The notes under the pieces were generated by a model, which was not told the DNA's origin, did no database searches, and worked only from the letters and a program-made list of their open reading frames with translations. A DNA stretch of 64,000 nucleotides from Candidatus Eiseniibacteriota bacterium (GTDB taxonomy: Bacteria > Eisenbacteria > RBG-16-71-46): contig OY970342.1 in NCBI GenBank assembly GCA_963717505.1, forward strand, positions 2,848,001 to 2,912,000. The letters are read 5' to 3'. Below are positions 1-64,000 of this stretch, one piece after another. Numbering within the stretch: position 1 is the first letter of the stretch; each line of letters starts with the position of its first letter. The translations under genes and the position numbers were made by a program.

Positions 1-13
1 ACGAGGCCGAACC

Positions 14-451
14 ATGCGATCTCCGATTCTCGGGTTGATGCTGGCCGGGGCACTTGCCTCGTCGTGCGCCCGGGACGCGAAACCCCGAGGCCCGGATGCG
101 GCTCCCGGGGCGTTGCGAGTCACCACCGACTCCACGTTCGCTCGCGACGTCCTGGACCCTGGCGAGCCCGCGGTGGTGGAGTTCTGGGCGCACATGTGCA
201 TGCCGTGCTACCGGCTCGAGCCGCACTTGAAGAAGCTCAGCGCCCGGTACGCGGGACGGGTCACGTTCTGGAAGTTGAACGTGGGCTGGAATGCGAAGCC
301 GCGATATGTGTACGACTTCCACGCGGTGCCGACGATGATCTTCTACCGCGGGGGCCGCGAGGTCGCGCGCCAGGTGGGAATGCCCTCACCGGGGACGGAT
401 GAAGCCCTGGTTCGTTTCGTCGAGCAGGGACTCCAGACGTCGCTCGAGTGA
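14..451 (+). CDS. Thioredoxin-family lipoprotein
   Basis: Lipobox-like ALASSC; VVEFWAHMCMPC CxxC motif; VPTMIF cis-Pro motif; GAGG upstream. Confidence 0.85.
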   Translation: MRSPILGLMLAGALASSCARDAKPRGPDAAPGALRVTTDSTFARDVLDPGEPAVVEFWAHMCMPCYRLEPHLKKLSARYAGRVTFWKLNVGWNAKPRYVYDFHAVPTMIFYRGGREVARQVGMPSPGTDEALVRFVEQGLQTSLE

Positions 452-477
452 CGGCGATCAGCGCCTCGCTGGATCGG

Positions 478-1857
478 TCAGCGTCCGCCGGTATTGGCCG
501 ACGAAACGCCGAGGTCGACGTCGTCGACCCCGTCCAACCGAACCAGGTCCTTGTGGAGCGGCTGCCAGCCACCGGCCAGCGCCCCGAAGGTCAAATCCTC
601 GGTCGACGGCAGCTCCTCCATCATGACGAAGGCGGCGCCGGCGATCAGTCGGGCCAGCACGGCGCGGCTGTCGTCCGAGTTCTTGGCGCTGGTGCGTTTG
701 GCTTCGAGCACCTGGACCAGCGTGGTGCCCTCGCCGACCACTTCCTGCCACTTGGCCTCGATCTGCTTCGCCCGGGTCGGGTTCGAGGATCGAGTCTCTT
801 CGGTGACCAACGAATAGGTGTCGGGCGCGCCCTCGGGCATGTACGCGGTCCAGACCACGCGCGCCTTCATGGTGCGCGGCTCGGACCGGCGGGCGAGGGT
901 GGCGCCGTCCTTGGTCGCGATCACTTCGTACTCCATGTCGACCTTGACCGTGCGTATGCGGGCGACGACTTCGATCGGGACCTCGATCCAGCGCGTCGTC
1001 TTGGTGCCGTCTTCGTTGCGGTCGGTCACGCGACGCACGACGCGGTCGGTGAAGAAGTGAATGCCGGACTTGGAGTCGACTTCGCCGATTGTGCCCCAGA
1101 CGACCCGCTCTGCGCCGGCCTTGCGACCGAGGCGAATGGCGTCGTCGCGGCTCATGCGGTCGAGGTCGGCGACCCGCATCGCGCGCTCGACGTCCTCCAC
1201 CGGCAGGATCCGCGTGAAGTAGGCGCCGGGGTCGGCCATGCGCTCGACCACCTCCCCGCGCCACGACGCTGCGACGTCGCGCCCCATGCGGGCGCTGCCC
1301 GAGGTCGAACGCAGGGGCAGGATGGCGACCCGGGTCAGGGCCTGTTCCAGCGCCCGGTCGGCGAGTGAAGCGGCGTCTCGATAGTTGGGGGAGAACTCTT
1401 CGGCGCGCACGAAGTAGCGATAGGCGCTCTTCGGCCGGTGCGACTTGAGGTCGGTCGTGCCGCGCGCGTAGCACGCGCGCGCCGCGCCGTCTCTCAGCGT
1501 GCGCTCCTCGCGCACCCAGCCGGGATCGACCTGGACGGTCGTGTAGCGCACCGCGCCGGCGCGGAACGCGACGAACTCCATGACCTGTTCGGCCGCCTCG
1601 AGCGAGTCGACCATCGCCATGCCGCGAATGCGGCGTTGCCAGTCGGACGCGATGGCGGTGGCGGCGGCACCCGCGGCTGCGCGCGCTTCGGCGTTGCCCG
1701 GCGCCTTGTCGAGCGCCTTGGTGGCCAGCGTCCACGCTCGCCACAGGTCGCCCTTGGCCAGCTTGTCTTCGCTCTGACGTGCGAGCTTCGAGGGCCCCGC
1801 ACAACCGAGCACCATCACCATGGCGACGAGAACCAGCAAGATCGAAGTGCGACGCAT
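478..1857 (-). CDS. Hypothetical lipoprotein with TPR-like N-terminus and CsgG/TolB_N-like domain
   Basis: Internal ATG of ORF 478..3276 with AGGGAGG SD; MRRTSILLVLVAMVMVLGC lipoprotein signal; RVAILPL...AIRLGRKAGAERVVWGTI pattern. Confidence 0.7.
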   Translation of the reverse strand: MRRTSILLVLVAMVMVLGCAGPSKLARQSEDKLAKGDLWRAWTLATKALDKAPGNAEARAAAGAAATAIASDWQRRIRGMAMVDSLEAAEQVMEFVAFRAGAVRYTTVQVDPGWVREERTLRDGAARACYARGTTDLKSHRPKSAYRYFVRAEEFSPNYRDAASLADRALEQALTRVAILPLRSTSGSARMGRDVAASWRGEVVERMADPGAYFTRILPVEDVERAMRVADLDRMSRDDAIRLGRKAGAERVVWGTIGEVDSKSGIHFFTDRVVRRVTDRNEDGTKTTRWIEVPIEVVARIRTVKVDMEYEVIATKDGATLARRSEPRTMKARVVWTAYMPEGAPDTYSLVTEETRSSNPTRAKQIEAKWQEVVGEGTTLVQVLEAKRTSAKNSDDSRAVLARLIAGAAFVMMEELPSTEDLTFGALAGGWQPLHKDLVRLDGVDDVDLGVSSANTGGR

Positions 1858-1926
1858 GATCGGCCTCCCTTTCGGCCGGTTATCGGCGGGCCCCGGGTCG
1901 GACTCCATCTCTGCTAGGGTCCCCTG

Positions 1927-3171
1927 GTGGACGTCGCGGCGACGTTTCAGACCCTCGGGATTTCCCTGGGGCTCGGGCTGCTGGTCGGGATCCAGCGCGA
2001 GCGCGTGGATGCTCCGCTTGCTGGGGTCCGGACCTTTGCGCTGATCACCCTCCTGGGCACCCTCTCGGGGATGCTGGTCCCGGCGGTCGGGCCCTGGATC
2101 GTCGCCGCCGGGGCCCTCGGGGTCGCGATCGCCACCGCTACCGGCAACCTGCTGTTCCTCAAGCACGAACGACCGGACACCGGGATCACCACCGAGATCG
2201 CAATCCTGCTGATGTACGTGCTGGGGGCGTATCTCGTGTTCGGCCATCGCCAGGTCGCGGTCGTGATCGGCGCGGGCGTCGCCGTGCTCCTCCACGCCAA
2301 GCCGGTCATGCACGGGTTCGTCAAGCGCCTGGGCGAGACCGACATGCGCGTCATGATGCAGTTCGTGCTCATCACGCTGGTCATCTTGCCGGTGCTGCCC
2401 AACGAGACATTCGGACCCCTGGGCGTGCTCAATCCGCGCGAGATCTGGTGGATGGTGGTGCTGGTCGTGGGGCTGAGCCTCACCGGCTACATCGCGCTCA
2501 AGCTCTACGGCCAGCGAGCCGGCGTGCTGCTGGCGGGTGTGATCGGAGGCGTGGTGTCGTCGACCGCGACCACCGTGAGCTACGCGCGGCGGACCTCGGG
2601 CACCGAAGGCCAGGTCGCGGCTGCGGCCCTGGTGATCATGCTGGCGGCGACCGTGGTCTACGTGCGCGTCCTGATCGAAATCTCGATCACGGCCGGGTCG
2701 AGATTCGCGGGCATGGCGCCGCCGGTCTCGATCCTGTTGCTGGTGTCGACCGGGCTGTGCGCGATGCTGTGGTGGCGGACCCGGCGCGTCCACGTCGAGA
2801 TGCCGCAGCTCGAAAACCCGACCGAACTCAAACCCGCGATCGTGTTCGGCGTGCTGTATGCGGTGGTCCTGATCGCCGTCGCCGCCGCGCAGAACTACTT
2901 CGGTCACCGCGGGGTCTATCTGGCGGCGGGGATTTCCGGCCTCACCGACATGGATGCGATCACGCTGAGCACCTCGCGCCTCGCGGCGCGCGACGCCCTG
3001 CCGGCCGGGGTCGCGTGGCGTGCGATCGTCCTTGCCGCGCTTAGCAACCTGGTGTTCAAGGCCGGCGTGGTACTCGCGCTCGGCGGACCGGCGCTCGGCC
3101 GGCGGGTCGGCGCGCTGTTCGCGGTCAAAATCGCGGTCGGATTCCTGCTCGTCGGGCTGTGGCCGAGTTGA
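1927..3171 (+). CDS. MgtC/SapB-family membrane protein with DUF4010 domain
   Basis: GLLVGIQRE, AGVRTFALI, GITTE, GGVVSSTATT and GLTDMDAIT motifs; many TM helices. Confidence 0.9.
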   Translation: MDVAATFQTLGISLGLGLLVGIQRERVDAPLAGVRTFALITLLGTLSGMLVPAVGPWIVAAGALGVAIATATGNLLFLKHERPDTGITTEIAILLMYVLGAYLVFGHRQVAVVIGAGVAVLLHAKPVMHGFVKRLGETDMRVMMQFVLITLVILPVLPNETFGPLGVLNPREIWWMVVLVVGLSLTGYIALKLYGQRAGVLLAGVIGGVVSSTATTVSYARRTSGTEGQVAAAALVIMLAATVVYVRVLIEISITAGSRFAGMAPPVSILLLVSTGLCAMLWWRTRRVHVEMPQLENPTELKPAIVFGVLYAVVLIAVAAAQNYFGHRGVYLAAGISGLTDMDAITLSTSRLAARDALPAGVAWRAIVLAALSNLVFKAGVVLALGGPALGRRVGALFAVKIAVGFLLVGLWPS

Positions 3172-3184
3172 GTCGTCGCGGCTC

Positions 3185-4294
3185 CTACGACGGAGCCCCC
3201 GGGAGCCAGCGCGAAGCCGAGAGGCACGAGAGAAAAACGATGAACTGAAGCGTGACCGCCGCGAGCACCACGCCACGCCCGCCCAGCCGGTTGGCGCCCG
3301 GCAGCGCCGACAGATGGCGGGTCACGCGGTGAATCGAAATCGGGCCGAGGATCGAGAGCATGACCACACTGGGCATCAGGACCCAGCTGCCGATCTCCGT
3401 GCTCTGCGTCGACAGCAGTCCGAGGACCAGGGTGGCGGCGCCCATCCACATCCAGAGGCCACCTTTTCCACGCCAAGGCTGGGTCGGCAGCGCGAGGGTC
3501 AGCACAGCCGCCAGCGTCAGCACGCCCAGCTTCCCGAGCAGGTGGTCGCCGATGTAATGGAGGAGCGAGGCGCCGTTGAAACTCAGCGTGCGCAGCGGAG
3601 CTTCCCACGCATTCAGGTTCAGCGATGGCCCGACGGCGCTCAGCAGGGCGAAGTAGCCGCCGCCGACCATGGCGACCAAAGCCCCGGCAAACGGCAGAAG
3701 CCGGTTGCGATCGTCGAGGGCGGTGGCGAATACCGCCCCGGCGATGAACCAGACCGCGTGCGGTCCACTGAAGAATGCGAAGCTGAACAACAGAGCCGAA
3801 GCCAGTGCCCCAAAGAAGCCGAACGTCACCCGCAGCACGTAGAAGGCGAGCAAGGACATCAGCAGCATCGTGGACTCGGGGCGAACGAACCCCGGGGGTT
3901 CGACCAGCAGCCCGAACCCGAGAAACACGAACCCCGCGCTCGCGGCAGCCAGCGTCCAGCTCTCGGTTTCGCGCCGGACGCTGAGCAGCACCAGGCCTGC
4001 GATCAACAACGTGGTGATCACGGTCAGGGTTCTCGGAATCCAGAGTCCGGCGCCGAACAGGCCCACCGCCGGCGAGATCGCGATGGGGACGCCCGGCATC
4101 ATCGAGGGCACAGGCGGAACGCGCTCGAGGTAGAGGGGCTGGCCATGCGCGAATCGATCCGCGTGCTCGAGCACCGACAGCTCGACCGGGTTCAGGGCGA
4201 CGATCATCATGTAGCGCGCGGTCACGTAGGCAAAGGTCAGAAGCCCCAGCGCCGAGAGCGTGAAGATCAGTCTACGGAGGATGCGAAGAGCCAT
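3185..4294 (-). CDS. Polytopic membrane protein (GT-C/ArnT-like, uncertain)
   Basis: 369 aa hydrophobic ORF; E...GQPLY loop and RPE motif reminiscent of GT-C proteins; AAGGA upstream. Confidence 0.6.
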   Translation of the reverse strand: MALRILRRLIFTLSALGLLTFAYVTARYMMIVALNPVELSVLEHADRFAHGQPLYLERVPPVPSMMPGVPIAISPAVGLFGAGLWIPRTLTVITTLLIAGLVLLSVRRETESWTLAAASAGFVFLGFGLLVEPPGFVRPESTMLLMSLLAFYVLRVTFGFFGALASALLFSFAFFSGPHAVWFIAGAVFATALDDRNRLLPFAGALVAMVGGGYFALLSAVGPSLNLNAWEAPLRTLSFNGASLLHYIGDHLLGKLGVLTLAAVLTLALPTQPWRGKGGLWMWMGAATLVLGLLSTQSTEIGSWVLMPSVVMLSILGPISIHRVTRHLSALPGANRLGGRGVVLAAVTLQFIVFLSCLSASRWLPGAPS

Positions 4295-4588
4295 CGTGCG
4301 TCCTTGGGATCGGGGTGGCGATGCCTCAAGTCCGTGGGTGCGACGCGGCCCATCGGTTATCGGCGGAGTCGCGGACGCGTACAGACGCGCGCCCCCGACT
4401 CACCAGGAATCCCTCCCCGGAGCGCACGGAGGCGGCAGAACGCGGCGCGGAATGCACGATGACGCGCATTCGGGCGTGCGGAACTCCGGAACGCGGTTCG
4501 CCGCTGCCGCCAATCGCAATGCTGCCGTCGCCGGCCCCAGGCCGGCTCCCCGTTGCGGTCGCGCGGCGCCGGCTGGCATTGTGCGCCG

Positions 4589-5944
4589 ATGGACCGCGCC
4601 GTGACGCCAGGTGTCGAAGGCCGCGCGACCTCGGCGTCGTCGCCGGGTCTGGTCCGCGGCGTCGGTTTGCTCGCCATGATCGCATTGATGATCAATGCCG
4701 TCATCGGCGCCGGAATCTTCGGACTCCCTTCGCGCGTCCACGCGATTGCGGGACCTTACGGGCTGCTCGCGTTCCTCGGGTGCGGCCTGGTGATCGCGCT
4801 CATTGGTCTGTGCTTCGCTGAAGTCACGAGCCGATTCAGCGAGACCGGCGGGCCCTACCTCTACACGCGGCGCGCATTCGGGCCGGTTCCCGCCTTCGCG
4901 ATCGGCTGGCTCATGTGGGTCACCCGAGTCACGGCGGTCGCCGCGATCGCGAACGTCATGATCAACTACCTCGCCGGCTTCTGGCCCGCGGGCGGCGATG
5001 GAATGGGTCGCACGCTCGTGATCGTCGCCGCCGTGCTGGCGCTGACCGCAATCATCGCCTCGGGCGTGCGCCAGTCCGCGGGTGCGGCCATGGCGTTCAC
5101 GGTCGCCAAGCTCATTCCCCTGTTCCTGTTCGTCGGGCTGGGATTGTTCGCCCTCGACGTCGAACGCTTTTCGGCTGGGACCCCTCCCGGCCCGGGCGCG
5201 TTTGGCGAGGCCGTCCTGTTGCTGGTGTTTGCGTTCGGCGGCTTCGAGGGGACGGTGGTGCTCGCCGGCGAGTCGAAGAACCCTCGGCGCGATCTGCCGC
5301 TGGCATTGTTCGCCTCGCTGACCGTGATCACCGTGCTCTACGTGCTCATCCAGGTGGTGTGCGTCGGCACGCTGCCCGGACTGGCGGAGTCGTCCCGGCC
5401 GATCGCGGACGCCAGCGCACGGTTCATGGGCGTGGCCGGCGCGGCGATGGTCACGCTCGGCGCTCTGATCTCGACCAGCGGAACCATGTTCGGCGCGATG
5501 CTCTCCGGCCCGCGCGTTCTGTACGCGATGGCGGAGCAGGGCCAGCTGCCGCCGTGGTTCGCAACCACGCACCCCCACACCAAGACGCCGCTGGTCGCGA
5601 TCGCGCTGACCTCGCTCGCGTCTCTGCTGCTCGCGACCTCGGGGACCTTTGCCGGGCTGGCCAACCTGAGTGCGATCACTCGGGTGTTGATCTACGTGGG
5701 CACCGCCGGCGCGTTGATTGCTCTCCGTCGGCGTGCCGGCGAGGCACCGGCGCAGGTGCGCCTTCCGGGCGGGGACGCCATCGCGGTCCTGGCGATCGTG
5801 GCCTGCGGGTGGTTGCTGACCCGAACCAAAGTCCGCGAGCTGCGGGACGTCGCGATCGCCGTAGGCGTCGGACTGGCGCTCTACGCCGTCCAGCGCGTCC
5901 TGGTGCGGCGGAAGGGGAACCTCGGTCCCGTGGAGGGGCAATGA
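4589..5944 (+). CDS. APC-family amino acid permease
   Basis: INAVIGAGIFGLP, GGPYLY, FAFGGFE, GESKNPRRDLP and PRVLYAMA motifs; about 12 TM. Confidence 0.92.
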   Translation: MDRAVTPGVEGRATSASSPGLVRGVGLLAMIALMINAVIGAGIFGLPSRVHAIAGPYGLLAFLGCGLVIALIGLCFAEVTSRFSETGGPYLYTRRAFGPVPAFAIGWLMWVTRVTAVAAIANVMINYLAGFWPAGGDGMGRTLVIVAAVLALTAIIASGVRQSAGAAMAFTVAKLIPLFLFVGLGLFALDVERFSAGTPPGPGAFGEAVLLLVFAFGGFEGTVVLAGESKNPRRDLPLALFASLTVITVLYVLIQVVCVGTLPGLAESSRPIADASARFMGVAGAAMVTLGALISTSGTMFGAMLSGPRVLYAMAEQGQLPPWFATTHPHTKTPLVAIALTSLASLLLATSGTFAGLANLSAITRVLIYVGTAGALIALRRRAGEAPAQVRLPGGDAIAVLAIVACGWLLTRTKVRELRDVAIAVGVGLALYAVQRVLVRRKGNLGPVEGQ

Positions 5945-7695
5945 CCCTGACGTTGCTCGCGCTCGGCGTGCTCGCCGCACTCGCGGCCGGCTACTTCGTC
6001 TACGGTTCGTTCGTCGCGCGGCAGTTCCAGCTCGACGACGCCCGCAGCACGCCGGCGGTCGAGCGCAACGATGGCGTCGATTTCGTTCCGACGCGCCCCT
6101 TCTACCTGATGGGCCAACACTTCTCGGCGATCGCCGCCGCCGGCCCGATCGTCGGCCCGATCGCCGCGTGCATGGCGTTCGGCTGGTTGCCGTGCTTGCT
6201 CTGGATCGGGCTCGGCGTCGTGTTCATCGGCGCGGTCCACGACTTCGCGGCACTGGTCGCCTCGATTCGCCACGGCGCACATTCGATCGCCGAGGTCGCC
6301 AAGCAGAACATCGGCACGCGTGGCTATCTGGCGCTGGTCGCGTTCATCTGGCTGGCGCTGATCTACGTCATCGTCGCGTTCACCGACGTGACCGCCGCCG
6401 GATTCCTGGGCAACGATCCCGAGCTGCAGGCGATCCGGGCCGACTTCAATCGCGGGGGTGCGGTGGCCATGGCGAGCACGCTCTACCTGGCCCTGGCGCT
6501 GCTCCTCGGGCTCGTTCAGTGGCGGCTCAAGCCGCCGATGTGGCTGGTGACGCTGGTCTTCGTTCCCGCGACCCTCGGCATGGTCTGGCTCGGCACCCAG
6601 TGGTCGGGGGTGCTGCTGTTCGACGCCCGCACCTGGTATTTCGCGATCCTGCTCTACTGCTTCGTGGCTTCGATGCTGCCGCTCTGGTTGCTCCAGCAGT
6701 CACGCGGGTTCCTGGGCGGCTTCGTGCTCTACCTGTCGCTCGCCCTGGGCGTGGCGGGCCTCTTGTTCGGGGGCTTCGAGATCCAGCAGCCGATGGTCCG
6801 TCACGTCGACACCAATATCCTGTCATGGTTCGGCGCGGGCACGGAAAAGGACATGGGCGTTCTCCTGTTCCCGTTCCTGTTCGTGACGATCGCGTGCGGA
6901 GCGTGCTCGGGATTCCACGGCCTGGTATGCGGGGGCACCACCTCGCGCCAGATCGCGAAGGAATCCCACTGCAAGCCGATCGCCTTCGGATCCATGCTGC
7001 TCGAGGGTTTCGTCGCCGTGATCGCGCTCGCGACCATCATGATCGTGGCGCCGAGTGCTGCGGGTGAGAACCGCGCGCCGGGGGTGATCTACGGTGAAGG
7101 CCTGGCGCGGTTCATGACGACGCTGTTCGGCGACCGGCATCTGATCTTCGCCAAGACGTTCGGCACCATGGTCATGGCGACATTCGTGTTCGACACGCTC
7201 GACGTTTCGACCCGGCTCGGCCGCTACCTGTTGCAGGAACTGACCGGACGCAAGGGCCGGATCGCCAGCGTGGTGGCCGCGGCGGTCACCGCCGGGGTTC
7301 CACTGGCGATCCTGCTCGGAGCCGAGCCCGGGAGCTGGCGCAAGTTCTGGACGTTGTTCGGGACCAGCAATCAGCTGCTCGCCGCGCTGACGTTGCTGGG
7401 GATCACCGTTTGGCTCGCGCGCAACGGCCGGCGCTACGCCTATGTGGCGCTGCCGATGGTGTTCGTCATGGTCATCACCCTGACCGCACTGGTCGTCCAG
7501 ATCCTGGGGGCGGCGCGCACCATCGCCACGAGCGGATGGCGTCTCGACGCGACGGCATTCAATGCGATCACGAGCGTCGCCCTGTTGGTCCTGGCCCTGG
7601 TGTTCATCGTCGAGGCGCTGCGTGCCGGGCGGCGGCCCGGTCCGGCCGAGCCGCGATCCGAGCCGAGACGGGTTCTACTCGCCGCCGATCCGTAG
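5941..7695 (+). CDS. cstA: Carbon starvation protein A (peptide/pyruvate transporter)
   Basis: DGVDFVPT, GQHFSAIAAAGPIVGP, GAVHDF, TIACGACSGFH and FGTSNQLLA motifs; ATGA overlap with the permease stop. Confidence 0.93.
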   Translation: MTLTLLALGVLAALAAGYFVYGSFVARQFQLDDARSTPAVERNDGVDFVPTRPFYLMGQHFSAIAAAGPIVGPIAACMAFGWLPCLLWIGLGVVFIGAVHDFAALVASIRHGAHSIAEVAKQNIGTRGYLALVAFIWLALIYVIVAFTDVTAAGFLGNDPELQAIRADFNRGGAVAMASTLYLALALLLGLVQWRLKPPMWLVTLVFVPATLGMVWLGTQWSGVLLFDARTWYFAILLYCFVASMLPLWLLQQSRGFLGGFVLYLSLALGVAGLLFGGFEIQQPMVRHVDTNILSWFGAGTEKDMGVLLFPFLFVTIACGACSGFHGLVCGGTTSRQIAKESHCKPIAFGSMLLEGFVAVIALATIMIVAPSAAGENRAPGVIYGEGLARFMTTLFGDRHLIFAKTFGTMVMATFVFDTLDVSTRLGRYLLQELTGRKGRIASVVAAAVTAGVPLAILLGAEPGSWRKFWTLFGTSNQLLAALTLLGITVWLARNGRRYAYVALPMVFVMVITLTALVVQILGAARTIATSGWRLDATAFNAITSVALLVLALVFIVEALRAGRRPGPAEPRSEPRRVLLAADP

Positions 7696-10044
7696 TGCCA
7701 GAGCTTGGAACCGTGGGTCGTTCCGAAGGGACGCGAGCCGCGGATCGATCGAGAGGTAGGCGAGCACCGTCGAACGCTCCTCGTAGGAGCGCTCGAGGTA
7801 GCGCAGCGCCTGGTCGCGTTCCCCGAGTCCAGCGTGCACCAACGCGAAGTAGTAGGCCGAGACGTAGCTGTGGGCTTCGGCGTCGTGAAGTGCGCGAAGG
7901 ACATCCCGCGCCTCGACCGACCGACCCGCCATTCCATAGACATGGCCGAGTGAGGACTTGCGATTCAGACTCACGCGGCTGATCGGCTCCAGGATCCTGA
8001 TGGCGTCGTCGAGGCGACCCTGTTGCTCGGCCACCAGGGCCAGCCCCCATTGGGCCAGGACGTCCGTGGAGTCGACTTCGAGGACCTCGCGCAAACCGCT
8101 GTCGGCTTGGTCATAGTGGCCTGCGAAATAGTCGAGCAGGGCGCGGTTCGCATGCAGCAGCAGCGAAAGCGGGTCCAGCTCGACGGCGTGACCGAGCTGC
8201 GCGACGGCTTCGTCGAACCGGCGGCGTGACGCGAGGAAGCGGCTGTACGAGAAGTACGCGTCCGCATAGTTGGGTCGCAGCTCGAGGGCGCGCCGGAATT
8301 CCCGTTCGGCGGCACGGTAGTCCCAATCATAGTAGGCCCGGATGTAGGCGTTGGCGGCGTGCGCCTCGGCAAGCGTCTCGTCGAGTTCGAGGGCAAGAGC
8401 CAGAGACGCGCGGGCCTTGGGCAGCACCATGGCCGGCGATACGTCCTTGGCGAACGGAAGCGAGGTGTAGTAGTTGGCCAGGCCGACATGGGGCGGCGCC
8501 CAACCCGGCGCGATCTTGCCCGCCTGCTCGAACTGCATCCGAGCGGGCTCCAGTTCGTCGTGCTCGAGGTGGAACCGACCGCGGAGGTAGGCCTCGTAGG
8601 CGCGAGGATCGACCACCCGCGTCGCGTCGAGTCGGCTCTTCTCCTCGCCCTTGAGCTTCGTTCGGGTCGACTGGGTGATTCCGAGAGTGATCTCTCGCTG
8701 CAGCTCGGGCAACTCGCCCAAACGACGCCGGTAGTCCTTCGCAAACACGGTGGCACTGTCGGGGGCGTGAAGGAGTCTCACGCTCACCCATACCGAGTCG
8801 CCCATCCTCCCGATCGAGCCACGAACCACGCCCTTGACTCCGAGCTCGCGAGCCAGCTCGGCGAGAGATCGGGTCGGACCTTGAGCGGCCGCTCCGGCCG
8901 AGCGCGAGAGCACTCTGAGCGAGGAGATCTGAGCCAGATCGGCGATCAGCCCCTCGGTCATGCCGACGCCGAGGAACGAGCCCGTGGAATCGCTCGTCAG
9001 GTCCTCGAACGGGAGCACGGCGATCGCCGTGATTCCGCCGGACACGGCGCGAGTCGGTCCCAAAGGACGCCCCGCGACGATCCACCACGCCACCGCGCTC
9101 AGAACGCCGGCGGCGAGCGCTATCGTTGCTCCACGACCCCAACGCATTGAGTGCGGGCTCGGCGTTGCAGTGGGCGTTGCGAGGTGGACCGGCGAGGTCT
9201 CCGGTAAGTCGATCGCATCGAGGAATCCCCGCATCGAGTCGAAGCGGTCGACCGGGAGTTTGGCCATGGCTCGAAGGATCGTGTTCTCCACCGTGGTGGG
9301 CACCGCGGGACGCACGATTCGCAGGCCAGGGACGGAATCGTGCGAATGACGAGCGAGAATCATGACCGGAGTCGTCCCGGAAAACGGGGGCTGTCCGATC
9401 AGCATCTCGTACAGCACGCACGCGAGACTGTACTGATCGCTTCGACCATCGACCGCAGTGCTGCCGGCCTGCTCGGGGCTCATGTATTGCGGGGTGCCGA
9501 CGTACATGCCACTGACGGTGATCTGATCGGCGCCGGCGGCATCCACCGCTCGCGCGATCCCGAAATCGGCGACGACGGCGTGGCCGCCGGTGAGCATGAT
9601 GTTGTCCGGCTTGATGTCGCGATGAATGACGCCGTGTTCGTGGGCATAGCCCAGGGCGCTGCCGACCTCACGAACGATCTGGAGCGCGGTTTCGAGTGGC
9701 AGCTGGGGCTCGCGTGCCAGACGCTCGCGGAGGGACTCGCCCTCGACGAACGGCATCACGTAGTAGAGCAAGCCGTCGGCCTGACCCGAGTCGTACAAGG
9801 GAAGAATGTGGGGATGCTGGAGGGTCGCGGCGATCGAGATCTCGCGGAGGAACCGGTCGCTACCCACGACCGCCGCGAGTTCCGGCTTGAGCACCTTGAT
9901 GGCGACCCGCCGCTGGTGCTTGAGATCCTCGGCGAGAAAGACGATGGCCATCCCGCCGTGGCCTAGCTCCCGCTCGACGCGATAGCGGTCGCCGAGTGCG
10001 GATTTGAGTCGATCGAAGAGTTCGGCCTGACCGGAGTAGGTCAT
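7675..10044 (-). CDS. Hanks-type Ser/Thr kinase with TM, TolB_N-like and TPR domains
   Basis: LGHGGMA, VAIK, HRDIKPDN, DFG, GTPQYMSPEQ; TM segment; IAVLPFEDL; TPR repeats. Confidence 0.93.
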   Translation of the reverse strand: MTYSGQAELFDRLKSALGDRYRVERELGHGGMAIVFLAEDLKHQRRVAIKVLKPELAAVVGSDRFLREISIAATLQHPHILPLYDSGQADGLLYYVMPFVEGESLRERLAREPQLPLETALQIVREVGSALGYAHEHGVIHRDIKPDNIMLTGGHAVVADFGIARAVDAAGADQITVSGMYVGTPQYMSPEQAGSTAVDGRSDQYSLACVLYEMLIGQPPFSGTTPVMILARHSHDSVPGLRIVRPAVPTTVENTILRAMAKLPVDRFDSMRGFLDAIDLPETSPVHLATPTATPSPHSMRWGRGATIALAAGVLSAVAWWIVAGRPLGPTRAVSGGITAIAVLPFEDLTSDSTGSFLGVGMTEGLIADLAQISSLRVLSRSAGAAAQGPTRSLAELARELGVKGVVRGSIGRMGDSVWVSVRLLHAPDSATVFAKDYRRRLGELPELQREITLGITQSTRTKLKGEEKSRLDATRVVDPRAYEAYLRGRFHLEHDELEPARMQFEQAGKIAPGWAPPHVGLANYYTSLPFAKDVSPAMVLPKARASLALALELDETLAEAHAANAYIRAYYDWDYRAAEREFRRALELRPNYADAYFSYSRFLASRRRFDEAVAQLGHAVELDPLSLLLHANRALLDYFAGHYDQADSGLREVLEVDSTDVLAQWGLALVAEQQGRLDDAIRILEPISRVSLNRKSSLGHVYGMAGRSVEARDVLRALHDAEAHSYVSAYYFALVHAGLGERDQALRYLERSYEERSTVLAYLSIDPRLASLRNDPRFQALALRIGGE

Positions 10045-10131
10045 CTGGAGACCATGATCGCGTGCCTGAAGGGCTGGTCGCAACCGATCGGAAGTGGCGC
10101 GCTCCGGGCGCGCCGCGAACCCACCTCGGGG

Positions 10132-10719
10132 CTAACGCAGGGACAGAGCCGCCTCGGTGATCCACGACAGCGTCTGTCGAGCGTCGCCGTAGCCGCGCAT
10201 GCTCACGTGCTGGCCGCTGGCCGGCGAGTAGACGACCAGGGTTGGAAAGGCCTCGACGCTGTAGCGTCGCTGGAGATCCTCGACTTCGGAGGAGTTGCGT
10301 CCTTCTTCGCGCCGGCGATCGACGATCGAAACCGGGATGACCGCCGTTTGCACCGATCGCCCGAGCGTGGGGTGGTCGAACAACTCGCGCTTGAGACTCC
10401 GGCAGGGACCGCACCACTCGGCGTTGAAGTCGATGAGCACCGGTTTGCCGTTCTCGCGCGATTCGGCGACCGCGCGCTCCATGGTGGTCCACTGCGACAC
10501 GACCTCACGGGCCTTCGCGGGCTCGGGCGCAGGTGCTGGGCGCGGGGGGGCAACCTGACTCGGGGGCGGTTCGCCCGGGTGCTCGGGATTGACGATCGCT
10601 GGCTTGGGGTTGGTGGGTGCCGGGGAATCCGAAACCTCGGCCTGGCCAATGAACCATCCCGCCGCGGGTGCCGCGACGAGAAGCAACAGGAGCAGGCCGT
10701 GCCAGGCGTTGAGTCGCAT
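10132..10719 (-). CDS. Membrane-anchored thioredoxin-family protein
   Basis: N-terminal hydrophobic anchor, Pro-rich linker, KPVLIDFNAEWCGPC, FPT. Confidence 0.88.
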   Translation of the reverse strand: MRLNAWHGLLLLLLVAAPAAGWFIGQAEVSDSPAPTNPKPAIVNPEHPGEPPPSQVAPPRPAPAPEPAKAREVVSQWTTMERAVAESRENGKPVLIDFNAEWCGPCRSLKRELFDHPTLGRSVQTAVIPVSIVDRRREEGRNSSEVEDLQRRYSVEAFPTLVVYSPASGQHVSMRGYGDARQTLSWITEAALSLR

Positions 10720-10768
10720 GGCGGGAGTATCGGCAAGGGCGGTGACCCAGGTTCACTCGGAATCCCAG

Positions 10769-12436
10769 CTACTCGAGCCGCACGAATCTCCCCGTGGCGA
10801 CCGCGATGCCGTCGACCGAGAGGCGCGCCAGGTAGACGCCAGCCGGGGCGAGCTGACTCCGATGGTCCATCGCGTCCCAACTCGCGGAACCGGCCCCTGC
10901 GCCCAGGCGATCCGCGAGCAGGCGCCGGACCAGCCGGCCCTCGATGTCGAAGATCTCGAGGACGACGCGCCCCGGTCGAGGGAGTTCGAAGCGAAGCAAT
11001 GTCGTGCGGCTGGCCGGATTCGGCAAGGCCGGGTGCAGTCGTGCCGAGGTGGGAACCACCGCACCATTGACGGCGACCACCGGCGCCTCCACCAGCACTT
11101 CCTCGGTGAAGATGCTCTCGTTGTAGTTGTCGTCGTACGCCGACACGCTCACCTGGATCGGGAGCGAATGCGCGATGGAATCGAGCACATGCTCCTGCAC
11201 CGGCCCCGGATCCAAGCCGACGTCGCGGATGTCGAAGTAGTAGACGCTGTCTGCGGCCGTATCACGAAGAGCGACGCGGTAGCCCGCGAGGTCCGGCGAG
11301 TTCAACAGGCTCGGCCAGGTGAGCCGGATCGAGGTTGGCGACCGCGCCTGCACCGTGGGGCGCGACGGCGACTCAGGGGCGAGTGCCAGGTTCGCGATCC
11401 CCGCCAGGTTCACTTTCGCGACCCGCGCGACGTAGCCGGGATCGGTGTCGGCCGCGACATCGAGCGCGTTGTGCTGGCGCCCACTGTTCGCGCTTCCCGT
11501 GTAGTACTCGTTCGCTTCGGTCAGACGGGCAGCCGCCCAGCCGCGCGCATCGAAGGCCATGTGGTCGCCGCCGCGGTTCGGGCGATCGCGCGCCGGGATC
11601 AGGTCGACCGTGAAATCCGGCACGTAGCGGGCCGCATTGAGTTTGATCGCGCGCGCGAGCTGCCGGTGGATCGAGTGCGGCGGTCCGGCCGAGAAGTGGC
11701 GGACGCGCAGGCTGTCGATGATCGTAGCGGCACCCGCGGGGCAGGCGGGGTTTGCGCAGCCGGCGACGTTGCCGACGACGTCGTTCGAGATCATGCCGTC
11801 GATGCGCATGCCCTGCGCAGCGGCCCATGCGGCGTAGGCCTTGCTGCCGACCAGCCCCTGCTCCTCGCCGGTGAAGGCCGTGAGGATCACTCCGGCGTCG
11901 AATCGAGCCCGACTCATCACCCGCGCCAGCTCGATGGTAATCGCGGTGCCGCTGCCATCGTCGTTGGCCCCCGGAGCGAACGAAGTGTCGTCGCATGTCG
12001 ACGTCGTGCGGCTGTCCATGTGCGCACCCACGACGAACCAGCGGGCCGGACTGCCGTCGCCCGGCAAAGTGGCGACCACGTTCTTGTGCCGGCCTATTCG
12101 CCCGCAGACCGTCGAATCGAACGTGAAGAAGGTCGGCTCGATCCGCCGATCCGGATCGGCGGCGAATGCGAGGAACCGGGAGTAGATCCAGTTGCGCGCG
12201 GCGCCGATGCCGTGGGTTGCCGACGAGGTATCCGAATTTGTGTGTCGGGTATGAAACGATTCGAGAGTCTCGATCGAGGTTCGCAACTCATCGGCCGAGA
12301 TCGCATCGACCATCTGCTGGACCGTCGGATTGGGCGGGAGCGCAGCAGGCGCCGACCAGGAGGTAACCGGCCTCGATAGGGACAAGGCGAGGAGCCCCGC
12401 CGCGGCGAGCGGGTGGAAGGCCGCGAGTCGGAGCAT
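10769..12436 (-). CDS. Secreted M28-family metallopeptidase with C-terminal FlgD-Ig/CTD domain
   Basis: GAHMDS, GANDDGSG, GEEQGL and GGDH motifs; PNP...GVYLARL C-terminus; start chosen at the signal peptide. Confidence 0.88.
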   Translation of the reverse strand: MLRLAAFHPLAAAGLLALSLSRPVTSWSAPAALPPNPTVQQMVDAISADELRTSIETLESFHTRHTNSDTSSATHGIGAARNWIYSRFLAFAADPDRRIEPTFFTFDSTVCGRIGRHKNVVATLPGDGSPARWFVVGAHMDSRTTSTCDDTSFAPGANDDGSGTAITIELARVMSRARFDAGVILTAFTGEEQGLVGSKAYAAWAAAQGMRIDGMISNDVVGNVAGCANPACPAGAATIIDSLRVRHFSAGPPHSIHRQLARAIKLNAARYVPDFTVDLIPARDRPNRGGDHMAFDARGWAAARLTEANEYYTGSANSGRQHNALDVAADTDPGYVARVAKVNLAGIANLALAPESPSRPTVQARSPTSIRLTWPSLLNSPDLAGYRVALRDTAADSVYYFDIRDVGLDPGPVQEHVLDSIAHSLPIQVSVSAYDDNYNESIFTEEVLVEAPVVAVNGAVVPTSARLHPALPNPASRTTLLRFELPRPGRVVLEIFDIEGRLVRRLLADRLGAGAGSASWDAMDHRSQLAPAGVYLARLSVDGIAVATGRFVRLE

Positions 12437-12485
12437 GCGACCGGCAGAATCAACGATCGGGCGGCGTGGAGCAAATGAAGCCGGG

Positions 12486-12785
12486 TTACTTCGCGCGGAA
12501 CCTGCGAACCATCCCGATGAGCCGCCAGGCCTCGAGTCCGCCCCAGAACCAGTGGATGATCTGACGGGGGCGGATGGCCGCAAGCGCAACCGCGGCCACG
12601 CTGAATCCGACCGCAACAATGCCCGCGCTCCGCTTCAGACTTCGGACGAACGCCAGGCCCCAATCGACGACCTCGAGCGGTTTTTGCCAGCGCCCAAACA
12701 GGGCCGCCAGCTCATCTCGCTCGCCGGCAGCGCGTTCCACGAGGCGAGCCCGACGCGCCAGATTCTCGTTTCGACCTCCGCTCAC
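12486..12785 (-). CDS. YqjK-like protein
   Basis: RRARLVERAAGER...; third gene of the DUF883-YqjE-YqjK arrangement. Confidence 0.7.
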   Translation of the reverse strand: MSGGRNENLARRARLVERAAGERDELAALFGRWQKPLEVVDWGLAFVRSLKRSAGIVAVGFSVAAVALAAIRPRQIIHWFWGGLEAWRLIGMVRRFRAK

Positions 12786-13177
12786 GGCTTGCCCGCCAGT
12801 CGATCACGATCCTTGCGTAGTTCCGCGATGGTGGTCGCAAACATCGGCGGGCGGCTCTTGAGCCACGAGCGCAGCCAGAGGAGGCCGCCGCCGGCTGCCA
12901 GGAGCAGAACGAGAGCGGCAATGCCTATTGCGGCCAACCAGTGATCCCTGCCGATCACGAGGACGGCGAAGAGCACGGCGAGGAGGGTGCCGGCCTGGAG
13001 GAAGATGAGCACGGCGAACGCGACAACCAACGCCCGCGTGATGTTGAAGCGCTCTTCCGCGACCTCGGTCGACAGAATCTCGAGCCGGGTTTGCAGCACA
13101 CGCAGCACGCTGCCGACCAGCCGGCGCAGCGAACCCGCCAGTCCCTCGTCCGGGCGAGACTCCGAGTCCTGGCTCAT
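12782..13177 (-). CDS. YqjE-like putative holin-family membrane protein
   Basis: TRLEILSTE, two TM helices, F.TT.AEL.KD ending. Confidence 0.82.
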   Translation of the reverse strand: MSQDSESRPDEGLAGSLRRLVGSVLRVLQTRLEILSTEVAEERFNITRALVVAFAVLIFLQAGTLLAVLFAVLVIGRDHWLAAIGIAALVLLLAAGGGLLWLRSWLKSRPPMFATTIAELRKDRDRLAGKP

Positions 13178-13183
13178 CGTTCG

Positions 13184-13489
13184 CTAGCGTCTGGAAACCA
13201 GAACTCCGACCAACAACCCGGCGACCGCGGCGATGCCGACGGCGCCCCAAGGGTGCTCGTGCACATAGTCGTCGGCGGCCTTGGCCGCGTCCTTGGCGTG
13301 GCCCACCACGTCGAGGTTGGCCAGCTTTTCTTTGGCGGCGCGCAGGGTTTCCTCGGCGCGCGCACGCGCAGCACTCGCGCGCTCGCCTGCGGCGCCGGCA
13401 GTGGCCTTCAACAGTTCTTCCGCATCGTCGATGACCGCCTTGAGGTCGGTCATGAGTTGGTCGCGGGCTTCGGCTGTGGATTGAGGCAT
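13184..13489 (-). CDS. DUF883/ElaB/YqjD-family tail-anchored protein
   Basis: DAEELLKATA and DDYVHEHPWGAVGIAAVAGLLVGVLVSRR; AAGGAG SD. Confidence 0.92.
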   Translation of the reverse strand: MPQSTAEARDQLMTDLKAVIDDAEELLKATAGAAGERASAARARAEETLRAAKEKLANLDVVGHAKDAAKAADDYVHEHPWGAVGIAAVAGLLVGVLVSRR

Positions 13490-13683
13490 GGTCGGCGCTC
13501 CTTGGGCCGGGGTCGAACTCGGGGTTGATTGGGACCGCATGATGTCGCCGAGGGCGCCCGACCGCAAGCCGCGTTCGCGAACACCTCGCGGGCGCCGAAT
13601 TGATCCTCAGAGGTCGCGACGTTTCCGGGCTGACGGCGACGCAACGTTCCGCTCGCTGACAGCGCGCTTCTGACGAACCAGGA

Positions 13684-14775
13684 CTACCGGCGTGAGAGCG
13701 TCTCGACGCTGTCCCACACCGCGAGCGCCGGCTTGGGTACCAGGTCGTCGTCGACCAGCCCGCAGGTCGCGAACAACGGCAGGATCGACCCTGGCGGCAG
13801 GGGCACGCCGGTCAGGTCGAGATCGGTGAAGGTGAGCTGGAACACGCCGATCGCGTTCGCAGCGTCGAGCATCGCCATCTGTCGCCGAATGTATCGCGCC
13901 TGTTCCACGGGCGACGACACGATGGTGTCCAGCGTCGCGGACGACCACCCGCCTTCGGTGACCATCACCGGCGTGCCACGGCCGGTCACGAGCCGCGAGT
14001 AGTAGTCGAGCGGCAGGTTCTCCGGTTCCGCCCAGCCGGCCAGGTAGGGATAGGACGACAACCCCAGAACTTGAAGAAACGGGAAGTCAATGAAGTCCTG
14101 ATCCACACCTTGGAAGGGGGCGGGCGGCAGCCGACCCCACGCCGTCTCGACCTGCACGCTGGCGAACAGCGTCACTCCCGGATTGCGGGCGCGGACGTCG
14201 GCCGCTGCGTCGTTGGCCACCTGGCGAATCGCCGCGTAGAGCGCGGGCGACGACGCCACCCGAATCAAGTTGGTCTCGGCAACCGTTCCCAGCATGTCGG
14301 GCCTCAGGATCGAATCCGAGACCACGACGTAGCGGCGGAACAGCTGCTGGATCTCCGTCTCGGTCATGCTACGCCCGGCGTTGACCAGCGCGTCCGAGTC
14401 GCTGCCGCGGTTCAGACCGTTGCTGGGATCGATCAGCAGGACGAAGAAGTGCCCCTTGGCGCGGTAGTACTGGGCGAGCCCCAGATTCTCGCGCACCACC
14501 AGCGTTTCCGGCGGGACTCCGGCGAGCAGCGAATCCCACGGCGGCTCGTGATGCATGATGGCCTGGTCGGCGCGCAACGACCACATGTCGATCGCCGCGA
14601 TGGCCTGGAGCAGGTTGGCGCGCGGCGGGATTCCGGAGAACCCCATTCGGTAGCTCCGGCTCGGGGTGGCAGGACCGTTGGGCCCGTGCGAGGATCCGGA
14701 ACACCCGAGCGTGGCAGTTGCCAGGGCAAGGGAGAGCACTAGGAGGATTTGCGAACGGTGGGCGGCGGAGCGCAT
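13684..14775 (-). CDS. Lipoprotein, putative TIM-barrel glycoside hydrolase
   Basis: Lipobox TLGC; AETN acid/base-like, SSYPY, VMVTEGGW nucleophile-like and GL...KPAL.W motifs typical of clan GH-A. Confidence 0.65.
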   Translation of the reverse strand: MRSAAHRSQILLVLSLALATATLGCSGSSHGPNGPATPSRSYRMGFSGIPPRANLLQAIAAIDMWSLRADQAIMHHEPPWDSLLAGVPPETLVVRENLGLAQYYRAKGHFFVLLIDPSNGLNRGSDSDALVNAGRSMTETEIQQLFRRYVVVSDSILRPDMLGTVAETNLIRVASSPALYAAIRQVANDAAADVRARNPGVTLFASVQVETAWGRLPPAPFQGVDQDFIDFPFLQVLGLSSYPYLAGWAEPENLPLDYYSRLVTGRGTPVMVTEGGWSSATLDTIVSSPVEQARYIRRQMAMLDAANAIGVFQLTFTDLDLTGVPLPPGSILPLFATCGLVDDDLVPKPALAVWDSVETLSRR

Positions 14776-16404
14776 GGCGCGATTATCGACGAAACGCGGA
14801 CGCACGTTGAGCCGCGCGTCGGCAATCGCGCTCGCCGGGGGCGGGCAACCGGGCCAGTCGCCGCTGCCTTGGCGGCGGTGGCGATGCTGCCGATCGTGAG
14901 TCACGCGCGACCTTTCGCCGCGGGCAACGCCACGCCTGCCGCAACGCGTCGCGTGGTGGTTCGCGACAGCACGTCCGCCTTCGTGGCGAACGAAATCGGA
15001 CTTCGTCTGTCCAACCTGGGATCGTTCGTCTCGATGGGAGGGGACGGGAGCGGTGGGTTCGACTGGCCACGCGGGAGCGGACGCCAGGGGATCTTCACCG
15101 CGGGACTGTGGATCGCCGGCCGGGTCACCGGCGACACGCTGGTGACCGTCGCCGAGTATTCCAATGAGTACGCCGCTGGTCCGCTGAACGCTTCAGGGCT
15201 ACCTGTGGATCCGACCGAGTCAGACCCTGCCCATCACGTGTACTCGATCCGAATCTGCGACGATGCCGCCAGCAACCCGGATTGGGCGGCGTGGCCCGCG
15301 GCGCTCGGGGCGCCCGTGGACGGTTCGGGTGCGCCCCGCCTGATGGGCGATCAAACGCTCTGGTGCGTCTACAACGACGCGGTCGCCGCCCGACACGGCA
15401 ACCCGGTGGGAGGCACGGCACCACTCGGCGTCGAGGTTCGCCAGACGGCGTTCGGGTTTCATCGGGGCGGCAATCTGGAACGCTTCGTGTACCTGACGTT
15501 CGACATCCTGAACCACGGCGCCAACCTCATCGACAGCGCTTATGTCGGGCTCTGGGTCGACGTCGAGCTGGGCGGTTTCACGGACGACCTCGTGGGCTGC
15601 GACACGACGCTCGACCTCGGCTTCGTGTACAACGCAGGCGCGAACGATCTAGTCTATGGCGCGCATCCCCCCGCATTGGGGTGCGCCGTGCTGCAAGGTC
15701 CGATCGTCGCCGGCGACACGCTGCGCATGACCAGCTTCGGGCGACTCCTCAAGAACTACAACGAGCCAATGAACCCAGGAATGGCGTACCGAAGACTCGC
15801 CCGAGGCTTGCCCGACCCGCACCTGCCGCCGCCTTTCCCCTGTGATGCGCCGAGTACCCGGTACGAGGTAAGCGGAGATCCGGTGACCGCGACCGGTTGC
15901 CGCGACACCATTCCCGCGGATCGCCGCATGATGCTCGGCTGTGGGCCGTTCGCGCTGGCCCCGGGCGACAGCCAGCGGGTGGTCGCGTTGCTGGCGGTCG
16001 GCGGACTCAACGACCAAGGTGATCGGCTTTCGAATCTGACGCTGCTGCGCGCGACCGTGAGCGAAGCGCGGGATCACTACTTCGGCGGATTCGCCGCCGT
16101 GCCGCCGGCTCCCGACTGCAGTGCGACCCTGGAGTTGCTGGCGCCTCGCCCCAACCCGGCAGGGAACGTGCAACGCTTCGACTTCGTCGTGCCGGTGGGC
16201 GTGACCCAGGTCCGCGCTGCGATCCACGACCTCGCCGGCCGCAAAGTCTGGAGTCGCAGGTTCGACGGACTGGCGCCCGGGGCCCAGTTCTTCGTCTGGG
16301 ACGGGACTTCGAACGACGGCGAGTCGCTGCCGGCGGGCGTCTACTTCGTGCGACTGGAGGACGGTCGCGGCGAGAGCACGGGTCGCACGGTGCGACTGAG
16401 ATGA
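14758..16404 (+). CDS. Secreted protein with C-terminal FlgD-Ig/CTD domain
   Basis: GDQTLWCVYND, PLGVEVRQTAF, DDLVGCD and DRRMML.GPF.LAPGD motifs; PNP..WDG..GVYF C-terminus; start uncertain (GTG 11 nt after AGGAGG). Confidence 0.75.
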   Translation: MGGGAHGAIIDETRTHVEPRVGNRARRGRATGPVAAALAAVAMLPIVSHARPFAAGNATPAATRRVVVRDSTSAFVANEIGLRLSNLGSFVSMGGDGSGGFDWPRGSGRQGIFTAGLWIAGRVTGDTLVTVAEYSNEYAAGPLNASGLPVDPTESDPAHHVYSIRICDDAASNPDWAAWPAALGAPVDGSGAPRLMGDQTLWCVYNDAVAARHGNPVGGTAPLGVEVRQTAFGFHRGGNLERFVYLTFDILNHGANLIDSAYVGLWVDVELGGFTDDLVGCDTTLDLGFVYNAGANDLVYGAHPPALGCAVLQGPIVAGDTLRMTSFGRLLKNYNEPMNPGMAYRRLARGLPDPHLPPPFPCDAPSTRYEVSGDPVTATGCRDTIPADRRMMLGCGPFALAPGDSQRVVALLAVGGLNDQGDRLSNLTLLRATVSEARDHYFGGFAAVPPAPDCSATLELLAPRPNPAGNVQRFDFVVPVGVTQVRAAIHDLAGRKVWSRRFDGLAPGAQFFVWDGTSNDGESLPAGVYFVRLEDGRGESTGRTVRLR

Positions 16405-16413
16405 GGCGGGCAC

Positions 16414-18789
16414 GTGGCTGACCGGACCCAGGACAAGGCACCCAAGAGTCCGCTGCGCGCCTTCTCCAACTGGTTCAAACGCGCAGAGACGGCTCCGGAA
16501 GCCACCGCAAACCTGGTAAGGCGCATCGGCCACTACGTGGTTACCGGCAAGCTGGGGGAAGGCGGCATGGGCGTCGTCTATTCCGCCCGCGACGAACGGC
16601 TCGAGCGCACGGTCGCCCTCAAGATGATGTCGTCGCTGCGCGGCGACGAAAACGCGCGCAAGCGCTTCTGGCGCGAAGCGCGGGCGGCCGCCAGCGTGAA
16701 CCATCCGAACGTCTGTCAGCTCTACGACGTTGGTGAAGTCGACGGCGAGCCGTACATCGCGATGGAACTGCTGGAAGGGGAGGCGCTGGCCGCCCGCCTG
16801 AGTCGCGGCCCGCTGAGCGTGTCCGACGCCCTGCCCATCACCTTCGGAATCCTCGCCGCGCTTTCCGCCCTCCATGCACGCGGCATCATTCACCGCGACC
16901 TCAAGCCCTCGAACGTGTTCCTGACCCCGCACGGCGTCAAGCTGCTCGACTTCGGCCTCGCGAGGACCAGCGACCCGGACCTGACGCGATCCATCGGCTC
17001 GGTCACCAACCTGACCACCGCCGGCATCGTGCTCGGCACACCTCGCTACATGGCGCCCGAACAGGTGACGGCGGGCTCGGTCGACGGCCGCAGCGATCTG
17101 TTTGCGACCGGTGCGATTCTGTTCGAGATGCTGGCCGGCCGCCCCGCCTTCACGGGCAACAACGTGGTCGAGATCCTCCACGCCACGCTCCACGACCATC
17201 CGCCTGCACTCACCGGCTCGCCCGCGGTGGCGGCGGTCGACCGGGTGATTCGCCGCGCACTCGCCAAACGCCCGGCCGAGCGCCCGGCGACGGCCGACGC
17301 GATGGCCGAAGAGCTGCGCTCGGTGAGCGTGGACTCGAGCGAGGAGACGACGACCCTGGCTCGCGCGCTGACGCGTCTGGTGGTGTTGCCGTTCCGCGTC
17401 CTGCGCCCGGATCCCGAGACCGACTTCCTGGCCTTCAGCCTGCCGGACGCGATCGCGACGTCGTTGTCGCGCTTCAATTCGCTGATCGTGCGTTCGGCGG
17501 CGGCCGCCGCGCGGTTCGGCGGCGAGACGCCGGATCTCAAAGCGCTGGCGACCGAAGCCGATGTCGACCGGGTCGTGCTCGGCACCTTGCTGCGGTCGGG
17601 CGACCAACTACGCGCCACCGCGCAGCTGATCGAGGCGCCGGGGGGGACCTTGCTCGCGTCCCACGCCGTGACGTCGTCGCTCGGCGATTTGTTTCGGCTG
17701 CAAGACGACATCGCGCACCGCGTGGTCGACGCGATGGCGCTGCCGCTGTGGGGTGGCACGTCGGCGCCGACTCCGACCCCCGACGCCCCGCACGACGCGC
17801 GCGCGTATCAACTCTACCTGCGCGCCAACGACCTGGCGCGTTCCTACGACCGACTCAACGATGCGCGTGTGCTCTACGAGCAGTGCCTCGAATTGGATCC
17901 GCGATTCGCCCCAGCGTGGGCGCAGCTCGGTCGCTGCCATCGGGTCATCGGGAAGTTCGTCGATGATCGCGAAGGGAGCACGGCCAAGGCGGAGGACGCC
18001 TTCCGGCGCGCACTCGAGCTGAGCCCCCGTCTTTCGCTGGCGCACAAGTTCTATGCGGCGCACGAAGCGGACACCGGCCACTCGGACCGCGCGCTTACGC
18101 GCCTGCTGGACGTGGTCCGCCGTCACGGCAACGATCCCGAGCTGTTCGCGGGGCTGGTGCACTCGTGCCGCTACTGCGGGTTGCTCGATCAGTCGATTGC
18201 GGCGCATCACGAGGCGCGGCGACTCGATCCCAACGTGCCGACCAGTTTCGATCAGACCCTGCTGATGACCTGCGACTTCGACCGGCTGCTGGCCGCCGAG
18301 CAACAGCCGACCCTGGTCGGCGGTGACGAAGTCATTCGCGTGATCGCCCATGGACTTGCCGGCCGTCTGGACCAGGCCCGGCACGGACTGACCACCATGC
18401 GCCAGACGTCGCGCATTCCCGCATTTCGGCCGTGGATCGATTTCCTGCGCGCGTGGCTCGACCGGCGCCCGGAAGAGATGAGGGTGCAACGAGCAGCACT
18501 CGGCACGCTCAAGGTCATGGACGACCCCGAGGCGATCTTCCAGGAAGCCTGGCTCTTCTGCGACGCCGGTGATCACGAGCGCGGCCTGCCACTGCTCGAA
18601 AAGGCGATTGCGCGCGGTTACTTCGTGACGACGACGCTGACCCGCGGCACTGCGTTCGACGCGATCCGGGACGTTCCGGTGTTCCAGGGGGTTCTCGCGG
18701 ACGCCCAGGCGGGCCGACAACGGACGCTCGCGGCGTTCCGCGAGCACGGTGGCGAGCGCCTACTCGGCCTCGGACTCGACCGCGGATAG
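16414..18789 (+). CDS. Cytoplasmic Hanks-type Ser/Thr kinase with TolB_N-like and TPR domains
   Basis: LGEGGMG, VALK, HRDLKPSN, DFG, GTPRYMAPEQ; LVVLPF; TPRs; no TM segment. Confidence 0.93.
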   Translation: MADRTQDKAPKSPLRAFSNWFKRAETAPEATANLVRRIGHYVVTGKLGEGGMGVVYSARDERLERTVALKMMSSLRGDENARKRFWREARAAASVNHPNVCQLYDVGEVDGEPYIAMELLEGEALAARLSRGPLSVSDALPITFGILAALSALHARGIIHRDLKPSNVFLTPHGVKLLDFGLARTSDPDLTRSIGSVTNLTTAGIVLGTPRYMAPEQVTAGSVDGRSDLFATGAILFEMLAGRPAFTGNNVVEILHATLHDHPPALTGSPAVAAVDRVIRRALAKRPAERPATADAMAEELRSVSVDSSEETTTLARALTRLVVLPFRVLRPDPETDFLAFSLPDAIATSLSRFNSLIVRSAAAAARFGGETPDLKALATEADVDRVVLGTLLRSGDQLRATAQLIEAPGGTLLASHAVTSSLGDLFRLQDDIAHRVVDAMALPLWGGTSAPTPTPDAPHDARAYQLYLRANDLARSYDRLNDARVLYEQCLELDPRFAPAWAQLGRCHRVIGKFVDDREGSTAKAEDAFRRALELSPRLSLAHKFYAAHEADTGHSDRALTRLLDVVRRHGNDPELFAGLVHSCRYCGLLDQSIAAHHEARRLDPNVPTSFDQTLLMTCDFDRLLAAEQQPTLVGGDEVIRVIAHGLAGRLDQARHGLTTMRQTSRIPAFRPWIDFLRAWLDRRPEEMRVQRAALGTLKVMDDPEAIFQEAWLFCDAGDHERGLPLLEKAIARGYFVTTTLTRGTAFDAIRDVPVFQGVLADAQAGRQRTLAAFREHGGERLLGLGLDRG

Positions 18790-18975
18790 GTGGTGGAGCG
18801 CAGCTCGCTCGCCGCGTATTCGCCAGTGCTGGCTAGACTTGGCAATTCCGGGGACATCCTTTTGTCATCCGCATGACAGCTAGCCTCGAGGCCGCCGGCA
18901 TTCTCCGCACCTCCTCGTCCAAGGAGCAGACGAGCGAGCCGATTGCCCCCGTGGAGTTCTCGCGACCTCGGGCTC

Positions 18976-19917
18976 ATGCGCATCTTCGGAGGGAATCCAT
19001 TGCGTCTGTTTCGGTCCATAGTGGTCGGCAGCGCGTTCTTGATCGTGAACGCAATGCCTGCCGGAGTATCCATCCTGTCCAACGCGTCATCGTCGACACG
19101 AGACGTGGTGGCCAGGGACTGGGCTCGTTCCGCCGTGGTGCCCATGCTCGGGATCAGCGGAAAACTCCGGGCCGTGATTGGACTGCCCGAAGTCCTGACC
19201 CAGGATTCAGCGATGGGCCGGATTCTGGCTCAGCTGCCGATCGGCGCACCGGGTGTACACCCACTGGGCCTGGACACGGAGGACGGAGGCTCGCTCGTCG
19301 TCGTATCGATGGAACGCTCGACACCAGGCATGTCGGCGACCCCGACCGGCTATCGGACCGGCCGCTGGCCCTCGAGAGGATTGCCGCCGGGGCGCGATTC
19401 GGTCTATGCCCCGCCCTCGGGATTCATACTGGTGACGATCGAGAACCAGGACACACCGGTCTCGAAGCAATTCCGCCTGCGTGATTTCCTCACCCACGAC
19501 CAGCAAGACGTCTGGCCCAAGGCGCTCGTCTTGCGCACGGCTCTGGTCGACAAGCTCGAGTTGATCAGCGAGGGGCTCGAGCGGCGCGGCCTGCCCAGTG
19601 CCCTGCACGTCGAGTCGGGCTTCCGGACACCGCAGTACAACGCGATCGGGGTCGGCGACCCGGGGGCGACCCACAGTCGTCACATGTACGGCGATGCGGC
19701 CGACGTTTACGTCGATGCCGATCGTGACGGACGGATGGACGACCTGGACGGCGACGGTCGGACCACCGTGGCCGATGCGAAAGTGCTGCTCGCGGTCGCC
19801 GAGACCGTGGAAATCTCGCACCCTGAGCTCGTCGGAGGGCTCTCCGCCTATTCGACCAGCGCAGCCCACGGGGCCTATGTCCACGTGGACGCCCGGGGTG
19901 TGCGCGCGCGCTGGTAG
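18976..19917 (+). CDS. Peptidase M15A-family (D-Ala-D-Ala carboxypeptidase-like) protein
   Basis: SGFRTPQYN, SRHMYGDAAD and YVHVD zinc motifs; N-terminal hydrophobic segment; start uncertain. Confidence 0.82.
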   Translation: MRIFGGNPLRLFRSIVVGSAFLIVNAMPAGVSILSNASSSTRDVVARDWARSAVVPMLGISGKLRAVIGLPEVLTQDSAMGRILAQLPIGAPGVHPLGLDTEDGGSLVVVSMERSTPGMSATPTGYRTGRWPSRGLPPGRDSVYAPPSGFILVTIENQDTPVSKQFRLRDFLTHDQQDVWPKALVLRTALVDKLELISEGLERRGLPSALHVESGFRTPQYNAIGVGDPGATHSRHMYGDAADVYVDADRDGRMDDLDGDGRTTVADAKVLLAVAETVEISHPELVGGLSAYSTSAAHGAYVHVDARGVRARW

Positions 19918-19947
19918 GGCGCTTCGAGCGCGCCGGAACGTTCGGTT

Positions 19948-20202
19948 CTAGGCCCCGAACTGGCGCAGATGATGGTCGAAGTGCAGGTAGCCCCAGCGCA
20001 ACCACTCCGCTTCGGTCAGGGCTCCGAACAGCGGATGGGGTGGACGCGCGTTTCCTGCGGGCCCCGAGGTCACGTGCTCCAGTAGCGCCACCACCTGCGC
20101 GAGGTCGGCGGAGAACTCAACGGGCCGGGTGCCGCCGTGTTCCTGAGCGATCTCGGGCGACGAATCGATTCCAGGTGGCCAGGGAATCGGGACGAAGAAC
20201 AC
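19948..20202 (-). pseudogene. 5'-truncated DUF1569/DinB-like gene fragment
   Basis: PIPWPPG..., HPLFGALTEAEWLRWGYLHFDHHLRQFG is the C-terminal half only; no room for the N-terminal half before the neighbouring stop at 20222. Confidence 0.7.
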
Positions 20203-20221
20203 GGGGCGGCCGAAGCCGGCG

Positions 20222-20635
20222 TCAGCGGCGCGCGACGGGAATGACCAGCTTGAGCCCGCTCAGCCGCTCCGAGAACGCCATCACCTTGATGTCGACCAGC
20301 CCGTGCTCCAGCGCCGCGGCGCGAATCATGGTCTCGGTGATGTGCTTCTGGCCCTTCGGCCAGATCACCCAGATCGCGCCCTCGCGGCGGATGCTCTTCT
20401 GAAGCGTCGCGAGCCGGCGCAGAGCCGTCGAGTCTTCGACCGCGAACAGGATCGTGTCGGTGTTCGCGCGCGGCCGGCCCTCGGCGACGTCGTCGGTGCG
20501 GGCGCGCAACTCGCGGAGGAAGTCGGGCTCGTCCAGTCCGACCAGGGCGACGCGCGCGTCTTGCTTGATGCCCAGCTTCTCGATGCGCGGGCGCTTGGAG
20601 TAGCCGACGGTGGGCGCCTTGGATCTCGTCGTCAT
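20222..20635 (-). CDS. DUF3052-family protein
   Basis: GYS...KLGIK, GAIWVIWPK, GLVD.KV..FS...SGLKLV. Confidence 0.85.
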   Translation of the reverse strand: MTTRSKAPTVGYSKRPRIEKLGIKQDARVALVGLDEPDFLRELRARTDDVAEGRPRANTDTILFAVEDSTALRRLATLQKSIRREGAIWVIWPKGQKHITETMIRAAALEHGLVDIKVMAFSERLSGLKLVIPVARR

Positions 20636-20713
20636 GCTCGGATGTTAATGGACGCCTGATCGCTTCCCCAAGTCACGACCGCTCGGAGGCTGGTGTATTT
20701 GGAGTGTTCGCGT

Positions 20714-21529
20714 TCAGGGCTTGGTCAGCAGCGCGGCGGTCGGGCTCGGCTCGGGGAAGTGGATCGAGTCCACGACGCGATGGAACGTGTCCAGGTTCTC
20801 CTGCCTGCCCTGGAACGTGGCCTTGAACGCGCAGCCCTTCACCGCCCAGAAGACTTCGTGATAGAGGAGCCGCTCTCCATCGGGGGTGATCAACGTGTCG
20901 TCGCTCGCGAACGCGGGCAGGCCGCCCACCAAGGTGTCGCGCTCGTAGCCGATGCGCCACCACTCGGGATGCTGCATGGTCTCGGGGCGCAGCCGGATGT
21001 GCGGCAGCAGTTCTTCGAGCGTCGGTTCGTACAGAGAGGCCTCGCGATGGGCGGTTTCGAGGTCGGCCGCGACGAAACCCATGCTTCCGGCGAGATAGCT
21101 GTCGGATGCGCCATCGAGCGCCCGATCGACTGCACGCCGGGTTGCCGCATCGCGATCCGAAATCGGTTCGTCGGACCGATAGCGAACGATCGACAGATTG
21201 TGCAGGAACTCGTCTCGGGTGAGGGAGTCGAGCCCCGAGATCAGGAAGGCGATGCCCTCGCGGCGATCGCGTTGGGCGAGCTGGCGATGGGCCGCGACGC
21301 TGATGCACTGTCCGCCGCCGCCTCGGAGGATGAACCGCACACCGACCGTTCCAGCGCCGCCGTCGCCCTGGCGCTCCCACTGGGCGGGAGGTGGCGAGAA
21401 GGCGACCGGCTGCCGGATCCATTCGAACGTCTCGGGCGGCAGCAGAGCCTCGGCACCCGAGGTCTTCCTACCGCAGCCAGGTGCAAGCGCCGTGACGGCG
21501 AGCAGGCAGATGATGGTCAGCCGGTTCAC
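20714..21529 (-). CDS. Hypothetical lipoprotein
   Basis: MNRLTIICLLAVTALAPGC lipoprotein signal; coding-like composition. Confidence 0.7.
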   Translation of the reverse strand: MNRLTIICLLAVTALAPGCGRKTSGAEALLPPETFEWIRQPVAFSPPPAQWERQGDGGAGTVGVRFILRGGGGQCISVAAHRQLAQRDRREGIAFLISGLDSLTRDEFLHNLSIVRYRSDEPISDRDAATRRAVDRALDGASDSYLAGSMGFVAADLETAHREASLYEPTLEELLPHIRLRPETMQHPEWWRIGYERDTLVGGLPAFASDDTLITPDGERLLYHEVFWAVKGCAFKATFQGRQENLDTFHRVVDSIHFPEPSPTAALLTKP

Positions 21530-21583
21530 GCGGTCCGGTATCGGCAGTGTGGCGGCAGCGCTTGATCCGGCCGGATGCGGCGG

Positions 21584-23674
21584 TCAGTTCACGACCACGA
21601 CCGGTCGTGTGTGCTGAAACCGGCCCTGGCGGACCTTGACGAAGTAGATCCCAGGCGAAAGCCGCTCGTCTTTCCCAAGTGTGATCTCGTGTTCGCCGGT
21701 GCCATCGGCTTCTGCGCGCGCAACGCGCCTGCCGGCTGCGTCCAGTAGCTCCACCTGCACCGCCTCGACCGCCCGCGTGGTGAAGCGAACCACCAGCTCG
21801 CCACGCGACGGATTCGGGAAGACCGCATCCAGCGACAGAGTGGGCGGGAGCGACAGTCCCTGAATACCTCCGGGCCACTCGGGGTGAAGGGTCGCGACAT
21901 TGAATCCGGCGGCACAGCTGGGATGCTGCGCATGTCCGAGGCAGCGATAGACCCGGAAGTCGAGGGCATCCTGGATCGTGCCGCTGGCCAACCCCGCACA
22001 ACGTGAGGCCACCACTGCCGTGGTGGAGGGCGGCGGATTCAGGGGGCCACACTGCGATCCCAGTACGGGACAGGTGCCGAGGTCGGCCAGCTCGAGACCC
22101 AGTCGGTTGCCGGTGACGGTCGCGTCGAGCATGCCCGAGACGACGATGCCCATGTCGACTCGAGCCGAGCACGCGAGTGCCGGCCAACCCACCGAGTTGT
22201 CGACGAACGCGGCGCCCCGGCCGATGTCGGTCTGCGCGTTCCAGGCGATTGCCGCCGTTCCCACCAGCATGCCGACGTCGAAGTGGCCATCCCCGGTCCA
22301 GATCCAGTTGTTCTCGAATCGAGTACCGGTGAAATCGTACTGGCGCGACGCCGGGCCGAACATCGGGTCCGCCACCAACGCGGCCCACGCGGCGTGGCCG
22401 GCGCCGAGCACGATATTCCGGCGGGCCACGGACCGCTGCGTCGTGGATGCCGTACCCCGATAGATCACGATCCCAACGTCGGTGGCATCGACGATCTGGT
22501 TGTCCTCGATCAGGGTGTTCTCGCAGGACGTCGAGATGCCATCGACCCAAAGGTCGGGGCCGTCGCGCTTGGAATGGCAGCTGGTGTACTCGGTGATCAG
22601 GTTCTTGCGGATGCTGGTCTGCTCGCACTCGGCGCCGGCGCTCATTCCGTCGGCGAGGATGTTGGTCCAGCCGGCGCTGTGGTTGATGCGGCAGCCGGAG
22701 ACCTCGGACCCCTTGCCGCCGCTGATCGCCACGTTGAGGTCCGGCCGATTCACTTCGATCGGCCCGCGCTGGCCGTCGACCCAGACGTGCTGGAGCTGCG
22801 CGCGGCCGACCGCGACCCCGCCGAAGGCGACGCGATTGAGCAGCACCAGGGCGCCACCGAAATTGCTCCCGCGGACCAGCCGGGCCATGAGCGCGTACTT
22901 GCGGCTGGGAAACCAGGGCCACCCTCCGGATGGGGCCCGAGTTCGCAACACGACGTTGCCTGGTATCACCAGGGTCGAGTGCAGGCGAAACACGGCTTGT
23001 GGGGCCAGCTCGATCGTGGCCGTGCCACCGGGGCCAGCCCGCTGCGATGCGCAGTAGAGGGCGCTCTGCAGGGCGTCGGGGTCGGGAACGTCGGAACGAC
23101 ACTGCCCGTAACTAATGCACACCGCATGGCAGTCGATCACTTCGAACGCCGGCGCCACGAACGGCACATCGATCGCGGGGAACTGCGGTCCCCCAAACCC
23201 GTAGAAATCCTGAGTGCAGATCTTCGGGGCGAGGTTCGAGAACTCGGAGCTGTTGAGCACCCCCTCGAGCACCGCCCACCACGGTGTGGTCCGGTACTGG
23301 CGCAACCGGTCATTGAACTCGACGACCGTCGGTTCGCGGTTGAGTATCCCGCGATAAAGGGTGAGAATTCTCGCGATCGAATCGGCGGTCGTGGCCCCAT
23401 TCCCCTTGGGGTAGTTGGCCGAGTACTCCGCCGGCGGGTGCATGGGAGAGTCGTAGTACTGCCGGGCCCAGGCTCTCAGAAGGTCGGCCGAGCACTCATG
23501 GGCACGGAACATCTGCACCGAGAGTCCAAATCCCGTGGAATCCGGGGCTCGCCCGAGGGCTTCGGTGTAGGTCTTTGCGATGAACTGATGGGGGACGCTT
23601 TCGGCGAGGCAGGGCGCACGGAGGCTGGCGGAGAGCGCCACTGCGAGCATCAACACCGAGCACGATCGTCCCAC
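21584..23674 (-). CDS. Secreted Cys-rich protein: DUF4214-like helical repeats, right-handed beta-helix and CTD
   Basis: YTEALGRAPD and LYRGILNREP repeats; DGIS.SCENTLIEDN.IVDATDVGIV beta-helix; PNP..GIYF C-terminus; GGGGGAG SD before GTG. Confidence 0.75.
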   Translation of the reverse strand: MGRSCSVLMLAVALSASLRAPCLAESVPHQFIAKTYTEALGRAPDSTGFGLSVQMFRAHECSADLLRAWARQYYDSPMHPPAEYSANYPKGNGATTADSIARILTLYRGILNREPTVVEFNDRLRQYRTTPWWAVLEGVLNSSEFSNLAPKICTQDFYGFGGPQFPAIDVPFVAPAFEVIDCHAVCISYGQCRSDVPDPDALQSALYCASQRAGPGGTATIELAPQAVFRLHSTLVIPGNVVLRTRAPSGGWPWFPSRKYALMARLVRGSNFGGALVLLNRVAFGGVAVGRAQLQHVWVDGQRGPIEVNRPDLNVAISGGKGSEVSGCRINHSAGWTNILADGMSAGAECEQTSIRKNLITEYTSCHSKRDGPDLWVDGISTSCENTLIEDNQIVDATDVGIVIYRGTASTTQRSVARRNIVLGAGHAAWAALVADPMFGPASRQYDFTGTRFENNWIWTGDGHFDVGMLVGTAAIAWNAQTDIGRGAAFVDNSVGWPALACSARVDMGIVVSGMLDATVTGNRLGLELADLGTCPVLGSQCGPLNPPPSTTAVVASRCAGLASGTIQDALDFRVYRCLGHAQHPSCAAGFNVATLHPEWPGGIQGLSLPPTLSLDAVFPNPSRGELVVRFTTRAVEAVQVELLDAAGRRVARAEADGTGEHEITLGKDERLSPGIYFVKVRQGRFQHTRPVVVVN

Positions 23675-23699
23675 GCTTGCTCCCCCAGGAGATGACCCG

Positions 23700-26138
23700 G
23701 TGATGGTACCACCTGGTTTGCGCATCAGCGGGCACCGACTTCGTCGTGCGTGCGGTCTCGCACTCCTCGCGCTCGGGGCCGCTCGCGCGTCGGTCGCCCA
23801 GACCATCGATGACAAGCTGTGGGTCACCGACGGACCCGTGTACTCGGTGGTGGCGCGCGCCGGAACCATCTACCTCGGCGGTGATTTCCATCGAGTCGGC
23901 CCCGCGACCGGGACCGCCGTGCCGTTGGACGTTGCGACCGGGGCACTCGCGGCTTCGTTCCCCAAAGTCACGGGCAGGGTCTACGCGGTGGCGTCCGATG
24001 GCAAGGGCGGGTGGTTCCTCGGCGGCAGCTTCTCGCACGTCGGCGGATTCTCGCGCTCCAACCTGGCTCACGTGTCCGCGAGTCTCTCGGTATCGCCCTG
24101 GAGCCCGGGCGCCAACAACGAGGTTCGTGCTCTGGCGGTGACCGGTTCCACGCTGTACCTGGGCGGGAGATTCACCAGCGTCGGTGGACAGTCGCGCAAG
24201 TTTCTCGCGGCGGTCGACGTCACCTCGGGCGCGGTCCGCGCGTGGAACCCGAACATCGGCGGCAACAGCGTCCTGACCCTGGCCACCGGCCCATCGACCG
24301 TGTACGCAGGCGGGATCTTCACCAGTATTGGCGGACTGCCGCGCGGATGCATCGCTGCAATCGATTCGTCGACCGGGACTCCGACCGCCTGGAACCCGAC
24401 CGCCAACAGCAACGTTCTGGCTCTGGCGGTCAGCGGGTCGGCGGTCTATGCGGGAGGGAGCTTCACCCAGATCGGTGGCCAGCCACGCGACTACATCGCG
24501 GCGATCGAGGCCGCGACCGGCAACGTCACGTCGTGGAATCCCGACGCCAATCAATATGTTCATGCCCTGGCAGTGAACGGCGGCACCGTCTACGTCGGGG
24601 GTGCGTTCTCCGCGATCGGCGGACAGGCGAGGGACGGCATCGCGGCGCTCAGCTCCATTACCGGTGCGGCCAGCACCTGGAACCCCGGCGCCAGCGGGCG
24701 AGTGAATGTCCTATTGCCCTCCGGGTCGACGGTCTACGTGGGCGGCGAGTTCTCGACTATCGCCGGACAACCCCGCAGCCGCATTGCCGCCCTGAGCGCA
24801 ACCACGGGCGAGGCGATGCCGACGTGGAACCCGAGCGCCAACAATTCGGTTCTCGCGCTCGCCCTTCATGGGTCCACGTTGTACGCGGGCGGCGGGTTCA
24901 CCAGCATGGGAGGCGAGCGACGCAACTACGTGGCGGCACTCGACTCCGCGACCGGTAGTGCCAAGGCCTGGGATCCCAATGCCAGCGGCCCAGTCCACGT
25001 GCTGTCGGCGCACGGCGCGACGGTCTACGCAGGTGGGTTCTTCAGTTCGATCGGCGGCCAGCCGCGAATGAACCTCGCGGCACTCGATGCCGTCTCAGGT
25101 GCGGCGACGCCCTGGAATCCCGGTGCCAACGACAATGTCTACGCCCTGTCGGTCGTTGGCTCGCGGGTCTACGCGGGCGGCGCATTCACGCAGATCGGCG
25201 GCCAACCACGGAGCCGCATCGCGGCGCTCGACGCCACGACCGGGAGCGCGACCAGCTGGGACCCGAGCGCTGATGGCGTGGTTCTGACTCTGGCCGCGGG
25301 CGGATCGACCCTCTACGCCGGTGGCGAGTTCACGACCATCGGTGGGCACGTGCGAAACAACATCGCAGCACTCGATACCTCGAACGGGCTGGCCACGGCC
25401 TGGGATCCCGCAGCCAGCGCCCGAGTCGAAGCGCTGGCCGTGGGTGGTGTGATCGTATACGTGGGCGGGCATTTCGTGAGCATCGGCAACCAGTCGCGGA
25501 ACCGCATCGCCGCTGTCGATACCAGGACCGGAAGCGTAACGGGATGGAACCCGAATGCACATGACTATGTGCTCGCATTGGCGGTGGATGGCTCTTCGGT
25601 CTACGCCGGCGGAGTGTTCAGCGGTGTCGGGGCCGAGGTCCGCAATCGCGTCGCAGCGTTGAGTCGGGCGACCGGGCTGGCCACCGAATGGAATCCCAAC
25701 GTCGGCGGTGGCAGCCCGTTCGTGTTCACCCGGGTGAGTGCCTTCGCGGCGAGCGGGGCGACGATGTACGTCGGCGGGGACTTCACCAGCATCGGCGGCC
25801 TGCCGCAGTCGGGCATCGTCGCCATCGAGGCGGCACCCGTGGTCGGTGTGCCCGTAGTGTCGGATGCGGGGCGGATTCTGCTCGGGCTCGAGAACGCTCC
25901 CAATCCGTTTCGTATCGCGACCACCATCCGCTACGCGCTTCCGAACGCGGCTCAGGTGCGCATGGACCTGTTCGACCTGGCGGGTCGCCGGGTCGAGACC
26001 CTGGTGCGCGACGTGTGGACGCCACCCGGTGCCCACGTGGTCGAGTTTCGACCCGCGGGCCTTCCCAGCGGGGTTTATCTCTGCCGGCTCGAGGTGGGCG
26101 GCGAGATCGTGACGAAACGGATGGTGGTGGTCGACTGA
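23700..26138 (+). CDS. Secreted beta-propeller repeat protein with CTD
   Basis: About 14 repeats of ~49 aa (W[ND]P.A...V.ALA..G.T.Y.GG.F..IGG..R..IAA.D...G); PNPF..GVY C-terminus. Confidence 0.88.
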   Translation: MMVPPGLRISGHRLRRACGLALLALGAARASVAQTIDDKLWVTDGPVYSVVARAGTIYLGGDFHRVGPATGTAVPLDVATGALAASFPKVTGRVYAVASDGKGGWFLGGSFSHVGGFSRSNLAHVSASLSVSPWSPGANNEVRALAVTGSTLYLGGRFTSVGGQSRKFLAAVDVTSGAVRAWNPNIGGNSVLTLATGPSTVYAGGIFTSIGGLPRGCIAAIDSSTGTPTAWNPTANSNVLALAVSGSAVYAGGSFTQIGGQPRDYIAAIEAATGNVTSWNPDANQYVHALAVNGGTVYVGGAFSAIGGQARDGIAALSSITGAASTWNPGASGRVNVLLPSGSTVYVGGEFSTIAGQPRSRIAALSATTGEAMPTWNPSANNSVLALALHGSTLYAGGGFTSMGGERRNYVAALDSATGSAKAWDPNASGPVHVLSAHGATVYAGGFFSSIGGQPRMNLAALDAVSGAATPWNPGANDNVYALSVVGSRVYAGGAFTQIGGQPRSRIAALDATTGSATSWDPSADGVVLTLAAGGSTLYAGGEFTTIGGHVRNNIAALDTSNGLATAWDPAASARVEALAVGGVIVYVGGHFVSIGNQSRNRIAAVDTRTGSVTGWNPNAHDYVLALAVDGSSVYAGGVFSGVGAEVRNRVAALSRATGLATEWNPNVGGGSPFVFTRVSAFAASGATMYVGGDFTSIGGLPQSGIVAIEAAPVVGVPVVSDAGRILLGLENAPNPFRIATTIRYALPNAAQVRMDLFDLAGRRVETLVRDVWTPPGAHVVEFRPAGLPSGVYLCRLEVGGEIVTKRMVVVD

Positions 26139-26241
26139 GCCGAGAGACCCCAAGTGACCTGGTCGAACAAGGTTCAATCGTGCTGCGCGCGTACCGATAG
26201 GTATCTGGACGACTTCTGGCCCGGACTTTCGGAGGTGCGGA

Positions 26242-26763
26242 GTGGCTCGGCTGGCGAAGGTGGGCATCGTGGTGGGTGGCTATGTCGCGGCTGTGATTGC
26301 CGCGGTGATCGCGGCTCAGCTCTACAACGCACGCATGGCCGCCATGCCGTACGACACTTCGGGCGGCATGTATGCCGGCGGCGAGGCGATCACCTCGCTG
26401 GCGGTGTTCCTGATGGTCGCGCTGGTGCCGACCCTGCTGGCGCTCTGGTTCCTGCGTGGCAATGAGAGATTCTGGAACACGGTGGCGGTGGCGTCGCTCG
26501 TGTTTGCCGTCGTCGGGTTCGTGGCGGTCCTCAGCCCCATGGTGCTCCAGAATGCGACTCGATCCATCGCTGGCCTGATCATGGAACTGGTGAGGGTCTC
26601 GCACCTGTTGGGGGCGCCGTTCTGGTTTGTGGCCTTCGTCCTGTTCGCCTTCCTCGCCCCCTCCCGACTGGCCCGGCGCACGCTGGTGGCGGCGATCGGC
26701 GTCGAGTTCGTGACCGGGGTCTGTGTTGCCGTGCATTGGTTCCTGCCCCGACCCCCCTGGTGA
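26242..26763 (+). CDS. Hypothetical membrane protein (about 5 TM)
   Basis: Hydrophobic 173 aa ORF with a SGGMYAGGE loop; GGAGG upstream. Confidence 0.75.
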   Translation: MARLAKVGIVVGGYVAAVIAAVIAAQLYNARMAAMPYDTSGGMYAGGEAITSLAVFLMVALVPTLLALWFLRGNERFWNTVAVASLVFAVVGFVAVLSPMVLQNATRSIAGLIMELVRVSHLLGAPFWFVAFVLFAFLAPSRLARRTLVAAIGVEFVTGVCVAVHWFLPRPPW

Positions 26764-26801
26764 GGCGCAGTCCCATGGCCTCCAGTTCGCAAAAAATGAA
26801 C

Positions 26802-26829
26802 TTGACTTTAGGATTCGGTTATTGAAAAT
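26802..26829 (+). promoter_or_regulatory. Putative sigma70 promoter of the DUF2089 operon
   Basis: TTGACT-16 nt-TGAAAAT in an AT-rich patch, ending 6 nt before the ATG. Confidence 0.5.
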
Positions 26830-26835
26830 CGATGT

Positions 26836-27189
26836 ATGCCTCAGCAGATCGTAGGTAGACGCAGACGGCCCCTTGAAGAATCCGGGCGCTGGGCCCACCT
26901 CCTGGACGGTGAGGACCTCGCCTTCCTCAAGCGATTTCTACTGGCCTCCGGCTCGCAGAAGGACTTGGCCCAAACCTATGGTGTGAGCTATCCCACCATC
27001 CGGCTTCGGCTTACGCGTCTGATCGAAAAAGTTCGAGTGCTCGACGATCAGGAGATTGCCAGTGAGTTCGAGCGTGTGCTGCGCTCCCAGTTCGCCGAGG
27101 GAAAGCTCGACATGACCACCCTCACAACCCTGCTCACCGCTCATCGAGCGGAGCTCGAGGACCATGAGACTCCTAACCGCCCTGCTTAG
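26836..27189 (+). CDS. DUF2089-family HTH regulator
   Basis: L..EDL.FLKRFLLASGS.KDLA..YGVSYPTIRLRL. Confidence 0.88.
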   Translation: MPQQIVGRRRRPLEESGRWAHLLDGEDLAFLKRFLLASGSQKDLAQTYGVSYPTIRLRLTRLIEKVRVLDDQEIASEFERVLRSQFAEGKLDMTTLTTLLTAHRAELEDHETPNRPA

Positions 27190-28012
27190 TGCCGTCTTGC
27201 TGACGTCCACTGCCCGAGCCGAGCAGATCCTCCGCTCAGTGGAGTGGACGGAGCTGAGCCTAGCCAGCCAGTTGCAGAGCGGGCGAATCACGGCCGAAGA
27301 CGAGCTCGAACTCGAATCGGGCACGCCAACGACCCTAACTATCTTCGAACTCTCGGGTCCCGGGATTACCTCACCGGTCTTTGCCCTCATCGGGGAAGTG
27401 CGCTGCGACCAACTCGGCGGCCAGGGCTATCTCGAGATGTGGAGTCATTTCGGGGAAGAGGCCTATTTCAGCCGCACCTTGGGTCGCGGACCCGTGGCGC
27501 CGCTCGCGGGAACTTCGAACTGGAGGCCGTTCGTGGTCCCCTTCAACAATCGTCCAGAGAGTCCGCCTCCGGATCGAATATCGTTCGGTGTCCATCATCC
27601 GGGAGGGGGAAGGGTTCTGCTGCGTTCGGTGCAGCTGGTGCAGTACGCCCCAAGCGAAGATCCATTGCGCTCCAAGGGTCAGTGGTGGTCGGAGCGCCAG
27701 GCAGGATGGCTGGGCGGGACCGCGGGCTCTTTGGTCGGTGCTCTCGGCGCGCTGATCGGCGTACTCGCGAGCGCCGGAAAAGGACGCCGTGTCGCCTTCG
27801 GCGCCCTTCGCATGATGCAGGCGATCGGTGCCATCGCACTGGTGTCGGGCGTCGTGGCCGTCGTACGGGCTCAGCCCTACGCCGTGTTCTATCCACTTCT
27901 CCTGGTCGGCGTTCTCGCCTCGGTATTGCCGCTCACGCTGGCGCCGACGCTGCGAAAACGCTTCGAAGACTCCGAGCTACGCCGGATGTCCGCGCTCGAT
28001 GCGGGGAAGTGA
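27164..28012 (+). CDS. Hypothetical protein with an extracytoplasmic domain and 3 C-terminal TM helices
   Basis: Signal peptide; GYLEMWSHF..YFSRTL; ELRRM.A.D ending; overlaps the DUF2089 gene. Confidence 0.75.
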   Translation: MRLLTALLSAVLLTSTARAEQILRSVEWTELSLASQLQSGRITAEDELELESGTPTTLTIFELSGPGITSPVFALIGEVRCDQLGGQGYLEMWSHFGEEAYFSRTLGRGPVAPLAGTSNWRPFVVPFNNRPESPPPDRISFGVHHPGGGRVLLRSVQLVQYAPSEDPLRSKGQWWSERQAGWLGGTAGSLVGALGALIGVLASAGKGRRVAFGALRMMQAIGAIALVSGVVAVVRAQPYAVFYPLLLVGVLASVLPLTLAPTLRKRFEDSELRRMSALDAGK

Positions 28013-28138
28013 GAACGCCGTCGACAAGTTGACTTGACCGAGGGTCGTCGAGGAGTAGTAGCATTTCCCACAGCCTGAGCCTCGTCGGACCGCCACGTGC
28101 GCCGCACCTCTGGCGCCGCGGCACGGGAGGACTTGCTC

Positions 28139-30697
28139 GTGCACCCTCGCTCATCGGCATCACAGGCTGGTGTTTCTCTGGGCCGGATCCTCAAGTCCCG
28201 GATTGCGGTGGCCATCGCATTGCTGGGCCTGCTGCCCGCTTGGCGCCATGCGCGGGCCTCCGATGGCTTCGGACCAAAGACGGATTTCCCGGCCGGAACG
28301 GGTCCCAATCAGGTCGGGACCGGCGACTTGAACGCCGATGGCAAGCTGGACCTGGTCGTCGCGAACAACATATCTCCCGGGGCCGTCTCGGTCCTGCTCG
28401 GCGACGGCGCCGGTGGGTTCGGCACGAATACCGCATTCGTTACTGGCGACGGATCCTCGTCGGTGGCGATCGGGGATCTGGACTTCGACGGCAAGCCCGA
28501 TCTGGCCGTGACGAATCACCTGTCCGCCAGCGTTTCGGTGTTGATCAACAACACGCCTGCCGGCGGGGCAACACCCTCGTTCACGCGGATCATCCCCGAC
28601 TTCCAGACCGGAGACGGTCCGAACGAGGTCGCCATCGGCGACATGAACCGAGACGGCAAGCCCGACCTGGTGACGGTGAATTCCTTTGCCGGGACGGTCT
28701 CGGTGCTGATCAACGCCACGCCGGTCGGAGGCCCCGCGGACTTCCTGAGATTGAACCCCGATGCCGCGGCTGCGAACGGCCCCACTTCGGTTGCGATCGG
28801 GGACCTGGACCGCAACGGCATGCTCGACCTGGCGGTCGCGAACCATTTGTCCAACGATGTTTCCGTGCTGCTGGGCAATGGGGACGGCACCTTCGGGCCG
28901 CACAGCGAGTTCGGGATTGGTCCCGAGTGCTACTCGGTCGCCATCGGCGACCTCAACCGCGACGGCATTCCGGATCTGGCGACCGCCAGTTACGCGACCC
29001 AGAGCATTTCGGTGCTGATCGGCAATGGTGACGGGACTTTCGGTGCCAGGAGCGACATCGCCACCGGTAGCCCCTCCACCGCAATCGCGATCGGGGACCT
29101 GAACCAGGACGGCAAGCTCGACCTTGCCGTGACCCACGATGTGCCCCTGGTCTCGGTGCTGCTCGGCGTCGGAAACGGCACGTTCGGATCCCACGCCGAT
29201 TTCACGACCGGGGATGTCCCCACTTGGGTCGCCGTCGGCGATGTCGACAGGGAGGGCCGGCTCGATCTCGTGGTCGCCAACGCGAGTTCCGCCACGGTCT
29301 CAGTGCTGCTCAACAACCTGTCCCAGGAAACGGGACCTCTTGCGTTCGTGAATACCGCGCCGCCCGTGGGACCAGGGAGTCTTCCGATAGACGTTGCCAT
29401 TGGCGACCTGAATCGCGATGGGAAGCTCGACCTGGCCGTCGGCAGCGCACAGTCGCGCATTGTTTCCGTGCTGCTCGGGGACGGCGAAGGCGCGTTTTCC
29501 CCGTACAGCATCTTCGGGACCGGCGGGGAATCGTACTCGGTCGCGATTGGCGACCTGAATCTCGATGGCAAGCCGGACTTGGTCACGGCGAACGCCTTCT
29601 ACAACACAGTGTCGGTTCTGCTCGGGAACGGGGACGGCACGTTCGGGCCCTATGGCGATTTTCCGGTCGGGAACTTCCCGTACTCGGTGGCCATCGGGGA
29701 CGTGAATCGTGACGGCATTCCGGATGTCGCCGTGGCCAACCAAAGCGCAAGCACCGTCTCGGTACTGCTCGGGATTGGGAGTGGCACACTGGGCTTGAAC
29801 ATCGATTACGAGACTGGAGCGTCGCCGTATGCGATCGCGATCGCGGATCTGAATGTCGACGGCAAGCCCGACTTGATGAGCGCCAACATCGAGGCGAGCA
29901 CCGTCTCGGTGCTGCTCGGGAACGGGGACGGCAGCTTCGCGCCGAAGGAGGACTTCGCGACCGGTTTCGAACCTTCCTCTGTGGCCGTCGGCGACCTGAA
30001 CGGCGACGGCCGGCCCGACTTGGCCGTGGCAAACTCCAACGCTCCGGGCATCACCTACACGCTCTCGGTACTGCTCAACACCACGCCGCCGGGAACCGCA
30101 CCCGCTACATTCTCGCCCCAGAGCGAATTGCCGAGCGAGAGGACGTATTCGGTTGCGATCGGCGACCTGAATGGCGATGGCAAGCTCGATCTCGCGACGG
30201 CGAACTTGTCCCCGTCCATTTCGGTGCTGACGGGTTTCGGAGACGGCTCGTTCGCTCTACCCAACGATTTCCCTGGCTGGAGCAGCTTCAAGACGGTCGC
30301 GCTCGGGGACCTGAACCGAGACGGCAGGCTCGACGTTGCCGCCTCGACGTTTGGCAGTGATGTGGTATCCGTTCATCTGAACACGACTCCGACGGTCGAC
30401 GCGCCCGCCGGAGCAATCCCTTCCGAGTTCGTGCTCGGACCGTTGATCCCGAACCCGAGTCATGGGGAGATACGCGTGCCGTTTGCGTTGCCGCGGGAGA
30501 TGAACGTTCGAGTCAGCGTGCTCGACGTGGCGGGCCGAAGCGTTGCGCTGTTGGCGGACGGCGTCCTTCCCGCGGGGCGACACGAGGTCGAATGGGGTGG
30601 CGCCGGGCAGGAAGGTCAGGCGCCGTCGGGAATCTACTTCGTGTGCTACCAAGGCAACGGCAAGACGTTCGTCCGCCGGTTCGTGATGGTGCGGTGA
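28139..30697 (+). CDS. Secreted FG-GAP/VCBS repeat protein with CTD
   Basis: 14 GD[LV]NxDGxxD repeats (2 x 7); PNPS..GIYF C-terminus; GGGAGG SD before GTG. Confidence 0.92.
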   Translation: MHPRSSASQAGVSLGRILKSRIAVAIALLGLLPAWRHARASDGFGPKTDFPAGTGPNQVGTGDLNADGKLDLVVANNISPGAVSVLLGDGAGGFGTNTAFVTGDGSSSVAIGDLDFDGKPDLAVTNHLSASVSVLINNTPAGGATPSFTRIIPDFQTGDGPNEVAIGDMNRDGKPDLVTVNSFAGTVSVLINATPVGGPADFLRLNPDAAAANGPTSVAIGDLDRNGMLDLAVANHLSNDVSVLLGNGDGTFGPHSEFGIGPECYSVAIGDLNRDGIPDLATASYATQSISVLIGNGDGTFGARSDIATGSPSTAIAIGDLNQDGKLDLAVTHDVPLVSVLLGVGNGTFGSHADFTTGDVPTWVAVGDVDREGRLDLVVANASSATVSVLLNNLSQETGPLAFVNTAPPVGPGSLPIDVAIGDLNRDGKLDLAVGSAQSRIVSVLLGDGEGAFSPYSIFGTGGESYSVAIGDLNLDGKPDLVTANAFYNTVSVLLGNGDGTFGPYGDFPVGNFPYSVAIGDVNRDGIPDVAVANQSASTVSVLLGIGSGTLGLNIDYETGASPYAIAIADLNVDGKPDLMSANIEASTVSVLLGNGDGSFAPKEDFATGFEPSSVAVGDLNGDGRPDLAVANSNAPGITYTLSVLLNTTPPGTAPATFSPQSELPSERTYSVAIGDLNGDGKLDLATANLSPSISVLTGFGDGSFALPNDFPGWSSFKTVALGDLNRDGRLDVAASTFGSDVVSVHLNTTPTVDAPAGAIPSEFVLGPLIPNPSHGEIRVPFALPREMNVRVSVLDVAGRSVALLADGVLPAGRHEVEWGGAGQEGQAPSGIYFVCYQGNGKTFVRRFVMVR

Positions 30698-31212
30698 CGA
30701 ACCTCACCGACACGTTGTGCACGACCTGCGGCCTGTGCTGCGACGGGTCCTTGCTGGCCGACGTCGAGCTGAAGGGCCGGGCTGAAGCCACGAAGCTCGA
30801 GGTCATGGGGCTCGACATCGAAGACGACGGAGAAGGCCGCTGGCTGATGTCCTTGCCCTGTCGTGCGCTGCAGGGGACGCGTTGCGGAATTTACGCGCAC
30901 CGCCCCGGCTGCTGCCGAACCTTCGAGTGCCGCTTGCTGCAGGACGTGCGGCACGGTGCCGTCGGCGTAGACGAAGCCAAGAGTCACATCGCGGGAGCGC
31001 TTGGACGGATCGCGCGGGTCAAGGAACTGATCCTGCAGCTGGGGCAGCGCGACTCAGGCCTTCCCTTGAGGGAGCGCTGTGCTGAGGCGCTCGCCCGAGA
31101 AGCCGGCGCAACCCCCGAGATGATCCAAAAGCGCGCCGAACTGGATGCCGAGATGTCCGCCCTGGACAAAGTGATCCGGAGGACGTTCCTGGACGAACGG
31201 GAGCCCGGGTAG
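30694..31212 (+). CDS. YkgJ-family cysteine-cluster protein
   Basis: CTTCGLCCDG, PC..L...CGIY.HRP.CCR.F.C; GTGA overlap with the upstream stop. Confidence 0.88.
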   Translation: MTNLTDTLCTTCGLCCDGSLLADVELKGRAEATKLEVMGLDIEDDGEGRWLMSLPCRALQGTRCGIYAHRPGCCRTFECRLLQDVRHGAVGVDEAKSHIAGALGRIARVKELILQLGQRDSGLPLRERCAEALAREAGATPEMIQKRAELDAEMSALDKVIRRTFLDEREPG

Positions 31213-31263
31213 GAGTATCGGGCGAGATCGTTAGCCCCGTCCGCGCTGTTTCCGCGGTACGCC

Positions 31264-31467
31264 TCAGTCCGGAGCGTTTTCGTCCGTCCCGGGGTCCTGA
31301 TCCTCTAGCCCCGCGGTGAGTTCTTCATCATTGCCCTCGTCGGATGCGCCTTCCGACTTCCGGTTTTCGCGACGCGCTTGCTTGGCGGCACGTTTCGCCA
31401 GCGCTCGGGCGGCTCGTTGCTGTTCCTTCTGACGTTTTAGAAACGTTGGAGCACCTCTACCTGCCAT
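31264..31467 (-). CDS. Small protein with basic N-terminus and acidic C-terminus
   Basis: PTFLKRQKEQQR...; GAGG upstream. Confidence 0.65.
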   Translation of the reverse strand: MAGRGAPTFLKRQKEQQRAARALAKRAAKQARRENRKSEGASDEGNDEELTAGLEDQDPGTDENAPD

Positions 31468-31549
31468 CTGTTTGACCTCGCCGTTGGGGTGAATGAACTC
31501 ACAAAATACAGGACTCGCCGCGGAAATGCGATAGGGCGCGGGGAGGGGC

Positions 31550-31577
31550 TTGCATCCCTAGAACTGCTATGTATACT
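31550..31577 (+). promoter_or_regulatory. Sigma70 promoter of the PadR operon
   Basis: TTGCAT-16 nt-TATACT. Confidence 0.6.
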
Positions 31578-31618
31578 GGGACCGGTCATTGGGCAGCACC
31601 CCACGCGAGGACGACGCC

Positions 31619-31945
31619 ATGGCGCCATCGAAAGATCTCGTCGCTGCCTCCGCGATTCCCCTGATCCTCTCGATTCTGCAGCGCGGCGACAGCTACGGCT
31701 ATGCCATCATCCAGCACGTTCGGGAACTCTCGGGTGGCGAGATGGAATGGGCCGACGGCATGCTCTACCCGATTCTTCACCGCCTGGAAAGACGCAAGCT
31801 GGTGCGTTCGTACTGGGGCGAGGCCGGGAACGGCCGCAAACGAAAGTACTACCGGCTCCACCGTTCGGGCGTGGCGGAACTCTCGGCCCAACGAGCCCAC
31901 TGGGACCGACTCCACCGCATGCTGCTCCAACTCGAAGGAGGCTGA
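31619..31945 (+). CDS. PadR-family transcriptional regulator
   Basis: SYGYAII, GMLYPILHRLE, GRKRKYY. Confidence 0.95.
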   Translation: MAPSKDLVAASAIPLILSILQRGDSYGYAIIQHVRELSGGEMEWADGMLYPILHRLERRKLVRSYWGEAGNGRKRKYYRLHRSGVAELSAQRAHWDRLHRMLLQLEGG

Positions 31946-31948
31946 TCC

Positions 31949-32407
31949 ATGTTCGATCTGGAGAAAGAGGTCGCGGCCTGGGCGCGGTCGGTGCACGCCG
32001 ATCGCTGCCGGGGTGCCGCCAGCGTGGACGAGTTGATCGATCACCTGCACTGCGAGATCGACCATGCGCGGGCGAAAGGACTGTCGGACGAGCAGGCGTT
32101 CGCTGCGGCGGTCGCGAGACTCGGACGAGCCGGGGAGCTGGCGGCCGAACACGGGAAGAACCGCTCGTGGCTGGCGTGGGTCTGTGCGAACGAACGGGGG
32201 TTCGCGTCGAACAGAGGCCGCAGTCTGCTGCTTTCCCACGCAATCATTTGGGCCAGCCTGATGCTCGGGACGGCCCTGGTGATGTCGAAGCGGGACGACC
32301 CCGATACGTTCACGCTCCTGCTGATCCTCGTGATGCTCCCGCTCTGGGGGGCTTCCGATCAGATCCTGCGCCGGGCGCTCAGAAGTCAGGGGCGTGGCGA
32401 ACGATGA
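31949..32407 (+). CDS. Membrane protein with permease-prefix/HAAS-like domain (PadR partner)
   Basis: FDLE..VA.W, DEL.DHL..EI...GLS.EQAF..AV.RLG, then 2 TM; AAGGAGG SD. Confidence 0.8.
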   Translation: MFDLEKEVAAWARSVHADRCRGAASVDELIDHLHCEIDHARAKGLSDEQAFAAAVARLGRAGELAAEHGKNRSWLAWVCANERGFASNRGRSLLLSHAIIWASLMLGTALVMSKRDDPDTFTLLLILVMLPLWGASDQILRRALRSQGRGER

Positions 32408-32745
32408 TCGCGCGCCTGATGGGACTACGCACGATCTCGCCCGAGGATCTGCACAAGCTGATCCAGCAGGCTGGAGTCATGGCGATCGACGTCAACTCGC
32501 CCATCAGCTGGCGCGAGGCTCACGTTCCGGGTGCGGTAAACCTCGACCCGGAGGCCTACGCGGCGACCGATCTGCCGCAGGACAAGGCGGCCCGGCTCGT
32601 CTTCTATTGCTCCAATCCTCTGTGTCGGAAGGCCCCGAACGCAGCGCTGCGCGCCCGCAAGTTCGGGTACGAGAACGTGAGCGTGATGTCGGCGGGGATC
32701 AAAGGGTGGATGAGCGCGCGGCTGCCGACCGAGTCGGGCGCCTGA
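32404..32745 (+). CDS. Rhodanese-like protein
   Basis: IDVN, HVPGA, VFYCSNPLC and GIKGW motifs; ATGA overlap. Confidence 0.9.
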   Translation: MIARLMGLRTISPEDLHKLIQQAGVMAIDVNSPISWREAHVPGAVNLDPEAYAATDLPQDKAARLVFYCSNPLCRKAPNAALRARKFGYENVSVMSAGIKGWMSARLPTESGA

Positions 32746-32801
32746 AGCTCGGTGCGCTCGCTCGAAAAGACTCGCCCTTTGCCGGAGCTGCCCGCTCAGT
32801 G

Positions 32802-33302
32802 ATGGCACCGGACTCGGTGGTCCGCATCCGACCCGCCGCGGAGTCCGACGAGGCCGTGCTCGGTCGTCTCGGCGCCGCGCTCATGCGTCAGCATCACGCC
32901 ACCGATCCGCGTCGTTTCATTCTGGTGTCGCGGCCGGAGGCCGGGTACGGGCGATTCCTGGTCTCGGTGCTGGACAACCCCGACTACCTGGTGCAGGTCG
33001 CTGAGCGTGGGGATCAGGTGGTGGGGTATGTTTTCGCGGGCATCGAGTCGACGAGCTGGAGGGATCTGCGCGGCCCGTGCGGGTTCATCCACGATGTCTA
33101 CGTCGACGAGAGCGTGCGGCGGCTCGGCACCGGGCAAGAGCTGCTGCGCGCGGCGATGGTCTGGATCCGTTCGAGGGGTATGTCGCAAGTCGTGCTGTGG
33201 ACCATGCCCGCCAACCAGGCCGCGCGGCGCCTGTTTGCGAAGATGGGATTCCGGGACACGATGATCGAGATGACGCACGACGAGGATTCTGCCCAAACCT
33301 GA
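32802..33302 (+). CDS. GNAT-family N-acetyltransferase
   Basis: IHDVYVDESVRRLGTG and N.AA.RLF.KMGF motifs. Confidence 0.9.
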   Translation: MAPDSVVRIRPAAESDEAVLGRLGAALMRQHHATDPRRFILVSRPEAGYGRFLVSVLDNPDYLVQVAERGDQVVGYVFAGIESTSWRDLRGPCGFIHDVYVDESVRRLGTGQELLRAAMVWIRSRGMSQVVLWTMPANQAARRLFAKMGFRDTMIEMTHDEDSAQT

Positions 33303-33330
33303 GTCCGAGGGTGGCGCCGGAGGGTTCGCC

Positions 33331-33942
33331 ATGCACGAGTCGGCATCGGGACTGCTCCCGACGTGGGAGGTCTTCTACCTGATCGTCGGGACGACCGCGG
33401 GAGCCCTCATCGGGCTCCAGTTCGTGGTGATGACGCTGATCGCGGACGCCGGACTCTTGCGCGGCCGGGGTGAGTCGATCTCGGCCTTCGGTACGCCGAA
33501 CGTCGTGCACTTTTGCGCGGCCCTGTTGGTGACCGTGATCGTCTCGATCCCCTGGGGTGTCCTCCCACCGGCGGGAATCGGCGTGGCAATGAGTGGCCTG
33601 ATTGGAGTGGTCTACTCGGCAGTCGTCACGCGGCGGGCGCTCCGACAGACCGGATATCAGCCCGTGCTCGAGGACTGGGTTTGGCACAGCGCCCTGCCTG
33701 CGCTCGCGTACGCCACGATGCTCGTTGCCGGGGCGTTCCTCATCAGGCGAAACCCAGGTGCGCTGTTCTTCATCGGCCCGGCCACGCTGTTGCTCGTGTT
33801 CGTCGGTATCCACAACGCCTGGGACACCGTGGAGTACCTGATCCTTCAGCGGGCGAAGAAGGAGCGAGAAGTGCCGGTCGGCCCAACGCACCCGAGCCCC
33901 GACGTGGGCGAGCAGTCTGACGCTGGAAACCGACTCGAATAG
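33331..33942 (+). CDS. Hypothetical membrane protein
   Basis: W..FY.IVG..AGALIGLQFV, FGTP.VVHF, EDW.WH and IHNAWD motifs; GGAGG SD. Confidence 0.8.
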   Translation: MHESASGLLPTWEVFYLIVGTTAGALIGLQFVVMTLIADAGLLRGRGESISAFGTPNVVHFCAALLVTVIVSIPWGVLPPAGIGVAMSGLIGVVYSAVVTRRALRQTGYQPVLEDWVWHSALPALAYATMLVAGAFLIRRNPGALFFIGPATLLLVFVGIHNAWDTVEYLILQRAKKEREVPVGPTHPSPDVGEQSDAGNRLE

Positions 33943-33991
33943 CGGATGGCGATGAGAGTCCCCGAGCCGAAAGGTGCCTGTCGACTTAGCT

Positions 33992-34022
33992 TTGACAAAA
34001 CCGGCTCTTAGTCTAGTCTAAG
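33992..34022 (+). promoter_or_regulatory. Promoter with an overlapping DtxR/MntR-type operator
   Basis: TTGACA (33992) and TAGTCT (34014); near-palindrome CTTAGTCTAGTCTAAG at 34007-34022 (TTAG-N6-CTAA). Confidence 0.75.
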
Positions 34023-34026
34023 CGCC

Positions 34027-34707
34027 ATGAGTCGGCTCTCGCGATCCCGTCAGGACTACCTCAAGGCGCTTTACGCCCTCGCCCAGGGGGGTGAGGTGGT
34101 GCCCACCTCGCGTCTGGCCACCCAGCTCGGTGTCTCCGCGCCCTCGGTAACCGCCATGCTCGGTCGGCTGACCGCAGAGCGACTGGTCTCGTACGCGCCA
34201 CGGGCGGGGGCACGCCTGACCGCCCGCGGGCGACGCGAGGCGCTCGAGATGGTCCGGCGCCACCGCATTCTCGAGGCGTTCCTGGTGCGCGTACTCGGCC
34301 TCGACTGGTCGGAAGTGCACGAGGACGCCGAGGTGCTCGAGCACCACGTCAGCGACCGCGTGCTCGAGGCGATCGACCGGCTCGCCGGTCATCCGCACGA
34401 GGACCCGCACGGGCACCCAATCCCCGACGCGCGCGGTCGCGTGGCACGCCGCTCCCTCGTACCTCTCGCCAATCTGCCGCGCGGCGCCCGCGCGACCGTG
34501 CGCGAGATCCGCGATGAGGACGTTCGCCGCATGGTGCGCTGGAAAGAGGTCGGGCTCGTCCCGGGCGCGGAGGTCCGGGTACGCGACGTTCGTCCGCTGG
34601 ACGACGTGTTCGAGCTGGATGTAGCCGGCCGCCGGTTCGTCACCGGAAGCCAGGCGCTGGAGGGCGTGCTGGTTCAGATCCGGAAGGGGGAGAGTCATGG
34701 AGCGTGA
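34027..34707 (+). CDS. mntR: DtxR/MntR-family metal-dependent repressor with FeoA domain
   Basis: QDYLKALY, LGVSAPSVT, RRHRILE, VHEDAEVLEH, DPHGHPIP, GLVPG. Confidence 0.9.
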   Translation: MSRLSRSRQDYLKALYALAQGGEVVPTSRLATQLGVSAPSVTAMLGRLTAERLVSYAPRAGARLTARGRREALEMVRRHRILEAFLVRVLGLDWSEVHEDAEVLEHHVSDRVLEAIDRLAGHPHEDPHGHPIPDARGRVARRSLVPLANLPRGARATVREIRDEDVRRMVRWKEVGLVPGAEVRVRDVRPLDDVFELDVAGRRFVTGSQALEGVLVQIRKGESHGA

Positions 34708-36694
34708 GACCGAAACGCGATCCCTCGCCGAAGTCCACCGGACCGTCCCGATCCCCGTGGTCGGGTCGTGGATTCGGCGTCTATTCGCGTTCGCGGGTCC
34801 GGCTTATCTCGTAAGCGTCGGCTACATGGACCCGGGCAACTGGGCCACGGATCTCGCTGGCGGTGCTCGCTTTGGCTACCAGCTGGTCTGGGTGCTCCTG
34901 ATGAGCAACCTGATGGCCGTGCTGCTCCAGACGCTGGCGGCCCGACTGGGTGTGGTGACCGGCAAGGACCTCGCCCAAGCCTGCCGGGATTTCTATCCAC
35001 GCCCGCTGGTCTTTCCGCTCTGGATCTTGTGCGAGTTGGCGATCGTCGCGTGTGATCTCGCCGAAGTCCTGGGCGCGGCGATCGGGCTCAAGCTGCTGTT
35101 CGGCGTCCCTTTGTTGTGGGGCGTGATGATCACCGCACTCGATGTGCTGCTGTTGCTCGCCCTGTCGCGGTTGGGCATGCGCCGGATGGAAGCGTTCATC
35201 CTGACCCTGGTGGTGACGATCGGCGTCTGCTTCGGCATCGAGATGATCATGGCGCGCCCGGACCTCGCGGCGATCTTCAGCCACCTGATTCCGCGCGGTC
35301 CCGACGGGGCTGTGAGTCTGTTCCGCTCGACGCCGGGCGGAGGATTCTCGGTACTTGGGTTGGACAAGGAATCCCTCTACATCGCGATGGGCATCCTCGG
35401 CGCCACGGTCATGCCCCACAACCTCTACCTGCACAGCTCGCTGGTTCAGAGCCGTGCGGTCGCCGATTCACGCGCAGGCAAGTTGCAGGCAGTGCGCATG
35501 AACCTCGTAGACTCGGTGGTCGCACTGAACCTCGCCCTGTTCGTGAACGCCGCCATCCTGATCCTGGCCGCCGCCGTGTTCCACACCAGCGGCCACCAGG
35601 ACGTGGCGCAGCTCGAGGACGCGCATCGGCTGCTCGCGCCACTGCTCGGAACCAGCATCGCTGCGACGCTGTTCGCCGTGGCGCTGCTGTGCTCGGGCCA
35701 GGCGAGCACGATCACCGGGACCTTGGCGGGACAGATCGTGATGGAAGGCTTTCTGCGCATTCGCATTCAACCTTGGCAGCGACGACTGATCAGCCGCGGG
35801 CTCGCCATCATCCCAGCGGTGGTGTTCATCGGTATCAAGGGAGCCAATGCCGTCGACGATCTGCTGGTTTTGTCGCAGGTCGTGCTCAGCCTTCAGCTCG
35901 CCTTCGCGGTCGTTCCGCTGGTCACGTTCACCAGCGATCGCCGCCGCATGGGCGAGTTCGTGAATCCGCCGTGGGTGATCGGATTGTCCATTCTGGTCAC
36001 GGTGATCATCGTCGGGCTCAACGCCAACCTGGTCGTACAGACGTTCGGCGATTGGGTGCGAGCGCCGGGCAGCGTCTTCCTCAAAGCACTTGCCTTCGCC
36101 GGCGTCGCGGGCGCCGCGTTGCTGCTGGCCTACGTGGCGATCGCTCCGATACTGCAAAGGGTCATTCCCGGGCTCGTGCGTCATGCTCTGGAGCCGCCGC
36201 CCGTCCCGCAAACGGCTGGCGTCGGGCCCCCGGCCCGAGCGATCTCGGAGACCGGCCCGCGGGTCGTGGCCCTGGCACTCGAGCTTGGCGCCGCAGACCG
36301 TGCCGTGCTCGATCAGGTGCTGGCGATGCCGCTGCCACGCGAGGTTGACGTGGTCCTGCTCCACGTGGCCGAGAGTGCGGCGAGCCGCTACCTAGGTCCG
36401 GAAACTCAGGACCAGGAATCACGCGAGGATCAAGCGGCGCTCGACGGGATCGCAGGATCATTGCGCGCCGCGGGTCTGGGCACACGCGTCATGCTGGGCC
36501 ACGGCGACGTGAAGACCGAGCTGGCGCGGATGGTGGATGAGGCCAAAGCCAACTTGCTGATCACCGGCTCGCACGGGCACCGGTTCCTCGGGGACTTGTT
36601 CTACGGCGCGACCACCTCCGGGCTGCGTCACCTCGTGCGTTGCCCGGTACTGGTCGTCCGTTCCGATCCACGGTCGCGCAGCACGGGACGCTGA
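34697..36694 (+). CDS. mntH: Nramp Mn2+/Fe2+ transporter with C-terminal USP domain
   Basis: YMDPGN, MPHNLYLHS, GTLAGQIVMEGF; USP-type GSHGH..GAT...CPVLVV. Confidence 0.95.
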   Translation: MERETETRSLAEVHRTVPIPVVGSWIRRLFAFAGPAYLVSVGYMDPGNWATDLAGGARFGYQLVWVLLMSNLMAVLLQTLAARLGVVTGKDLAQACRDFYPRPLVFPLWILCELAIVACDLAEVLGAAIGLKLLFGVPLLWGVMITALDVLLLLALSRLGMRRMEAFILTLVVTIGVCFGIEMIMARPDLAAIFSHLIPRGPDGAVSLFRSTPGGGFSVLGLDKESLYIAMGILGATVMPHNLYLHSSLVQSRAVADSRAGKLQAVRMNLVDSVVALNLALFVNAAILILAAAVFHTSGHQDVAQLEDAHRLLAPLLGTSIAATLFAVALLCSGQASTITGTLAGQIVMEGFLRIRIQPWQRRLISRGLAIIPAVVFIGIKGANAVDDLLVLSQVVLSLQLAFAVVPLVTFTSDRRRMGEFVNPPWVIGLSILVTVIIVGLNANLVVQTFGDWVRAPGSVFLKALAFAGVAGAALLLAYVAIAPILQRVIPGLVRHALEPPPVPQTAGVGPPARAISETGPRVVALALELGAADRAVLDQVLAMPLPREVDVVLLHVAESAASRYLGPETQDQESREDQAALDGIAGSLRAAGLGTRVMLGHGDVKTELARMVDEAKANLLITGSHGHRFLGDLFYGATTSGLRHLVRCPVLVVRSDPRSRSTGR

Positions 36695-36707
36695 ACGGCG
36701 CACCGTC

Positions 36708-38246
36708 CTAGCCGGGCTTCGGTTGAAGCTCCTTCTCCAACGCCAGTTTGTAGGCCACGTAGTACTTGAAGATGTTGCTCACGTACTGGACCGTCTCCCG
36801 GCCGATCTCCTTCGCGGCCAGGACCTCGACGTTGTTGAACCAAACGTTGGGATCGAGCCCCTGGGCCGCCGCCCGGCGTCTCATCCGGGCGATGCGGTTC
36901 GGCCCGGCATTGTAGCTGGCGAAGGCGAACAGATGGCGATCGAGCACGCTCATCGTGGGTGCGTCGGCGAGGTAGTTGTCGCGAATGAAGCGCATGTACT
37001 TGACGCCGGCATGGATGTTGTTCTCGAGCTTCGTGACGTCGCGGATATTGATGCTCCGATCGGCCGCGGTGCTGGGTAGCACCTGCATCACGCCGACCGC
37101 CCCCGCCGGGCTCACCAGCTTCTGGTCGATCTTGGATTCCTGGTAGGCCTGCGCCGCAATCATCAGCCAGTCGAATTCGTATTGAGTGGCGTAGCGCTTG
37201 AAGATCTCGGCCGTGCCGGCGAACCGTCGGCGCTCCGCGCCGCGCGTCGGGTTCCGTGCCCACTTGTTCGTCTTGAGGTATCGCTTGAACAGCTCGTTGC
37301 CCAGGTATTGGCCAGGCCCGTGCTTGCGGATGAAGGCGTTGACCTGCTTTTCGAACGCGGGACTGTTCGCGCGGAAGGCCCAGCCAATCTCGGCGCCGGT
37401 GCGCACCGCAAGTTCAGGGTGGACGCGCAGGCTGTCGAACACGTCCGCCCAGAAGTTCGCCAGATGGTCGTCGGCGATCGTGATGTCGATGAGTTCGGCG
37501 GCGGTCATCTCGAGCAGGTCCTCGGTCTCGAGGTGCTCGTCGGCACGACGGATCACGACCGTGTCGCGTCCCTCGCGGCGGAAGCGCTGGTTGAGCGCCA
37601 ACAGGCTCTCGAAGTAGCTGCTGGCGGGCCGCACCCAGACCTCACGGCCGGCGAGGTCCTCGAGCGACGACAGAACCGGGCCCGAGGCGTGAGTCACCAC
37701 CACCTCGGAGACGTTGGTGGCGACCGGCAGGGAGAACGCCACCTGTTTCGCACGCTCGGGAGTGATCGTCAGGTTCCCCACGGCGAGGTCGCCATGTCCC
37801 GAGACCAGCATCGGCAGGAGCCGGTCACGGGTAACGGGAATGTGGATCACGTGCACCTTGAGGTGCCGGGTCTTGAGGGCCGCGTTCAACCCATTCTCGA
37901 ACTCGACGAGCGCCTCATACGAGAGTCCGCGGGGGCGGAGGCCGTCGAAGAAGTACTGAGTCCGGTTGTAGACCACGAGAGCGCGAATGACCCGTCGTTT
38001 GACCATGCCATCGAAGTCGCCGGTCCACGGCTCGGCAGCGCCAGCCAACAGCTCGGCAGGCAAGGGCTCCTCGACGTGCAAGAGGCTGGAGTCTGCGGGT
38101 ACCGAAGTGGTCGTATCCCGCGAGCTCGCGTCGGACGGCTCCTTGGCGGGCGCACAGCCGAGGATGATCTGCGCTACGGCGAGCCAGAAGAGCCCAACAC
38201 ACCAGAGTGCTAGTCGGCACCGCATTGCTGGAGGTCGCCAAGTCAT
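36708..38246 (-). CDS. mltF: MltF-like lytic transglycosylase (SBP plus SLT domains)
   Basis: GNLTITPER SBP domain; AYQES, GAVGVMQV, ASYNAGP, ETVQYV. Confidence 0.88.
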   Translation of the reverse strand: MTWRPPAMRCRLALWCVGLFWLAVAQIILGCAPAKEPSDASSRDTTTSVPADSSLLHVEEPLPAELLAGAAEPWTGDFDGMVKRRVIRALVVYNRTQYFFDGLRPRGLSYEALVEFENGLNAALKTRHLKVHVIHIPVTRDRLLPMLVSGHGDLAVGNLTITPERAKQVAFSLPVATNVSEVVVTHASGPVLSSLEDLAGREVWVRPASSYFESLLALNQRFRREGRDTVVIRRADEHLETEDLLEMTAAELIDITIADDHLANFWADVFDSLRVHPELAVRTGAEIGWAFRANSPAFEKQVNAFIRKHGPGQYLGNELFKRYLKTNKWARNPTRGAERRRFAGTAEIFKRYATQYEFDWLMIAAQAYQESKIDQKLVSPAGAVGVMQVLPSTAADRSINIRDVTKLENNIHAGVKYMRFIRDNYLADAPTMSVLDRHLFAFASYNAGPNRIARMRRRAAAQGLDPNVWFNNVEVLAAKEIGRETVQYVSNIFKYYVAYKLALEKELQPKPG

Positions 38247-38295
38247 GGGCGGGCACGCTAGCAGGCCTGTTCCCAGTCACGCAATGCCCAGCGAG

Positions 38296-38736
38296 TTACT
38301 GTCCCGGCTTGGCTCCCGCGGTCTTCGTCGTCGTCGTGCCGATGCCCACGCCCCTGAATCCCGCGGTCCGCACCGCGTCCAGCAGCCGCACCACCTGGCC
38401 GTGGGCCACGCCGGCCTCGGCCTGGATCAGGGCCTGCGCGCCCGGGCGTTGCTCGCGCAGCGTGCGCAGCGCCGCGGGGAGCGCATCGAACGTCGTGGGG
38501 GTGCCGTCGAGCATCAGCGTTCCCTGTTCGGTCAGCACCAGGTCCACCCCCTCGGTGGCCGCGCCGACTCCGGCGGGAGGGGCGGTGCTGGACTCGGGAA
38601 GGTTCAGTTCGAGTTCTCCCGCACGCTTGAACGTGCTGGTCAGCATGAAGAAGATGAGGAGCAGGAAGAGCACGTCGATGAGCGAGGTCACGTTCAGGTC
38701 GACGCCCCGATTGCGCTTCCGTTCCCGGAACACCAT
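38296..38736 (-). CDS. exbD: ExbD/TolR-family protein
   Basis: LNVTSLIDVLFLLLIFFM motif. Confidence 0.9.
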   Translation of the reverse strand: MVFRERKRNRGVDLNVTSLIDVLFLLLIFFMLTSTFKRAGELELNLPESSTAPPAGVGAATEGVDLVLTEQGTLMLDGTPTTFDALPAALRTLREQRPGAQALIQAEAGVAHGQVVRLLDAVRTAGFRGVGIGTTTTKTAGAKPGQ

Positions 38737-38741
38737 GCGGC

Positions 38742-39362
38742 TCACCTCGCACGCTCCGTGGCCCGGGGCCGCAGTCGCGCCACGAGGCGGCTCGCGTAGG
38801 CCTCGATCTCGAGGATGTAGCGCTCCGACCGCGCGGCCAGGTAGTTGTAGGCGAACAGCGCGGGGATGCCGATGCAAAGTCCTTCGGCGGTCGTGAACAT
38901 CGCCTCGCTGATGCCCTCGGACAGCGTATTCGCGTCGCCGAGACCGACGAGCGATGTGCCGGCGAACATCTTGATCATGCCGAACACGGTGCCGAGCAGC
39001 CCGAGCAGGGGGGCGGCCTGGGCCACGGTCTGCAGCCAGTAGAGGTTGCGCTCGAGCGCGGGAGTTTCCTGGCGGCCCGCGTCGAGGACGGCGTCGCGCA
39101 TCTCCTCCCACGGGCGCTCCGCGTTCTCGAGCGCCGTGCGCAGGATGTCGGCGAGTACGCTGGGATTCCGCCGACACATGTCGATCGCCACGCTCAGGTC
39201 CTTGCCGGGCTGGACCGACTCGACCACGTCCACGATGTGCCGTGGCATGACGCGGCTGCGGCGAAGCGCGATGAGCCGCTCGATCATCACCACCGTCCCG
39301 ATCAGGCTGCAGAGCGCGAGCGCGTAGAAGAGCGGTCCGGACTTCGTGATCAACTCGAACAT
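38742..39362 (-). CDS. exbB: MotA/TolQ/ExbB proton channel
   Basis: APLLGLLGTVFGMI and GISEAMFTTAEGL; AGGAG SD. Confidence 0.92.
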   Translation of the reverse strand: MFELITKSGPLFYALALCSLIGTVVMIERLIALRRSRVMPRHIVDVVESVQPGKDLSVAIDMCRRNPSVLADILRTALENAERPWEEMRDAVLDAGRQETPALERNLYWLQTVAQAAPLLGLLGTVFGMIKMFAGTSLVGLGDANTLSEGISEAMFTTAEGLCIGIPALFAYNYLAARSERYILEIEAYASRLVARLRPRATERAR

Positions 39363-39430
39363 GTCGGTGGTGTTCTCCTAGGGTGGATGAATGCGTCCCT
39401 TGCGCGCGGCCGGCGCGGGTGAGGGTCAGG

Positions 39431-40441
39431 TCAGCGGGGTCGGAACTTCGGGTAGACCAGGCGGACGCGCAGGATGAGGGTTTCCTCCGGAAAGTCGGCG
39501 GGCAGCGCCTCCGTGGGGGTGCTGGACCGCAGTGCACTGGTTGCGGCACGGATTAGCGACTCGTGCCCCTGTTCTTCGATTACGTCCATGCGCAACACCT
39601 CGCCCGAGCGCGCGATCTCCATTTCGACCACGGTCCAGCCGCCTTCCTTGATCAGGCCCAGGTAGTACGCGGGCGGCGCTATCCAGGCGCGCATGAGCCT
39701 CCGGCCGAAACGCTGCAACCACGGGGCCCATTCCCACGCGGTCGTGCTCAGGCTCACGTCACCGGTCAGCTCCGCGTTGCCCTCTGGGTGGTCCATCTCC
39801 GGCTGGCGCGTGTCCGAGTTGCCGGGCTCGGTGGACTCGTTCGGGAAACTCTCGCCCGACACCCTGACGTCGCGCGGGACTGGCGTCGTGGCTTCGCTTG
39901 CGGCGCTCGGGGGCCCGGTGGGCGAGTCCTTTCCGTCTGCGCCCGGCGGCTGCCGGGCTTCCTGTTCCGTCGGCGTGCTCGCGGGCTTCGGTTCCACCCG
40001 GCCGCTTTCCAGTCCCACGGCGGGCGCGTCGGCCACGCCGCTCATGCGCGGCAGGGACTCGTTACCGCCGGGGACCTGGTCTCGAGCGCGGCTCGTGACA
40101 TTGCTCAGGAAATCCGCGTGCTCGGGTGCCTGATCCTCGCGGTCCGCGGGCAACTCGGTGAAGTACGTGGGCTCCTTGGGTTCGGTATTGGCGGGAGGTG
40201 GCTCGACGAAAGTGAGCTGGATCGGCTCGGGTCGGGTCTCCCGCGGCGGGGAAGGCACCCACTCGCGACCGACCTGCATGCCGATCATCGCGATCGCGTG
40301 CAGCGCCAGCGTCAACGACCATGCGATCACCCACGTGCGGCGGTTCGGGTCGTGCCGGAGTGAAGGGGCGCTCACGTCAGTGAGCAGGCGAGGTGATGGA
40401 TGCACGTCCGCAGGATATCGCGCCGGCGACCGGGGCCGCAC
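39431..40441 (-). CDS. TonB/TolA-like energy transducer
   Basis: TM segment SLTLALH, Pro-rich linker, TonB_C/TolA-like C-terminus (W..P..., I.RSG.V); upstream of exbBD; true start probably further downstream. Confidence 0.75.
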   Translation of the reverse strand: MRPRSPARYPADVHPSPRLLTDVSAPSLRHDPNRRTWVIAWSLTLALHAIAMIGMQVGREWVPSPPRETRPEPIQLTFVEPPPANTEPKEPTYFTELPADREDQAPEHADFLSNVTSRARDQVPGGNESLPRMSGVADAPAVGLESGRVEPKPASTPTEQEARQPPGADGKDSPTGPPSAASEATTPVPRDVRVSGESFPNESTEPGNSDTRQPEMDHPEGNAELTGDVSLSTTAWEWAPWLQRFGRRLMRAWIAPPAYYLGLIKEGGWTVVEMEIARSGEVLRMDVIEEQGHESLIRAATSALRSSTPTEALPADFPEETLILRVRLVYPKFRPR

Positions 40442-40459
40442 CCACCCGGGCCGGACTGG

Positions 40460-41017
40460 TTATTGCCGCCGGGGCCCTGCTTGAACACTCGCCTCATCTT
40501 CGGCAGTCGGGCCCCGGGTCGCACGGTCGATCTGTCGAATGGCGCCCAGGTGGTAAGCGAGGTGCGCGACACTGCCCGCCATCCAACCGGCCTCGACTTC
40601 GCTCACCTCACGTGGCGAGCGGAGGATTTCCGTCCACACATCGGCTTCACGACGGAGTTCGTCGCGTAGCTGTTGCCACTCGGCCTCCGATACGACGGTC
40701 TTCCGCCAACTGGCCGTCCAGTCCATGTCGGGCCAGGGCGGCGGCGTCCCGGTCGCCCACCGGTTGAGCAGCGAGAGCCCGTAGCGGAGGTGATCGACGT
40801 GCGCCGCGATCGACGGGCCGCCGTGCGTCGCCGAGGCCGAGGCGGCGGAAAGCCGGTCGAGCGACGCGAGCAGGCCCGGGTCTCCCTGGTTCAGTACGTA
40901 CGTGCGAGCGCTCGGATCAGGGGAGCCGTGGATGAGCTCGCCGAAAAGCGTGCGCAGCAGGGTAGCGAAGGGTCCTGTATTCATGGCCAAAGGCGAGGTG
41001 CCGGTGGACGGTTCCAC
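40460..41017 (-). CDS. DinB-family protein
   Basis: SIAAHVDHL and AHLAYHLGAIRQ. Confidence 0.85.
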   Translation of the reverse strand: MEPSTGTSPLAMNTGPFATLLRTLFGELIHGSPDPSARTYVLNQGDPGLLASLDRLSAASASATHGGPSIAAHVDHLRYGLSLLNRWATGTPPPWPDMDWTASWRKTVVSEAEWQQLRDELRREADVWTEILRSPREVSEVEAGWMAGSVAHLAYHLGAIRQIDRATRGPTAEDEASVQAGPRRQ

Positions 41018-41020
41018 TGC

Positions 41021-41881
41021 CTATTGCGTGATCTGGCTGACCCGCAGCGTTTCGATGTCGATCGCGGACAAGAAGCCAAAGCCATTCCAATTGTATAGGC
41101 CGAACACGAGGCGACGCGAGTCTGGCGACCACGACGGAAGGTCGCCGTCGGTCAGATAGTGGGCTCCCGTGCCGTCGGGCTTCATGAGGAAGATGTGCCC
41201 GGGTGAGAGGGTGTATGCGATCCACTGCCCGTCCGGGGACCACGTGGGGTCCGAGTATCCCATGTCCGTCGTGAGTCGCTGCTCGGCGTGGCCGGTCGTG
41301 TCCATCACGAAAATCGCTCCACCACTGTCAGGTGACTGTCGGACATGAACCAGGCGCGCACCGTCTGGTGACCAGTCGGGATCGCGCCAGCTCTCGGTTC
41401 CCGTCGGCGCCAGCGACCGCAGCCCGGTGCCATCTTGCGACACGATCCAGATGCTTCCGGTCCCCGTCGTGTCGAATGTCTGAAAGGCAAGCTCGTTCCC
41501 GGTGGGCGACCAACGTGGCCTGGATCCCTGGGTGGTAATCGCCTGCAGGCCCCCGCCGGTCACAAGGACCGAGTGGATGCCCTGGTGGGAGATCGCGAGA
41601 CGCGTGCCATCGGGCGACCAGTCGGTTTCATGCCATTCACCCTGCAGAACCTGAGGGCCCACCACACCAGCGGTGTCGACGATCCATATGCCCGTGGTCG
41701 AGGGCGACCCGCGAAGGTACCTGCTGTACGCAATCCGTGACCCGTCCGGGGACCATGCGGGCGAATCGGCGTTCCACAGAGTCTCTGGCTGCACGATCGG
41801 CCCTATGTTGACCGGAACCGCGACGCCACAGCCGGCCGCAAGCGCGGCGGGAAGAAGCAGAGCGCCTATTCTCCATCTCAT
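41021..41881 (-). CDS. TolB-like PD40-repeat lipoprotein
   Basis: Lipobox LAAGC; six P.WSPDG-type repeats. Confidence 0.85.
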   Translation of the reverse strand: MRWRIGALLLPAALAAGCGVAVPVNIGPIVQPETLWNADSPAWSPDGSRIAYSRYLRGSPSTTGIWIVDTAGVVGPQVLQGEWHETDWSPDGTRLAISHQGIHSVLVTGGGLQAITTQGSRPRWSPTGNELAFQTFDTTGTGSIWIVSQDGTGLRSLAPTGTESWRDPDWSPDGARLVHVRQSPDSGGAIFVMDTTGHAEQRLTTDMGYSDPTWSPDGQWIAYTLSPGHIFLMKPDGTGAHYLTDGDLPSWSPDSRRLVFGLYNWNGFGFLSAIDIETLRVSQITQ

Positions 41882-41924
41882 GGCGCAATACTGACACAAT
41901 GCGAGGCAAGCGATGCCAACGGCC

Positions 41925-41954
41925 AGATCCCGGCCCTTGCCGGCGCCGGGATCT
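41925..41954. terminator. GC-rich hairpin downstream of pal
   Basis: AGATCCCGGC-10 nt-GCCGGGATCT perfect 10-bp inverted repeat; no U-tract. Confidence 0.45.
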
Positions 41955-41984
41955 ATCCGCAGGACAAACGATGAAGGTTCCGGC

Positions 41985-42512
41985 TCAGCGGTTCGCGCCG
42001 ACCTCTTGACCTTGGCCGGAGACCACGAGATGCGCGCGCCGGTTTTGTGCCCACGCGCTCTCGTTCGAGCCATCGGCGAACGGACGCATCTTGCCATACG
42101 ACATGACTCGGATGCGGCTCGCGTCGATCCCCGAATCCACCAGGTAGCGGCGCGCGGCGTTCGCCCGGCGCTCGCCGAGCGCCTGGTTGTATTCCACGGT
42201 GCCGCGCTCGTCGCAGTGACCTTCGATGAGCACGCTCGTGGTCGTTTGGGTTCGCAGCATCGCGGCATCGGCATCGAGCGCCTCGCGCGCGTTGCCGGTG
42301 AGCGCGTACGAATCGACATCGAAGAAAGCGGGCCGCAGTTCGATGGACGCCTGCTCCGGCTCGGCAGCCGGCGGCGGGGGTGGTTCCACCGGCGCTGGAA
42401 CGGCGGCGGCGGGTGAGGGTGGTGGCGACACCGCGGTCTTGCGCGCGCAGCCCACGAGCGCGAGGAGCACAACGAGTGCGGCAACGGACGCGGGAAGGGT
42501 GCGTGAGATCAT
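41985..42512 (-). CDS. pal: Peptidoglycan-associated lipoprotein (OmpA_C)
   Basis: LVGC lipobox; IEGHCDERGTVEYNQALGERRA, SYGK, NRRA. Confidence 0.93.
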   Translation of the reverse strand: MISRTLPASVAALVVLLALVGCARKTAVSPPPSPAAAVPAPVEPPPPPAAEPEQASIELRPAFFDVDSYALTGNAREALDADAAMLRTQTTTSVLIEGHCDERGTVEYNQALGERRANAARRYLVDSGIDASRIRVMSYGKMRPFADGSNESAWAQNRRAHLVVSGQGQEVGANR

Positions 42513-42737
42513 TGGGAGGTCCTCCAGGAGGTGCGTCGTCCCGACCTTCCGCAAGTGGGGGCGGAAGGGCCGTTCCCGAGGGCAACGCCCATGCCGCGAG
42601 CCGGGTCGTAGGGGCGCTGCGCCTTGCTCTGCCGCGATTTGCGGGCACGCGAGGCCTCGGATCTCCGAGCCGGACGAAGCCGGTCAGCCTGCCGTTTCGC
42701 CCGATCGAGCAGGCGAATCGCACGGCCGCCGTAGTCG

Positions 42738-43211
42738 TCAGTCGAACAGGTGGAACCGCGTGCCGAGCGTGAGCACGAAGCCGTCTTTCCCCTGGGTCGT
42801 GTACTTGATCTCGTAGAACGGTTTCAGCCGCCTGATGCTCGCCTTGGCGCCGACCAGAAAGTTGACGCCGGTGTTCCACGATGCGTCGTTCTGGTCCGGA
42901 TCGTGGTGGTAGCTGGTGAAGCCGGCGCCCGCGTAGAGCGCGACGACCGGCAGCGGGAGCACGGGGAAGTGGCCATCGACGGTGATCGCCCAGTCGTTGC
43001 TGTTGTCCACGAACACATATTCGAGCATCGGGACCACGTCGAAGCTCAGGACCCCGATGGCAGCCCCGGCGCCGATCGACGCGGTCTCCGGCTCCACGCG
43101 CCAGTTGGTGAACGCGATCGGCTCGACCACGCTGATGGCGGCAGCGGGTTGTGCGGTGGTGAGGGCAAGACCAAGAAGCAGGACACAGCGGAACCACCCA
43201 CGGACAGGCAT
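42738..43211 (-). CDS. Small outer-membrane beta-barrel protein
   Basis: Signal peptide; alternating beta strands (LYAGAG, PFYEIKY, LGTRF); GGAG SD. Confidence 0.7.
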   Translation of the reverse strand: MPVRGWFRCVLLLGLALTTAQPAAAISVVEPIAFTNWRVEPETASIGAGAAIGVLSFDVVPMLEYVFVDNSNDWAITVDGHFPVLPLPVVALYAGAGFTSYHHDPDQNDASWNTGVNFLVGAKASIRRLKPFYEIKYTTQGKDGFVLTLGTRFHLFD

Positions 43212-43318
43212 GGTGGGTCTCCAGGTTTGGAAGCAGGAAGGATACGAGGATAGATCGACCGTCGCTTCAAGCTAACACCCCACGGCCGCCGGCCCCAGCC
43301 GCGCATGCCCGGAACTCG

Positions 43319-45082
43319 TCAACGAACCACGCAAATGCGCCGGCTGATCGTGACGCCGTCACGAGACAGCCGCAGCCAGTAGACGCCGCTCCTGGTGACC
43401 GCACGACGATCGAAGCGTTGCACTTGTGGTCCTTCGCCCGTGGCCTCGACAGCCCGGCGGGCGACGATGCGTCCGGCGAGGTCGATGAGCTCGATCTCGG
43501 CTCGTCCGGGCGCGGGCAGCGTGAAGGTGACGGCGAAACCCTCCGAGCTGGGATTGGGCACCACTCGGGCGATTGCGAAACCGGCGTCTAGCGCCTCGTC
43601 GGGTATGCCCAGCAGCCCGTCCGCGACGATGCGGGTCGCGTAGATCTGCGTGGGCTCCGATCGCGCGTCGACCCAGGCCACGATCGCGTTCGCCGCGGCG
43701 TCGGTCGCGACGACCGGTGAAGTCTGATCCCCCGCGGCGGAAGAGATGGAGAGCCCGTCGATCGGCCATCCGTTGGCGACCGCGCCCGAGCCCGTGACGC
43801 GCAACGCGTAGACATCTTCGTCGGCGCCGTTTCGATGGTCCTGCCACGCCACGACGACTCCGCCGGCGCCGTCGTCCGCGACACGCGGGAGGCGCTGGTC
43901 ACCCGTGGCCCCGCACAAGCGCAGTCCGTCCACCGGCCACGAAAGTGATCCATCCGCGAGCAGGTGCTGCGCATAGATATCCGCGGCGCCGGCGCCGGCG
44001 CGCAAGTCCGTCCACACGATGAACGCGCCTCCTTGGCCGTCGGACGCGACGGAGCTCCGGCTCACCGTCGTGCTCGTGCCCGGGAACGGGATGTAAGTGC
44101 CCGACTCGGTCGCGAACGCGCACACGTCCAGGCCGTTCGCCGGCCAGCCCGAGGCGACCGAGAGGTCGGAGAGGAGATGCTGTGCCATGAGCCGGGGCGG
44201 CGTGAAACCGGCATCGCGCCAGAACACGAACGCGCCACCGGCACTGTCTTCAACAATTCCCGGAGCGTCACGGAAACCGTCGCCGGCCGGCCGGTAGGAT
44301 TCCGGGCCCAGTCCACCGCTGGCTTGCGCCTTGCGCACGAGGCTACCGACACCGGGTGAGACGACGAACGCATCCTGATTGCCGACCGCGCCGACGATGG
44401 GACCCCATTGCTGGAACAAACTGCCGTTCAGGTACGTTCCGTTTGGCGTCCAGTCTGGAGCCGTCCCGCCGTCCTCGATTCGTGCGCCGACACGCCCGGC
44501 ATCGTAGAAGCGGTTCGAGTAGGTCCAGGAAGTGAACAATCTCCCGGAGCCTCCGAGCGCTGCGACCGGGATCCAGTTGCGGCAGCAGGCGGTTCCCGGA
44601 GTGCCAGGACCATCGGGATAGCCGGTGATCCGCACGCCGTCGACCGGCCACCCGGCTGCCGTCGTCCCGTCGAAAATCAGATGGCTCACGATCAGAGGAG
44701 ACATGTTGAAAGGGCCGCCGTCGTCGACGACGATGACTCCTCCAGAACCGTCGGGAATGGCGTAGGGACGGCTGCGTTCCACGCCGTCGGTCGGAAGCGC
44801 CAAGCCGGACATCGGCCAGCCGACGGCCGCGTCACCGACACCGGTCAAATGCTGCGCGAACGTACGGCGCGGATTCGTGCGGGCGTCTTCCCAGACGAGG
44901 TAGGCGCCACCGGAGCCATCCGGCACGATGGCCGGCGTCGTCTGCGTCGCCACGCCGGGACCGACCGGGATGCCGTTGGGAACCCACGGGGCACCCACAG
45001 CGCCGCCGGTGACAAGGAACGAAACTACGAAGAGAGGTAGGAGCTTCGTTGAGAACGCGAGAACGGATCGGGGCGAGTTCAC
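43319..45082 (-). CDS. Secreted repeat protein (DG.GG..V.W.D.R repeats) with CTD
   Basis: Signal peptide then WVPNG; repeated DGxGGxxxxWxDxR...YAQH..GWP.DG; PNPS..GVYW C-terminus; AGGAGG SD. Confidence 0.85.
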   Translation of the reverse strand: MNSPRSVLAFSTKLLPLFVVSFLVTGGAVGAPWVPNGIPVGPGVATQTTPAIVPDGSGGAYLVWEDARTNPRRTFAQHLTGVGDAAVGWPMSGLALPTDGVERSRPYAIPDGSGGVIVVDDGGPFNMSPLIVSHLIFDGTTAAGWPVDGVRITGYPDGPGTPGTACCRNWIPVAALGGSGRLFTSWTYSNRFYDAGRVGARIEDGGTAPDWTPNGTYLNGSLFQQWGPIVGAVGNQDAFVVSPGVGSLVRKAQASGGLGPESYRPAGDGFRDAPGIVEDSAGGAFVFWRDAGFTPPRLMAQHLLSDLSVASGWPANGLDVCAFATESGTYIPFPGTSTTVSRSSVASDGQGGAFIVWTDLRAGAGAADIYAQHLLADGSLSWPVDGLRLCGATGDQRLPRVADDGAGGVVVAWQDHRNGADEDVYALRVTGSGAVANGWPIDGLSISSAAGDQTSPVVATDAAANAIVAWVDARSEPTQIYATRIVADGLLGIPDEALDAGFAIARVVPNPSSEGFAVTFTLPAPGRAEIELIDLAGRIVARRAVEATGEGPQVQRFDRRAVTRSGVYWLRLSRDGVTISRRICVVR

Positions 45083-45292
45083 TGGAACCTCCTGCATGTG
45101 TGATCGACGAACCACGATGTGCAGTAGCCAGGAACCCCGAATCCTCCTCTTTGTGGGGCCATGCTGGGCGGGGAGATGCTCGCGCCGTCAGGAATGATCC
45201 GTCGCGAGAATGCGTCCGTCAATCGGGATTTTGGGCCGCTCTCAAGTGGCCAGGCTGTCTTTGCATGGACCCGGAGGAGTAGCCTGCTGAGC

Positions 45293-46492
45293 ATGAAAAA
45301 ACGGTTGGCGGATCACGAGTCAGAACCCCTGGGTTTCCCAATGACGTTCACTGAATTGGGCCTGGCTTCCGGACTGGTCGCGGCTCTGGCCGAGCAACAG
45401 ATCACCGATCCGACGCCCATTCAGGTCGCGGCGCTGCCGGTGTTGCTGGCGGGCAAAGATGCCTACCTGAACGCCGAGACGGGAACCGGCAAGACCCTGG
45501 CCTATCTGCTGCCACTCTTCAGTCGGCTCGACGCGGAGCAGAAGCTGCCGCAAGTCGTGATCGTCGCGCCCACGCACGAACTGGCGATCCAGATCCAGCG
45601 CCAGTGTCGCGACCTCGCGCAGAATGCCGGCTTGGCGATTCGTACACTTCTGCTCATCGGCGGCACGTCGCTGGATCGTCAGATCGACAAGCTCAAGACC
45701 AAGCCGCACATCGTGGTCGGCTCGCCCGGTCGGCTGCTCGAGTTGATCAGAATGGGCAAGCTGAAGACGAAAGGCGTACGCAGTGTGGTGATCGACGAGG
45801 CGGACCGATTGCTGATTCACGAGAGCCTGCCCGCCATCCGCGAAATCATCCAGGCCGCGCCTCGCGGGCGGCAGTTGATCTTCGCGTCGGCCACGGAGCA
45901 GCCGGAGAGTGCGGAAGCGATCGCGACGCTCACGCATGATCTCGTCATGTTACAGGCCGGCGCCGCACCGGTGAACGAGAACATCGAGCATCTGTACCTG
46001 GTCTGCGAGGGTCGCGACAAGCCGGACGTGTTACGGAAGCTCCTGCACGCGCTGCGCCCCGAGCGGGCGCTGGTGTTCGTGCACCGCAGTGACGTCGCCA
46101 AGGACGTCGCCGCGAAACTGACCCATCACCAGATTCCGGTTGCAGACCTTCATGCTGCCCGTGACAAGCAAGACCGGAAGCAGGCGATGGATGACTTCCG
46201 CATCGGCCAGGTGCGCGTGCTGATTGCTTCCGATGTGGCGGCGCGCGGGCTCGACATCAAGGGCATCACGCACGTCTTCAATCTCGACGTGCCGACGCAG
46301 AGCAAGGCCTACCTGCATCGCGTGGGCCGAACCGCCCGTGCGGGTGCGAAAGGGCAGGCGGTCTCGCTGATGACCGTGGACGAGGTCCGGCTGGTCCGTC
46401 GCTATGAGAGCGAACTCGGCATCGGCATGCACCATGTGCGCCTGCGCGAAGGCCGTGTGATCGCAGCGGGGGTGGACGAGTCTCGAGTCTGA
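45293..46492 (+). CDS. DEAD-box RNA helicase
   Basis: Q motif, AETGTGKT, PTHELA, DEAD, SAT, ARGLD, HRVGRTAR; start at 45293 or 45341. Confidence 0.93.
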   Translation: MKKRLADHESEPLGFPMTFTELGLASGLVAALAEQQITDPTPIQVAALPVLLAGKDAYLNAETGTGKTLAYLLPLFSRLDAEQKLPQVVIVAPTHELAIQIQRQCRDLAQNAGLAIRTLLLIGGTSLDRQIDKLKTKPHIVVGSPGRLLELIRMGKLKTKGVRSVVIDEADRLLIHESLPAIREIIQAAPRGRQLIFASATEQPESAEAIATLTHDLVMLQAGAAPVNENIEHLYLVCEGRDKPDVLRKLLHALRPERALVFVHRSDVAKDVAAKLTHHQIPVADLHAARDKQDRKQAMDDFRIGQVRVLIASDVAARGLDIKGITHVFNLDVPTQSKAYLHRVGRTARAGAKGQAVSLMTVDEVRLVRRYESELGIGMHHVRLREGRVIAAGVDESRV

Positions 46493-46550
46493 ATCCACCT
46501 CCCAGTTGCCACAATTGCCCTGCGACGGGGGGCAGGAAGATACTCGCCGC

Positions 46551-48074
46551 ATGACCGCCTCACGATGGACCGCAATGGCGGCCGCCCTGGTGATTGCCTT
46601 GGTTGCAACGCCTCGAGCCGGTTCTGCAGAGCAAACCAAAGGGACGACCGGCAGCGACGCGGCCCGTGCGACACGACAGCGCTTCCTCGAAATGTTCGCT
46701 CGTGCCTACTTCCCCGGGCGGACTGGCCAACTCCTTGTGGTGCCGCGCAAAGGCGACTTCATCACGCGTCCCGACCCATACTACGCTCAAATGCACGGCA
46801 CGCCCTGGCCCTACGACGTCGACATTCCCTTGATGTTCACCGGCCCCGCAGTGAAGGCGGGGCGGTATTCGATGGCGGCGGTACAACAAGATATCGCGCC
46901 GACGCTTGCCGCCGCGCTGGGTGTCCAGATGCCGCCAACCGCGACTGGGCATGTCTTGCCGGTGTTTCGGAAGGGCTTCGGTCGACCGCGAGCGATCGTG
47001 CTGCTGGTTCTGGACGGCATGCGTCGCGACTATTTCGATCGCCACGCCGCGTCGATGCCGACCCTGACCGCCCTGCGCCGGCGCAGCGCCTGGTTTACTC
47101 AGGCGCAGGTCAACGTCCTCCCCAGTAACACGGCCGTCGGACACTCGACGATCGCGACGGGAACCGATCCCGGTGTGCACGGAATCACCGGCGTCAGCAT
47201 GTACGATTGGGAGGGACGCCGGCGCCACGAAATGTTTGCCGGGTGCGATCCACAAGATCTGTTGGCACTGACGATCGCGGACGTATGGCAGCGCGCGACC
47301 GCCGGGCGCGCGGTCATCCTGGCGCAGGGAAGCATCGACCGAGCGGCGACGCCACTCGCGGGGCATGGCGCGTGCCTCCAAAATGGAAGGCCTGTAGTGC
47401 TCGCGAGCTACGATCAGCAGTCGGGCACCTGGCACTCGAATCCCGCGTGTTTCCGGCTGCCCGACTATCTGAAGGATTCGAGCGCCAGCACGTTGTGGAA
47501 GGAAAGCCCCGAGTGGATGGGTCATAGGATCGACTCGACCACCGCCGTGCGCTATTCGGCGCTGTTTCCGGTGTTCGAATCCAATGCGACGATCGCCATG
47601 ATCGAGCACGAGCCTCTGGGCGAAGACAGCGTCGCCGACCTCATTCTGCTGAACTACAAGTGCGCCGATTTCGTGGGCCACAAGTATGGCCCGGAATCGG
47701 AGGAGCTCCGTGTCACGCTCGCCGAGATCGACCGTCAATTGGCGCGGGTCCTGAGTGCGCTCGAGGCCAAGGTGGGGAAGGACTATCTGCTCGCGGTGAC
47801 CGCCGATCATGGCATGCCGTCGATACCGCCATCGCCCGACCACCGGCATTTCACGACCACGATCGCCGATCTGTTGCACGAGAAGTTCGATCCCGAGGGA
47901 AAGCAGTTGGTCACTTCGTTCGAATCGGAGAACTGCCAGATCTACATAGACGAGGATCGGCTATCGAAGCTGGGCTTCACCCTGCGCGACCTGGCCCAGT
48001 TCCTAGAATCGCAGCCCTACATGTTCGCCGTGTTCACGAACGACGAGGTGGCGCGTGAGGCCGGCATGGAGTAG
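46551..48074 (+). CDS. Alkaline phosphatase superfamily (PafA/NPP-like), circularly permuted
   Basis: VLDGMRRDY, NTAVGH.TI.TG, DFVGH.YGP.S and TADHG motifs; the HGTPW.YD..IPL / DIAPTLA block lies N-terminally. Confidence 0.88.
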   Translation: MTASRWTAMAAALVIALVATPRAGSAEQTKGTTGSDAARATRQRFLEMFARAYFPGRTGQLLVVPRKGDFITRPDPYYAQMHGTPWPYDVDIPLMFTGPAVKAGRYSMAAVQQDIAPTLAAALGVQMPPTATGHVLPVFRKGFGRPRAIVLLVLDGMRRDYFDRHAASMPTLTALRRRSAWFTQAQVNVLPSNTAVGHSTIATGTDPGVHGITGVSMYDWEGRRRHEMFAGCDPQDLLALTIADVWQRATAGRAVILAQGSIDRAATPLAGHGACLQNGRPVVLASYDQQSGTWHSNPACFRLPDYLKDSSASTLWKESPEWMGHRIDSTTAVRYSALFPVFESNATIAMIEHEPLGEDSVADLILLNYKCADFVGHKYGPESEELRVTLAEIDRQLARVLSALEAKVGKDYLLAVTADHGMPSIPPSPDHRHFTTTIADLLHEKFDPEGKQLVTSFESENCQIYIDEDRLSKLGFTLRDLAQFLESQPYMFAVFTNDEVAREAGME

Positions 48075-48091
48075 CCACTCGAAGCGAGGCT

Positions 48092-48181
48092 CTGGCGTCC
48101 CCAACCATCGAGAATTCGAACCGCCTGATCGGCTGGTTGCGGGGGATGGATGGGCTCAAGCAGGATCTCAAGACCCCCTGA
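48092..48181 (+). repeat. att-like element copy A (antisense tRNA-Glu 3' end plus peptide tail)
   Basis: TGGCGTCCCCAAC...ATTCGAACC; reads LASPTIENSNRLIGWLRGMDGLKQDLKTP*; homologous to 62505 and 63243. Confidence 0.8.
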
Positions 48182-48295
48182 GGACCTGCTGCCTCGGCTC
48201 AGCTTCGACGACACGGTGTCGGTGACGGCGGGCGAAACGCAGGTGGCGCCGAAGGCGCCACCGACATACGCACTCTGCGGGGCGGAGGATGGGCC

Positions 48296-49279
48296 GTGCG
48301 AGCGGCGGTCAACACGCGCTACGGATCCCCGGACGTCATAGAGATCCGGGAAGTCGCCAAGCCTTTGCCGAAGGTGGGCGAGGTCTTGGTCAAGGTTCAT
48401 GCGTCGACGGTCAGTCGGACCGACTGCGGCTTTCTCCGCGCTCATCCCTTTGCGATGAGGCTCTTCACGGGGCTATTGCGACCGCAGCGGACGATCCTCG
48501 GCATGGACTTCGCAGGCGTGGTCGAAACGGTTGGCGCGAACGTCAAGTCGTTCCGCCCCGGCGAAAGCGTGTTTGGCCTGTTGCGATGGCGCGAACTCGG
48601 CGCCCACGCCGAATATGTCTGCGTGCCCGAAGCCTCGTACATCGCCAAGATGCCGACGGGCGTGACCTTTGAGCAAGCCGTTGTCGGCGAGGGCGCCTTC
48701 TATGCCTATACTTCGCTGATGCAGCTCGGCCTGAAGCGCGGACAACGCATTCTGATCTATGGCGCGTCGGGCGCCATAGGCACAGCAGCGGTGCAGCTCG
48801 CCAAGTCTCTTGGCGCGGACGTGACGGCGGTTGTCGCCACGCGCCATGTCGACCTTGCCAAGTCCCTCGGCGCGGCGAGAGTGATCGACTACACCGCTCA
48901 GGATTTCACGCGAATCGGGGAGACGTTCGACTGCGTGCTGGACGCTGTCGGGAAGGCTAGCTATTTCCGGTGCCGACGATTGCTGAAGGCAAGCGGGGTG
49001 TTCGCCGCAACGGACGCCGGGCCTGGGGGGCAGACATTGCTGCTCGCGATCTGGTCGTTCATCACCGGGAGCAAGAGGGTTCTTGCTGTGATCCCGAAGC
49101 GGGTCGAGCGTTTTGTCGACTACTTGAAGGAGCGCATTGAAGCGGGCGAGATTCGTGCGGTCATCGACAGGCGATATCCGCTCGAGGCGATCGCCGACGC
49201 CTACCGCTATGTCGAGCAAGGCCAAAAGACCGGGATCGTCGTCGTCAACGTGACGCCGGCGAGTGATCAGCACGCCTGA
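48296..49279 (+). CDS. NAD(P)-dependent MDR oxidoreductase (quinone reductase-like)
   Basis: YGSPDV, ILGMDFAG, GAHAEY, GASGAIG, VIDRRYPL; GGAGG SD. Confidence 0.92.
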   Translation: MRAAVNTRYGSPDVIEIREVAKPLPKVGEVLVKVHASTVSRTDCGFLRAHPFAMRLFTGLLRPQRTILGMDFAGVVETVGANVKSFRPGESVFGLLRWRELGAHAEYVCVPEASYIAKMPTGVTFEQAVVGEGAFYAYTSLMQLGLKRGQRILIYGASGAIGTAAVQLAKSLGADVTAVVATRHVDLAKSLGAARVIDYTAQDFTRIGETFDCVLDAVGKASYFRCRRLLKASGVFAATDAGPGGQTLLLAIWSFITGSKRVLAVIPKRVERFVDYLKERIEAGEIRAVIDRRYPLEAIADAYRYVEQGQKTGIVVVNVTPASDQHA

Positions 49280-49393
49280 TCGTGTCGCCGAGTGACGCTC
49301 CAGTCGCAGCACCTTGGACTGCCGCAGCATGGACACCCTGGCTCCCGGTGTGCCGCGCTCTCGCCGCGTAGAAGTGGCGGCCCCGGCTGAACG

Positions 49394-49916
49394 TCATTCC
49401 CGTCGCTGCCCGCTGCCGAGGAACGTGTTCCAGATTGTGTTTTCGAGGGTGGCCATCGCGGCCTCGAGCTCCGCGCGGTCTTTGATCGTTTCGGAAGTCG
49501 TGCCTTCCGCGGCAAGCGTTTCCGCACATCGCGCTTTGATGGGCAGGCCCTGGTCGCGACTTCCCAATCGGCCCAGCATGGCTCTCACTTGCCGGATCTG
49601 CTCCTGGACGTCCCTGATCTGTTCCAAGGCTCGCTCGACCGTGACGGCACCGCGCTGCGCGTTCTGGAGCAGGTGGCACTGGAACTCGCGACAGCACTTC
49701 GGACGATGGGCGTAGATGCCGCATCGTGTTCCACGCAGGGCCGCACAGGGCTTCGAGAGCAGGCCTGTGTGTCCTGCCCTGGTTCTCGACGTCCATCCCA
49801 ATGATCTCGAGTCGAGCGACCTCGGCCTGACCGACCAGCTCGACGTCGGCGAACAGCGTGCCGTCGCAGCACAGCCCGCAATTCGTGCACAGGGTATCCG
49901 TGAGGAGAGGTGTCAT
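49394..49916 (-). pseudogene. YkgJ-family gene with a frameshift
   Basis: N-terminus MTPLLTDTLCTNCGLCCDG and C-terminus PCAALRGTRCGIYAHRPKCC lie in different frames; shift in the ACACACA tract near 49766-49772; paralog of 30694. Confidence 0.8.
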
Positions 49917-50009
49917 GGGGGGACAATGGTCTATCGCGTCGCGATTCGAAAGGGGTGACTTGAAGTTCCTCCGTCTTTGCCGATGATTAGTCAGAACACG
50001 GGAGGAGCT

Positions 50010-51338
50010 GTGAAGACTAGTACGGAGCGTCGAAAACCGCAGGGTGGTCTCCGGGGGGCCGCCGTCACCTCCGTTGTCGGTTGTGGCGGCCGCCTCTTGC
50101 CGGTGCTCGCGATCGCCCTGTGGACGGCTCCCTCCGCCCAAGCCGTGCCCAACGCGACGCTGTGGGTCGTGCAACCGCCGGGGGAGATCGTCGCGTTCGA
50201 CGTCACCCGGTTCGAACGTGTCGGGGGCATACGGCTGCCGGTCCAGATCTACCACGATCCCAACAAACTCGCGATCAATGGCGTTGGCCAGATCATGGCA
50301 GCGCTGGATGAGCAAAGGCTTTGGCTTTGGGACGGCAGAACAGCGCGCGTGCTTCCCATCGAAACCAGTGTGAACGCAAACCGCGATTCCCGGCGGATCG
50401 CGAGCAAGCCGGCGCAGTGGCTGCTCGGTGACGACGGCAACTCGCTGGTCGTGCTCGAGTCGGTCGTGAAGGACTCCAGCAGACCAAGCGCTGGGGCCGA
50501 GTCGCTGATCGTTGTTCGCGAAACGTCGCTCGAACAGGAGCCACGCGACACGATCGCGTCGTGGAGATTGCGCTACTACGAGTGCCGGACTTCCCAAGTT
50601 GCAGACTTCACAGAACCTTGCCCGGATCCACGGCTCTATGCGCCGGGAGGGATCGTGCGGGGATCTCTCGCAGTCATGTGGTGGGAACGGGACTCGACAC
50701 TGTGGCACGAGGAGGGAACGCCGGCACTCGGTGGGTGCAACATTTCCCGACTCGTGCGGCAGGCTTCGGATTGGCGCGAACTCACCGACTGGAGCAATGG
50801 CGAACTTCCGCTCGATCTCGCAGCCAACGGAGCCTGCCTGTTCGTTGATCGTGATGGCGGTTGCTGCGGCTGGATCAATGAGAGTAGCGATCTCGTGATT
50901 TGTTCAACGCCAGAAACTAGCCTAGTGGTTTTCGACGAATGGCGACGCTTTGAAAACGCCGACTATGACGTGAGTTTCATGGCGACTTCTGCTCGCCTCT
51001 CGCCGGACAATCGTCGCGTCGCGATGACCATTGTGGGTACGTCATCTGCCATCGAAGGAATGCGCCTTTCGGCAGACGGGCAGGCAGATTCGGTCAAGCT
51101 TGCCGGTATTCAACGCGCATTGGCGACATTGCCCATAGCAATGGTGACCCGACTGTCGGAGCCGGGAGAAGTGCCGTTCGAGCTGCCGAACACCGAGGTG
51201 GTTGGTTGGACGAGCGAGCGCGAGCTCATCGTCGTTCAGGACCGCGAGCTGGTCGCTGTCGATGTCGTCACCCGCCGCACTCGATCCACAGGGATCCGCG
51301 TGAGGAGCGCAGCGGATGCGATCGTCGCGCGGAAGTAG
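50010..51338 (+). CDS. Hypothetical secreted protein
   Basis: GGAGGAG SD before GTG; signal-like segment; DGGCCGW.NES.D motif. Confidence 0.7.
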   Translation: MKTSTERRKPQGGLRGAAVTSVVGCGGRLLPVLAIALWTAPSAQAVPNATLWVVQPPGEIVAFDVTRFERVGGIRLPVQIYHDPNKLAINGVGQIMAALDEQRLWLWDGRTARVLPIETSVNANRDSRRIASKPAQWLLGDDGNSLVVLESVVKDSSRPSAGAESLIVVRETSLEQEPRDTIASWRLRYYECRTSQVADFTEPCPDPRLYAPGGIVRGSLAVMWWERDSTLWHEEGTPALGGCNISRLVRQASDWRELTDWSNGELPLDLAANGACLFVDRDGGCCGWINESSDLVICSTPETSLVVFDEWRRFENADYDVSFMATSARLSPDNRRVAMTIVGTSSAIEGMRLSADGQADSVKLAGIQRALATLPIAMVTRLSEPGEVPFELPNTEVVGWTSERELIVVQDRELVAVDVVTRRTRSTGIRVRSAADAIVARK

Positions 51339-51369
51339 ACGCGTGGTTTGCCGCGGGGAACGCTTTGTG

Positions 51370-52461
51370 ATGGGCCTGGCGGCAGCGATCGCAGCTGGGA
51401 GCCTGCTCGCACCCAACGTGTATGCCGACTCGCCCGACCGCGCAAAGCCTTCACTCTGGCTGGTCAGCTACTTCGCCGAAGCGCGCGACAAGTCGAATGG
51501 TATGGCGATCGAGTGGCGCCTGTTCGATCCAGCAACGCGGGTCGATTCGGTTCTGGTCGCCTTAGTCAGTTCGCCAGCAGCCGTGCGGATCAACTCCTCC
51601 TATACCGAGGCCACCTTCGCTTTGGGAGGCGCGATGCAACGCTTGCGCTGGGAATGGGGCGCCCAACCGTGGTCGGAGATCCCACTTCCCGATGCTCGGT
51701 GCATCGACGTCTGGTTCGACCAACGGGCTCGCTGCTGGTGGCTAGTCAGTGGTGATGTCATCCAACTGGGAAGAAACGCATTTCCTGGCCAGCTCTGCCG
51801 GTACGACTTCTGGCGCAGCACCGCGGATGGGAAGGACTGGAGTATCGCTCGTCGCGAAACCACGAGCTGCGTCACCTTCAGCTGGACTGGATGGACGTCG
51901 ACTCGGAACATCGAACCCGGTGCCGAGGCCGGGTTCGGGCTGTGGTTAGGGCAGGCCGCGATGACGCCCGATCGCTGGGGCCTGCCACCCCAGGCGATCT
52001 CGCCGCCGCAGGGCCAGAACGCGTCGGGGCCGCCCTGGTACTTCGTCGGATCGCGAGTCATCAAGGGCCTTGGGCTGGCCTACCGGATGGAGATGTTTCG
52101 CGGGGATCCGTCGAAGGGCCAGCGAGCCCAAGAGTGGTTCGTCACCGCGCCGTTTGTCCTCGTGGACAGGACCAATGGGAGCGAACGCGTTCTCGATGCG
52201 CCCAACTTCGGCCCCCTTGGCCAGCGCGTCCGACTAGGAATTGAAGAACGCGACGGCTTCGTCCTGCTCAGTGGTGACCGGAACTATCTCTACGACCTTC
52301 GCACCGGGGAGCAGTTGCTCCCGAGCTCGGCGAGGTCGCCAATCGTTTGGGTTCCCCGTCCAGTGCCGATGCGCGTTGACACAGCTGGATTCGAGCGGTT
52401 GCGCGCTCGTTTCGAGACGAGATCCGGTGGCGCTACGACGCCGCGGCATGAAAAACGTTGA
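51370..52461 (+). CDS. Hypothetical secreted Trp-rich protein
   Basis: Signal peptide ending VYA-D; long ORF following the previous gene; start uncertain. Confidence 0.65.
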   Translation: MGLAAAIAAGSLLAPNVYADSPDRAKPSLWLVSYFAEARDKSNGMAIEWRLFDPATRVDSVLVALVSSPAAVRINSSYTEATFALGGAMQRLRWEWGAQPWSEIPLPDARCIDVWFDQRARCWWLVSGDVIQLGRNAFPGQLCRYDFWRSTADGKDWSIARRETTSCVTFSWTGWTSTRNIEPGAEAGFGLWLGQAAMTPDRWGLPPQAISPPQGQNASGPPWYFVGSRVIKGLGLAYRMEMFRGDPSKGQRAQEWFVTAPFVLVDRTNGSERVLDAPNFGPLGQRVRLGIEERDGFVLLSGDRNYLYDLRTGEQLLPSSARSPIVWVPRPVPMRVDTAGFERLRARFETRSGGATTPRHEKR

Positions 52462-52485
52462 CTTGGGCACGCTGACGCCTAGACT
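52458..52485 (+). promoter_or_regulatory. Putative sigma70 promoter
   Basis: TTGACT-16 nt-TAGACT, about 150 nt upstream of GTG 52641. Confidence 0.55.
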
Positions 52486-52640
52486 TGTGTGCGACGACAC
52501 GTCGGGAGGTCGAGCAAAACCCTGCCGACTCGTAGGTGAGAACCAAGCGAGATAGTCGTGCCCACCAGTTGAGGAGGCGCACCGGGAACCAGGCTACTGC
52601 TGACGAGTTGAAGTGTTCGTTTCTCGTGCAGGAGGTGCCT

Positions 52641-54641
52641 GTGTCTCGCTTCCGCCTAGGCTCCGAGAGAAGTTCGCTGCTCGACATGCCACCGATCGCC
52701 GCGGCATTGACGTTGGCGTTCATTCCCCTCGTTGTGTCCACGTGTAGCGCGGCGTGGGTCCCGAACGGCGCGCCTGTCACCATGGCGCCGGGCGAACAAT
52801 CATTGGAATCCACGGTTCCCGACGGGAACGGCGGCGCATACGTGTTCTGGCGGGACAACCGCCTCGGCTACGACTACGCACCCCGATACGACGTCTTCGC
52901 CCAACACCTGGACGCCGAAGGCGAAGTGGTTGCCGGATGGGACCCGCAGGGCAACCCGATCGCAAACACCGATGACCACGAAGGCGGTGCTCGTGCCATC
53001 AGCGATGGCGCGGGCGGCGCGATCGTGATGTGGGCGGCAGGCAACTATCGCCTGCAGCGGGTTCGCCCTGATGGGTCCCATGCCTGGTCATCCGGCGGTG
53101 TGTCCGTCTCGGATGACGGCGCCGCCCGCGTGTCCGGCCAAGTCATGCCCGACGGTTCGGGAGGTGTCTACGTCGTTTGGGCCAACGCCGTGGTGAGGCC
53201 ATCGCTCGAGGCGCTCTGCCCGCGCTGTCATCCCAGCTACACCTATCATCTCTTCGCACAGCGCATCGATGCATCCGGCAACCGTCTGTGGGGCGCGATG
53301 GGGGTACCGGTGACTCCAGACTCCATCGCTGGCAACGTAACCCTGCTCCTCGGCAACGAGGGGCGTCCGCTCATCCTATGGATCGATGTGCTGGGAATGT
53401 ATCGAGCCCAGGAACTCGACTCCGATGGACATGCTCGCCTGCAACCAGATGGTCAGGTCATTCCGCATCTTCGCGGCGGGCTCACTGCAGCTACCGGACC
53501 GCGCCAAGCGGTGACCGTATTCAACTACGGGGAGGACACACACGAAGACATCGCGGCCCAACACCTCGGGCCCGATCTCACGGTGGACTGGGGAGAGTCG
53601 GGCCAGCCGATCGTCGTCGAGGCTCACAAACAGGAGCCAACAGGGATGACCGGCGATGGTGAGGGCGGCGTACTGCTCGCATGGCACGATATCCGGAACG
53701 CCGTTAGTTGGGATGTGTATCTCACTCGCGTGACATCGGGAGGAAGCTTGGCTGAAGGCTGGCCGGATCATGGACTTCCCGTTTGCACGATGTCGGAGAG
53801 GCAAGACAGTCCGACACTGATCTCCGATGGAGACGGCGGGGCGTACGTGGCATGGATAGACCTTCGAGAACCGACCAACGGCTACGACCTCTATCTGCAA
53901 CGTGTACTCGGAACCGGGACTATTGCGGCGGGCTGGCCAGACCAGGGCCTTCCGATCTGTATCATTCCGCAGCAACAGGTGAACCCCCAGCTCGTCGCCG
54001 ATGGCAACGGCGGAGTCATCGTCGTTTGGAACGACTATCGGCGTGGCTCGGAAATCTACGCGCAAAGGATCGATGCTCACGGTCGGATCGGCGACCAGCA
54101 CACTGCGGTTATCGTGTCGCAAGCAATTCTTACGGTCGACGCAAACGACGTGACTGCCGAATGGCAGGTCGACGTGGCAGGAATCAATAGCGTCGAAGTC
54201 CTGCGGTCGAGCGTTGCCCGCGGCGTCGAACGGCTCGGAACGGCATTGATCAATGGCTCGCATCGCGCACGGTTCACGGATCGCGACGTGCCTTCAGGCC
54301 GTTACGGGTATGCGATTGAACTCGTGCATCTCGGGACGACCATGACCACTGAATTCACCTGGATCGACGTCGTGCCCTCAGCTCGGCTTGCGCTCGAGGG
54401 TTTCCGTCCAAATCCATCGAACGGATGGGCTCCGATTGCGTTCGTTCTCCCCGAGGCCGGGCCCACGCAAGTTGAAATCTTCGACATACGAGGACGTCGG
54501 ATGCGTGATCTGAGAGAGGCTCACTTGAGCGCTGGGTCCCACTCCATCGCGGTCGGTGGGCGTCTACCGGCGGGTGTCTATTGGATCCGACTGACGGCCG
54601 GGACTCGAAGTATTGCGGCCCGAGGGGTGGTCCTCGACTAG
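52641..54641 (+). CDS. Secreted repeat protein with CTD, paralog of 43319..45082
   Basis: WVPNG start of the mature protein; DG.GG...W.D.R repeats; PNPS..GVYW C-terminus; AGGAGG SD. Confidence 0.85.
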   Translation: MSRFRLGSERSSLLDMPPIAAALTLAFIPLVVSTCSAAWVPNGAPVTMAPGEQSLESTVPDGNGGAYVFWRDNRLGYDYAPRYDVFAQHLDAEGEVVAGWDPQGNPIANTDDHEGGARAISDGAGGAIVMWAAGNYRLQRVRPDGSHAWSSGGVSVSDDGAARVSGQVMPDGSGGVYVVWANAVVRPSLEALCPRCHPSYTYHLFAQRIDASGNRLWGAMGVPVTPDSIAGNVTLLLGNEGRPLILWIDVLGMYRAQELDSDGHARLQPDGQVIPHLRGGLTAATGPRQAVTVFNYGEDTHEDIAAQHLGPDLTVDWGESGQPIVVEAHKQEPTGMTGDGEGGVLLAWHDIRNAVSWDVYLTRVTSGGSLAEGWPDHGLPVCTMSERQDSPTLISDGDGGAYVAWIDLREPTNGYDLYLQRVLGTGTIAAGWPDQGLPICIIPQQQVNPQLVADGNGGVIVVWNDYRRGSEIYAQRIDAHGRIGDQHTAVIVSQAILTVDANDVTAEWQVDVAGINSVEVLRSSVARGVERLGTALINGSHRARFTDRDVPSGRYGYAIELVHLGTTMTTEFTWIDVVPSARLALEGFRPNPSNGWAPIAFVLPEAGPTQVEIFDIRGRRMRDLREAHLSAGSHSIAVGGRLPAGVYWIRLTAGTRSIAARGVVLD

Positions 54642-54716
54642 ACGATCCAATGGACTCGCTCAGGCCGCAGGGTTCGCCGGCTCGAAACTACGGAGTGAGG
54701 CAATCGCCTCGATCAC

Positions 54717-56444
54717 TCAATGCATGGTCCGCCGGCCCGCCCGAGTGACTCCCGTCCTGAGTAACCCCGCCTCCACGAGCGTCGGCGGCTTGCGCCAATT
54801 GCCCGCTCTTTCCCACGCGGCCGCGATCGCGAGCAGGTCGCCGTCCGCCCATGGACGACCGGCGAACTCCAAGCCGAACGGAAGCCCGCTCTCGTAGAAG
54901 CCCGCGGGCACCACGATCGCCGGCACGCCGATCATGTTCACCCAGCTGGTGGCGGAGTGCGGACCCGTACTCAGCTTCCCGTCCTGCGCCATCGTCTCGT
55001 CAGGTGGCGGAATTTGGATGGCGGGGTAGACGAAGCCGTCAAGCTCGAGGCGGTCGAGCGTGGCGATGTACGCGTCGAGCAGCGCCCGCTTCGGCGCGCG
55101 ATACATCTGCTCGGCGTCGGGATCGGTGGCCAGCTCGCGCTGGTTCAAGTGCTGACCACCCACGATCCGATAGTCGTCTTCGGTGCCGATGGACGACGTG
55201 TACAAAGGGACACCCATCGCCCTCTGATAGTCGGCCGCGGAGCGATACTCCGCCGGTCCGAAGATGCCGAGAAAGCGGTCGGTCCCATCCTTTGTGTACG
55301 CGTACGTGGCGACGCGGCTGGCCAGCGTCGCGAACCCCGACGGGAGTATGGAATCGCCGGTCACGATCTCGGCGCCGGCCGCCCGAAGCGAATCCAGGGC
55401 CTGGAGGAACATCGCACGCGTCTTGGGTTCCAGCGGGACGTCCGCAGCACGGCGCAGCTTTTCGGCGGCGACGTCCGAGACGGTGTAGGGGATACCGCGA
55501 AACGGCACGCCGTCGCCCGCGAGCACGAAAGCCGGGACACCGAAGCGCTTGCCCTCGAGGGACGCGGACGGCAGGCCATTCGTGAACGGCCCGCGCTGTG
55601 CCGTCGCGGGGGCTGCGAGCGTGGCCGAGTCGAGGGAATCGGAGCCGGCCATCACGGCGAGCGCAATCGCGGCGTCGGTCACGTTGCGTGCGATCGGCCC
55701 GGTGTTGTCCAGGAGCCAATCCAGCGGAGCGATGCCCGCGGTGCTCACCAATCCGCGCGTGGGGAACACGCCGACCAGGGCGCTGGTTGCCGCCGGCATG
55801 CGGATGGAGTTGCCGGTGTCGGTACCGTTGCCGAGCACGGCCATGTTCGCGGCGACTGCCGTCACGACGCCGCCGGAGGAGCCGCCAGGGGAAAAGCGGA
55901 CGTCGTAGGCGTTGCCGGTCCGCCCGAACGATGAGCTGCGGTTGGTGTCGCTGTTCGCGAGGTCCGGCATGTTGGCGAGGCCGACGATGATGGCTCCGGC
56001 CGCGCGGAGTCGCTCGACGATCGTTGCGTCGCGGGGCGCGACGAGCTCGTGGCCGGGGCGCACGAAGCCTTCCCAACCGGCGGTCGTCACCTGCCCCTTT
56101 ACGCTGGTGTTGGCCTTGATGACGATGGGAACGCCCCAGAGCGGGCCGCGCTCCGCCGTCGCTGCCTCTGCATCCAGCCGGGCCGCCTCCGCGAGCGCGT
56201 CGTCGCGCAGAGCCGTCTCGATGGCGCCATAGACACCGTTGTAGCGGTCGATTCGGTCCAGGTGCCACCGGACCACCTGAGTGACCGTGTATCGGCGGTC
56301 CGCGTAGAGCTGCTGCAGCCGTGGGACGGTGAGGTCCATCAGGTCGCGGTCGGCGGCGCGGCCGGGTACCGCGACTTCTGGGGCTGTACGGCTGCATCCC
56401 GAGAAAGCGAGAGCGACGACGAAGAGCGACCAAGGGAGCTTCAC
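54717..56444 (-). CDS. Amidase-signature family lipoprotein
   Basis: FSGC lipobox; GVPIVIK, GGSSGG, GTDTGNSIRMPA (Ser-cisSer-Lys triad). Confidence 0.92.
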   Translation of the reverse strand: MKLPWSLFVVALAFSGCSRTAPEVAVPGRAADRDLMDLTVPRLQQLYADRRYTVTQVVRWHLDRIDRYNGVYGAIETALRDDALAEAARLDAEAATAERGPLWGVPIVIKANTSVKGQVTTAGWEGFVRPGHELVAPRDATIVERLRAAGAIIVGLANMPDLANSDTNRSSSFGRTGNAYDVRFSPGGSSGGVVTAVAANMAVLGNGTDTGNSIRMPAATSALVGVFPTRGLVSTAGIAPLDWLLDNTGPIARNVTDAAIALAVMAGSDSLDSATLAAPATAQRGPFTNGLPSASLEGKRFGVPAFVLAGDGVPFRGIPYTVSDVAAEKLRRAADVPLEPKTRAMFLQALDSLRAAGAEIVTGDSILPSGFATLASRVATYAYTKDGTDRFLGIFGPAEYRSAADYQRAMGVPLYTSSIGTEDDYRIVGGQHLNQRELATDPDAEQMYRAPKRALLDAYIATLDRLELDGFVYPAIQIPPPDETMAQDGKLSTGPHSATSWVNMIGVPAIVVPAGFYESGLPFGLEFAGRPWADGDLLAIAAAWERAGNWRKPPTLVEAGLLRTGVTRAGRRTMH

Positions 56445-56484
56445 GGGTCGAGACTACCACTTGGTTTGGTCCGGCTACCGTGCG

Positions 56485-57453
56485 TCAGGGCCGCGTGATT
56501 TGGCGTCGGTCGCTGCCGTCGACGTTCATGGTCCAGATCACTCCGCCCGCCCCGGTGGAGTCTAAGCCGCTGTAGGCCACCCGGTCGGCAGGTCCAACCG
56601 AGAATTGAAACCAGAAGTGCACGCGAGGATCGCCGAGATCAAACGAGAGCCGCTGCTGCGCCGACCCATCGGAGTTTACGACCCACGACTTCGTCACGGA
56701 CGGATCGCCGAATGTGGCCGGGCTGGGCGTAAAGTGGAAATAGATTCGCTGACCATCCGCAGACCATTGGAGGTTGGCGCACCAGCCATTGAGGTGAGTG
56801 AGCTGTCGATAATCTGTGCCGTCGGCCTCGACCGCACAAATGTTGCCGCCCGTGCCCGACTCGTTCGACATGAAGGCTATGGTTCGCCCGTTTGGGGACC
56901 AAACGGGGTAGCTTCCGAAAGTCACGTTCGAATCTGGCCGGATCAGCGCCCGTTGATCGCCCGTCATGGTGTCGATGATGTGGATACCGGACGTGGAATC
57001 GGGAGCGGATGGCGCACGCGCCGTGATTAGATAGATCAGAAATCGGCCGTCCGGAGACCATGAAGGGTAGGCAGCATACGGGCCGGTCCACGTCCGCGTC
57101 TCGCCCGTGGCGATCACGACGGTGGAAATGCCGCCCTCGTAGTACGCGATGCGGCTGCCATCCGGTGACCATGCAAGCTGGGGGGAGACCGCAGGCCAAA
57201 TGCCGAGCAGCGCTGTAGGAGAGCCACCAGAAACGCCGACGATGGCGATATGTTCGGTGTCGGCGGAATCGCGCGGTTCGTGCAGGTAGGCAATCGATTG
57301 TCCGTCTGGAGACCACGTGGGGATGGCGTCAAGACTCCGGTAGCGCGGAAAGGGCTGGGGCCGGGTGGGCGAACTCGAACAAGCGGCGAAAAGGGCCACC
57401 GCGCACGCGGCCAGAACAATCCGCGTCCCGCGCCGCATCCTTCTGGAATTCAT
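56485..57453 (-). CDS. TolB-like PD40-repeat lipoprotein
   Basis: FAAC lipobox; multiple WSP[DN]G repeats. Confidence 0.85.
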   Translation of the reverse strand: MNSRRMRRGTRIVLAACAVALFAACSSSPTRPQPFPRYRSLDAIPTWSPDGQSIAYLHEPRDSADTEHIAIVGVSGGSPTALLGIWPAVSPQLAWSPDGSRIAYYEGGISTVVIATGETRTWTGPYAAYPSWSPDGRFLIYLITARAPSAPDSTSGIHIIDTMTGDQRALIRPDSNVTFGSYPVWSPNGRTIAFMSNESGTGGNICAVEADGTDYRQLTHLNGWCANLQWSADGQRIYFHFTPSPATFGDPSVTKSWVVNSDGSAQQRLSFDLGDPRVHFWFQFSVGPADRVAYSGLDSTGAGGVIWTMNVDGSDRRQITRP

Positions 57454-57590
57454 CTCGAGGTGAAGCAGTCCGAAATCCCTCTCCGCGGGGCCGACATCGG
57501 CTTGTCACTCAAGGGCACAATACAGCCCGGCATACCACGGAGTTCCAGAAGGTTGGGGCAGGTCGGGACAACCTAGCGGGCTGAGTGTCC

Positions 57591-60008
57591 CTACCGCCCG
57601 GGGCTGGCTCTGCTCATGCCCTCGAACAAAGCCAGAATGCGCTTGTACTCGTCCAGCCAGCTGTCCGCGTGCGAGAAGTTGTGTCGATCGAGCGGGTACG
57701 GAGCCAGCGTCACCTCGTCCTTGTGCAGTTCGATCAGCCGCTGGTAGAGCCGCACCGAGTCCTCGAACAGGACGTTGTCGTCGAGCATCCCGTGGCAGAT
57801 GAGCAGCGGACCCGCGAGGCCTTCGGCGAACTCGATGGGGGATGACCTGCGATAGGCGAGGCTGTCCACTTGCGGCGTGTTGAGGATGGCCGCGGTGTAG
57901 CCGTGGTTGTACTGCGACCAGTCGGTGACTGGACGCAACGCGGCGCCGGCATGGAAAACGTCGGGCTCTTTGAACATCGCCATCAGCGCCATGAAGCCGC
58001 CGTACGAGCCGCCGTAGATGCCGACTCGGCGCTCGTCGCCGCCATGCTCGCGCACCAGCCACCGCACCCCGTCCACCAGGTCCTCCAGCTCGGGCGTGCC
58101 CATCCGGCGATAGATCGCGGTACGCCAGTCGCGGCCGTAGCCCTGCGAGGCGCGGTAGTCCATGTCGAGCACGACGTAGCCGCGCTCGGTCAGCAAGTGG
58201 TGGAACATCTGCTCGCGGAAGTAGTACGGAAACTGGAGCTGGGTGTTCTGCAGGTAGCCGGCGCCGTGCACGAACATCACGATCGGATGGAGCCCCGTGG
58301 TATCGGCGGGCAGGTAGAGACGCGACCAGATCGGCGCTGCGCCGTGACTCGACGGCACCGCCACGATGCGTGGCTCCGGCCACTGGATCGCCTGGTACTC
58401 GGCGGTGCGCGTGTCCGTGAGCTCGCGCAGTGCGCCGCCGGAGGAAGCGCACACCGCGAGCTGCGTGGGCGTGTGTGTCGCAGAGTGCTGAACCCACAGC
58501 TTAGTGCCGTCCGGCGAAAGACCGAACGCGCTGCAGCCCTGGAGCGGCGTGAGCCGAGCGAGGGGACCGCCCGTGCTCGGCACGCGATAGACGTCGTACG
58601 CGTACGGCGCCTCGGCGTTGGACAGCGCGTAGATCCAGCGTCCGTCGGGAGAGACCTCGGGCGAGGACACCTCGAAACTTCCGCTGGTGAGCGCGACCGC
58701 GGGACTTCCGGGCACTTTCGCGTAGAGGTGCGAATAGCCAGTTTCCTCGGATAGGAACCAGAACCGCTTGCCGTCCGGCATCCAACCGGTCTGGTTGTGG
58801 CCCCAGTTCACCCAGGCGCTGTCGGTGAGCCGATGCTCGGGCCTTAGTGCGTGCTTTTCGAGGTCCACGGTCGCGAGCCAGCGGTCCTTGTGGTCGTGAG
58901 CGGTGAACCGCACCAGGGCTTCAGTGCCCTGCGGATTCCACCAGATCGCGGATACATCGAGCGGGCGTTCCTTGGGTTCGGACGACCCGGCACCGGCGCT
59001 GTCGGGTTTCGCCTTGCTGGTGTCGGGCGCGTCGGACTTGCGCTCGCGCTGGTTCTCCGCGCGCACGCTCGCCAGCATGTCGGCCTTGATCCCCGGCAGT
59101 GGCGCGTACGCGAGCTTGTGCCGCGTACGCTGCTCCAGGTCTACGAGCCATAGCGTCTCGGGCGCCGGCCCGCTCCGTCCCACGCGCGTGCGCGTTTCCT
59201 CGACTTCCTCGTAGCCCGATTCGGTCACGTACATCGGCATCTTGCCGACGCGGCCCGCGTCGTAGCTCTTGGCCGTGGTCACGGCAAAGACCCAGCGGCC
59301 GGTGGGCGAGATTTCAGTCTGAGTCAGCACCACGTCGTCGCCCACATACACCGGCAGCGGCGAGCGACTGGGATCGGAGCGACGCAGGAACTCAGCGTGG
59401 CTCTTGAGCGAGTCGCGGTCGGCACGGTCGCGTGCGAGCGTTGCGATCTGCCGGAGCTGCATCCGCTCTAGATCGTTGGTCTTATTCTCGTCGGGGTCCT
59501 TGCCGGCTACCACCATCGCAGCCGGGCCGGTCACGCGACTGGCCAGGTCGTACGCGTACCAGTCGTTCCCGATGCGGAACAGCACCCGCGCCCCGTCGGA
59601 CGAGAATCGAGGCGCGGCCTCCGTCACGGTACTGCGAGTGACTTGGGTGAGTTTCCGGTTCCCCAGCTCACGCACGAACAGGTCTCCATTGCGGATGAAC
59701 GCCGCGCGCTTTCTCGCGGGGTCGAAGACCGGGTTCTGCGCGTCGAGGTCGGCGAGATCCGCGGGCGGGACCGGCCGGTATGCGCCCCCGGATGCCGCCA
59801 CTCGGTGGAGGTCGCGCACCGGCGAGCCGGGGCGCTTGAGGCTGAACAGGATCGAGCGTCCGTCCAGCGACCAGTAGGGTCGTTCCACCGGCGGCCCGAT
59901 CCAGTCCGGGTCGGCCATGATGCGTTCGAGCGTGAGGGGTGCCGCGTGCGCCGGAGATGCGAGCAGGGAGACGGCCAGTGTGGTGATGAGCCACGGGACA
60001 CAGCGCAT
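57591..60008 (-). CDS. S9-family (DPP IV-like) peptidase
   Basis: Signal peptide; propeller domain; HGAGY, GGSYGG, DDNV, H (catalytic Ser-Asp-His). Confidence 0.93.
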   Translation of the reverse strand: MRCVPWLITTLAVSLLASPAHAAPLTLERIMADPDWIGPPVERPYWSLDGRSILFSLKRPGSPVRDLHRVAASGGAYRPVPPADLADLDAQNPVFDPARKRAAFIRNGDLFVRELGNRKLTQVTRSTVTEAAPRFSSDGARVLFRIGNDWYAYDLASRVTGPAAMVVAGKDPDENKTNDLERMQLRQIATLARDRADRDSLKSHAEFLRRSDPSRSPLPVYVGDDVVLTQTEISPTGRWVFAVTTAKSYDAGRVGKMPMYVTESGYEEVEETRTRVGRSGPAPETLWLVDLEQRTRHKLAYAPLPGIKADMLASVRAENQRERKSDAPDTSKAKPDSAGAGSSEPKERPLDVSAIWWNPQGTEALVRFTAHDHKDRWLATVDLEKHALRPEHRLTDSAWVNWGHNQTGWMPDGKRFWFLSEETGYSHLYAKVPGSPAVALTSGSFEVSSPEVSPDGRWIYALSNAEAPYAYDVYRVPSTGGPLARLTPLQGCSAFGLSPDGTKLWVQHSATHTPTQLAVCASSGGALRELTDTRTAEYQAIQWPEPRIVAVPSSHGAAPIWSRLYLPADTTGLHPIVMFVHGAGYLQNTQLQFPYYFREQMFHHLLTERGYVVLDMDYRASQGYGRDWRTAIYRRMGTPELEDLVDGVRWLVREHGGDERRVGIYGGSYGGFMALMAMFKEPDVFHAGAALRPVTDWSQYNHGYTAAILNTPQVDSLAYRRSSPIEFAEGLAGPLLICHGMLDDNVLFEDSVRLYQRLIELHKDEVTLAPYPLDRHNFSHADSWLDEYKRILALFEGMSRASPGR

Positions 60009-60066
60009 GGGGCGCGAGGATACTTCAACCTGGACGGCGAAGTCTGCCCCTGACAGTCTCCGCTAC

Positions 60067-61158
60067 ATGAAGCTTCTCTGCTGCTTGCTGGTCTTGTCGG
60101 TCTCGCTCTCGAAGTCGTTCGGTGATGGCGGCGCCGGCGGTGCTGGTGCGAAGGCGGTGGCCGCGAGCGGGGTCGACACGCTGTTCCTGCCCGAGCCGGT
60201 CCAGGTCGAGAGCACTGCGGCCTCTGCTCCTCGTGGACATGTGAGTTGCGGGCTGAGCGATAGGTCCGGGCGCCTGTGGTTCGGCACTTCGGAAGGGCTC
60301 ATGCGGTTCGATGGGCGGAGCTTTACGCGGTTCATCGAGGTGGACAGCCTGCGCGATGCGCGTGGCTACGCGAATTGGGAGCACATCTACTCCATCTTCG
60401 AAGACCGAGCCGGGCACATCTGGTTCGGCGCCCCGAACGGCGTGTACCGGTACGATGGAAACACGTTCACCTGCTGGGCAATCCCGGCGCGCGACTTCAA
60501 GGACCGGAACGACTACCCGAGCCCCGAGAGCCGGTTGTCGAACCCGCTGCCTCCCACTGCGGTCATAAGTATTCTGCAGGATCGGCACGGAGCTCTCTGG
60601 TTCGGCACCTGGGGAGGTGGTGTCAATCGCTACGACGGCACCTCGCTGACCAACCTCTCGGAGAAGAATGGTCTCTGCAGCAATGTGGTCCAGAGCATTC
60701 TCGAGGACCGCAAGGGGAGCATGTGGTTTGCAACCCGGGGCGGTGGCGTGTGTCGCTACGATTGGCGTTCCTTCACGACATACGCGACGCCAGGGGACGC
60801 AATCAGCTATCACGCGTTCTTCATTGCGGCCGACACGGCGGGCGTGCTGTGGACCGGCACGGTCGGTGGAGGTCTGCGTCGGTTCGATGGAACGGGCTTC
60901 ATCCCGGTCGCGGAGCCCGATCTCGTGAACGTCACCTGCATGCTGCAACGCCGCACCGGCGAGCGCTGGTACGGCACCAGCTCTGGTGTCTACCGATACG
61001 ACGGTCGAGCCTTGACCCGCTTCGCAGCGAAGGACGGCACGGGCAGCAATTCCGTCTGGGCCATCGTGGAAGACAAGAGCGGCAGCCTCTGGTTCGGCAC
61101 GCGGAAGGGCCTGTGCCGCTACGACGGGCGGTCGTTCACCCGCTTTCCGGAAGAGTGA
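60067..61158 (+). CDS. Secreted Reg_prop beta-propeller protein
   Basis: Seven I.ED..G.[IL]WFGT..G..RYDG..FT repeats; no kinase domain. Confidence 0.85.
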   Translation: MKLLCCLLVLSVSLSKSFGDGGAGGAGAKAVAASGVDTLFLPEPVQVESTAASAPRGHVSCGLSDRSGRLWFGTSEGLMRFDGRSFTRFIEVDSLRDARGYANWEHIYSIFEDRAGHIWFGAPNGVYRYDGNTFTCWAIPARDFKDRNDYPSPESRLSNPLPPTAVISILQDRHGALWFGTWGGGVNRYDGTSLTNLSEKNGLCSNVVQSILEDRKGSMWFATRGGGVCRYDWRSFTTYATPGDAISYHAFFIAADTAGVLWTGTVGGGLRRFDGTGFIPVAEPDLVNVTCMLQRRTGERWYGTSSGVYRYDGRALTRFAAKDGTGSNSVWAIVEDKSGSLWFGTRKGLCRYDGRSFTRFPEE

Positions 61159-61222
61159 GGGTTCCGACACGCAATGGAATCGGGACAGGCGGCTGTGCGC
61201 GACGTGAAAGTGCCGGAACCGA

Positions 61223-62398
61223 TCAGCGGAGCCGCACAAACCGACGCGACTGCCGTTCCGGGCCGGATCCGGCCACAAGCAGGTAAAGCCCCGCGGGTGC
61301 AGGCCGGCCACTCGAATCGAGTCCGTCCCAGCTCAGCTCGTGCGGCCCGGGCGTGAACACGTCGTCTGCGATCAGGCGCAGCCTGCGACCCTCGACGTCG
61401 ACGACCTCGACGCGCATGCGCCGTGGGTCGGGCACGTCGAGCCGGAACCGGACCGTGCCGCGATTCGGGTTCGGCATGGGCGCCGAGAGCCGTGCGCCGC
61501 TGGGCTGCGGGTCCGGAAGGCCCGCAACCGTGTTCTCGACGACGAAGTACTGCTGTCCCGGAACGCCATCGAGATCCACGCTGGATGCAGGACCAAGGGC
61601 GCAGGTGCCGGGCGGAACCGGGCCGAGGAGCTGGTTGGAGATCTCGACATCCAGCCCCGACGGGCGCGCGAGCAGCACGCAGATCCGGAACGGACCGGTG
61701 GGATCCCCGAGCGCGGCTAGCGGCACGGCCCATTCGAGTCCGCTCGTGACCCCGCTTCCCGAAGACGCGTTGCAACCTGCGTCGACGCCTCCTGTGTTCG
61801 AGCGATCGAAGCTGGCGAGGATGCCGTGGGGATTGACCGCGCCGGGGCCGACGAGAGTGCCTGGGGGCCCCAGCACCCCCCGGCCGAGGAAGGAGCCTGT
61901 GGCGCCGCCGACAGACGGCAGTTCCGCGAAGTAGGCCGGAAACCCGGCGGCGTCGCGGGCCACGGCGAGCCAGTAGTCGGGGGCGAACTCGGCGTCGAAC
62001 GTGAGCTCCGCCACGCTTTGAAGCGTCACCCAATCCTGCGGGCTCGAGTTGTCGTCGCTCAGGCTGTTCTGGCCGCCGGATCGCGTGTCGACGAACACAT
62101 GCAGCTGCGCCACCGGGTAGAGGAACTCGCTGTAGAAGCGATTAAGGCTGCCCGCGATGAACAGGAACAGCTTGCCGTCCTCGACCAGCACGTACGCGGC
62201 GTCCAGCTCGGATCCGGGGGAGATTTCGTACTGGTAGTCGCCGAGACTCGTCTGTGTCGATTGGACGCTCAACGGCTCGCCATAGGTGGCGTCGAGGATC
62301 CCATCCACCACCGGCGCAGCACTGGAGTTGGCGACCGGAGCGAGCAGCGCCACGCCGTAGAGGAGGACGCGAAGTCGATGCCCTGATGCCGTCCCCAT
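61223..62398 (-). CDS. Secreted protein with FlgD-Ig/CTD domain
   Basis: Signal peptide; VDG.LD..YG, GSELDAAY, SNQ.LG motifs; PNP..WDG..GLY C-terminus. Confidence 0.82.
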   Translation of the reverse strand: MGTASGHRLRVLLYGVALLAPVANSSAAPVVDGILDATYGEPLSVQSTQTSLGDYQYEISPGSELDAAYVLVEDGKLFLFIAGSLNRFYSEFLYPVAQLHVFVDTRSGGQNSLSDDNSSPQDWVTLQSVAELTFDAEFAPDYWLAVARDAAGFPAYFAELPSVGGATGSFLGRGVLGPPGTLVGPGAVNPHGILASFDRSNTGGVDAGCNASSGSGVTSGLEWAVPLAALGDPTGPFRICVLLARPSGLDVEISNQLLGPVPPGTCALGPASSVDLDGVPGQQYFVVENTVAGLPDPQPSGARLSAPMPNPNRGTVRFRLDVPDPRRMRVEVVDVEGRRLRLIADDVFTPGPHELSWDGLDSSGRPAPAGLYLLVAGSGPERQSRRFVRLR

Positions 62399-62504
62399 GC
62401 GGGCGAGGTTATCAGATGAGCGAGCGGGCCGAACCGACGAACTACGATGTTGCTCGCCTCCGATCGGTGGCTTCTCGGCGGAGGCGGCGCGGCGCCGATC
62501 CCAT

Positions 62505-62591
62505 GTGGCGTCCTCAACGGGCGCGGATTCGAACCGCTTGGCGGCGTGGCTTCGCGGGATGGATGTGCTCCGTCGTGTTTTGGCTGTGTAG
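62505..62591 (+). repeat. att-like element copy B
   Basis: TGGCGTCCTCAACGGGcgcggATTCGAACC; reads VASSTGADSNRLAAWLRGMDVLRRVLAV*. Confidence 0.8.
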
Positions 62592-62601
62592 CTGTCCCCG
62601 C

Positions 62602-62630
62602 TTGCGCATAGTAACGGCCCGCGTTACTAT
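62602..62630 (+). promoter_or_regulatory. higBA promoter with operator palindrome
   Basis: TTGCGC-17 nt-TACTAT; perfect inverted repeat ATAGTAACG-gcccg-CGTTACTAT at 62608-62630. Confidence 0.8.
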
Positions 62631-62636
62631 CGAACG

Positions 62637-62918
62637 GTGATTCGGAGCTTCCGAGGCAAGGACGCCCACCGGCTCTTCAACCGCAGCCCTGTCCGGAGGC
62701 TCGGGGCGGACGTTCAGCGCATCGCGCTACGCAAGCTAAGGCAGCTCGATGCTGCGGTTGCGCTGGAAGACCTTCGCGTTCCACCGGGCAATCGCCTCGA
62801 GAGACTCCGCGGTGATCGGGCCGGGGAGTGGAGCATCCGGATCAACGACCAGTGGCGCATCTGCTTCCGCTGGGAGGGAGGCGATGCTCATGACGTGGAG
62901 ATCGTGGATTACCACTGA
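62637..62918 (+). CDS. higB: HigB/RelE-family toxin
   Basis: MIRSF, LRVPPGNRLE.L.G, SIRINDQWRICF, VEIVDYH. Confidence 0.95.
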   Translation: MIRSFRGKDAHRLFNRSPVRRLGADVQRIALRKLRQLDAAVALEDLRVPPGNRLERLRGDRAGEWSIRINDQWRICFRWEGGDAHDVEIVDYH

Positions 62919-62930
62919 ACTGGAGAGCTC

Positions 62931-63236
62931 ATGGCGACCAAGAAACTGACGCCGATTCATCCGGGAGAGATCCTGCTGGAGGACTTTCTCGAGCCACTGG
63001 GCTTGTCTCAGTACCGGCTAGCAAAGGGACTCAACGTTCCGGCCAGGAGAATCAACGAGATCGTCCTTAGGAAGCGCGCGATTACCGCCGACACGGCCTT
63101 GCGACTGGCGCGTTTCTTCGGAACCTCTGATCGGTTCTGGCTGAATCTCCAGGCAGCCTATGATCTCGATGTCGAGCGTGATCGCCTGGCTGGGCGGCTC
63201 CAGCGTGAGGTGGAAGTGCTGCGGCGCGCGAGCTAA
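62931..63236 (+). CDS. higA: HigA antitoxin (XRE HTH)
   Basis: IHPGEILLEDFL, ITADTALRLARFFGTS..FWLNLQ..YDL. Confidence 0.95.
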   Translation: MATKKLTPIHPGEILLEDFLEPLGLSQYRLAKGLNVPARRINEIVLRKRAITADTALRLARFFGTSDRFWLNLQAAYDLDVERDRLAGRLQREVEVLRRAS

Positions 63237-63242
63237 GAGTCG

Positions 63243-63335
63243 CTGGCGTCCCCAACGGGCGTGGATTCGAACCACCTCATCGGTTGGCTTCACGGAATGT
63301 ATTCCCTCCAGAGGTCTCTGGAGACTGCTGCGTGA
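63243..63335 (+). repeat. att-like element copy C
   Basis: TGGCGTCCCCAACGGGcgtggATTCGAACC; reads LASPTGVDSNHLIGWLHGMYSLQRSLETAA*; contains the CTCCAGAG-gt-CTCTGGAG hairpin. Confidence 0.8.
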
Positions 63336-63382
63336 GGGGTTGCCAGACACCACTTCCCGGGAGATCGCCTGTTGTGCCCCAT

Positions 63383-64000
63383 CTAGTGGCGAGTTGGCTC
63401 GGATGGCGATGGTCGGGGCTTCGTGACCTGGATGATGAGCGGCTTGGTTGTCACGTAGCCTCGCCAAAGTCGCTCGAGTGGGAGATCTTTGCCCCGCAGT
63501 GGCAGGAATTCGCCGACTCCGAGTTCGAAGCGAATGCCGTATCGCCCCGCCTCTCCGAAGCACTGGCCGACGGCGCCATTACGATCGACGACGTCTTGAC
63601 GATCAGCGCCGCGCACGGGAGCTGCCGAAAACACATCCCAATCGCAGGCTGGACCAAGGTTCATGTCGAAGCGCCCTCGACCGAACCTGACGGGGTACAC
63701 AAGGCTATCGCCTGGACTCAGTGAGACGAAATCGGACTTGGAAAGTGTCCGCCCCAGGGAGTAGGCAATGCTTGGCTCCAAGACGCATCGGCGAGCCGAT
63801 GTAGCCCCCCAGACACGGACACGGAGATCCCATTCCCCTTCCTCTAGCATCTGCTCTGGCTTCGGGCGAAGGAGGACCAACGTATCCGACCCCGCGTTCA
63901 AGAACACGAGATTGAGATCGATCGCTTCACCCGCTGCGAAAACCGTGGTCGGTGTTCGGACGACCAACTGAAGCGACTGGGAGGTCGTCGCAGGCGTGAC
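63383..64000 (-). CDS. Hypothetical Ig-like-fold protein, 5'-partial
   Basis: Frame open to the window edge; F..GE.I.L, N.G.D.L, L.PGDS, GRY pattern. Confidence 0.6.
   Translation of the reverse strand, partial: VTPATTSQSLQLVVRTPTTVFAAGEAIDLNLVFLNAGSDTLVLLRPKPEQMLEEGEWDLRVRVWGATSARRCVLEPSIAYSLGRTLSKSDFVSLSPGDSLVYPVRFGRGRFDMNLGPACDWDVFSAAPVRGADRQDVVDRNGAVGQCFGEAGRYGIRFELGVGEFLPLRGKDLPLERLWRGYVTTKPLIIQVTKPRPSPSEPTRH

Follow-up and report, generated by a model that had tools for sequence, protein, structure and literature searches.

Cis-mobilisable elements (CIMEs), related to Streptococcus ICEs, have an att site on each side but no integrase, and are mobilised by accretion. Together with tandem tRNA islands and tycheposon-like arrays, they are the closest known kinds to the locus described here, which was found in a stretch of 64,000 nucleotides (the window, meaning the whole stretch analysed). 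Like CIMEs, its units are att-flanked, without recombination genes and in tandem with related elements. Unlike CIMEs, they have other hosts, integrases and target, several are far smaller (one or two genes), and their mobilisation is something we infer. In Islander tandem islands and Prochlorococcus tycheposons, according to the accessible parts of the sources, later insertions at one tRNA gene push older ones outward, partial tRNA repeats remain at the joints and remnants accumulate; our locus is alike in this. As far as the available portion of the Islander paper states, a tandem array is accepted there only with an integrase in each island, and units below 2 kb are rejected. Unlike such arrays, ours has an integrase in none of its six units, four of which are shorter than 2 kb. 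With tycheposons, as the available part of their description gives them, it shares tandem insertion at a tRNA 3′ end, the partial tRNA repeats that this leaves behind and the presence of degenerate remnants. Tycheposons are also marked by a clade of tyrosine recombinases and a replication module (primase or helicase); no replication gene was seen among the scanned ORFs here.

The accessible part of the Islander paper also names Mx8 and SSV as integrases extending across attP, and a myxophage review, available in part, states that integration gives the Mx8 int a new 3′ end. The integrases linked to our locus resemble that of myxophage Mx8 (IntP): a bacterial tyrosine integrase gene would span attP, and its C-terminal residues would be replaced with the catalytic domain left intact. 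Compared with IntP by description, the present case differs in that about 25 residues would be swapped for seven (FEPVSPP) and that tRNA-Glu is targeted; the tail, moreover, forms a conserved module with an -AA ending, and there are arrays of mostly integrase-less mini-units instead of one prophage. In the 'suicidal' integrases of the SSV type, the att site lies within int and int fragments flank the integrated element; this splitting leaves neither part active and occurs in archaea only, according to the accessible passages of the sources, one of them a review. Here, unlike the SSV type, the extreme C-terminus alone would be exchanged, in bacterial hosts, and the catalytic and N-terminal parts would not be separated. 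The repressor-split systems (BPs) have attP inside a gene, so that a C-terminal extension with an ssrA-like degradation tag sets the integrated and excised forms apart, and the BPs integrase carries a C-terminal proteolysis signal too, as the parts of the reports at hand describe. It is the repressor gene that is divided there, and the integrase gene that would be divided here.

The repeat copies and the tRNA-Glu gene

Three copies of a ~90-nt element, A (48092-48181), B (62505-62591) and C (63243-63335), lie on the + strand of the window. Their mean column identity is 75% in a 121-column alignment. The first bases are TGGCGTCCCCAAC in A and C and TGGCGTCCTCAAC in B. Copy A, the outermost junction, has a 13-nt tRNA-Glu 3′ core followed by the putative integrase-tail remnant LASPTIENSNRLIGWLRGMDGLKQDLKTP and a stop (profile E = 3.7e-22). 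Copy B, the left end of the higBA cassette, has a core with one change (TCCTCAAC), the tail VASSTGADSNRLAAWLRGMDVLRRVLAV and a stop (E = 1.2e-18), and copy C a 16-nt core equal to the tRNA-Glu 3′ end, the tail LASPTGVDSNHLIGWLHGMYSLQRSLETAA and a stop (E = 1.5e-24). A 30-nt pattern taken from C and allowed up to three mismatches matches B and C, against 0.00 matches expected from 100 shuffles; A is more divergent and is not matched by it.

A DNA profile of the copies was run over the whole 4.16-Mb genome. At E ≤ 1e-6 it gives five matches, all on the + strand at genome positions 2896092-2914055: A, B, C and two copies just outside the window, D and E (window-equivalent 64160 and 65969). By this profile there is no further full copy in the 4.16 Mb; the search also returns a plain tRNA fragment, F, and one variant copy adjoins the genome's other tRNA-Glu gene, the CUC isoacceptor. 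A-E, F and tRNA-Glu lie in a single orientation within 33 kb, the five full copies within 18 kb. The preliminary description had reported three intergenic copies of the same orientation, which the sequence confirms, and had counted copies scattered over the genome against its reading; the full copies are not scattered, all five lying on one strand on the 3′ side of tRNA-Glu.

The only called tRNA-Glu(UUC) is found at genome positions 2928849-2928924 on the minus strand (window-equivalent 80849-80924), 16.9 kb past the window end. A minus-strand tRNA-Glu beyond position 64000 had been predicted and is thus there, but the recombinase gene predicted beside it is absent from this genome. Within the window, ARAGORN finds no tRNA and Rfam no RNA family. 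Over its first 16 nt, C equals the complement of the tRNA-Glu(UUC) 3′ end without a mismatch; in each copy the core amounts to 13-16 nt identical to the tRNA 3′ end, and a tail of ~75 nt comes after. The T-loop-like motif ATTCGAACC is displaced 5 nt further in B and C than in the tRNA, and the tRNA 5′ half is absent from the copies, both as first described; in A the bases between the core and the motif, which reads AATTCGAACC, differ. The arrangement is of the Islander type: an intact tDNA with six displaced 3′ fragments (A-E and F) on the + strand upstream.

Cargo of the units and their occurrence in relatives

To the left of A, a type I phosphodiesterase/nucleotide pyrophosphatase gene (46506-48074, +; Pfam PF01663, E = 9e-35) has its stop 17 nt ahead of the copy and no match at E ≤ 1e-20 in five relatives. 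Orthologues of the gene further left (45161-46492), 69-73% identical, lie on other contigs of relatives, and the distal flank of the array shows no synteny in relatives. The cargo of unit 1 (48182-62504, 14.3 kb) has genes on both strands. On the + strand, Pfam assigns a zinc alcohol dehydrogenase (48296-49279), a secreted protein bearing a T9SS-type tail (52536-54641) and a Reg_prop protein (59917-61158); on the - strand, it assigns an amidase (54717-56444), a PD40 protein (56485-57453), an S9 peptidase (57591-60008) and an FlgD_ig protein (61223-62398). The best relatives of the S9 peptidase and the amidase in five related genomes are only 31-42% identical. Unit 2, from B to C, holds only a type II toxin-antitoxin pair between two cores, att-flanked and without recombination or transfer genes: a higB-like RelE-type toxin gene (62637-62918, +; PF05015, E = 8e-19) and a higA-like HTH_3 antitoxin gene (62931-63236, +; PF01381, E = 4e-9). 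The higA stop is 6 nt ahead of C, and higA shares its reading frame with the tail of C. In unit 3, which extends to D, an ORF (63383-63967, -) has no Pfam, PADLOC or NCBIfam match. The unit from A to B measures 14,413 bp and that from B to C 738 bp, in agreement with the 14.4 kb and 0.74 kb given before; units 2-5 span 0.74-1.8 kb.

The claim that neither complete unit has an intact integrase holds as well: Pfam and an integrase profile detect no integrase domain in them, nor in any of the 30 scanned ORFs. Between A and the tRNA there is no integrase-body remnant, the integrase profile matching core-encoded residues only. The genome has six PF00589 matches, at 2.36, 3.43, 3.59 (two), 3.60 and 3.92 Mb, none of them within the array or its flanks, and no match to integrases of the tail-linked clade at E ≤ 1e-40. 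With neither a clade integrase nor a body remnant, no enzyme is therefore identified for present-day mobility in this genome.

The tail profile matches 57 of the 206 genomes of the class. Wherever a fetched stretch holds both a tail copy and tRNA-Glu(UUC), eight cases in all (G012, G032 with ~10 junctions, G011, G017, G057, G048, G028 and G119), the tail copies are on the 3′ side of the tRNA and on the opposite strand. Single elements arranged as predicted, in the order tail, cargo, int remnant, tRNA-Glu, are present in G028 and G119. Another 14 fetched stretches with tail copies have no tRNA-Glu; many are short contigs, but the one from G019 is a 20-kb piece of a closed genome. The 5′ flank of the tRNA is syntenic in three relatives and the array content is not, so that gene content varies at the junctions, a point that the preliminary description had proposed to test.

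Over 754 bp, positions 62506-63259 of the window are 89% identical to G147, which belongs to another genus. This similarity begins at the first core base of B and breaks off at the last one of C; the sequences flanking it are unrelated. Neighbouring core genes are 66-78% identical to those of G147. Because identity between genera is as high as 81-84% for the best-conserved flank gene, the 89% of higBA is only moderately above background, and the argument for cassette sharing rests on the exact boundaries, not on the level of identity. Other units, too, are common to different genera, at 83-97%; the ends of two were inspected, and both units stop at or ~40 nt from a core. A higBA unit present in another genus, in a match bounded exactly by the cores, argues that integrase-less units moved as cassettes: at least one unit, this toxin-antitoxin pair, appears from its boundaries to have moved between genera as a discrete cassette. 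Reads joining one copy to another, which had been proposed as a check, were not found in public read sets.

The tail and the 3′ end of the integrase gene

What the preliminary description called a peptide tail appears, from sequence comparison, to be the 3′ end of an integrase gene, a point that it had missed. Substitutions in the tail follow the pattern of protein-coding sequence. When 36 copies picked solely by the DNA profile are read in the tail frame, 45.5% of the codon differences that involve one base are synonymous, and the five remaining frames give 20-30%; with 51 copies the same test gives 47% against 19-31%. A tail profile search of 1.84 billion proteins yields 409 matches at E ≤ 1e-3. 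Four of the 15 fetched matches have a tyrosine-recombinase C-terminus, a linker of ~45 aa and then the tail; in two of these (P0050, P0063) the PF00589 match is below the Pfam cut-off, and the other two (P0114, P0126) are assigned by catalytic motif and alignment only. Full-length relatives of tail-bearing integrase fragments end in ...ASPTGFEPV[S/L]PP in 9 of 14 fetched cases. Recombinases ending in ...ASPTGFEP, as predicted earlier, do therefore exist among public proteins, but not beside the tRNA of this genome. In P0153 the tail comes after the same ASPTG.

One clade of tyrosine integrases thus has two C-terminal forms, ...ASPTGFEPVSPP, which runs into tRNA-Glu, and ...ASPTG followed by the tail; in two public contigs, L075 and L088, int and tRNA-Glu are convergent and overlap. 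The crossover core (ASPTG) is inside the int reading frame, which continues into either the tRNA complement or the tail. It is situated ~70 residues past the catalytic tyrosine, and only the last ~25 codons are detached. Since the C-termini end in one or the other way, attP would lie inside the int 3′ end.

The tail is predicted to be an amphipathic stretch, xSNxLxxWLRxMDxLRxxL, usually terminated by -AA; the predicted fold of the region is of low confidence (pLDDT 33-48). At the C-terminus of public proteins, 79 of 113 tails end in -AA, which suggests that the tail-bearing integrase form may be degraded. The tmRNA tag of this genome ends in LAA. Tails are also found behind recombinases of other kinds: P0039 has one after a Zn_ribbon_recom fragment, and P0081 after an Arm-DNA-bind_2 integrase. 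An excised (attP) form was not found: 47 viral loci contain no tail match and 80 metagenome loci one weak match, all loci being at most 49% identical to the query. Every int-plus-tail ORF could hence be a chimera that arose at a junction inside a tandem array, an origin that P0039 and P0081 fit.

Proposed mechanism and rival explanations

Very probably, A-C, along with D and E, are the tRNA-distal junctions of units inserted successively at the 3′ end of tRNA-Glu(UUC), and the higBA cassette moved without an integrase. The tRNA anchor, the arrays of relatives and the core-to-core sharing of a cassette all support the earlier reading of the copies as junctions of successively integrated units, and the checks proposed with that reading turned out for it, or almost so. 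Site-specific recombination at the tRNA 3′ end would add units one after another. The first part of each junction would be the crossover core, complementary to the acceptor-stem 3′ strand and CCA (13-16 nt), and the second the P′ arm of the incoming element, that is, the last ~25 codons of its integrase gene. The P′ arm would coincide with the int tail because attP would be inside the int 3′ end in this element family, and integration would thereby split int: the body would remain beside the tRNA with the new ending ...ASPTGFEPVSPP, read from the tRNA complement, and the tail would be stranded at the far end of the element. If the higBA unit travelled integrase-less between two cores, the integrase must have come from elsewhere; the tail-linked clade may have catalysed the recombination in trans. 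Recombination may still be going on in this genome. The exchange of C-termini may also regulate the integrase, for instance if only the excised or tandem form carried an ssrA-like degron (-AA).

More tentatively, and with rather less than even confidence, the locus could represent a cassette platform anchored at tRNA-Glu in this uncultured class, where integrases acting in trans would stack and exchange cassettes of one to three genes, bearing ~90-nt sites of core plus int codons, and spread them between genera, the same site also switching the int C-terminus. The cassettes would then be toxin-antitoxin pairs, secreted proteins and others, and would donate the missing C-terminus to an integrase landing upstream. 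An int beside the tRNA would have the short form FEPVSPP, and an excised or tandem copy the helix-plus-AA tail, likely a degron. Such a platform would mean integron-like gene capture from a tRNA-targeting integrase, with the state of recombination encoded in the C-terminus of the enzyme.

The units might instead be deletion remnants of formerly complete, integrase-bearing islands, which never recombined without their integrase, higBA having spread in a larger fragment or by homologous recombination between junctions; these, at ~90 nt and 75-89% identity, are long enough for it. At some junctions, among them 8717 in G012 and our copy E, the core is still preceded by 20-35 codons of the integrase linker, G032 retains a 63-aa integrase fragment, and the int genes of G028 and G119 are decayed. 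The accessible part of the tycheposon preprint reports the same kind of decay, in which integrases are fragmented and tRNAs are partial. Nevertheless we find this history unlikely: the six units of our array are free of any integrase-body remnant, the higBA unit is equally integrase-less in two genera, in both of which higA stops only a few bases short of the core, the identity to G147 ends exactly at the outer edges of the cores and not within the tails, and the tails are in an open frame in four of the five copies of this genome.

Successive insertion at the tRNA also accounts better for the locus than a true integron, in which an IntI-like integrase at a fixed platform would capture attC-like hairpin cassettes in single-stranded form. 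Toxin-antitoxin cassettes are a feature of chromosomal integrons. One is present here, arrays without integrase occur, and the likeness extends to the stacking of many small cassettes, with one recombination site apiece, at a single chromosomal location. Unlike an integron, the locus has a tRNA gene for its anchor, no common promoter and cargo on both strands. Across 14 copies RNAalifold finds no conserved fold on either strand (-0.01 and -1.8 kcal/mol, 0 compensatory pairs); conservation tracks codons rather than pairing, and the site is accounted for as tRNA core plus int 3′ end. The conserved 5′ side of the tRNA encodes an S8 peptidase and neighbours, with no integrase conserved there. Integron identity is contradicted by the fold and codon tests, attC hairpins and a resident IntI, attI and promoter being absent, and is thus highly improbable. 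The resemblance to integrons drawn in the preliminary description is an analogy only; its statement that attC-type sites are absent stands, and a resident integrase is lacking too. No more credible is a chance resemblance to tRNA-Glu on the part of a repeat dispersed in the genome, a small-protein gene standing alone or a structured RNA of tRNA-like form, even though the element is a short intergenic repeat whose open frame of ~28 codons stops at the same aligned position and which contains the T-loop-like motif. The copies are not dispersed in the genome, and neither an Rfam match nor covariation speaks for a structured RNA. As for a small gene, no codon is favoured at the first position (CTG, GTG, ATG and TTG all occur), an upstream start codon is absent from A, and the public tails are C-termini of longer ORFs, integrases among them. 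Finally, variant copies keep the tail while their core is altered to fit tRNA-Glu(CUC).

Junction copies and the tRNA-Glu gene

Three ~90-bp copies of one element, A (48092-48181), B (62505-62591) and C (63243-63335), lie on the + strand of the window exactly where the preliminary description placed them. Their alignment spans 121 columns with a mean column identity of 75%, and TGGCGTCC, CAAC, ATTCGAACC, TGG and ATG are invariant. A 30-nt pattern from copy C matches B and C at up to three mismatches; 100 shuffles gave no match. The 64-kb window contains neither a tRNA gene nor an Rfam family at gathering score.

We built a DNA profile from the three copies and ran it over the whole 4,162,540-bp contig (67.7% G+C), of which the window is bases 2848001-2912000. 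Five matches reach E <= 1e-6, all on the + strand: A, B, C and two further full copies, D at 2912160 (64160 in window numbering continued past its end, hereafter window-equivalent) and E at 2913969 (window-equivalent 65969). At this E-value the copies run in one orientation between 2896092 and 2914055, with none elsewhere. The subsequent matches are far weaker: a variant copy on the minus strand at 2670206 (E = 0.014), the tRNA-Glu itself (E = 0.18) and F, which is only a short fragment (2915247, E = 0.28). ARAGORN calls one tRNA-Glu(UUC), at 2928849-2928924 (window-equivalent 80849-80924) on the minus strand, as had been predicted for the region beyond 64000.

The + strand of this tRNA gene reads TGGCGTCCCCAACGGG-ATTCGAACCC... 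Copies B, C and E carry the tRNA's 16 nt (one change in B), then CG[T/C]GG-ATTCGAAC; the 5-nt displacement from the tRNA that had been noticed earlier is this CG[T/C]GG, inserted before ATTCGAAC. Identity with the tRNA, which defines the core of a copy, is limited to the first 13 nt in A and the first 15 nt in D, and F matches over 23 nt and diverges beyond. The positions of A-F and the tRNA give these spacings from left to right: A-B 14.4 kb, B-C 0.74 kb, C-D 0.92 kb, D-E 1.81 kb, E-F 1.28 kb and F to tRNA-Glu 13.6 kb.

Past the core, each copy continues into a tail. Every copy is open in one frame, L/V/M-ASPT..SN.L..WLR.MD.LR..L.., with a stop at the same aligned place (TGA, TAG, TGA, TGA and TAG in our five copies; D has a 1-nt deletion). 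We compared 36 distinct copies free of indels, which the DNA profile alone had picked from this genome and its relatives: synonymous changes make up 45.5% of their single-base codon differences in the tail frame, against 20-30% in the five other frames. The values are 47% and 19-31% with 51 copies, a weaker test, as this set was picked by peptide profile and is biased to the frame. Leu positions alternate between TTG and CTN, and Arg positions between AGG and CGN.

No conserved secondary structure was found on either strand of 14 copies (consensus -0.01 and -1.8 kcal/mol, 0 compensatory pairs). Pairing of core GCGTCC with the conserved tail GGACGC was rejected, since copies with a variant core retain ATGGA[C/T] without a matching core and covariation is absent. 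We also rejected the idea that each copy is a gene of its own: the copies open with CTG, GTG, ATG or TTG, with no preference. Copy A has no upstream in-frame start, and where a copy is preceded by a long open frame (of 916 aa at most), that frame reads as arginine-rich antisense sequence and not as a gene.

Integrases ending in the tail or in the tRNA complement

A 29-position profile of the tail, run against 1.84 billion proteins, has 409 matches at E <= 1e-3; most of these are short ORF calls that terminate in the tail. Fifteen of the longer ones were fetched. P0050, P0063, P0114 and P0126 consist of a tyrosine recombinase catalytic C-terminus (HD.RRS...GHKTRSVFDRY), a linker of ~45 residues, and ASPT with the tail; P0050 and P0063 match PF00589, both under the Pfam cut-off, and P0114 and P0126 are assigned by motif and alignment alone. 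P0044 and P0081, the latter with an Arm-DNA-bind_2 domain, represent a second integrase type, and P0039 has a Zn_ribbon_recom domain, as in large serine recombinases.

P0063 has 1713 longer relatives at E <= 1e-5. Nine of the 14 that we fetched (395-425 residues) end in ...[L/V/M]ASPTGFEPV[S/L]PP, the translated complement of tRNA-Glu. P0151 ends in ASPTGFEH...; in P0153 the ASPTG that it shares with the FEP-ending relatives is followed by the tail; the ends of P0172 and P0183 are the tRNA complement translated in a different frame, and P0264 runs into a different tRNA-like end. Aligned, the FEP-ending and tail-bearing forms diverge exactly after ASPTG. On two public contigs (L075, L088), int overlaps a convergent tRNA-Glu(UUC). 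Given the two C-terminal forms and this overlap, we place attP within the last ~30 codons of int. On integration, the body of int would stay next to the tRNA, and the tail would end up at the distal junction. The junctions of the array are a tRNA core plus an integrase 3' end. An attP inside int is known for phage Mx8 and SSV-type archaeal integrases (PMC4383910, PMC6070905 and PMC8371274).

At E <= 1e-40, 50 of the 206 class genomes have tyrosine integrases of this clade, which read into tRNA-Glu or into the tail. The recombinase ending in ...ASPTGFEP that the preliminary description predicted exists in those nine public relatives; in the window's own genome no clade integrase is present at the same threshold. 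Of 80 loci in a scan of genome contigs for the integrase, two belong to the tRNA-Glu clade, both on short contigs, and at the remaining loci integrases of the wider family adjoin or overlap other tRNA genes. Some read into the neighbouring tRNA: tRNA-Phe (L105), tRNA-Pro (L120), tRNA-Lys (L143) and tRNA-Leu (L135). The overlap of int with attP may be widespread in the integrase family, across several phyla.

We class the system most readily with tandem integrations at tRNA sites, as a variant in which int spans attP in the manner of Mx8. In function, its mini-cassettes without an integrase recall integrons, tycheposon islands and cis-mobilisable elements, although the array has the full defining features of none of these. 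We found no printed description of it in a limited collection of literature on Eisenbacteria integrases and on attP-in-int at tRNAs. It would show that cassette arrays, so far mainly bound to integrons, are also built by ordinary tRNA-targeting integrases, in an uncultured and poorly known host lineage, and would be a concrete case for how integrase-less mini-elements get mobilised. It would also be the second bacterial example, after Mx8, of an integrase C-terminus rewritten on integration, here with a conserved tail resembling a degradation tag.

Among 113 public tails lying within 8 residues of the protein end, 79 finish in -AA, 14 of those in LAA, and the tmRNA tag of our genome ends in LAA. 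A C-terminal LAA directs proteins to degradation by ClpXP. In mycobacteriophage BPs, attP lies in the repressor gene and integration removes an ssrA-like tag, and the BPs integrase also bears a proteolysis signal (PMC4557955). By analogy with BPs, we infer a possible tail-dependent switch of integrase state: when excised or in tandem, the integrase would end in a degron or a regulatory helix, and the tRNA-adjacent form would be without it. An AlphaFold model of P0153 with its tail has a mean pLDDT of 60.7; a helix is modelled over the tail (residues 348-374, pLDDT <50), on which we put little weight since both linker and tail are <50.

Excised forms were sought in several collections. Alignment of the integrase to viral contigs gave 47 loci, all at most 42% identical over full-length matches; the tail matches none of them, a result neutral on a phage form. 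Among the metagenome matches listed (at least 80 loci), all are at most 49% identical, no ORF ends in SPTGFEP and L238 alone has a weak tail-like match, so the excised form was not found there. Neither joints between copies nor the circle-junction reads envisaged earlier appear in public runs, which cover at most 0.16 of the stretch, in contigs of 150-400 nt. The loose ends that do occur, at 48092, 48123 and 62537, resemble further copies of the element in related organisms. Every int-plus-tail ORF could be a chimera from an internal array junction.

Units and their sharing between genera

The DNA between copies, divided into units, contains no recombinase domain in 30 scanned ORFs from the left flank to beyond the tRNA, and a six-frame search of 2890001-2934000 with an integrase profile recovers core-encoded residues only, in agreement with the earlier claim that the complete units lack an intact integrase. 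The PF00589 genes of the genome all lie far from the array.

Unit 1 encodes secreted proteins and enzymes that look accessory. The relatives of its S9 peptidase and of its amidase in five related genomes are just 31-42% identical, versus 69-73% for orthologues of the gene that borders the array on the left. Large secreted proteins account for much of the cargo, with FlgD_ig or Por_Secre_tail ends and beta-propeller, FG-GAP or Calx-beta repeats (window 52536-54641 and 61223-62398; 4489-6108, 6386-11125 and 11140-11964 of L001, our genome past the window). Unit 6, adjoining the tRNA, encodes two proteins matched by defence-system models (together window-equivalent 77015-80800). One is a 965-aa Dsr1-like protein (L001 13015-15912, + strand; PADLOC E = 1e-33) that matches Dsr1, a defence sirtuin, over its C-terminal two thirds, the N-terminal part being missing; the other is a DUF2971 protein of candidate defence family PDC-S31 (L001 15922-16800, minus strand; E = 1e-42).

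Unit 2 is a higB/higA pair. The higA ORF shares its frame with the tail of copy C (window 62931-63335), with a TAA stop and two codons between them; this may be chance, at one in three.

The 5 kb from B to F were searched against the class genomes. The single outstanding match is in G147, a different genus, and covers window 62506-63259 at 89% over 754 bp. It is limited by the first base of the B core and the last base of C's 16-nt core, with unrelated flanks; in G147 the right-hand core runs on as an F-type fragment, not a tail, and the higA stop is TGA. Core genes flanking the array are 66-78% identical to those of G147, and the best-conserved flank gene between genera reaches 81-84%. Other units also recur across genera: two other genomes (G141, G002) share a unit of 754 bp at 97% that ends exactly at a core, and the 639 bp common to G026 and G145 (83%) stop ~40 nt short of an F-type core in each. 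In three further shared pairs (82-88%) no end stops at a recognisable core, and one reaches a contig end.

Independent decay of complete elements would hardly leave two genera with an integrase-less unit bounded in the same way. Recombination at the cores by a putative trans-acting integrase is the simplest reading of these sequences, and the core-to-core higBA unit in G147 lends support to the cargo-cassette interpretation first offered in the preliminary description.

Across related genomes, the DNA profile of the copies matches 21 of 61 at E <= 0.01; the tail profile matches 57 of 206 in the class, including 43 of 88 in the window's family (each tally counts the unpublished genome G038, which entered no other part of the analysis). 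Island tools that demand an integrase per island would miss such arrays. The tail copies lie on the 3' side of tRNA-Glu(UUC), on the opposite strand, in all eight fetched stretches with both features (G012, G032, G011, G017, G057, G048, G028 and G119). Fourteen other fetched tail-copy stretches have no tRNA-Glu, seven of them whole contigs of at most 16 kb and one of them 20 kb of the closed genome G019. G032 has ~10 junctions spaced at 0.4-3.9 kb; G028 and G119 have a single-element layout of tail, 4-6 kb of cargo, decayed int and tRNA-Glu.

Gene content had been proposed to differ at the junctions, and it does: the tRNA 5' side (an S8 peptidase and its neighbours) is syntenic in G032, G017 and G011, and array content is not, except for an NHL-repeat gene and a large secreted protein with 36-42% aa identity to G017. 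At the DNA level, G012 and G032, of one genus, have nothing in common beyond the tRNA flank and their junctions. A separate contig of G012 (L071, G012:C8 145001-165000) carries a second set of three tail copies, next to an S8 peptidase like that of the tRNA-Glu flank and a tRNA-Arg(TCG), with no tRNA-Glu in the 20 kb fetched; it may be the rearranged half of an array.

The G032 array contains a 276-aa tyrosine recombinase as a separate unit (L025 17813-18643, minus strand), flanked by a full copy and by a degenerate one reduced to the tail, and directly upstream of a junction. It is in frame with the downstream tail, and two stop codons intervene. The PF00589 gene of our genome at 3433284-3434066 is 49% identical to it and has no junction nearby.

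A second junction type and a tRNA-Glu(CUC) variant

In F-type junctions, 23 nt of the tRNA-Glu 3' end (through ATTCGAA) are followed by another arm without the tail. They occur at L001 3247-3269 (window-equivalent 67247), at G147:C350 2089, and in L030 and L069; the arms of G147 and G145 are alike. This suggests a second element family that uses the same tRNA with a longer identity segment.

Outside the window, a tRNA-Glu(CUC) gene (2669162-2669270) has a 33-nt internal tandem duplication from anticodon loop to T-stem, which is why ARAGORN does not call it. The variant junction (2670142-2670225) lies ~0.9 kb downstream; its core fits that tRNA (TGGTAGC...) and it keeps the same tail, with the end ...AWLREMDALRHALAA. 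A small collagen-like secreted ORF lies between the two. In G033, tRNA-Glu(CUC) is intact and is accompanied by a similar variant copy.

Follow-up and report, generated by a model that had tools for sequence, protein, structure and literature searches.

Repeats that mark island ends at a tRNA-Glu gene of this Candidatus Eiseniibacteriota genome very probably encode a C-terminal recombinase tail that is exchanged upon integration. Three copies of the repeat lie in the window, which is the whole stretch of 64,000 nucleotides that was analysed, and the anatomy of the repeat, as well as the existence of two alternative C-terminal forms among both tyrosine recombinases and large serine recombinases, is established at the level of sequence comparison.

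The repeat and its coding signal

Each repeat consists of 13-16 nt of the 3' end of tRNA-Glu, in antisense, followed by approximately 70 nt that encode xNRLxGWLRxMDxLRQ...AA and a stop codon. Three parts can be distinguished: the crossover core; a T-loop-like stretch (GAATTCGAACC) that is conserved at the DNA level and is probably a core-type binding site for the recombinase, mimicking the tRNA side; and about 20 codons of an amphipathic helix, usually terminating in Ala-Ala-stop. In every copy, the opening 13-16 nt are identical to the tRNA-Glu(ttc) gene of the same genome at its 3' end; that gene is located outside the window. Copy A (48092..48181, + strand; tail HMM E 7.3e-19) is made up of the core TGGCGTCCCCAAC from position 48093, the T-loop-like DNA site, and the tail LASPTIENSNRLIGWLRGMDGLKQDLKTP with a TGA stop, and is preceded by a phosphodiesterase-family gene (46506-48074) in a different frame. 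Copy B (62505..62591, + strand; tail HMM E 3.3e-17), with the tail VASSTGADSNRLAAWLRGMDVLRRVLAV and a TAG stop after its core, forms the left end of a HigBA cassette, and copy C (63243..63335, + strand; tail HMM E 8.3e-19), with the tail LASPTGVDSNHLIGWLHGMYSLQRSLETAA and a TGA stop after its core, opens, on the left, the small element that follows. The positions (48092, 62505 and 63243) and translations given by the original prediction were reproduced, with all copies on the + strand, and its remarks on the lack of indels and the similar stop positions proved accurate: core and tail of the three copies align without gaps, with a mean column identity of 76%, and the position of the stop codon (TGA, TAG and TGA, respectively) is conserved. 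A 30-nt IUPAC pattern built from the copies has three matches in the window, versus 0.00 expected from 100 shuffles. The in-frame TAA that had been noticed ahead of copy C exists; it is the stop codon of higA, two codons before the first codon of the repeat. The window copies are orphans, part of no live recombinase gene.

Conservation of the tail at the level of codons was shown with 26 copies taken from this genome and related genomes, which extends to the larger set an observation of synonymous codon use in conserved residues that is also true of the three window copies. Among codon pairs that differ, 33% are synonymous in the peptide frame, versus 12% and 10% in the shifted frames; a stop within 25 codons occurs in none of the 26 copies in the peptide frame, versus 10 and 2 of the 26 in the shifted frames; and across codons 14-26 the entropy of the third position is 1.28, versus 0.93 and 0.76 at the other two. 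The GC content is 0.78 at third codon positions (GC3) versus 0.49 at second positions (GC2). One position is occupied by Leu in all copies and spelled by five different codons, and the terminal Ala-Ala is spelled by differing Ala codons in the copies for which the DNA was read. The earlier proposal that selection acted on a protein is supported by codon-type conservation in the 26 copies, and folds of the repeat are no better than those of shuffled sequences. AlphaFold2, given an alignment of 26 rows, predicts a single helix at residues 4-29 with a mean pLDDT of 85; with a peptide of 30 residues, such a prediction is weak evidence.

The tail is widespread. Of 60 further genomes from the family, 23 have a match at E <= 1e-5, and a profile search of 1.84 billion representative proteins returned 399 matches at E <= 1e-3. 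Among the matches listed of these 399, the W-motif is found in 129 of 150 proteins, 110 of the 129 end no more than 22 residues past the Trp, and these 110 tail-terminated proteins include 76 that end in AA and 96 that end in A. The sources are many soil and sediment metagenomes and metagenome-assembled genomes labelled Candidatus Eisenbacteria, Acidobacteriota, Verrucomicrobiia and Rokuibacteriota. Wherever copies occur, the majority are orphans with stops ahead of them. A word-indexed search with a 64-aa ORF against longer proteins yielded 139 candidates, none at E <= 0.01. A scan of viral contigs with an exact IUPAC pattern gave 0 matches, which does not prove absence because the pattern is strict.

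Stacked islands at tRNA-Glu

At least six junctions or fragments on the + strand, among them the three window copies, form a series that leads to tRNA-Glu(ttc). Copies at genome positions 2896093, 2910506, 2911244, 2912161 and 2913970 are followed in the same series by a plain tRNA-Glu fragment at 2915247, and the tRNA gene itself (c[2928849,2928924]) is located 17 kb past the right-hand end of the window, on the strand opposite to the copies. The displaced 3' tDNA fragments share the orientation of the intact tRNA gene, as in tandem tRNA islands, and the GC content of the array region is 0.60-0.65, versus 0.677 genome-wide. The interval from copy A to copy B is a decayed island of approximately 14.4 kb with copy A at its left end; copy D, at window-equivalent position 64161 just past the window end, is the right boundary of the element that begins with copy C; and small units of 0.9-1.8 kb just past the window likewise lie between same-strand repeats. 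None of the six PF00589 matches in this genome (tyrosine recombinase family only) falls within 2.89-2.93 Mb, and by this search no island of the array has an integrase of its own. In the description of Islander, displaced 3' tDNA fragments in tRNA orientation mark island ends, arrays at one tDNA are recorded, and an integrase is required for each island; among 3,919 islands there were 125 tandems of at least two and only 4 of at least three (PMC4383910), whereas here at least six same-strand junctions occur without an integrase.

A tRNA-Glu gene with copies downstream of its 3' end is also found in the related genomes G012, G017 and G032. In G028 a complete island has the core and tail at its left and an integrase pseudogene and tRNA-Glu at its right, 4,749 bp apart, with AbiEii cargo and no further TGGCGTCCCC core between the two ends. 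A candidate for the distal end of a serine-recombinase island in G057, located 15.7 kb upstream, was too degenerate to use. Among public sequencing runs, the best one contained 0.23 of the sampled words, and contigs of four public runs over positions 60500-64000 were pieces of 150-220 nt with no joints, uninformative on excision.

The HigBA cassette (62506..63259, + strand) is a discrete unit comprising core, tail, higB, higA and the next core. The higB gene (62637..62918, + strand; Pfam PF05015, E 8.2e-19) encodes a RelE-like toxin, and higA (62931..63236, + strand; Pfam PF01381, E 3.9e-9), which has a TAA stop, encodes the HTH antitoxin that completes this type II toxin-antitoxin pair. The cassette is 88.9% identical over 754 nt to a locus (L015) of G041, which belongs to a different genus; this homology begins at 62506 and spans precisely core to core, and none was found in the flanks when window positions 61000-65500 were compared. 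Because the cassette is conserved core to core, the tail is part of the right-hand element. Just before copy B, and in frame with it, is an open stretch of 36 codons without stops (62397..62504, + strand) that may have been left over from the 3' end of an integrase gene; its MRARLSDE resembles MYARLSDE, the motif around the catalytic Tyr in the G032 integrase, an identification that is weak because the match is 7 of 8 residues at E ~0.9.

Two C-terminal forms of recombinases

In relatives, the ORFs of tyrosine integrases and of large serine recombinases cross the attachment core in the frame of the tail. The original prediction would have been refuted had the motif always been missing, in frame, from recombinase ends; it is present there in both tyrosine and serine recombinases. 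The tyrosine integrase of G037 is a 420-aa open frame (PF00589, 66.8 bits) with no stop before tRNA-Glu, ending in LASPTGFEPVSPP-stop, and P0054, which is 67% identical to it, ends in VASPTGATSNRLLLWLKEMDSLRRALAA, the homology breaking exactly at ASPTG; the helix thus appears exchanged for a tRNA-antisense GFEP tail, as had been proposed. Among serine recombinases, L115 (in G057) and P0009 are 71% identical, with the identity ending at LASP. Both pairs of homologues diverge only past the core, in a comparison of different elements and not of two states of one element. Endings in LASPTGFEPVSPP-stop next to tRNA genes are found in L079, L080 and L081 (tyrosine) and in L114 and L115 (serine, with Resolvase and Recombinase domains), the ORFs of the latter two overlapping the tRNA 3' end by 38 nt. 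Stop-free fusions to the tail are found in tyrosine integrases (P0041, P0054, P0058 and P0017), in serine recombinases (P0038, with Zn_ribbon_recom, P0136, P0117, P0079 and P0009), and further in P0104 (Arm-DNA-bind_2) and P0116.

All the recombinases with a tail that were examined are truncated or deleted, or are short fragments: L178 has approximately 300 aa of serine recombinase and the tail within one 424-codon frame, missing the catalytic N-terminus; L136 is missing residues 1-207; and P0104, judged by eye, seems to be missing part of its catalytic domain. No intact full-length tail-bearing recombinase was found among the 150 matches listed or among 68 metagenome copies. Long frames upstream of copies in G043 (916 aa) and G017 (496 aa) have no Pfam hit and look like wrong-frame artefacts of GC-rich DNA, and upstream frames in G037:C208 (307 aa) and G038:C72 (280 aa) were judged by eye to be artefacts of the same kind.

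Because tRNA-adjacent and tail-ending homologues both exist, the att core can be placed inside the 3' end of the recombinase gene, with integration swapping the C-terminus. The part of the original prediction that located attP there stands for the natural pairs (G037 and P0054, L115 and P0009), but not for the orphan copies of the window, nor for the integrase subfamily of G032 and G008, in which the ORF ends 5-7 codons ahead of the core, though in the same frame; the homologue of the G032 integrase in this genome (3433284-3434081) has no tail downstream. That excision restores the tail is deduced from geometry, since neither a phage form nor an excised circle was found.

In a free (attP) island, or in one that has a similar island on its right-hand side, the right-end recombinase gene would cross the core in the LASPT frame and gain the tail, and in an island directly against the tRNA gene the same gene would end with 13 residues of tRNA antisense (LASPTGFEPVSPP). 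The tail may alter the stability or activity of the recombinase, so that the protein would differ between the excised and the integrated states. By analogy the tail would most likely be an ssrA-like C-terminal degron, a docking helix, or both; the tmRNA tag of the host is ANEQFALAA, ending in LAA, and the tRNA-adjacent recombinase form ends in VSPP. The window islands have lost their recombinase, leaving copies that are relics with tails probably not translated in place, and the codon signature of these relics would date from ancestors within live elements.

The conserved 70 nt could instead serve as DNA only, forming the P' arm of attP with sites for the recombinase and host factors, in an incidental and untranslated frame. 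The first 30 nt or so are indeed constrained as DNA (at codons 7-10, GAATTCGAAC, third-position entropy is 0.24-0.74, below that of the first and second positions), stops precede most copies, and the integrase-less HigBA cassette retains the tail as a recombination site would be retained; however, from codon 11 onward the repeat behaves as codons (a synonymous share of 0.33 versus 0.10-0.12 in shifted frames, the invariant Leu with its five codons, no in-frame stop in 26 copies), the stop position is conserved with Ala-Ala, in differing codons, closing 76 of 110 tails among the matches listed, and recombinase ORFs enter the tail without a stop, which makes this reading unlikely. It is considerably less likely that the tail is an independent small protein of approximately 30 residues with an NTG start overlapping the CCA end of the tRNA: although the first codon is ATG, GTG or TTG in 17 of 26 copies, and gene callers in public data often annotate the tail as a 30-aa ORF, there is no constraint on the first base of the would-be start codon (entropy 1.83 bits), CTG takes its place in 9 of 26 copies, and no conserved promoter or ribosome-binding site is possible because the upstream DNA belongs to the neighbour and is different at every copy. 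That the repeats are structured RNAs derived from a tRNA, or a short mobile element resembling one, which the tRNA 3' end at the start and the T-loop-like TTCGAA inside would fit, is extremely improbable: in the window ARAGORN identified 0 tRNAs and Rfam matched 0 families, five copies folded as single sequences, on each strand, had z-scores of -0.87 to +1.99, and substitutions track codons, not base pairs.

An integron-like cassette array moved in trans by a distant recombinase, with the link to recombinase C-termini being secondary, would account for the small cargo units between same-strand repeats (HigBA, 754 bp; others, 0.9-1.8 kb), for the preservation of the HigBA unit from core to core in another genus, for the failure of the PF00589 search to find a recombinase in the array, and for pairs of copies nearly free of cargo (L145 and L179, L161 and L174). 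This too is improbable, for no integron-type integrase adjoins the array, the repeat has no attC-kind hairpin (no fold being better than shuffles), a tRNA gene anchors the array, and there are complete islands that carry a recombinase of their own. Integrase-less derivatives can be mobilised by the recombinase of a neighbour, as in the idea of CIME accretion, and such movement of decayed islands in trans fits exchange of a recombinase tail at tRNA-Glu without displacing it as the main explanation.

Known att-spanning genes and significance of the tail

The closest bacterial precedent is the integrase (intP) of the Myxococcus phage Mx8, whose primary papers are those of Tojo in 1996 and Magrini in 1999. 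The attP site of Mx8 is described as lying within the coding sequence of int, so that integration creates a new 3' end and a different C-terminus (PMC6070905), and the integrases of both Mx8 and SSV are described as extending across attP (PMC4383910). The recombinases considered here are like Mx8 intP in having the core in the 3' part of the ORF and a C-terminus altered by integration, but what is exchanged here is a short helix, highly conserved and with Ala-Ala at its end, that is common to several recombinase families including serine recombinases, and the elements are small islands with toxin-antitoxin or Abi cargo rather than phages. Against a phage collection, the G037 integrase had 396 matching records, all below 60% identity (24-29% in the 15 listed). 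In the SSV-type "suicidal" integrases of archaea, the recombination site is within the integrase ORF (PMC7253208), as the original prediction had correctly stated; there the gene is split into two inactive parts, whereas here approximately the last 22-25 codons would be exchanged and the catalytic domain left intact.

The other precedent that had been invoked, and is also accurately quoted, is mycobacteriophage BPs, with phages related to it, where an ssrA-like C-terminal degradation tag of the repressor, encoded across attP, is described as removed by integration into a tRNA gene (PMC4557955); the integrase of such phages is described as C-terminally tagged as well (PMC4557955; PMC6109161). 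The likeness is a detachable C-terminal piece encoded across the att site. In the integration-dependent immunity of BPs the attP-spanning gene is the repressor, whereas here it is a recombinase, no repressor having been found at the junctions examined, and proteolysis was demonstrated there, whereas here it is inferred only. In both pelagiphage and Tweety, attP is outside the int gene, and in KplE1 the overlap concerns the promoter and not the 3' end.

It is conceivable, though on balance doubtful, that the tail, encoded beyond the crossover, is a portable module recording the integration state in the protein, and that the unrelated tyrosine and large serine superfamilies acquired it independently, each extending its ORF in one shared frame across an identical tRNA-Glu core. 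The hydrophobic stripe and Ala-Ala would then act as a degron, a docking helix or both, and so govern in which direction or how often recombination takes place; orphan copies, more than debris, would be alternative landing sites at which an incoming recombinase stays in the tail-bearing state, and would provide the neighbouring island with tails.

A limited search of the literature found no description of the tail or of a serine recombinase ORF spanning the att core of a tRNA gene. Recombinase genes that span att sites (as in Mx8 and SSV), the loss of a degradation tag upon integration (as in the BPs repressor) and the stacking of islands at tRNA genes are each known separately; here they are combined, in that the detachable piece is on the recombinase itself and is one conserved Ala-Ala helix shared by tyrosine and serine recombinases alike. 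For annotation, it explains very common start-less "genes" of 30 residues at tRNA-Glu (399 representative clusters at E <= 1e-3), and provides a marker for mapping island ends where the integrase has been lost. Should stability or direction be under the control of the tail, an element would have in it a simple and general sensor of its own integration state, and the tail would also be a candidate component in the design of directional serine or tyrosine integrases.

Island left ends at the tRNA-Glu gene

The three repeats named in the original prediction are present on the + strand as copies A (48092-48181), B (62505-62591) and C (63243-63335); a pattern made from them matches the window three times, against 0.00 expected from shuffles, and they align without gaps at a mean column identity of 76%. 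The window contains no tRNA gene according to ARAGORN and no RNA family according to Rfam. With copy C as query, a whole-genome search yielded two more + strand copies a short way past the window end, D (genome position 2912161) and E (2913970), then a shorter fragment (2915247) and finally, at 2928848, a match that is the 3' end of the genome's only tRNA-Glu(ttc) gene, c[2928849,2928924]. Every copy shares the core TGGCGTCCCCAAC(GGG) with the antisense of the tRNA-Glu 3' end; beyond it, approximately 70 nt are common to copies A-E and absent from the tRNA.

This layout is the one expected for repeated integration of islands into the 3' end of a single tRNA gene, with older islands shifted outward. 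Each + strand junction would read older DNA, core, left end of island, an order that assigns the sequence right of each core to the island on its right. The cassette between copies B and C, which encodes HigB (PF05015, E 8.2e-19) and HigA (PF01381, E 3.9e-9), confirms the assignment: G041, a genome of a different genus in the same family, has a counterpart with 88.9% identity, and the homology starts precisely where core B starts (62506) and stops where core C stops (63259), with none in the flanks. The G041 unit has a tRNA-Glu junction of another kind behind it. The repeats are thus the left ends of islands at tRNA-Glu. From approximately window position 45000 to the tRNA (genome 2929000) the GC content is 0.60-0.65, compared with 0.677 genome-wide, and none of the genome's six PF00589 matches (tyrosine recombinases) lies in this stretch, all of which (window 45000-64000 and on to genome 2929000) may be accreted island DNA. 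It also encodes secreted or periplasmic-looking proteins, and contains a phosphodiesterase-family gene (46506-48074) and an S9-peptidase-like ORF of 805 aa (57591-60008, assigned by eye).

The cargo of the small islands consists of toxin-antitoxin or abortive-infection genes (HigBA, window 62637-63236; AbiEii, 7327-8943 of L113, in an island of the related genome G028), which fits defence or addiction modules that outlast island decay. Metagenome contigs L161/L174 and L145/L179 carry paired tails that either adjoin or are separated by 137 nt, with hardly any cargo, which amounts to an array of "empty" units; in L161/L174 the two tails are joined in one frame without a stop. A second tRNA-Glu junction family has a longer core of approximately 24 nt, through GATTCGAA, at genome 2915247 (window-equivalent 67247) and at loci L015, L028 and L044; this core has its own conserved arm behind it, which in several genomes reads LASPTGFE(A/S/D)...SSQPV.Q..KD.DL in the tail frame, and the helix tail is lacking. 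Such junctions probably mark the left ends of another family of islands at the same tRNA.

A protein-coding tail behind the core

That selection acted on a protein, as originally proposed from three copies, holds on a far larger sample. An alignment of 26 copies from this genome and its relatives, gap-free over 26 codons, has two layers of constraint. In codons 1-10 (the core and the subsequent GAATTCGAAC) third positions are conserved as well, and judging from this pattern the segment is under DNA-level constraint; it is most simply read as the crossover region plus a putative core-type binding site imitating the T-arm of the tRNA. From codon 11 onward, third-position entropy is 1.28 versus 0.93 and 0.76 at the other positions, and GC3 is 0.78 versus GC2 of 0.49; one Trp is invariant, as is one Leu that is encoded by five different codons. 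The synonymous share of differing codon pairs is 33% in the peptide frame versus 12% and 10% in the shifted frames, and an in-frame stop occurs within 25 codons in none of the 26 copies, versus 10 and 2 of the 26 in the shifted frames. Conservation of an RNA structure would be the other explanation, and folding of five copies on both strands gave no signal of it (z-scores -0.87 to +1.99).

Among 1.84 billion cluster representatives, 399 proteins matched a profile of the 26 tails at E <= 1e-3. The Trp motif is present in 129 of the 150 matches listed, and 110 of these 129 end within 22 residues past the Trp, most often after 13-17 residues, with a terminal Ala in 96 and Ala-Ala in 76 of the 110. 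The tail is therefore protein-coding sequence. AlphaFold2 run on the alignment predicted a single helix (residues 4-29, pLDDT 85), which is weak evidence, because models of short peptides are frequently helical. In the aligned tails this helix would have a hydrophobic stripe of Leu, Trp-Leu, Met, Leu and then Leu/Ile/Val at i, i+3/4, i+7, i+10 and i+14.

Of 60 other genomes in the family, 23 have a match at E <= 1e-5; in the 40 more remote genomes sampled from the class, a single match falls below approximately 0.04, with an E value of 1.4e-4. Scanning one genome per species for an exact pattern yielded 15 loci, labelled Candidatus Eisenbacteria (8), Acidobacteria/Acidobacteriota (2), Verrucomicrobiia (1), Rokuibacteriota (1) and "uncultured bacterium" (3); metagenome-assembled genomes outside Eisenbacteria may owe their loci to binning errors. 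The same pattern found 68 copies on 63 metagenome contigs. None of the conclusions draws on the unpublished genome G062. An extra tail on the minus strand (genome 2670142-2670207, ending in IASWLREMDALRHALAA-stop, HMM E 4.5e-5) follows a core-like sequence other than the tRNA-Glu end. This tail is approximately 1.1 kb from tRNA-Gln(ctg), but the core differs from the 3' end of that tRNA; the tail may thus be combined with targets other than tRNA-Glu.

Recombinases with two endings

Most profile matches are short orphan ORFs like those of the window, and the longer ones are recombinase C-termini that run into the tail without a stop. The motif does, as predicted, end recombinase ORFs in frame, in both tyrosine integrases and serine recombinases. 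Tyrosine integrases P0041, P0054, P0058 and P0017 have the catalytic Tyr, a linker of 62-65 residues, LASPT... and the tail; a second integrase type (P0104, with an Arm DNA-binding domain, and P0116) and large serine recombinases (P0038, with a recombinase zinc ribbon, P0136, P0117, P0079 and P0009, the last two assigned through full-length genomic homologues) are fused to it likewise. In metagenome contig L178, approximately 300 residues of a serine recombinase and the tail share one 424-codon frame.

A search with P0054 found its integrase subfamily directly against tRNA-Glu in relatives, where the ORF has no stop before the core and ends in LASPTGFEPVSPP-stop inside the tRNA antisense. The frame is open for 420 codons in G037 (PF00589, 66.8 bits); the ending is the same in G044 and G121, where the contig cuts the gene, and G124 keeps the frame apart from a single TAG. 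Two full-length serine recombinases, in G014 and G057, likewise end inside the tRNA, which they overlap by 38 nt. P0054 is 67% identical to the G037 integrase as far as ASPTG, and P0009 is 71% identical to the G057 serine recombinase as far as LASP; both pairs diverge beyond. ORFs of two unrelated recombinase classes therefore span the core, and these recombinases exist with either ending. Since the core is read L-A-S-P-T by the recombinase and the tail is conserved in that reading too, the geometry itself puts the attP form in frame. These natural isoform pairs support the structural part of the original prediction, that attP lies inside the recombinase 3' end and integration swaps the C-terminus. 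A complete island in G028 has a left core and tail (VASPTVPTWNHLRDWLREMDGVRAVLTGEAA-stop) 4,749 bp left of an integrase pseudogene abutting tRNA-Glu, with no further TGGCGTCCCC core between its two ends. One integrase subfamily, beside a tail in G032 and beside tRNA-Glu in G008, stops 5-7 codons before the core, though in the same frame. In relatives, other tRNA genes also have integrases of this broad family against them (L084, L086, L088, L091, L095 and L104), and the ORFs in L086 and L095 likewise extend into antisense tRNA; integrases of this kind may generally read through their att core, at tRNA-Glu and elsewhere.

Every tail-bearing recombinase among the 150 listed representatives and the 68 metagenome copies is truncated or deleted, none being intact and full-length, and two of the 68 (L178 and L144) have a recombinase remnant in frame upstream that is recognisable by eye. 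No excised circle came to light in the sequences surveyed. The window copies are most readily viewed as relics that inherited their codon signature from live ancestors, a signature that does not imply translation in place. The in-frame TAA noted upstream of copy C exists and is the stop codon of higA; ahead of copy B, 36 codons are open in frame, starting with MRARLSDE, which resembles the catalytic-Tyr motif of the G032/G008 integrase subfamily in a match that is not significant. In one public soil run (X4), a short contig spans the copy B tail and the start of the cassette (window 62573-62605) with 10 differences, of which the 8 listed bunch near the tail end and stop codon, and suggests a variant of the copy B/HigBA cassette in another sample.

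Proposed function of the tail and known precedents

The host tmRNA tag ends in LAA, and ssrA-like ends in mycobacteriophage BPs and Bifidobacterium prophages are reported to target proteins for degradation and to be lost on integration (PMC4557955, PMC6109161). Given these parallels and the Ala-Ala end, the simplest reading is that the tail alters recombinase lifetime or activity. A tail-bearing recombinase, made by an excised element or by an island that has another of its kind on its right, would have a short life or a different activity, and the VSPP-ending form beside the tRNA would be stable or differently active. That the tail is a degron is argued by analogy and is a tentative proposal, somewhat short of probable; a docking or regulatory helix is an alternative compatible with it.

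The closest bacterial precedent is phage Mx8, in which attP is reported to lie within int, so that int acquires another 3' end on integration and the properties of the integrase change (PMC6070905, PMC4383910). The resemblance to Mx8 is one of working principle; no phage integrase in the collection searched is close to those described here (24-29% identity among the 15 matches listed). In BPs a different gene spans attP, and unlike in SSV the catalytic domain is not split. The system joins two known arrangements, an attP of Mx8 type within the recombinase gene and a detachable tag of BPs type. Four points are new, with no earlier description found in the limited body of literature searched: one conserved tail that ends in Ala-Ala, its presence in both tyrosine and serine recombinases with one frame and one tRNA in common, the abundance of orphan tails, and the core-to-core cassettes without an integrase.

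Follow-up and report, generated by a model that had tools for sequence, protein, structure and literature searches.

The small higBA toxin-antitoxin unit described here, 738 bp in length, is probably an integrase-less module of the CIME kind, held within a tandem accretion array of element remnants at the gene for tRNA-Glu(UUC). Island build-up of this kind is known, but the unit is an uncommonly small case of it. The window, a term used here for the whole stretch of DNA that was analysed, is 64,000 nucleotides long and corresponds to bases 2848001-2912000 of a single 4.16-Mb contig from a Candidatus Eisenbacteria genome. Within it, two attachment-site cores at 62506-62521 and 63244-63259 enclose higB and higA and no other gene; since both sites are kept and an integrase is lacking, the unit can be regarded as a minimal element of the CIME kind.

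Attachment-site copies and the array at tRNA-Glu(UUC)

The two repeats that flank the unit, referred to as copies B and C, form a direct repeat of 66 nt (62506-62571 and 63244-63309) with 76% identity and a distance of 738 nt from start to start. A 29-nt degenerate pattern derived from both copies finds exactly two matches in the 64-kb window, against 0.00 expected from 100 shuffles, and the repeats on which an earlier note on this DNA had based its reading are thus genuine. A DNA profile built from B, C and a third, outlying copy of the window (A) and run over the whole genome located three further copies (D-F) as well as an intact tRNA-Glu(UUC) gene. The copies, the tRNA gene and the open reading frame that follows copy C are listed below.

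48092-48181, plus strand: copy A, the outermost; its 13-nt core (48093-48105) equals the tRNA-Glu 3' end in reverse complement
62505-62591, plus strand: copy B; core 62506-62521, TGGCGTCCTCAACGGG, with 15 of 16 bases equal to the tRNA-Glu end
63243-63335, plus strand: copy C; core 63244-63259, with 16 of 16 bases equal to the tRNA-Glu end
63383-64000, minus strand: start of the C-D segment (917 bp), with a 240-aa ORF that has no Pfam match and runs off the window
Genome 2912159: copy D, 159 nt past the end of the window, found by the DNA profile
Genome 2913968: copy E, beyond the window, found by the DNA profile
Genome 2915246: copy F, beyond the window, core only, found by the DNA profile
Genome 2928849-2928924, minus strand: tRNA-Glu(UUC), intact and the only one in the genome, outside the window

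At the start of each copy stand the last bases of tRNA-Glu(UUC) in reverse complement, TGGCGTCCCCAACGGG; the match is 13-16 nt long in copies A-E and 23 nt long in copy F, and all six copies are oriented uniformly towards that gene, which is the layout expected of successive integrations into a tRNA 3' end. Beyond their cores, copies A, B and C continue into a coding remnant of an integrase tail, which reads LASPTIENSNRLIGWLRGMDGLKQDLKTP and then stops in A, VASSTGADSNRLAAWLRGMDVLRRVLAV with the stop codon TAG at 62589-62591 in B, and LASPTGVDSNHLIGWLHGMYSLQRSLETAA with a TGA stop in C; identity among the copies is 76-79%. Judged by their sequence, the repeats are copies of an attachment site that stems from the 3' end of tRNA-Glu, and the att-like character ascribed to them in the earlier note is borne out by the 13-23-nt cores that match the 3' end of tRNA-Glu(UUC).

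The stack from copy A to the tRNA, which itself lies outside the window, spans 32.8 kb and consists of six segments of 14413, 738, 917, 1809, 1278 and 13603 bp, counted from A to the tRNA. The segments from copy B onwards are foreign in composition, with G+C contents of 60-62% against a genome mean of 67.7% (standard deviation of 1-kb windows, 2.7%). The cargo is miscellaneous and includes outer-membrane barrels, DUF1579, SnoaL, Kelch, kinase, NHL and radical SAM genes and IS. Many of the island genes end in FlgD_ig or Por_Secre_tail, C-termini that resemble sorting signals (window 52536-54641 and 61223-62398; L020:6489-8108, 8386-13125 and 13140-13964), and these ends suggest that the island cargo consists largely of secreted or surface proteins. 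The E-F segment is filled by an NHL-repeat gene (genome 2914100-2915119); a 43%-identical NHL gene lies between two copies in a related genome (G017, L056:10533-11498), but faces the other way with respect to them.

As regards recombinases, PF00589 was found neither in any of the six segments between copy A and the tRNA nor beside the tRNA, the far side of tRNA-Glu holds no recombinase, and no PF00239 or other resolvase-family gene occurs anywhere in this genome. The family of core-crossing integrases described below is also absent from the genome, where tblastn searches with its representatives P0044 and P0063 match tails only. With no matching integrase in the genome, the higBA unit has no means of its own to excise at present. 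Neither IntI nor attI stands at the array head, and the array has no foldable attC sites. The array is therefore real and of a non-integron type, as had been supposed from the window, and copies D-F carry it beyond the window to the tRNA.

A second site, at tRNA-Gln/tRNA-Glu(CUC), is recognizable both in this genome and in that of a relative (G034). The core of the copy found there equals the 3' end of tRNA-Glu(CUC) and is joined to an unchanged tail, which indicates that the core tracks the target tRNA and that the tail is conserved. In this genome, a seventh tail copy at 2670142-2670258 on the minus strand, about 1.1 kb from tRNA-Gln/tRNA-Glu(CUC), has a core that resembles the 3' end of the CUC and not of the UUC gene, and marks a second docking site for the element family. 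In the tRNA-Glu(CUC) gene beside tRNA-Gln(CUG), at about 2669162-2669270, about 35 nt are repeated in tandem, in that the gene runs through positions 1-66 of the G034 gene and then through 32-76, and ARAGORN makes no call there; a second tRNA-Glu(CUC) does not appear among the tRNAs listed for this genome, and the duplication reflects either a fault of assembly or the scar of a recombination event. Elsewhere in the genome, ARAGORN reports an over-long tRNA-Arg (94 nt, 280073-280166), an over-long tRNA-Ile (98 nt, 506827-506924) and one tRNA with an undetermined anticodon (3623405-3623495), odd calls that could be introns or miscalls.

Comparable stacks occur in other Candidatus Eisenbacteria genomes. 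The profile of the tail peptide matches 15 of 61 related genomes; by family, matches are found in 13 of the 36 others of the same family, in one of 10 of a second family and in none of eleven further families. At the DNA level, copy A has matches in 20 of 89 genomes of the family, spread over 11 of its 28 genera, and a scan of genome contigs with the DNA pattern yielded nine loci on eight contigs, five of them from Candidatus Eisenbacteria MAGs and three of them short contigs from outside those MAGs. Where contigs are long enough for a stack to be judged, copies directly follow tRNA-Glu(UUC), with seven copies over 19 kb in G032, three in G012, two in G017 and one in G028. An integrase pseudogene with an in-frame TAG reads into the tRNA in G028, and the gene on the 5' side of tRNA-Glu is conserved in G017, G032 and G028. 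Most segments between copies measure 0.4-3 kb and carry no integrase (PF00589 is present in two of about 22, and 13 of 22 are shorter than 2 kb), with mixed gene orientation inside the segments. A literature search pairing Eisenbacteria with integrase returned no paper.

A coding tail beside the core

In one frame, the sequence after the core gives a peptide of roughly 28-30 residues followed by a stop, with a consensus close to ASPT-x3-SNRL-x2-WLR-x-MD-x-LRQ-x4-AA. In 29 distinct copies collected by ungapped blastn, a search that is blind to the reading frame, dN/dS over codons 12-25 amounts to 0.33 in the tail frame and to 1.06, 1.28, 1.09, 0.61 and 1.51 in the other five; an in-frame stop interrupts these codons in one of the 29 copies, and copies collected by peptide search give the same coding picture. 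The tail, about 60 bases past the core, evolves like coding sequence, a pattern among related copies that carries no formal significance, because the copies are non-independent relatives. Coding on the reverse strand is ruled out by the dN/dS of the other frames. A separate small gene was rejected as well: the first codon is of the type NTG, with CTG in 11, TTG in six, GTG in five and ATG in two of the 29 copies, and starts are not enriched. This lack of a start-codon preference suggests that the tail frame is entered from upstream.

What lies upstream can be seen in proteins from other genomes. An exhaustive profile search with the tail peptide returned 566 database proteins at E ≤ 0.001, nearly all of which are short calls with the tail peptide at their C-terminus. 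Among the 17 longer proteins that were scanned, P0044 and P0063 contain pieces of an integrase catalytic domain that run into the tail, P0085 contains an integrase arm-binding domain that does the same, and P0068, in which HTF...HYGRF integrase motifs are visible by eye, also runs into it; by our own reading, P0085 seems to be without the HxxR segment. P0281 apart, none of the tail-carrying proteins has been shown to be a fully intact enzyme. Two further proteins, P0148 (225 aa) and P0039 (169 aa), resemble the C-terminal parts of large serine recombinases and end in the same tail, with a Zn_ribbon_recom domain in P0039; elements of another recombinase class may thus use the site or abut it.

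Both possible endings of a core-crossing integrase are found among P0063-related proteins with a length of 280 aa or more. Among the 120 matches listed, 20 end in xSPTGFE..., of which 19 have the ending 'GFEPV.PP', seven end in another tRNA-antisense reading, and P0281 (375 aa) is the sole one to end in the tail. The ending 'GFEPV.PP' is the reading of the reverse complement of an intact tRNA-Glu (LASPTGFEPVSPP, then a stop); the integrated form thus ends in the tRNA-encoded ASPTGFEPVSPP and the non-integrated form in the tail. The presence of both endings among P0063-related integrases places the recombination core inside the 3' end of the gene, and in this family the integrase frame crosses the core in the manner of phage Mx8. 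Since integrases that cross the core end in either the tRNA-encoded or the tail form, the repeat can be understood as a core plus the 3' part that integration has cut from an integrase gene.

The tail is not the end of every array integrase. This broader assumption, which is kept for the 'GHKTRS' type, fails for the integrase of the G032 array, an intact 276-aa ORF that stops 15 nt ahead of the core, and the tail is found in none of the best 120 homologs of that protein. The tail is thus a feature of some, and not all, of the integrase families acting at the site. Immediately ahead of copy B, the window retains a trace of an integrase:

62397-62504, plus strand: probable tyrosine integrase remnant, the last ~35 codons, in frame with copy B

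Its sequence MRARLSDE... aligns with ...MYARLSDE... of the G032 array integrase, and the joint alignment of remnant and tail has an E-value of 7e-6, a figure that includes the tail. The rest of that integrase gene is gone, with the start of a minus-strand FlgD_ig gene abutting at 62398. As the remnant resembles the G032-type integrase, which stops before the core, its being in frame with copy B may be due to chance.

The higBA unit and its homologs

Between copies B and C, the following features are present.

62602-62630, plus strand: promoter-like TTGCGC-17 nt-TACTAT, a 7-of-12 match found by sequence inspection
62611-62628: palindrome GTAACG-N6-CGTTAC, the presumed HigA operator, overlapping the -10 region
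62637-62918, plus strand: higB, 93 aa, RelE-fold mRNA interferase toxin (PF05015, E 8e-19, full length)
62931-63236, plus strand: higA, 101-aa HTH antitoxin (HTH_3, E 4e-9)

The nearest solved relative of HigB is PDB 6f8s_B (E 2e-27), Proteus HigB entries follow at E ~1e-10, and the C-terminal end of the protein reads VEIVDYH, in which DYH presumably has a catalytic role. HigA is matched by the structures 3trb_A, 7csv_A and 6f8s_A (E 4e-23 to 3e-17), and HigA and GraA-type structures continue to match down to E 1e-7. The two genes form one operon, with higB upstream, higA downstream and a gap of 12 nt, and this combination of a HigB/RelE-fold toxin with a downstream HTH (Xre-type) antitoxin assigns the pair, by its predicted products, to the HigBA type II systems. 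ORFs, Pfam matches and the palindrome agree that only a promoter/operator, higB and higA lie between the two copies, as the earlier note had stated. Its two distances also hold: the promoter-like TTGCGC begins 11 nt past the end of copy B at 62591, and the higA stop codon (63234-63236) falls 6 nt short of copy C.

The putative higBA promoter is given here as a 7-of-12 match because a strict σ70 consensus scan with a 9-of-12 threshold finds no promoter site at higBA; its -10 region and the palindrome are kept in five homologous higBA loci. The -10-like TACTAT ends 6 nt ahead of the GTG start of higB (62625-62639), which leaves no room for an RBS, and with the -10 so near the start the higBA mRNA may be leaderless or nearly so. 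A weak terminator-like hairpin with a T-rich run occurs at 62558-62583, within the end of the copy B tail. It could shield higBA from upstream transcription; one such hairpin was found where 0.7 are expected by chance.

HigB-like genes (E ≤ 1e-8) are present in 11 of the 89 genomes of the family, four of them with at least 76% identity. The most informative of these is in G094, which belongs to another genus. Here the homology covers window positions 62506-63259 only, with 88.9% identity over 754 nt, limits that coincide exactly with the outer edges of cores B and C, and neither flank is related; the core on the right belongs to the F type, and the higA stop lies 4 nt from it. HigB and HigA are 90% and 97% identical between the two genomes, compared with 72% for the orthologous DEAD-box helicase, so that a recent exchange is indicated, with one gene as the standard of comparison. 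Sharing from core to core between unrelated flanks indicates that the higBA unit has behaved as a discrete module.

The remaining close homologs are more loosely tied to the repeats. A single core lies 85 nt downstream of higA in G110, and no cores were found within the 5-7 kb contigs of G095 and G004, where the homology spans 62600-63236 only, i.e., the promoter and the genes. By this comparison, the higBA operon with its operator is itself portable, and has been boxed between two cores in one lineage. The expectation that close homologs would be flanked by the same repeats is thus borne out in part: of the four with a HigB identity of at least 76%, one has both cores, one has the downstream core only and two have none. 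The proposal of a 738-bp excisable unit likewise divides, in that the discrete module is supported by G094, but present-day excision is not, as there is no recombinase in or beside the array. The best public sequencing runs, of which four were examined (short, low-depth Logan contigs with a word share of at most 0.23), contained no joints and no contig spanning the unit.

Proposed build-up of the array and its relation to known systems

The findings can be brought together in a single course of events. Elements of this family would integrate by site-specific recombination through an attP core that corresponds to the last ~16 bases of the tRNA and that, in at least one integrase family, lies within the integrase gene at its 3' end. 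The last ~28 codons of that gene would be severed on integration and left, with a core copy, at the far (attL) end, and each newcomer, landing at the re-formed tRNA end, would push the older elements outward until the order A-B-C-D-E-F-tRNA is reached. The att-like repeats would be these attL-type sites, and the higBA unit would extend from copy B through the operator and the two genes as far as copy C's core. For such a unit to move, another element would have to provide an integrase of matching specificity; the core-to-core sharing with G094 lends indirect support to movement of this sort. From the present arrangement we infer both an order of arrival and a past excision and re-integration of the unit, and HigBA may keep the unit, perhaps together with its neighbours, from being lost, either by post-segregational killing or as phage-defence cargo. 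Among the points that count against the CIME reading are that an integrase deletion would have left the higA stop only 4-6 nt from an intact core, that two of the four homologs are coreless, that this genome has no core-crossing integrase and that the G032-type integrase lacks the tail.

An alternative is an integron-like form of capture, in which small one- or two-gene cassettes would not be leftovers but the primary mobile units, inserted at the tRNA-Glu end by a recombinase acting in trans, with higBA as the array-stabilising cassette, as in Vibrio superintegrons. The small size of the segments (13 of about 22 under 2 kb, 20 of 22 without an integrase), genes lying tight on the sites (the higA stop at 6 nt from the core here and at 4 nt in G094), cargo made up of ordinary accessory genes and not of phage or conjugation genes, the sharing of the higBA unit by two genera from core to core, and the tail at the end of the serine-recombinase-like P0148 and P0039 are all as such capture would have them. 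However, the primary site lacks a conserved neighbouring recombinase in this genome, G032, G012 and G017, the repeat has no conserved fold (RNAalifold, 23 copies), and gene orientation within the segments is mixed; moreover, a core joined to a severed integrase 3' end explains the site and predicts that each copy was once part of an integrase-bearing element. We regard cassette capture as unlikely, and it is the tight spacing between higA and the core, together with the mostly tiny, integrase-less segments, that keeps its low probability from falling further. Doubtful too, if with some chance of being right, is a joint reading in which Eisenbacteria, and perhaps other uncultivated lineages, would practise integron-like capture with tRNA-Glu as the docking point and ~75-bp sites, where passing integrases would shuffle the units, higBA would act as an anchor, and the alternative C-termini, tail and tRNA-encoded, would form a switch between the integrating and the resident state.

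At the other extreme, the B-C interval might be a frozen scar, i.e., what random deletion has left of a larger element, which never moved as a unit, has no role in the array and persists because loss of HigBA is lethal. The array of this genome has no integrase, its copies are only 76-79% alike and hence old, and G095 and G004 have higBA and its operator but no cores, all of which would suit a scar. The unit in G094 is what makes this quite improbable: homology ends exactly at both cores, the neighbours differ, and the identities of HigB and HigA (90% and 97%) exceed the 72% of the ortholog, so that the unit, once formed, must either have recombined at both cores or have been transferred. Least credible is a view of the repeats as chance similarities, tRNA pseudogenes or a small RNA gene, with no link to recombination. 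The T-loop-like motif GGATTCGAACC within the repeats might be taken as a hint of RNA, but ARAGORN and Rfam scans of the window detect no tRNA or known RNA at the repeats, and the RNAalifold consensus of 23 copies reaches -0.05 kcal/mol with three pairs and no covariation, that is, no conserved fold; the period-3 coding pattern, the fixed orientation to the tRNA and the recurrence beside tRNA-Glu in many genomes also speak against it, and such a view can hardly be maintained.

Seen as an accretion array with a CIME-like higBA module, the locus offers a worked example, from a phylum known from metagenomes only, of a tRNA gene turned into a long-lived docking site, where even a lone toxin-antitoxin pair has lasted as cargo with intact recombination sites on either side. 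In practice, the cut-off integrase tail can serve as a marker, as a short peptide or DNA profile finds stacks and the boundaries of their units in draft genomes that lack integrases. If the small units are mobilised in trans, gene exchange at the size of cassettes would not be confined to integrons, and toxin-antitoxin pairs could be a general anchoring device for such stacks.

The closest parallels are found among islands that grow at attachment sites. CIMEs and tandem accretion have been described at the attachment sites of ICEs and IMEs in the ICESt1/ICESt3 model (PMC5704250). The higBA unit resembles CIMEs in standing in tandem with others at the 3' end of a target gene and in depending for movement on the integrase of a neighbour or newcomer; it differs in measuring 738 bp, in consisting of a toxin-antitoxin pair alone and in being one of several tiny units in a row, as well as in having no functional partner element in its genome and a host from an uncultivated phylum; mobilization in cis is putative here. 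The ssrA islands of Dehalococcoides (McMurdie et al. 2011, PMC3146451) form a tandem series downstream of a single small RNA gene, and short direct repeats of that gene's 3' end mark the limits of every island; about half are without an integration module and were proposed by the authors to be mobilizable in cis. A tandem stack at an RNA gene, with extra conservation next to the repeat, is common to both systems. The target in Dehalococcoides is tmRNA, with the serine recombinase DsiB next to attL, islands of ~10 kb and dehalogenase cargo, whereas here the target is tRNA-Glu, the associated integrases belong to the tyrosine recombinases, most segments stay below 3 kb, and what is conserved beside the core is the severed integrase 3' end.

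As for the position of the core, phage Mx8 of Myxococcus xanthus carries attP within the 3' part of int, so that integration gives the gene a new 3' end (PMC6070905). The two endings found here, tRNA-encoded ASPTGFEPVSPP when integrated and the conserved tail when not, are of this kind. The integrases and the host are different from those of Mx8, as described in PMC6070905; only ~28 codons are swapped, and the severed tails pile up as markers of the stack. Two further systems share the small size of the unit. A stabilising role has been proposed for the higBA cassettes of the Vibrio cholerae superintegron (PMC4032106), which have in common with the present unit a self-contained higBA between two recombination sites and a chromosomal array of small units, although here there is no intI, attI or folded attC, the sites are direct repeats derived from a tRNA, and orientation is mixed. 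Finally, the dif modules of Acinetobacter plasmids include the 768-bp 'add' toxin-antitoxin module (PMC6449649). Like the higBA unit, 'add' consists of a toxin-antitoxin pair only, measures about 750 bp, lies between site-specific recombination sites and occurs in various contexts. Its boundaries are inversely oriented XerC/XerD pdif sites on plasmids (PMC6449649), whereas those of the higBA unit are direct repeats of tRNA-Glu cores on a chromosome; with flanking sites that are direct repeats from a tRNA end, the higBA unit is not a Xer-dependent dif module.
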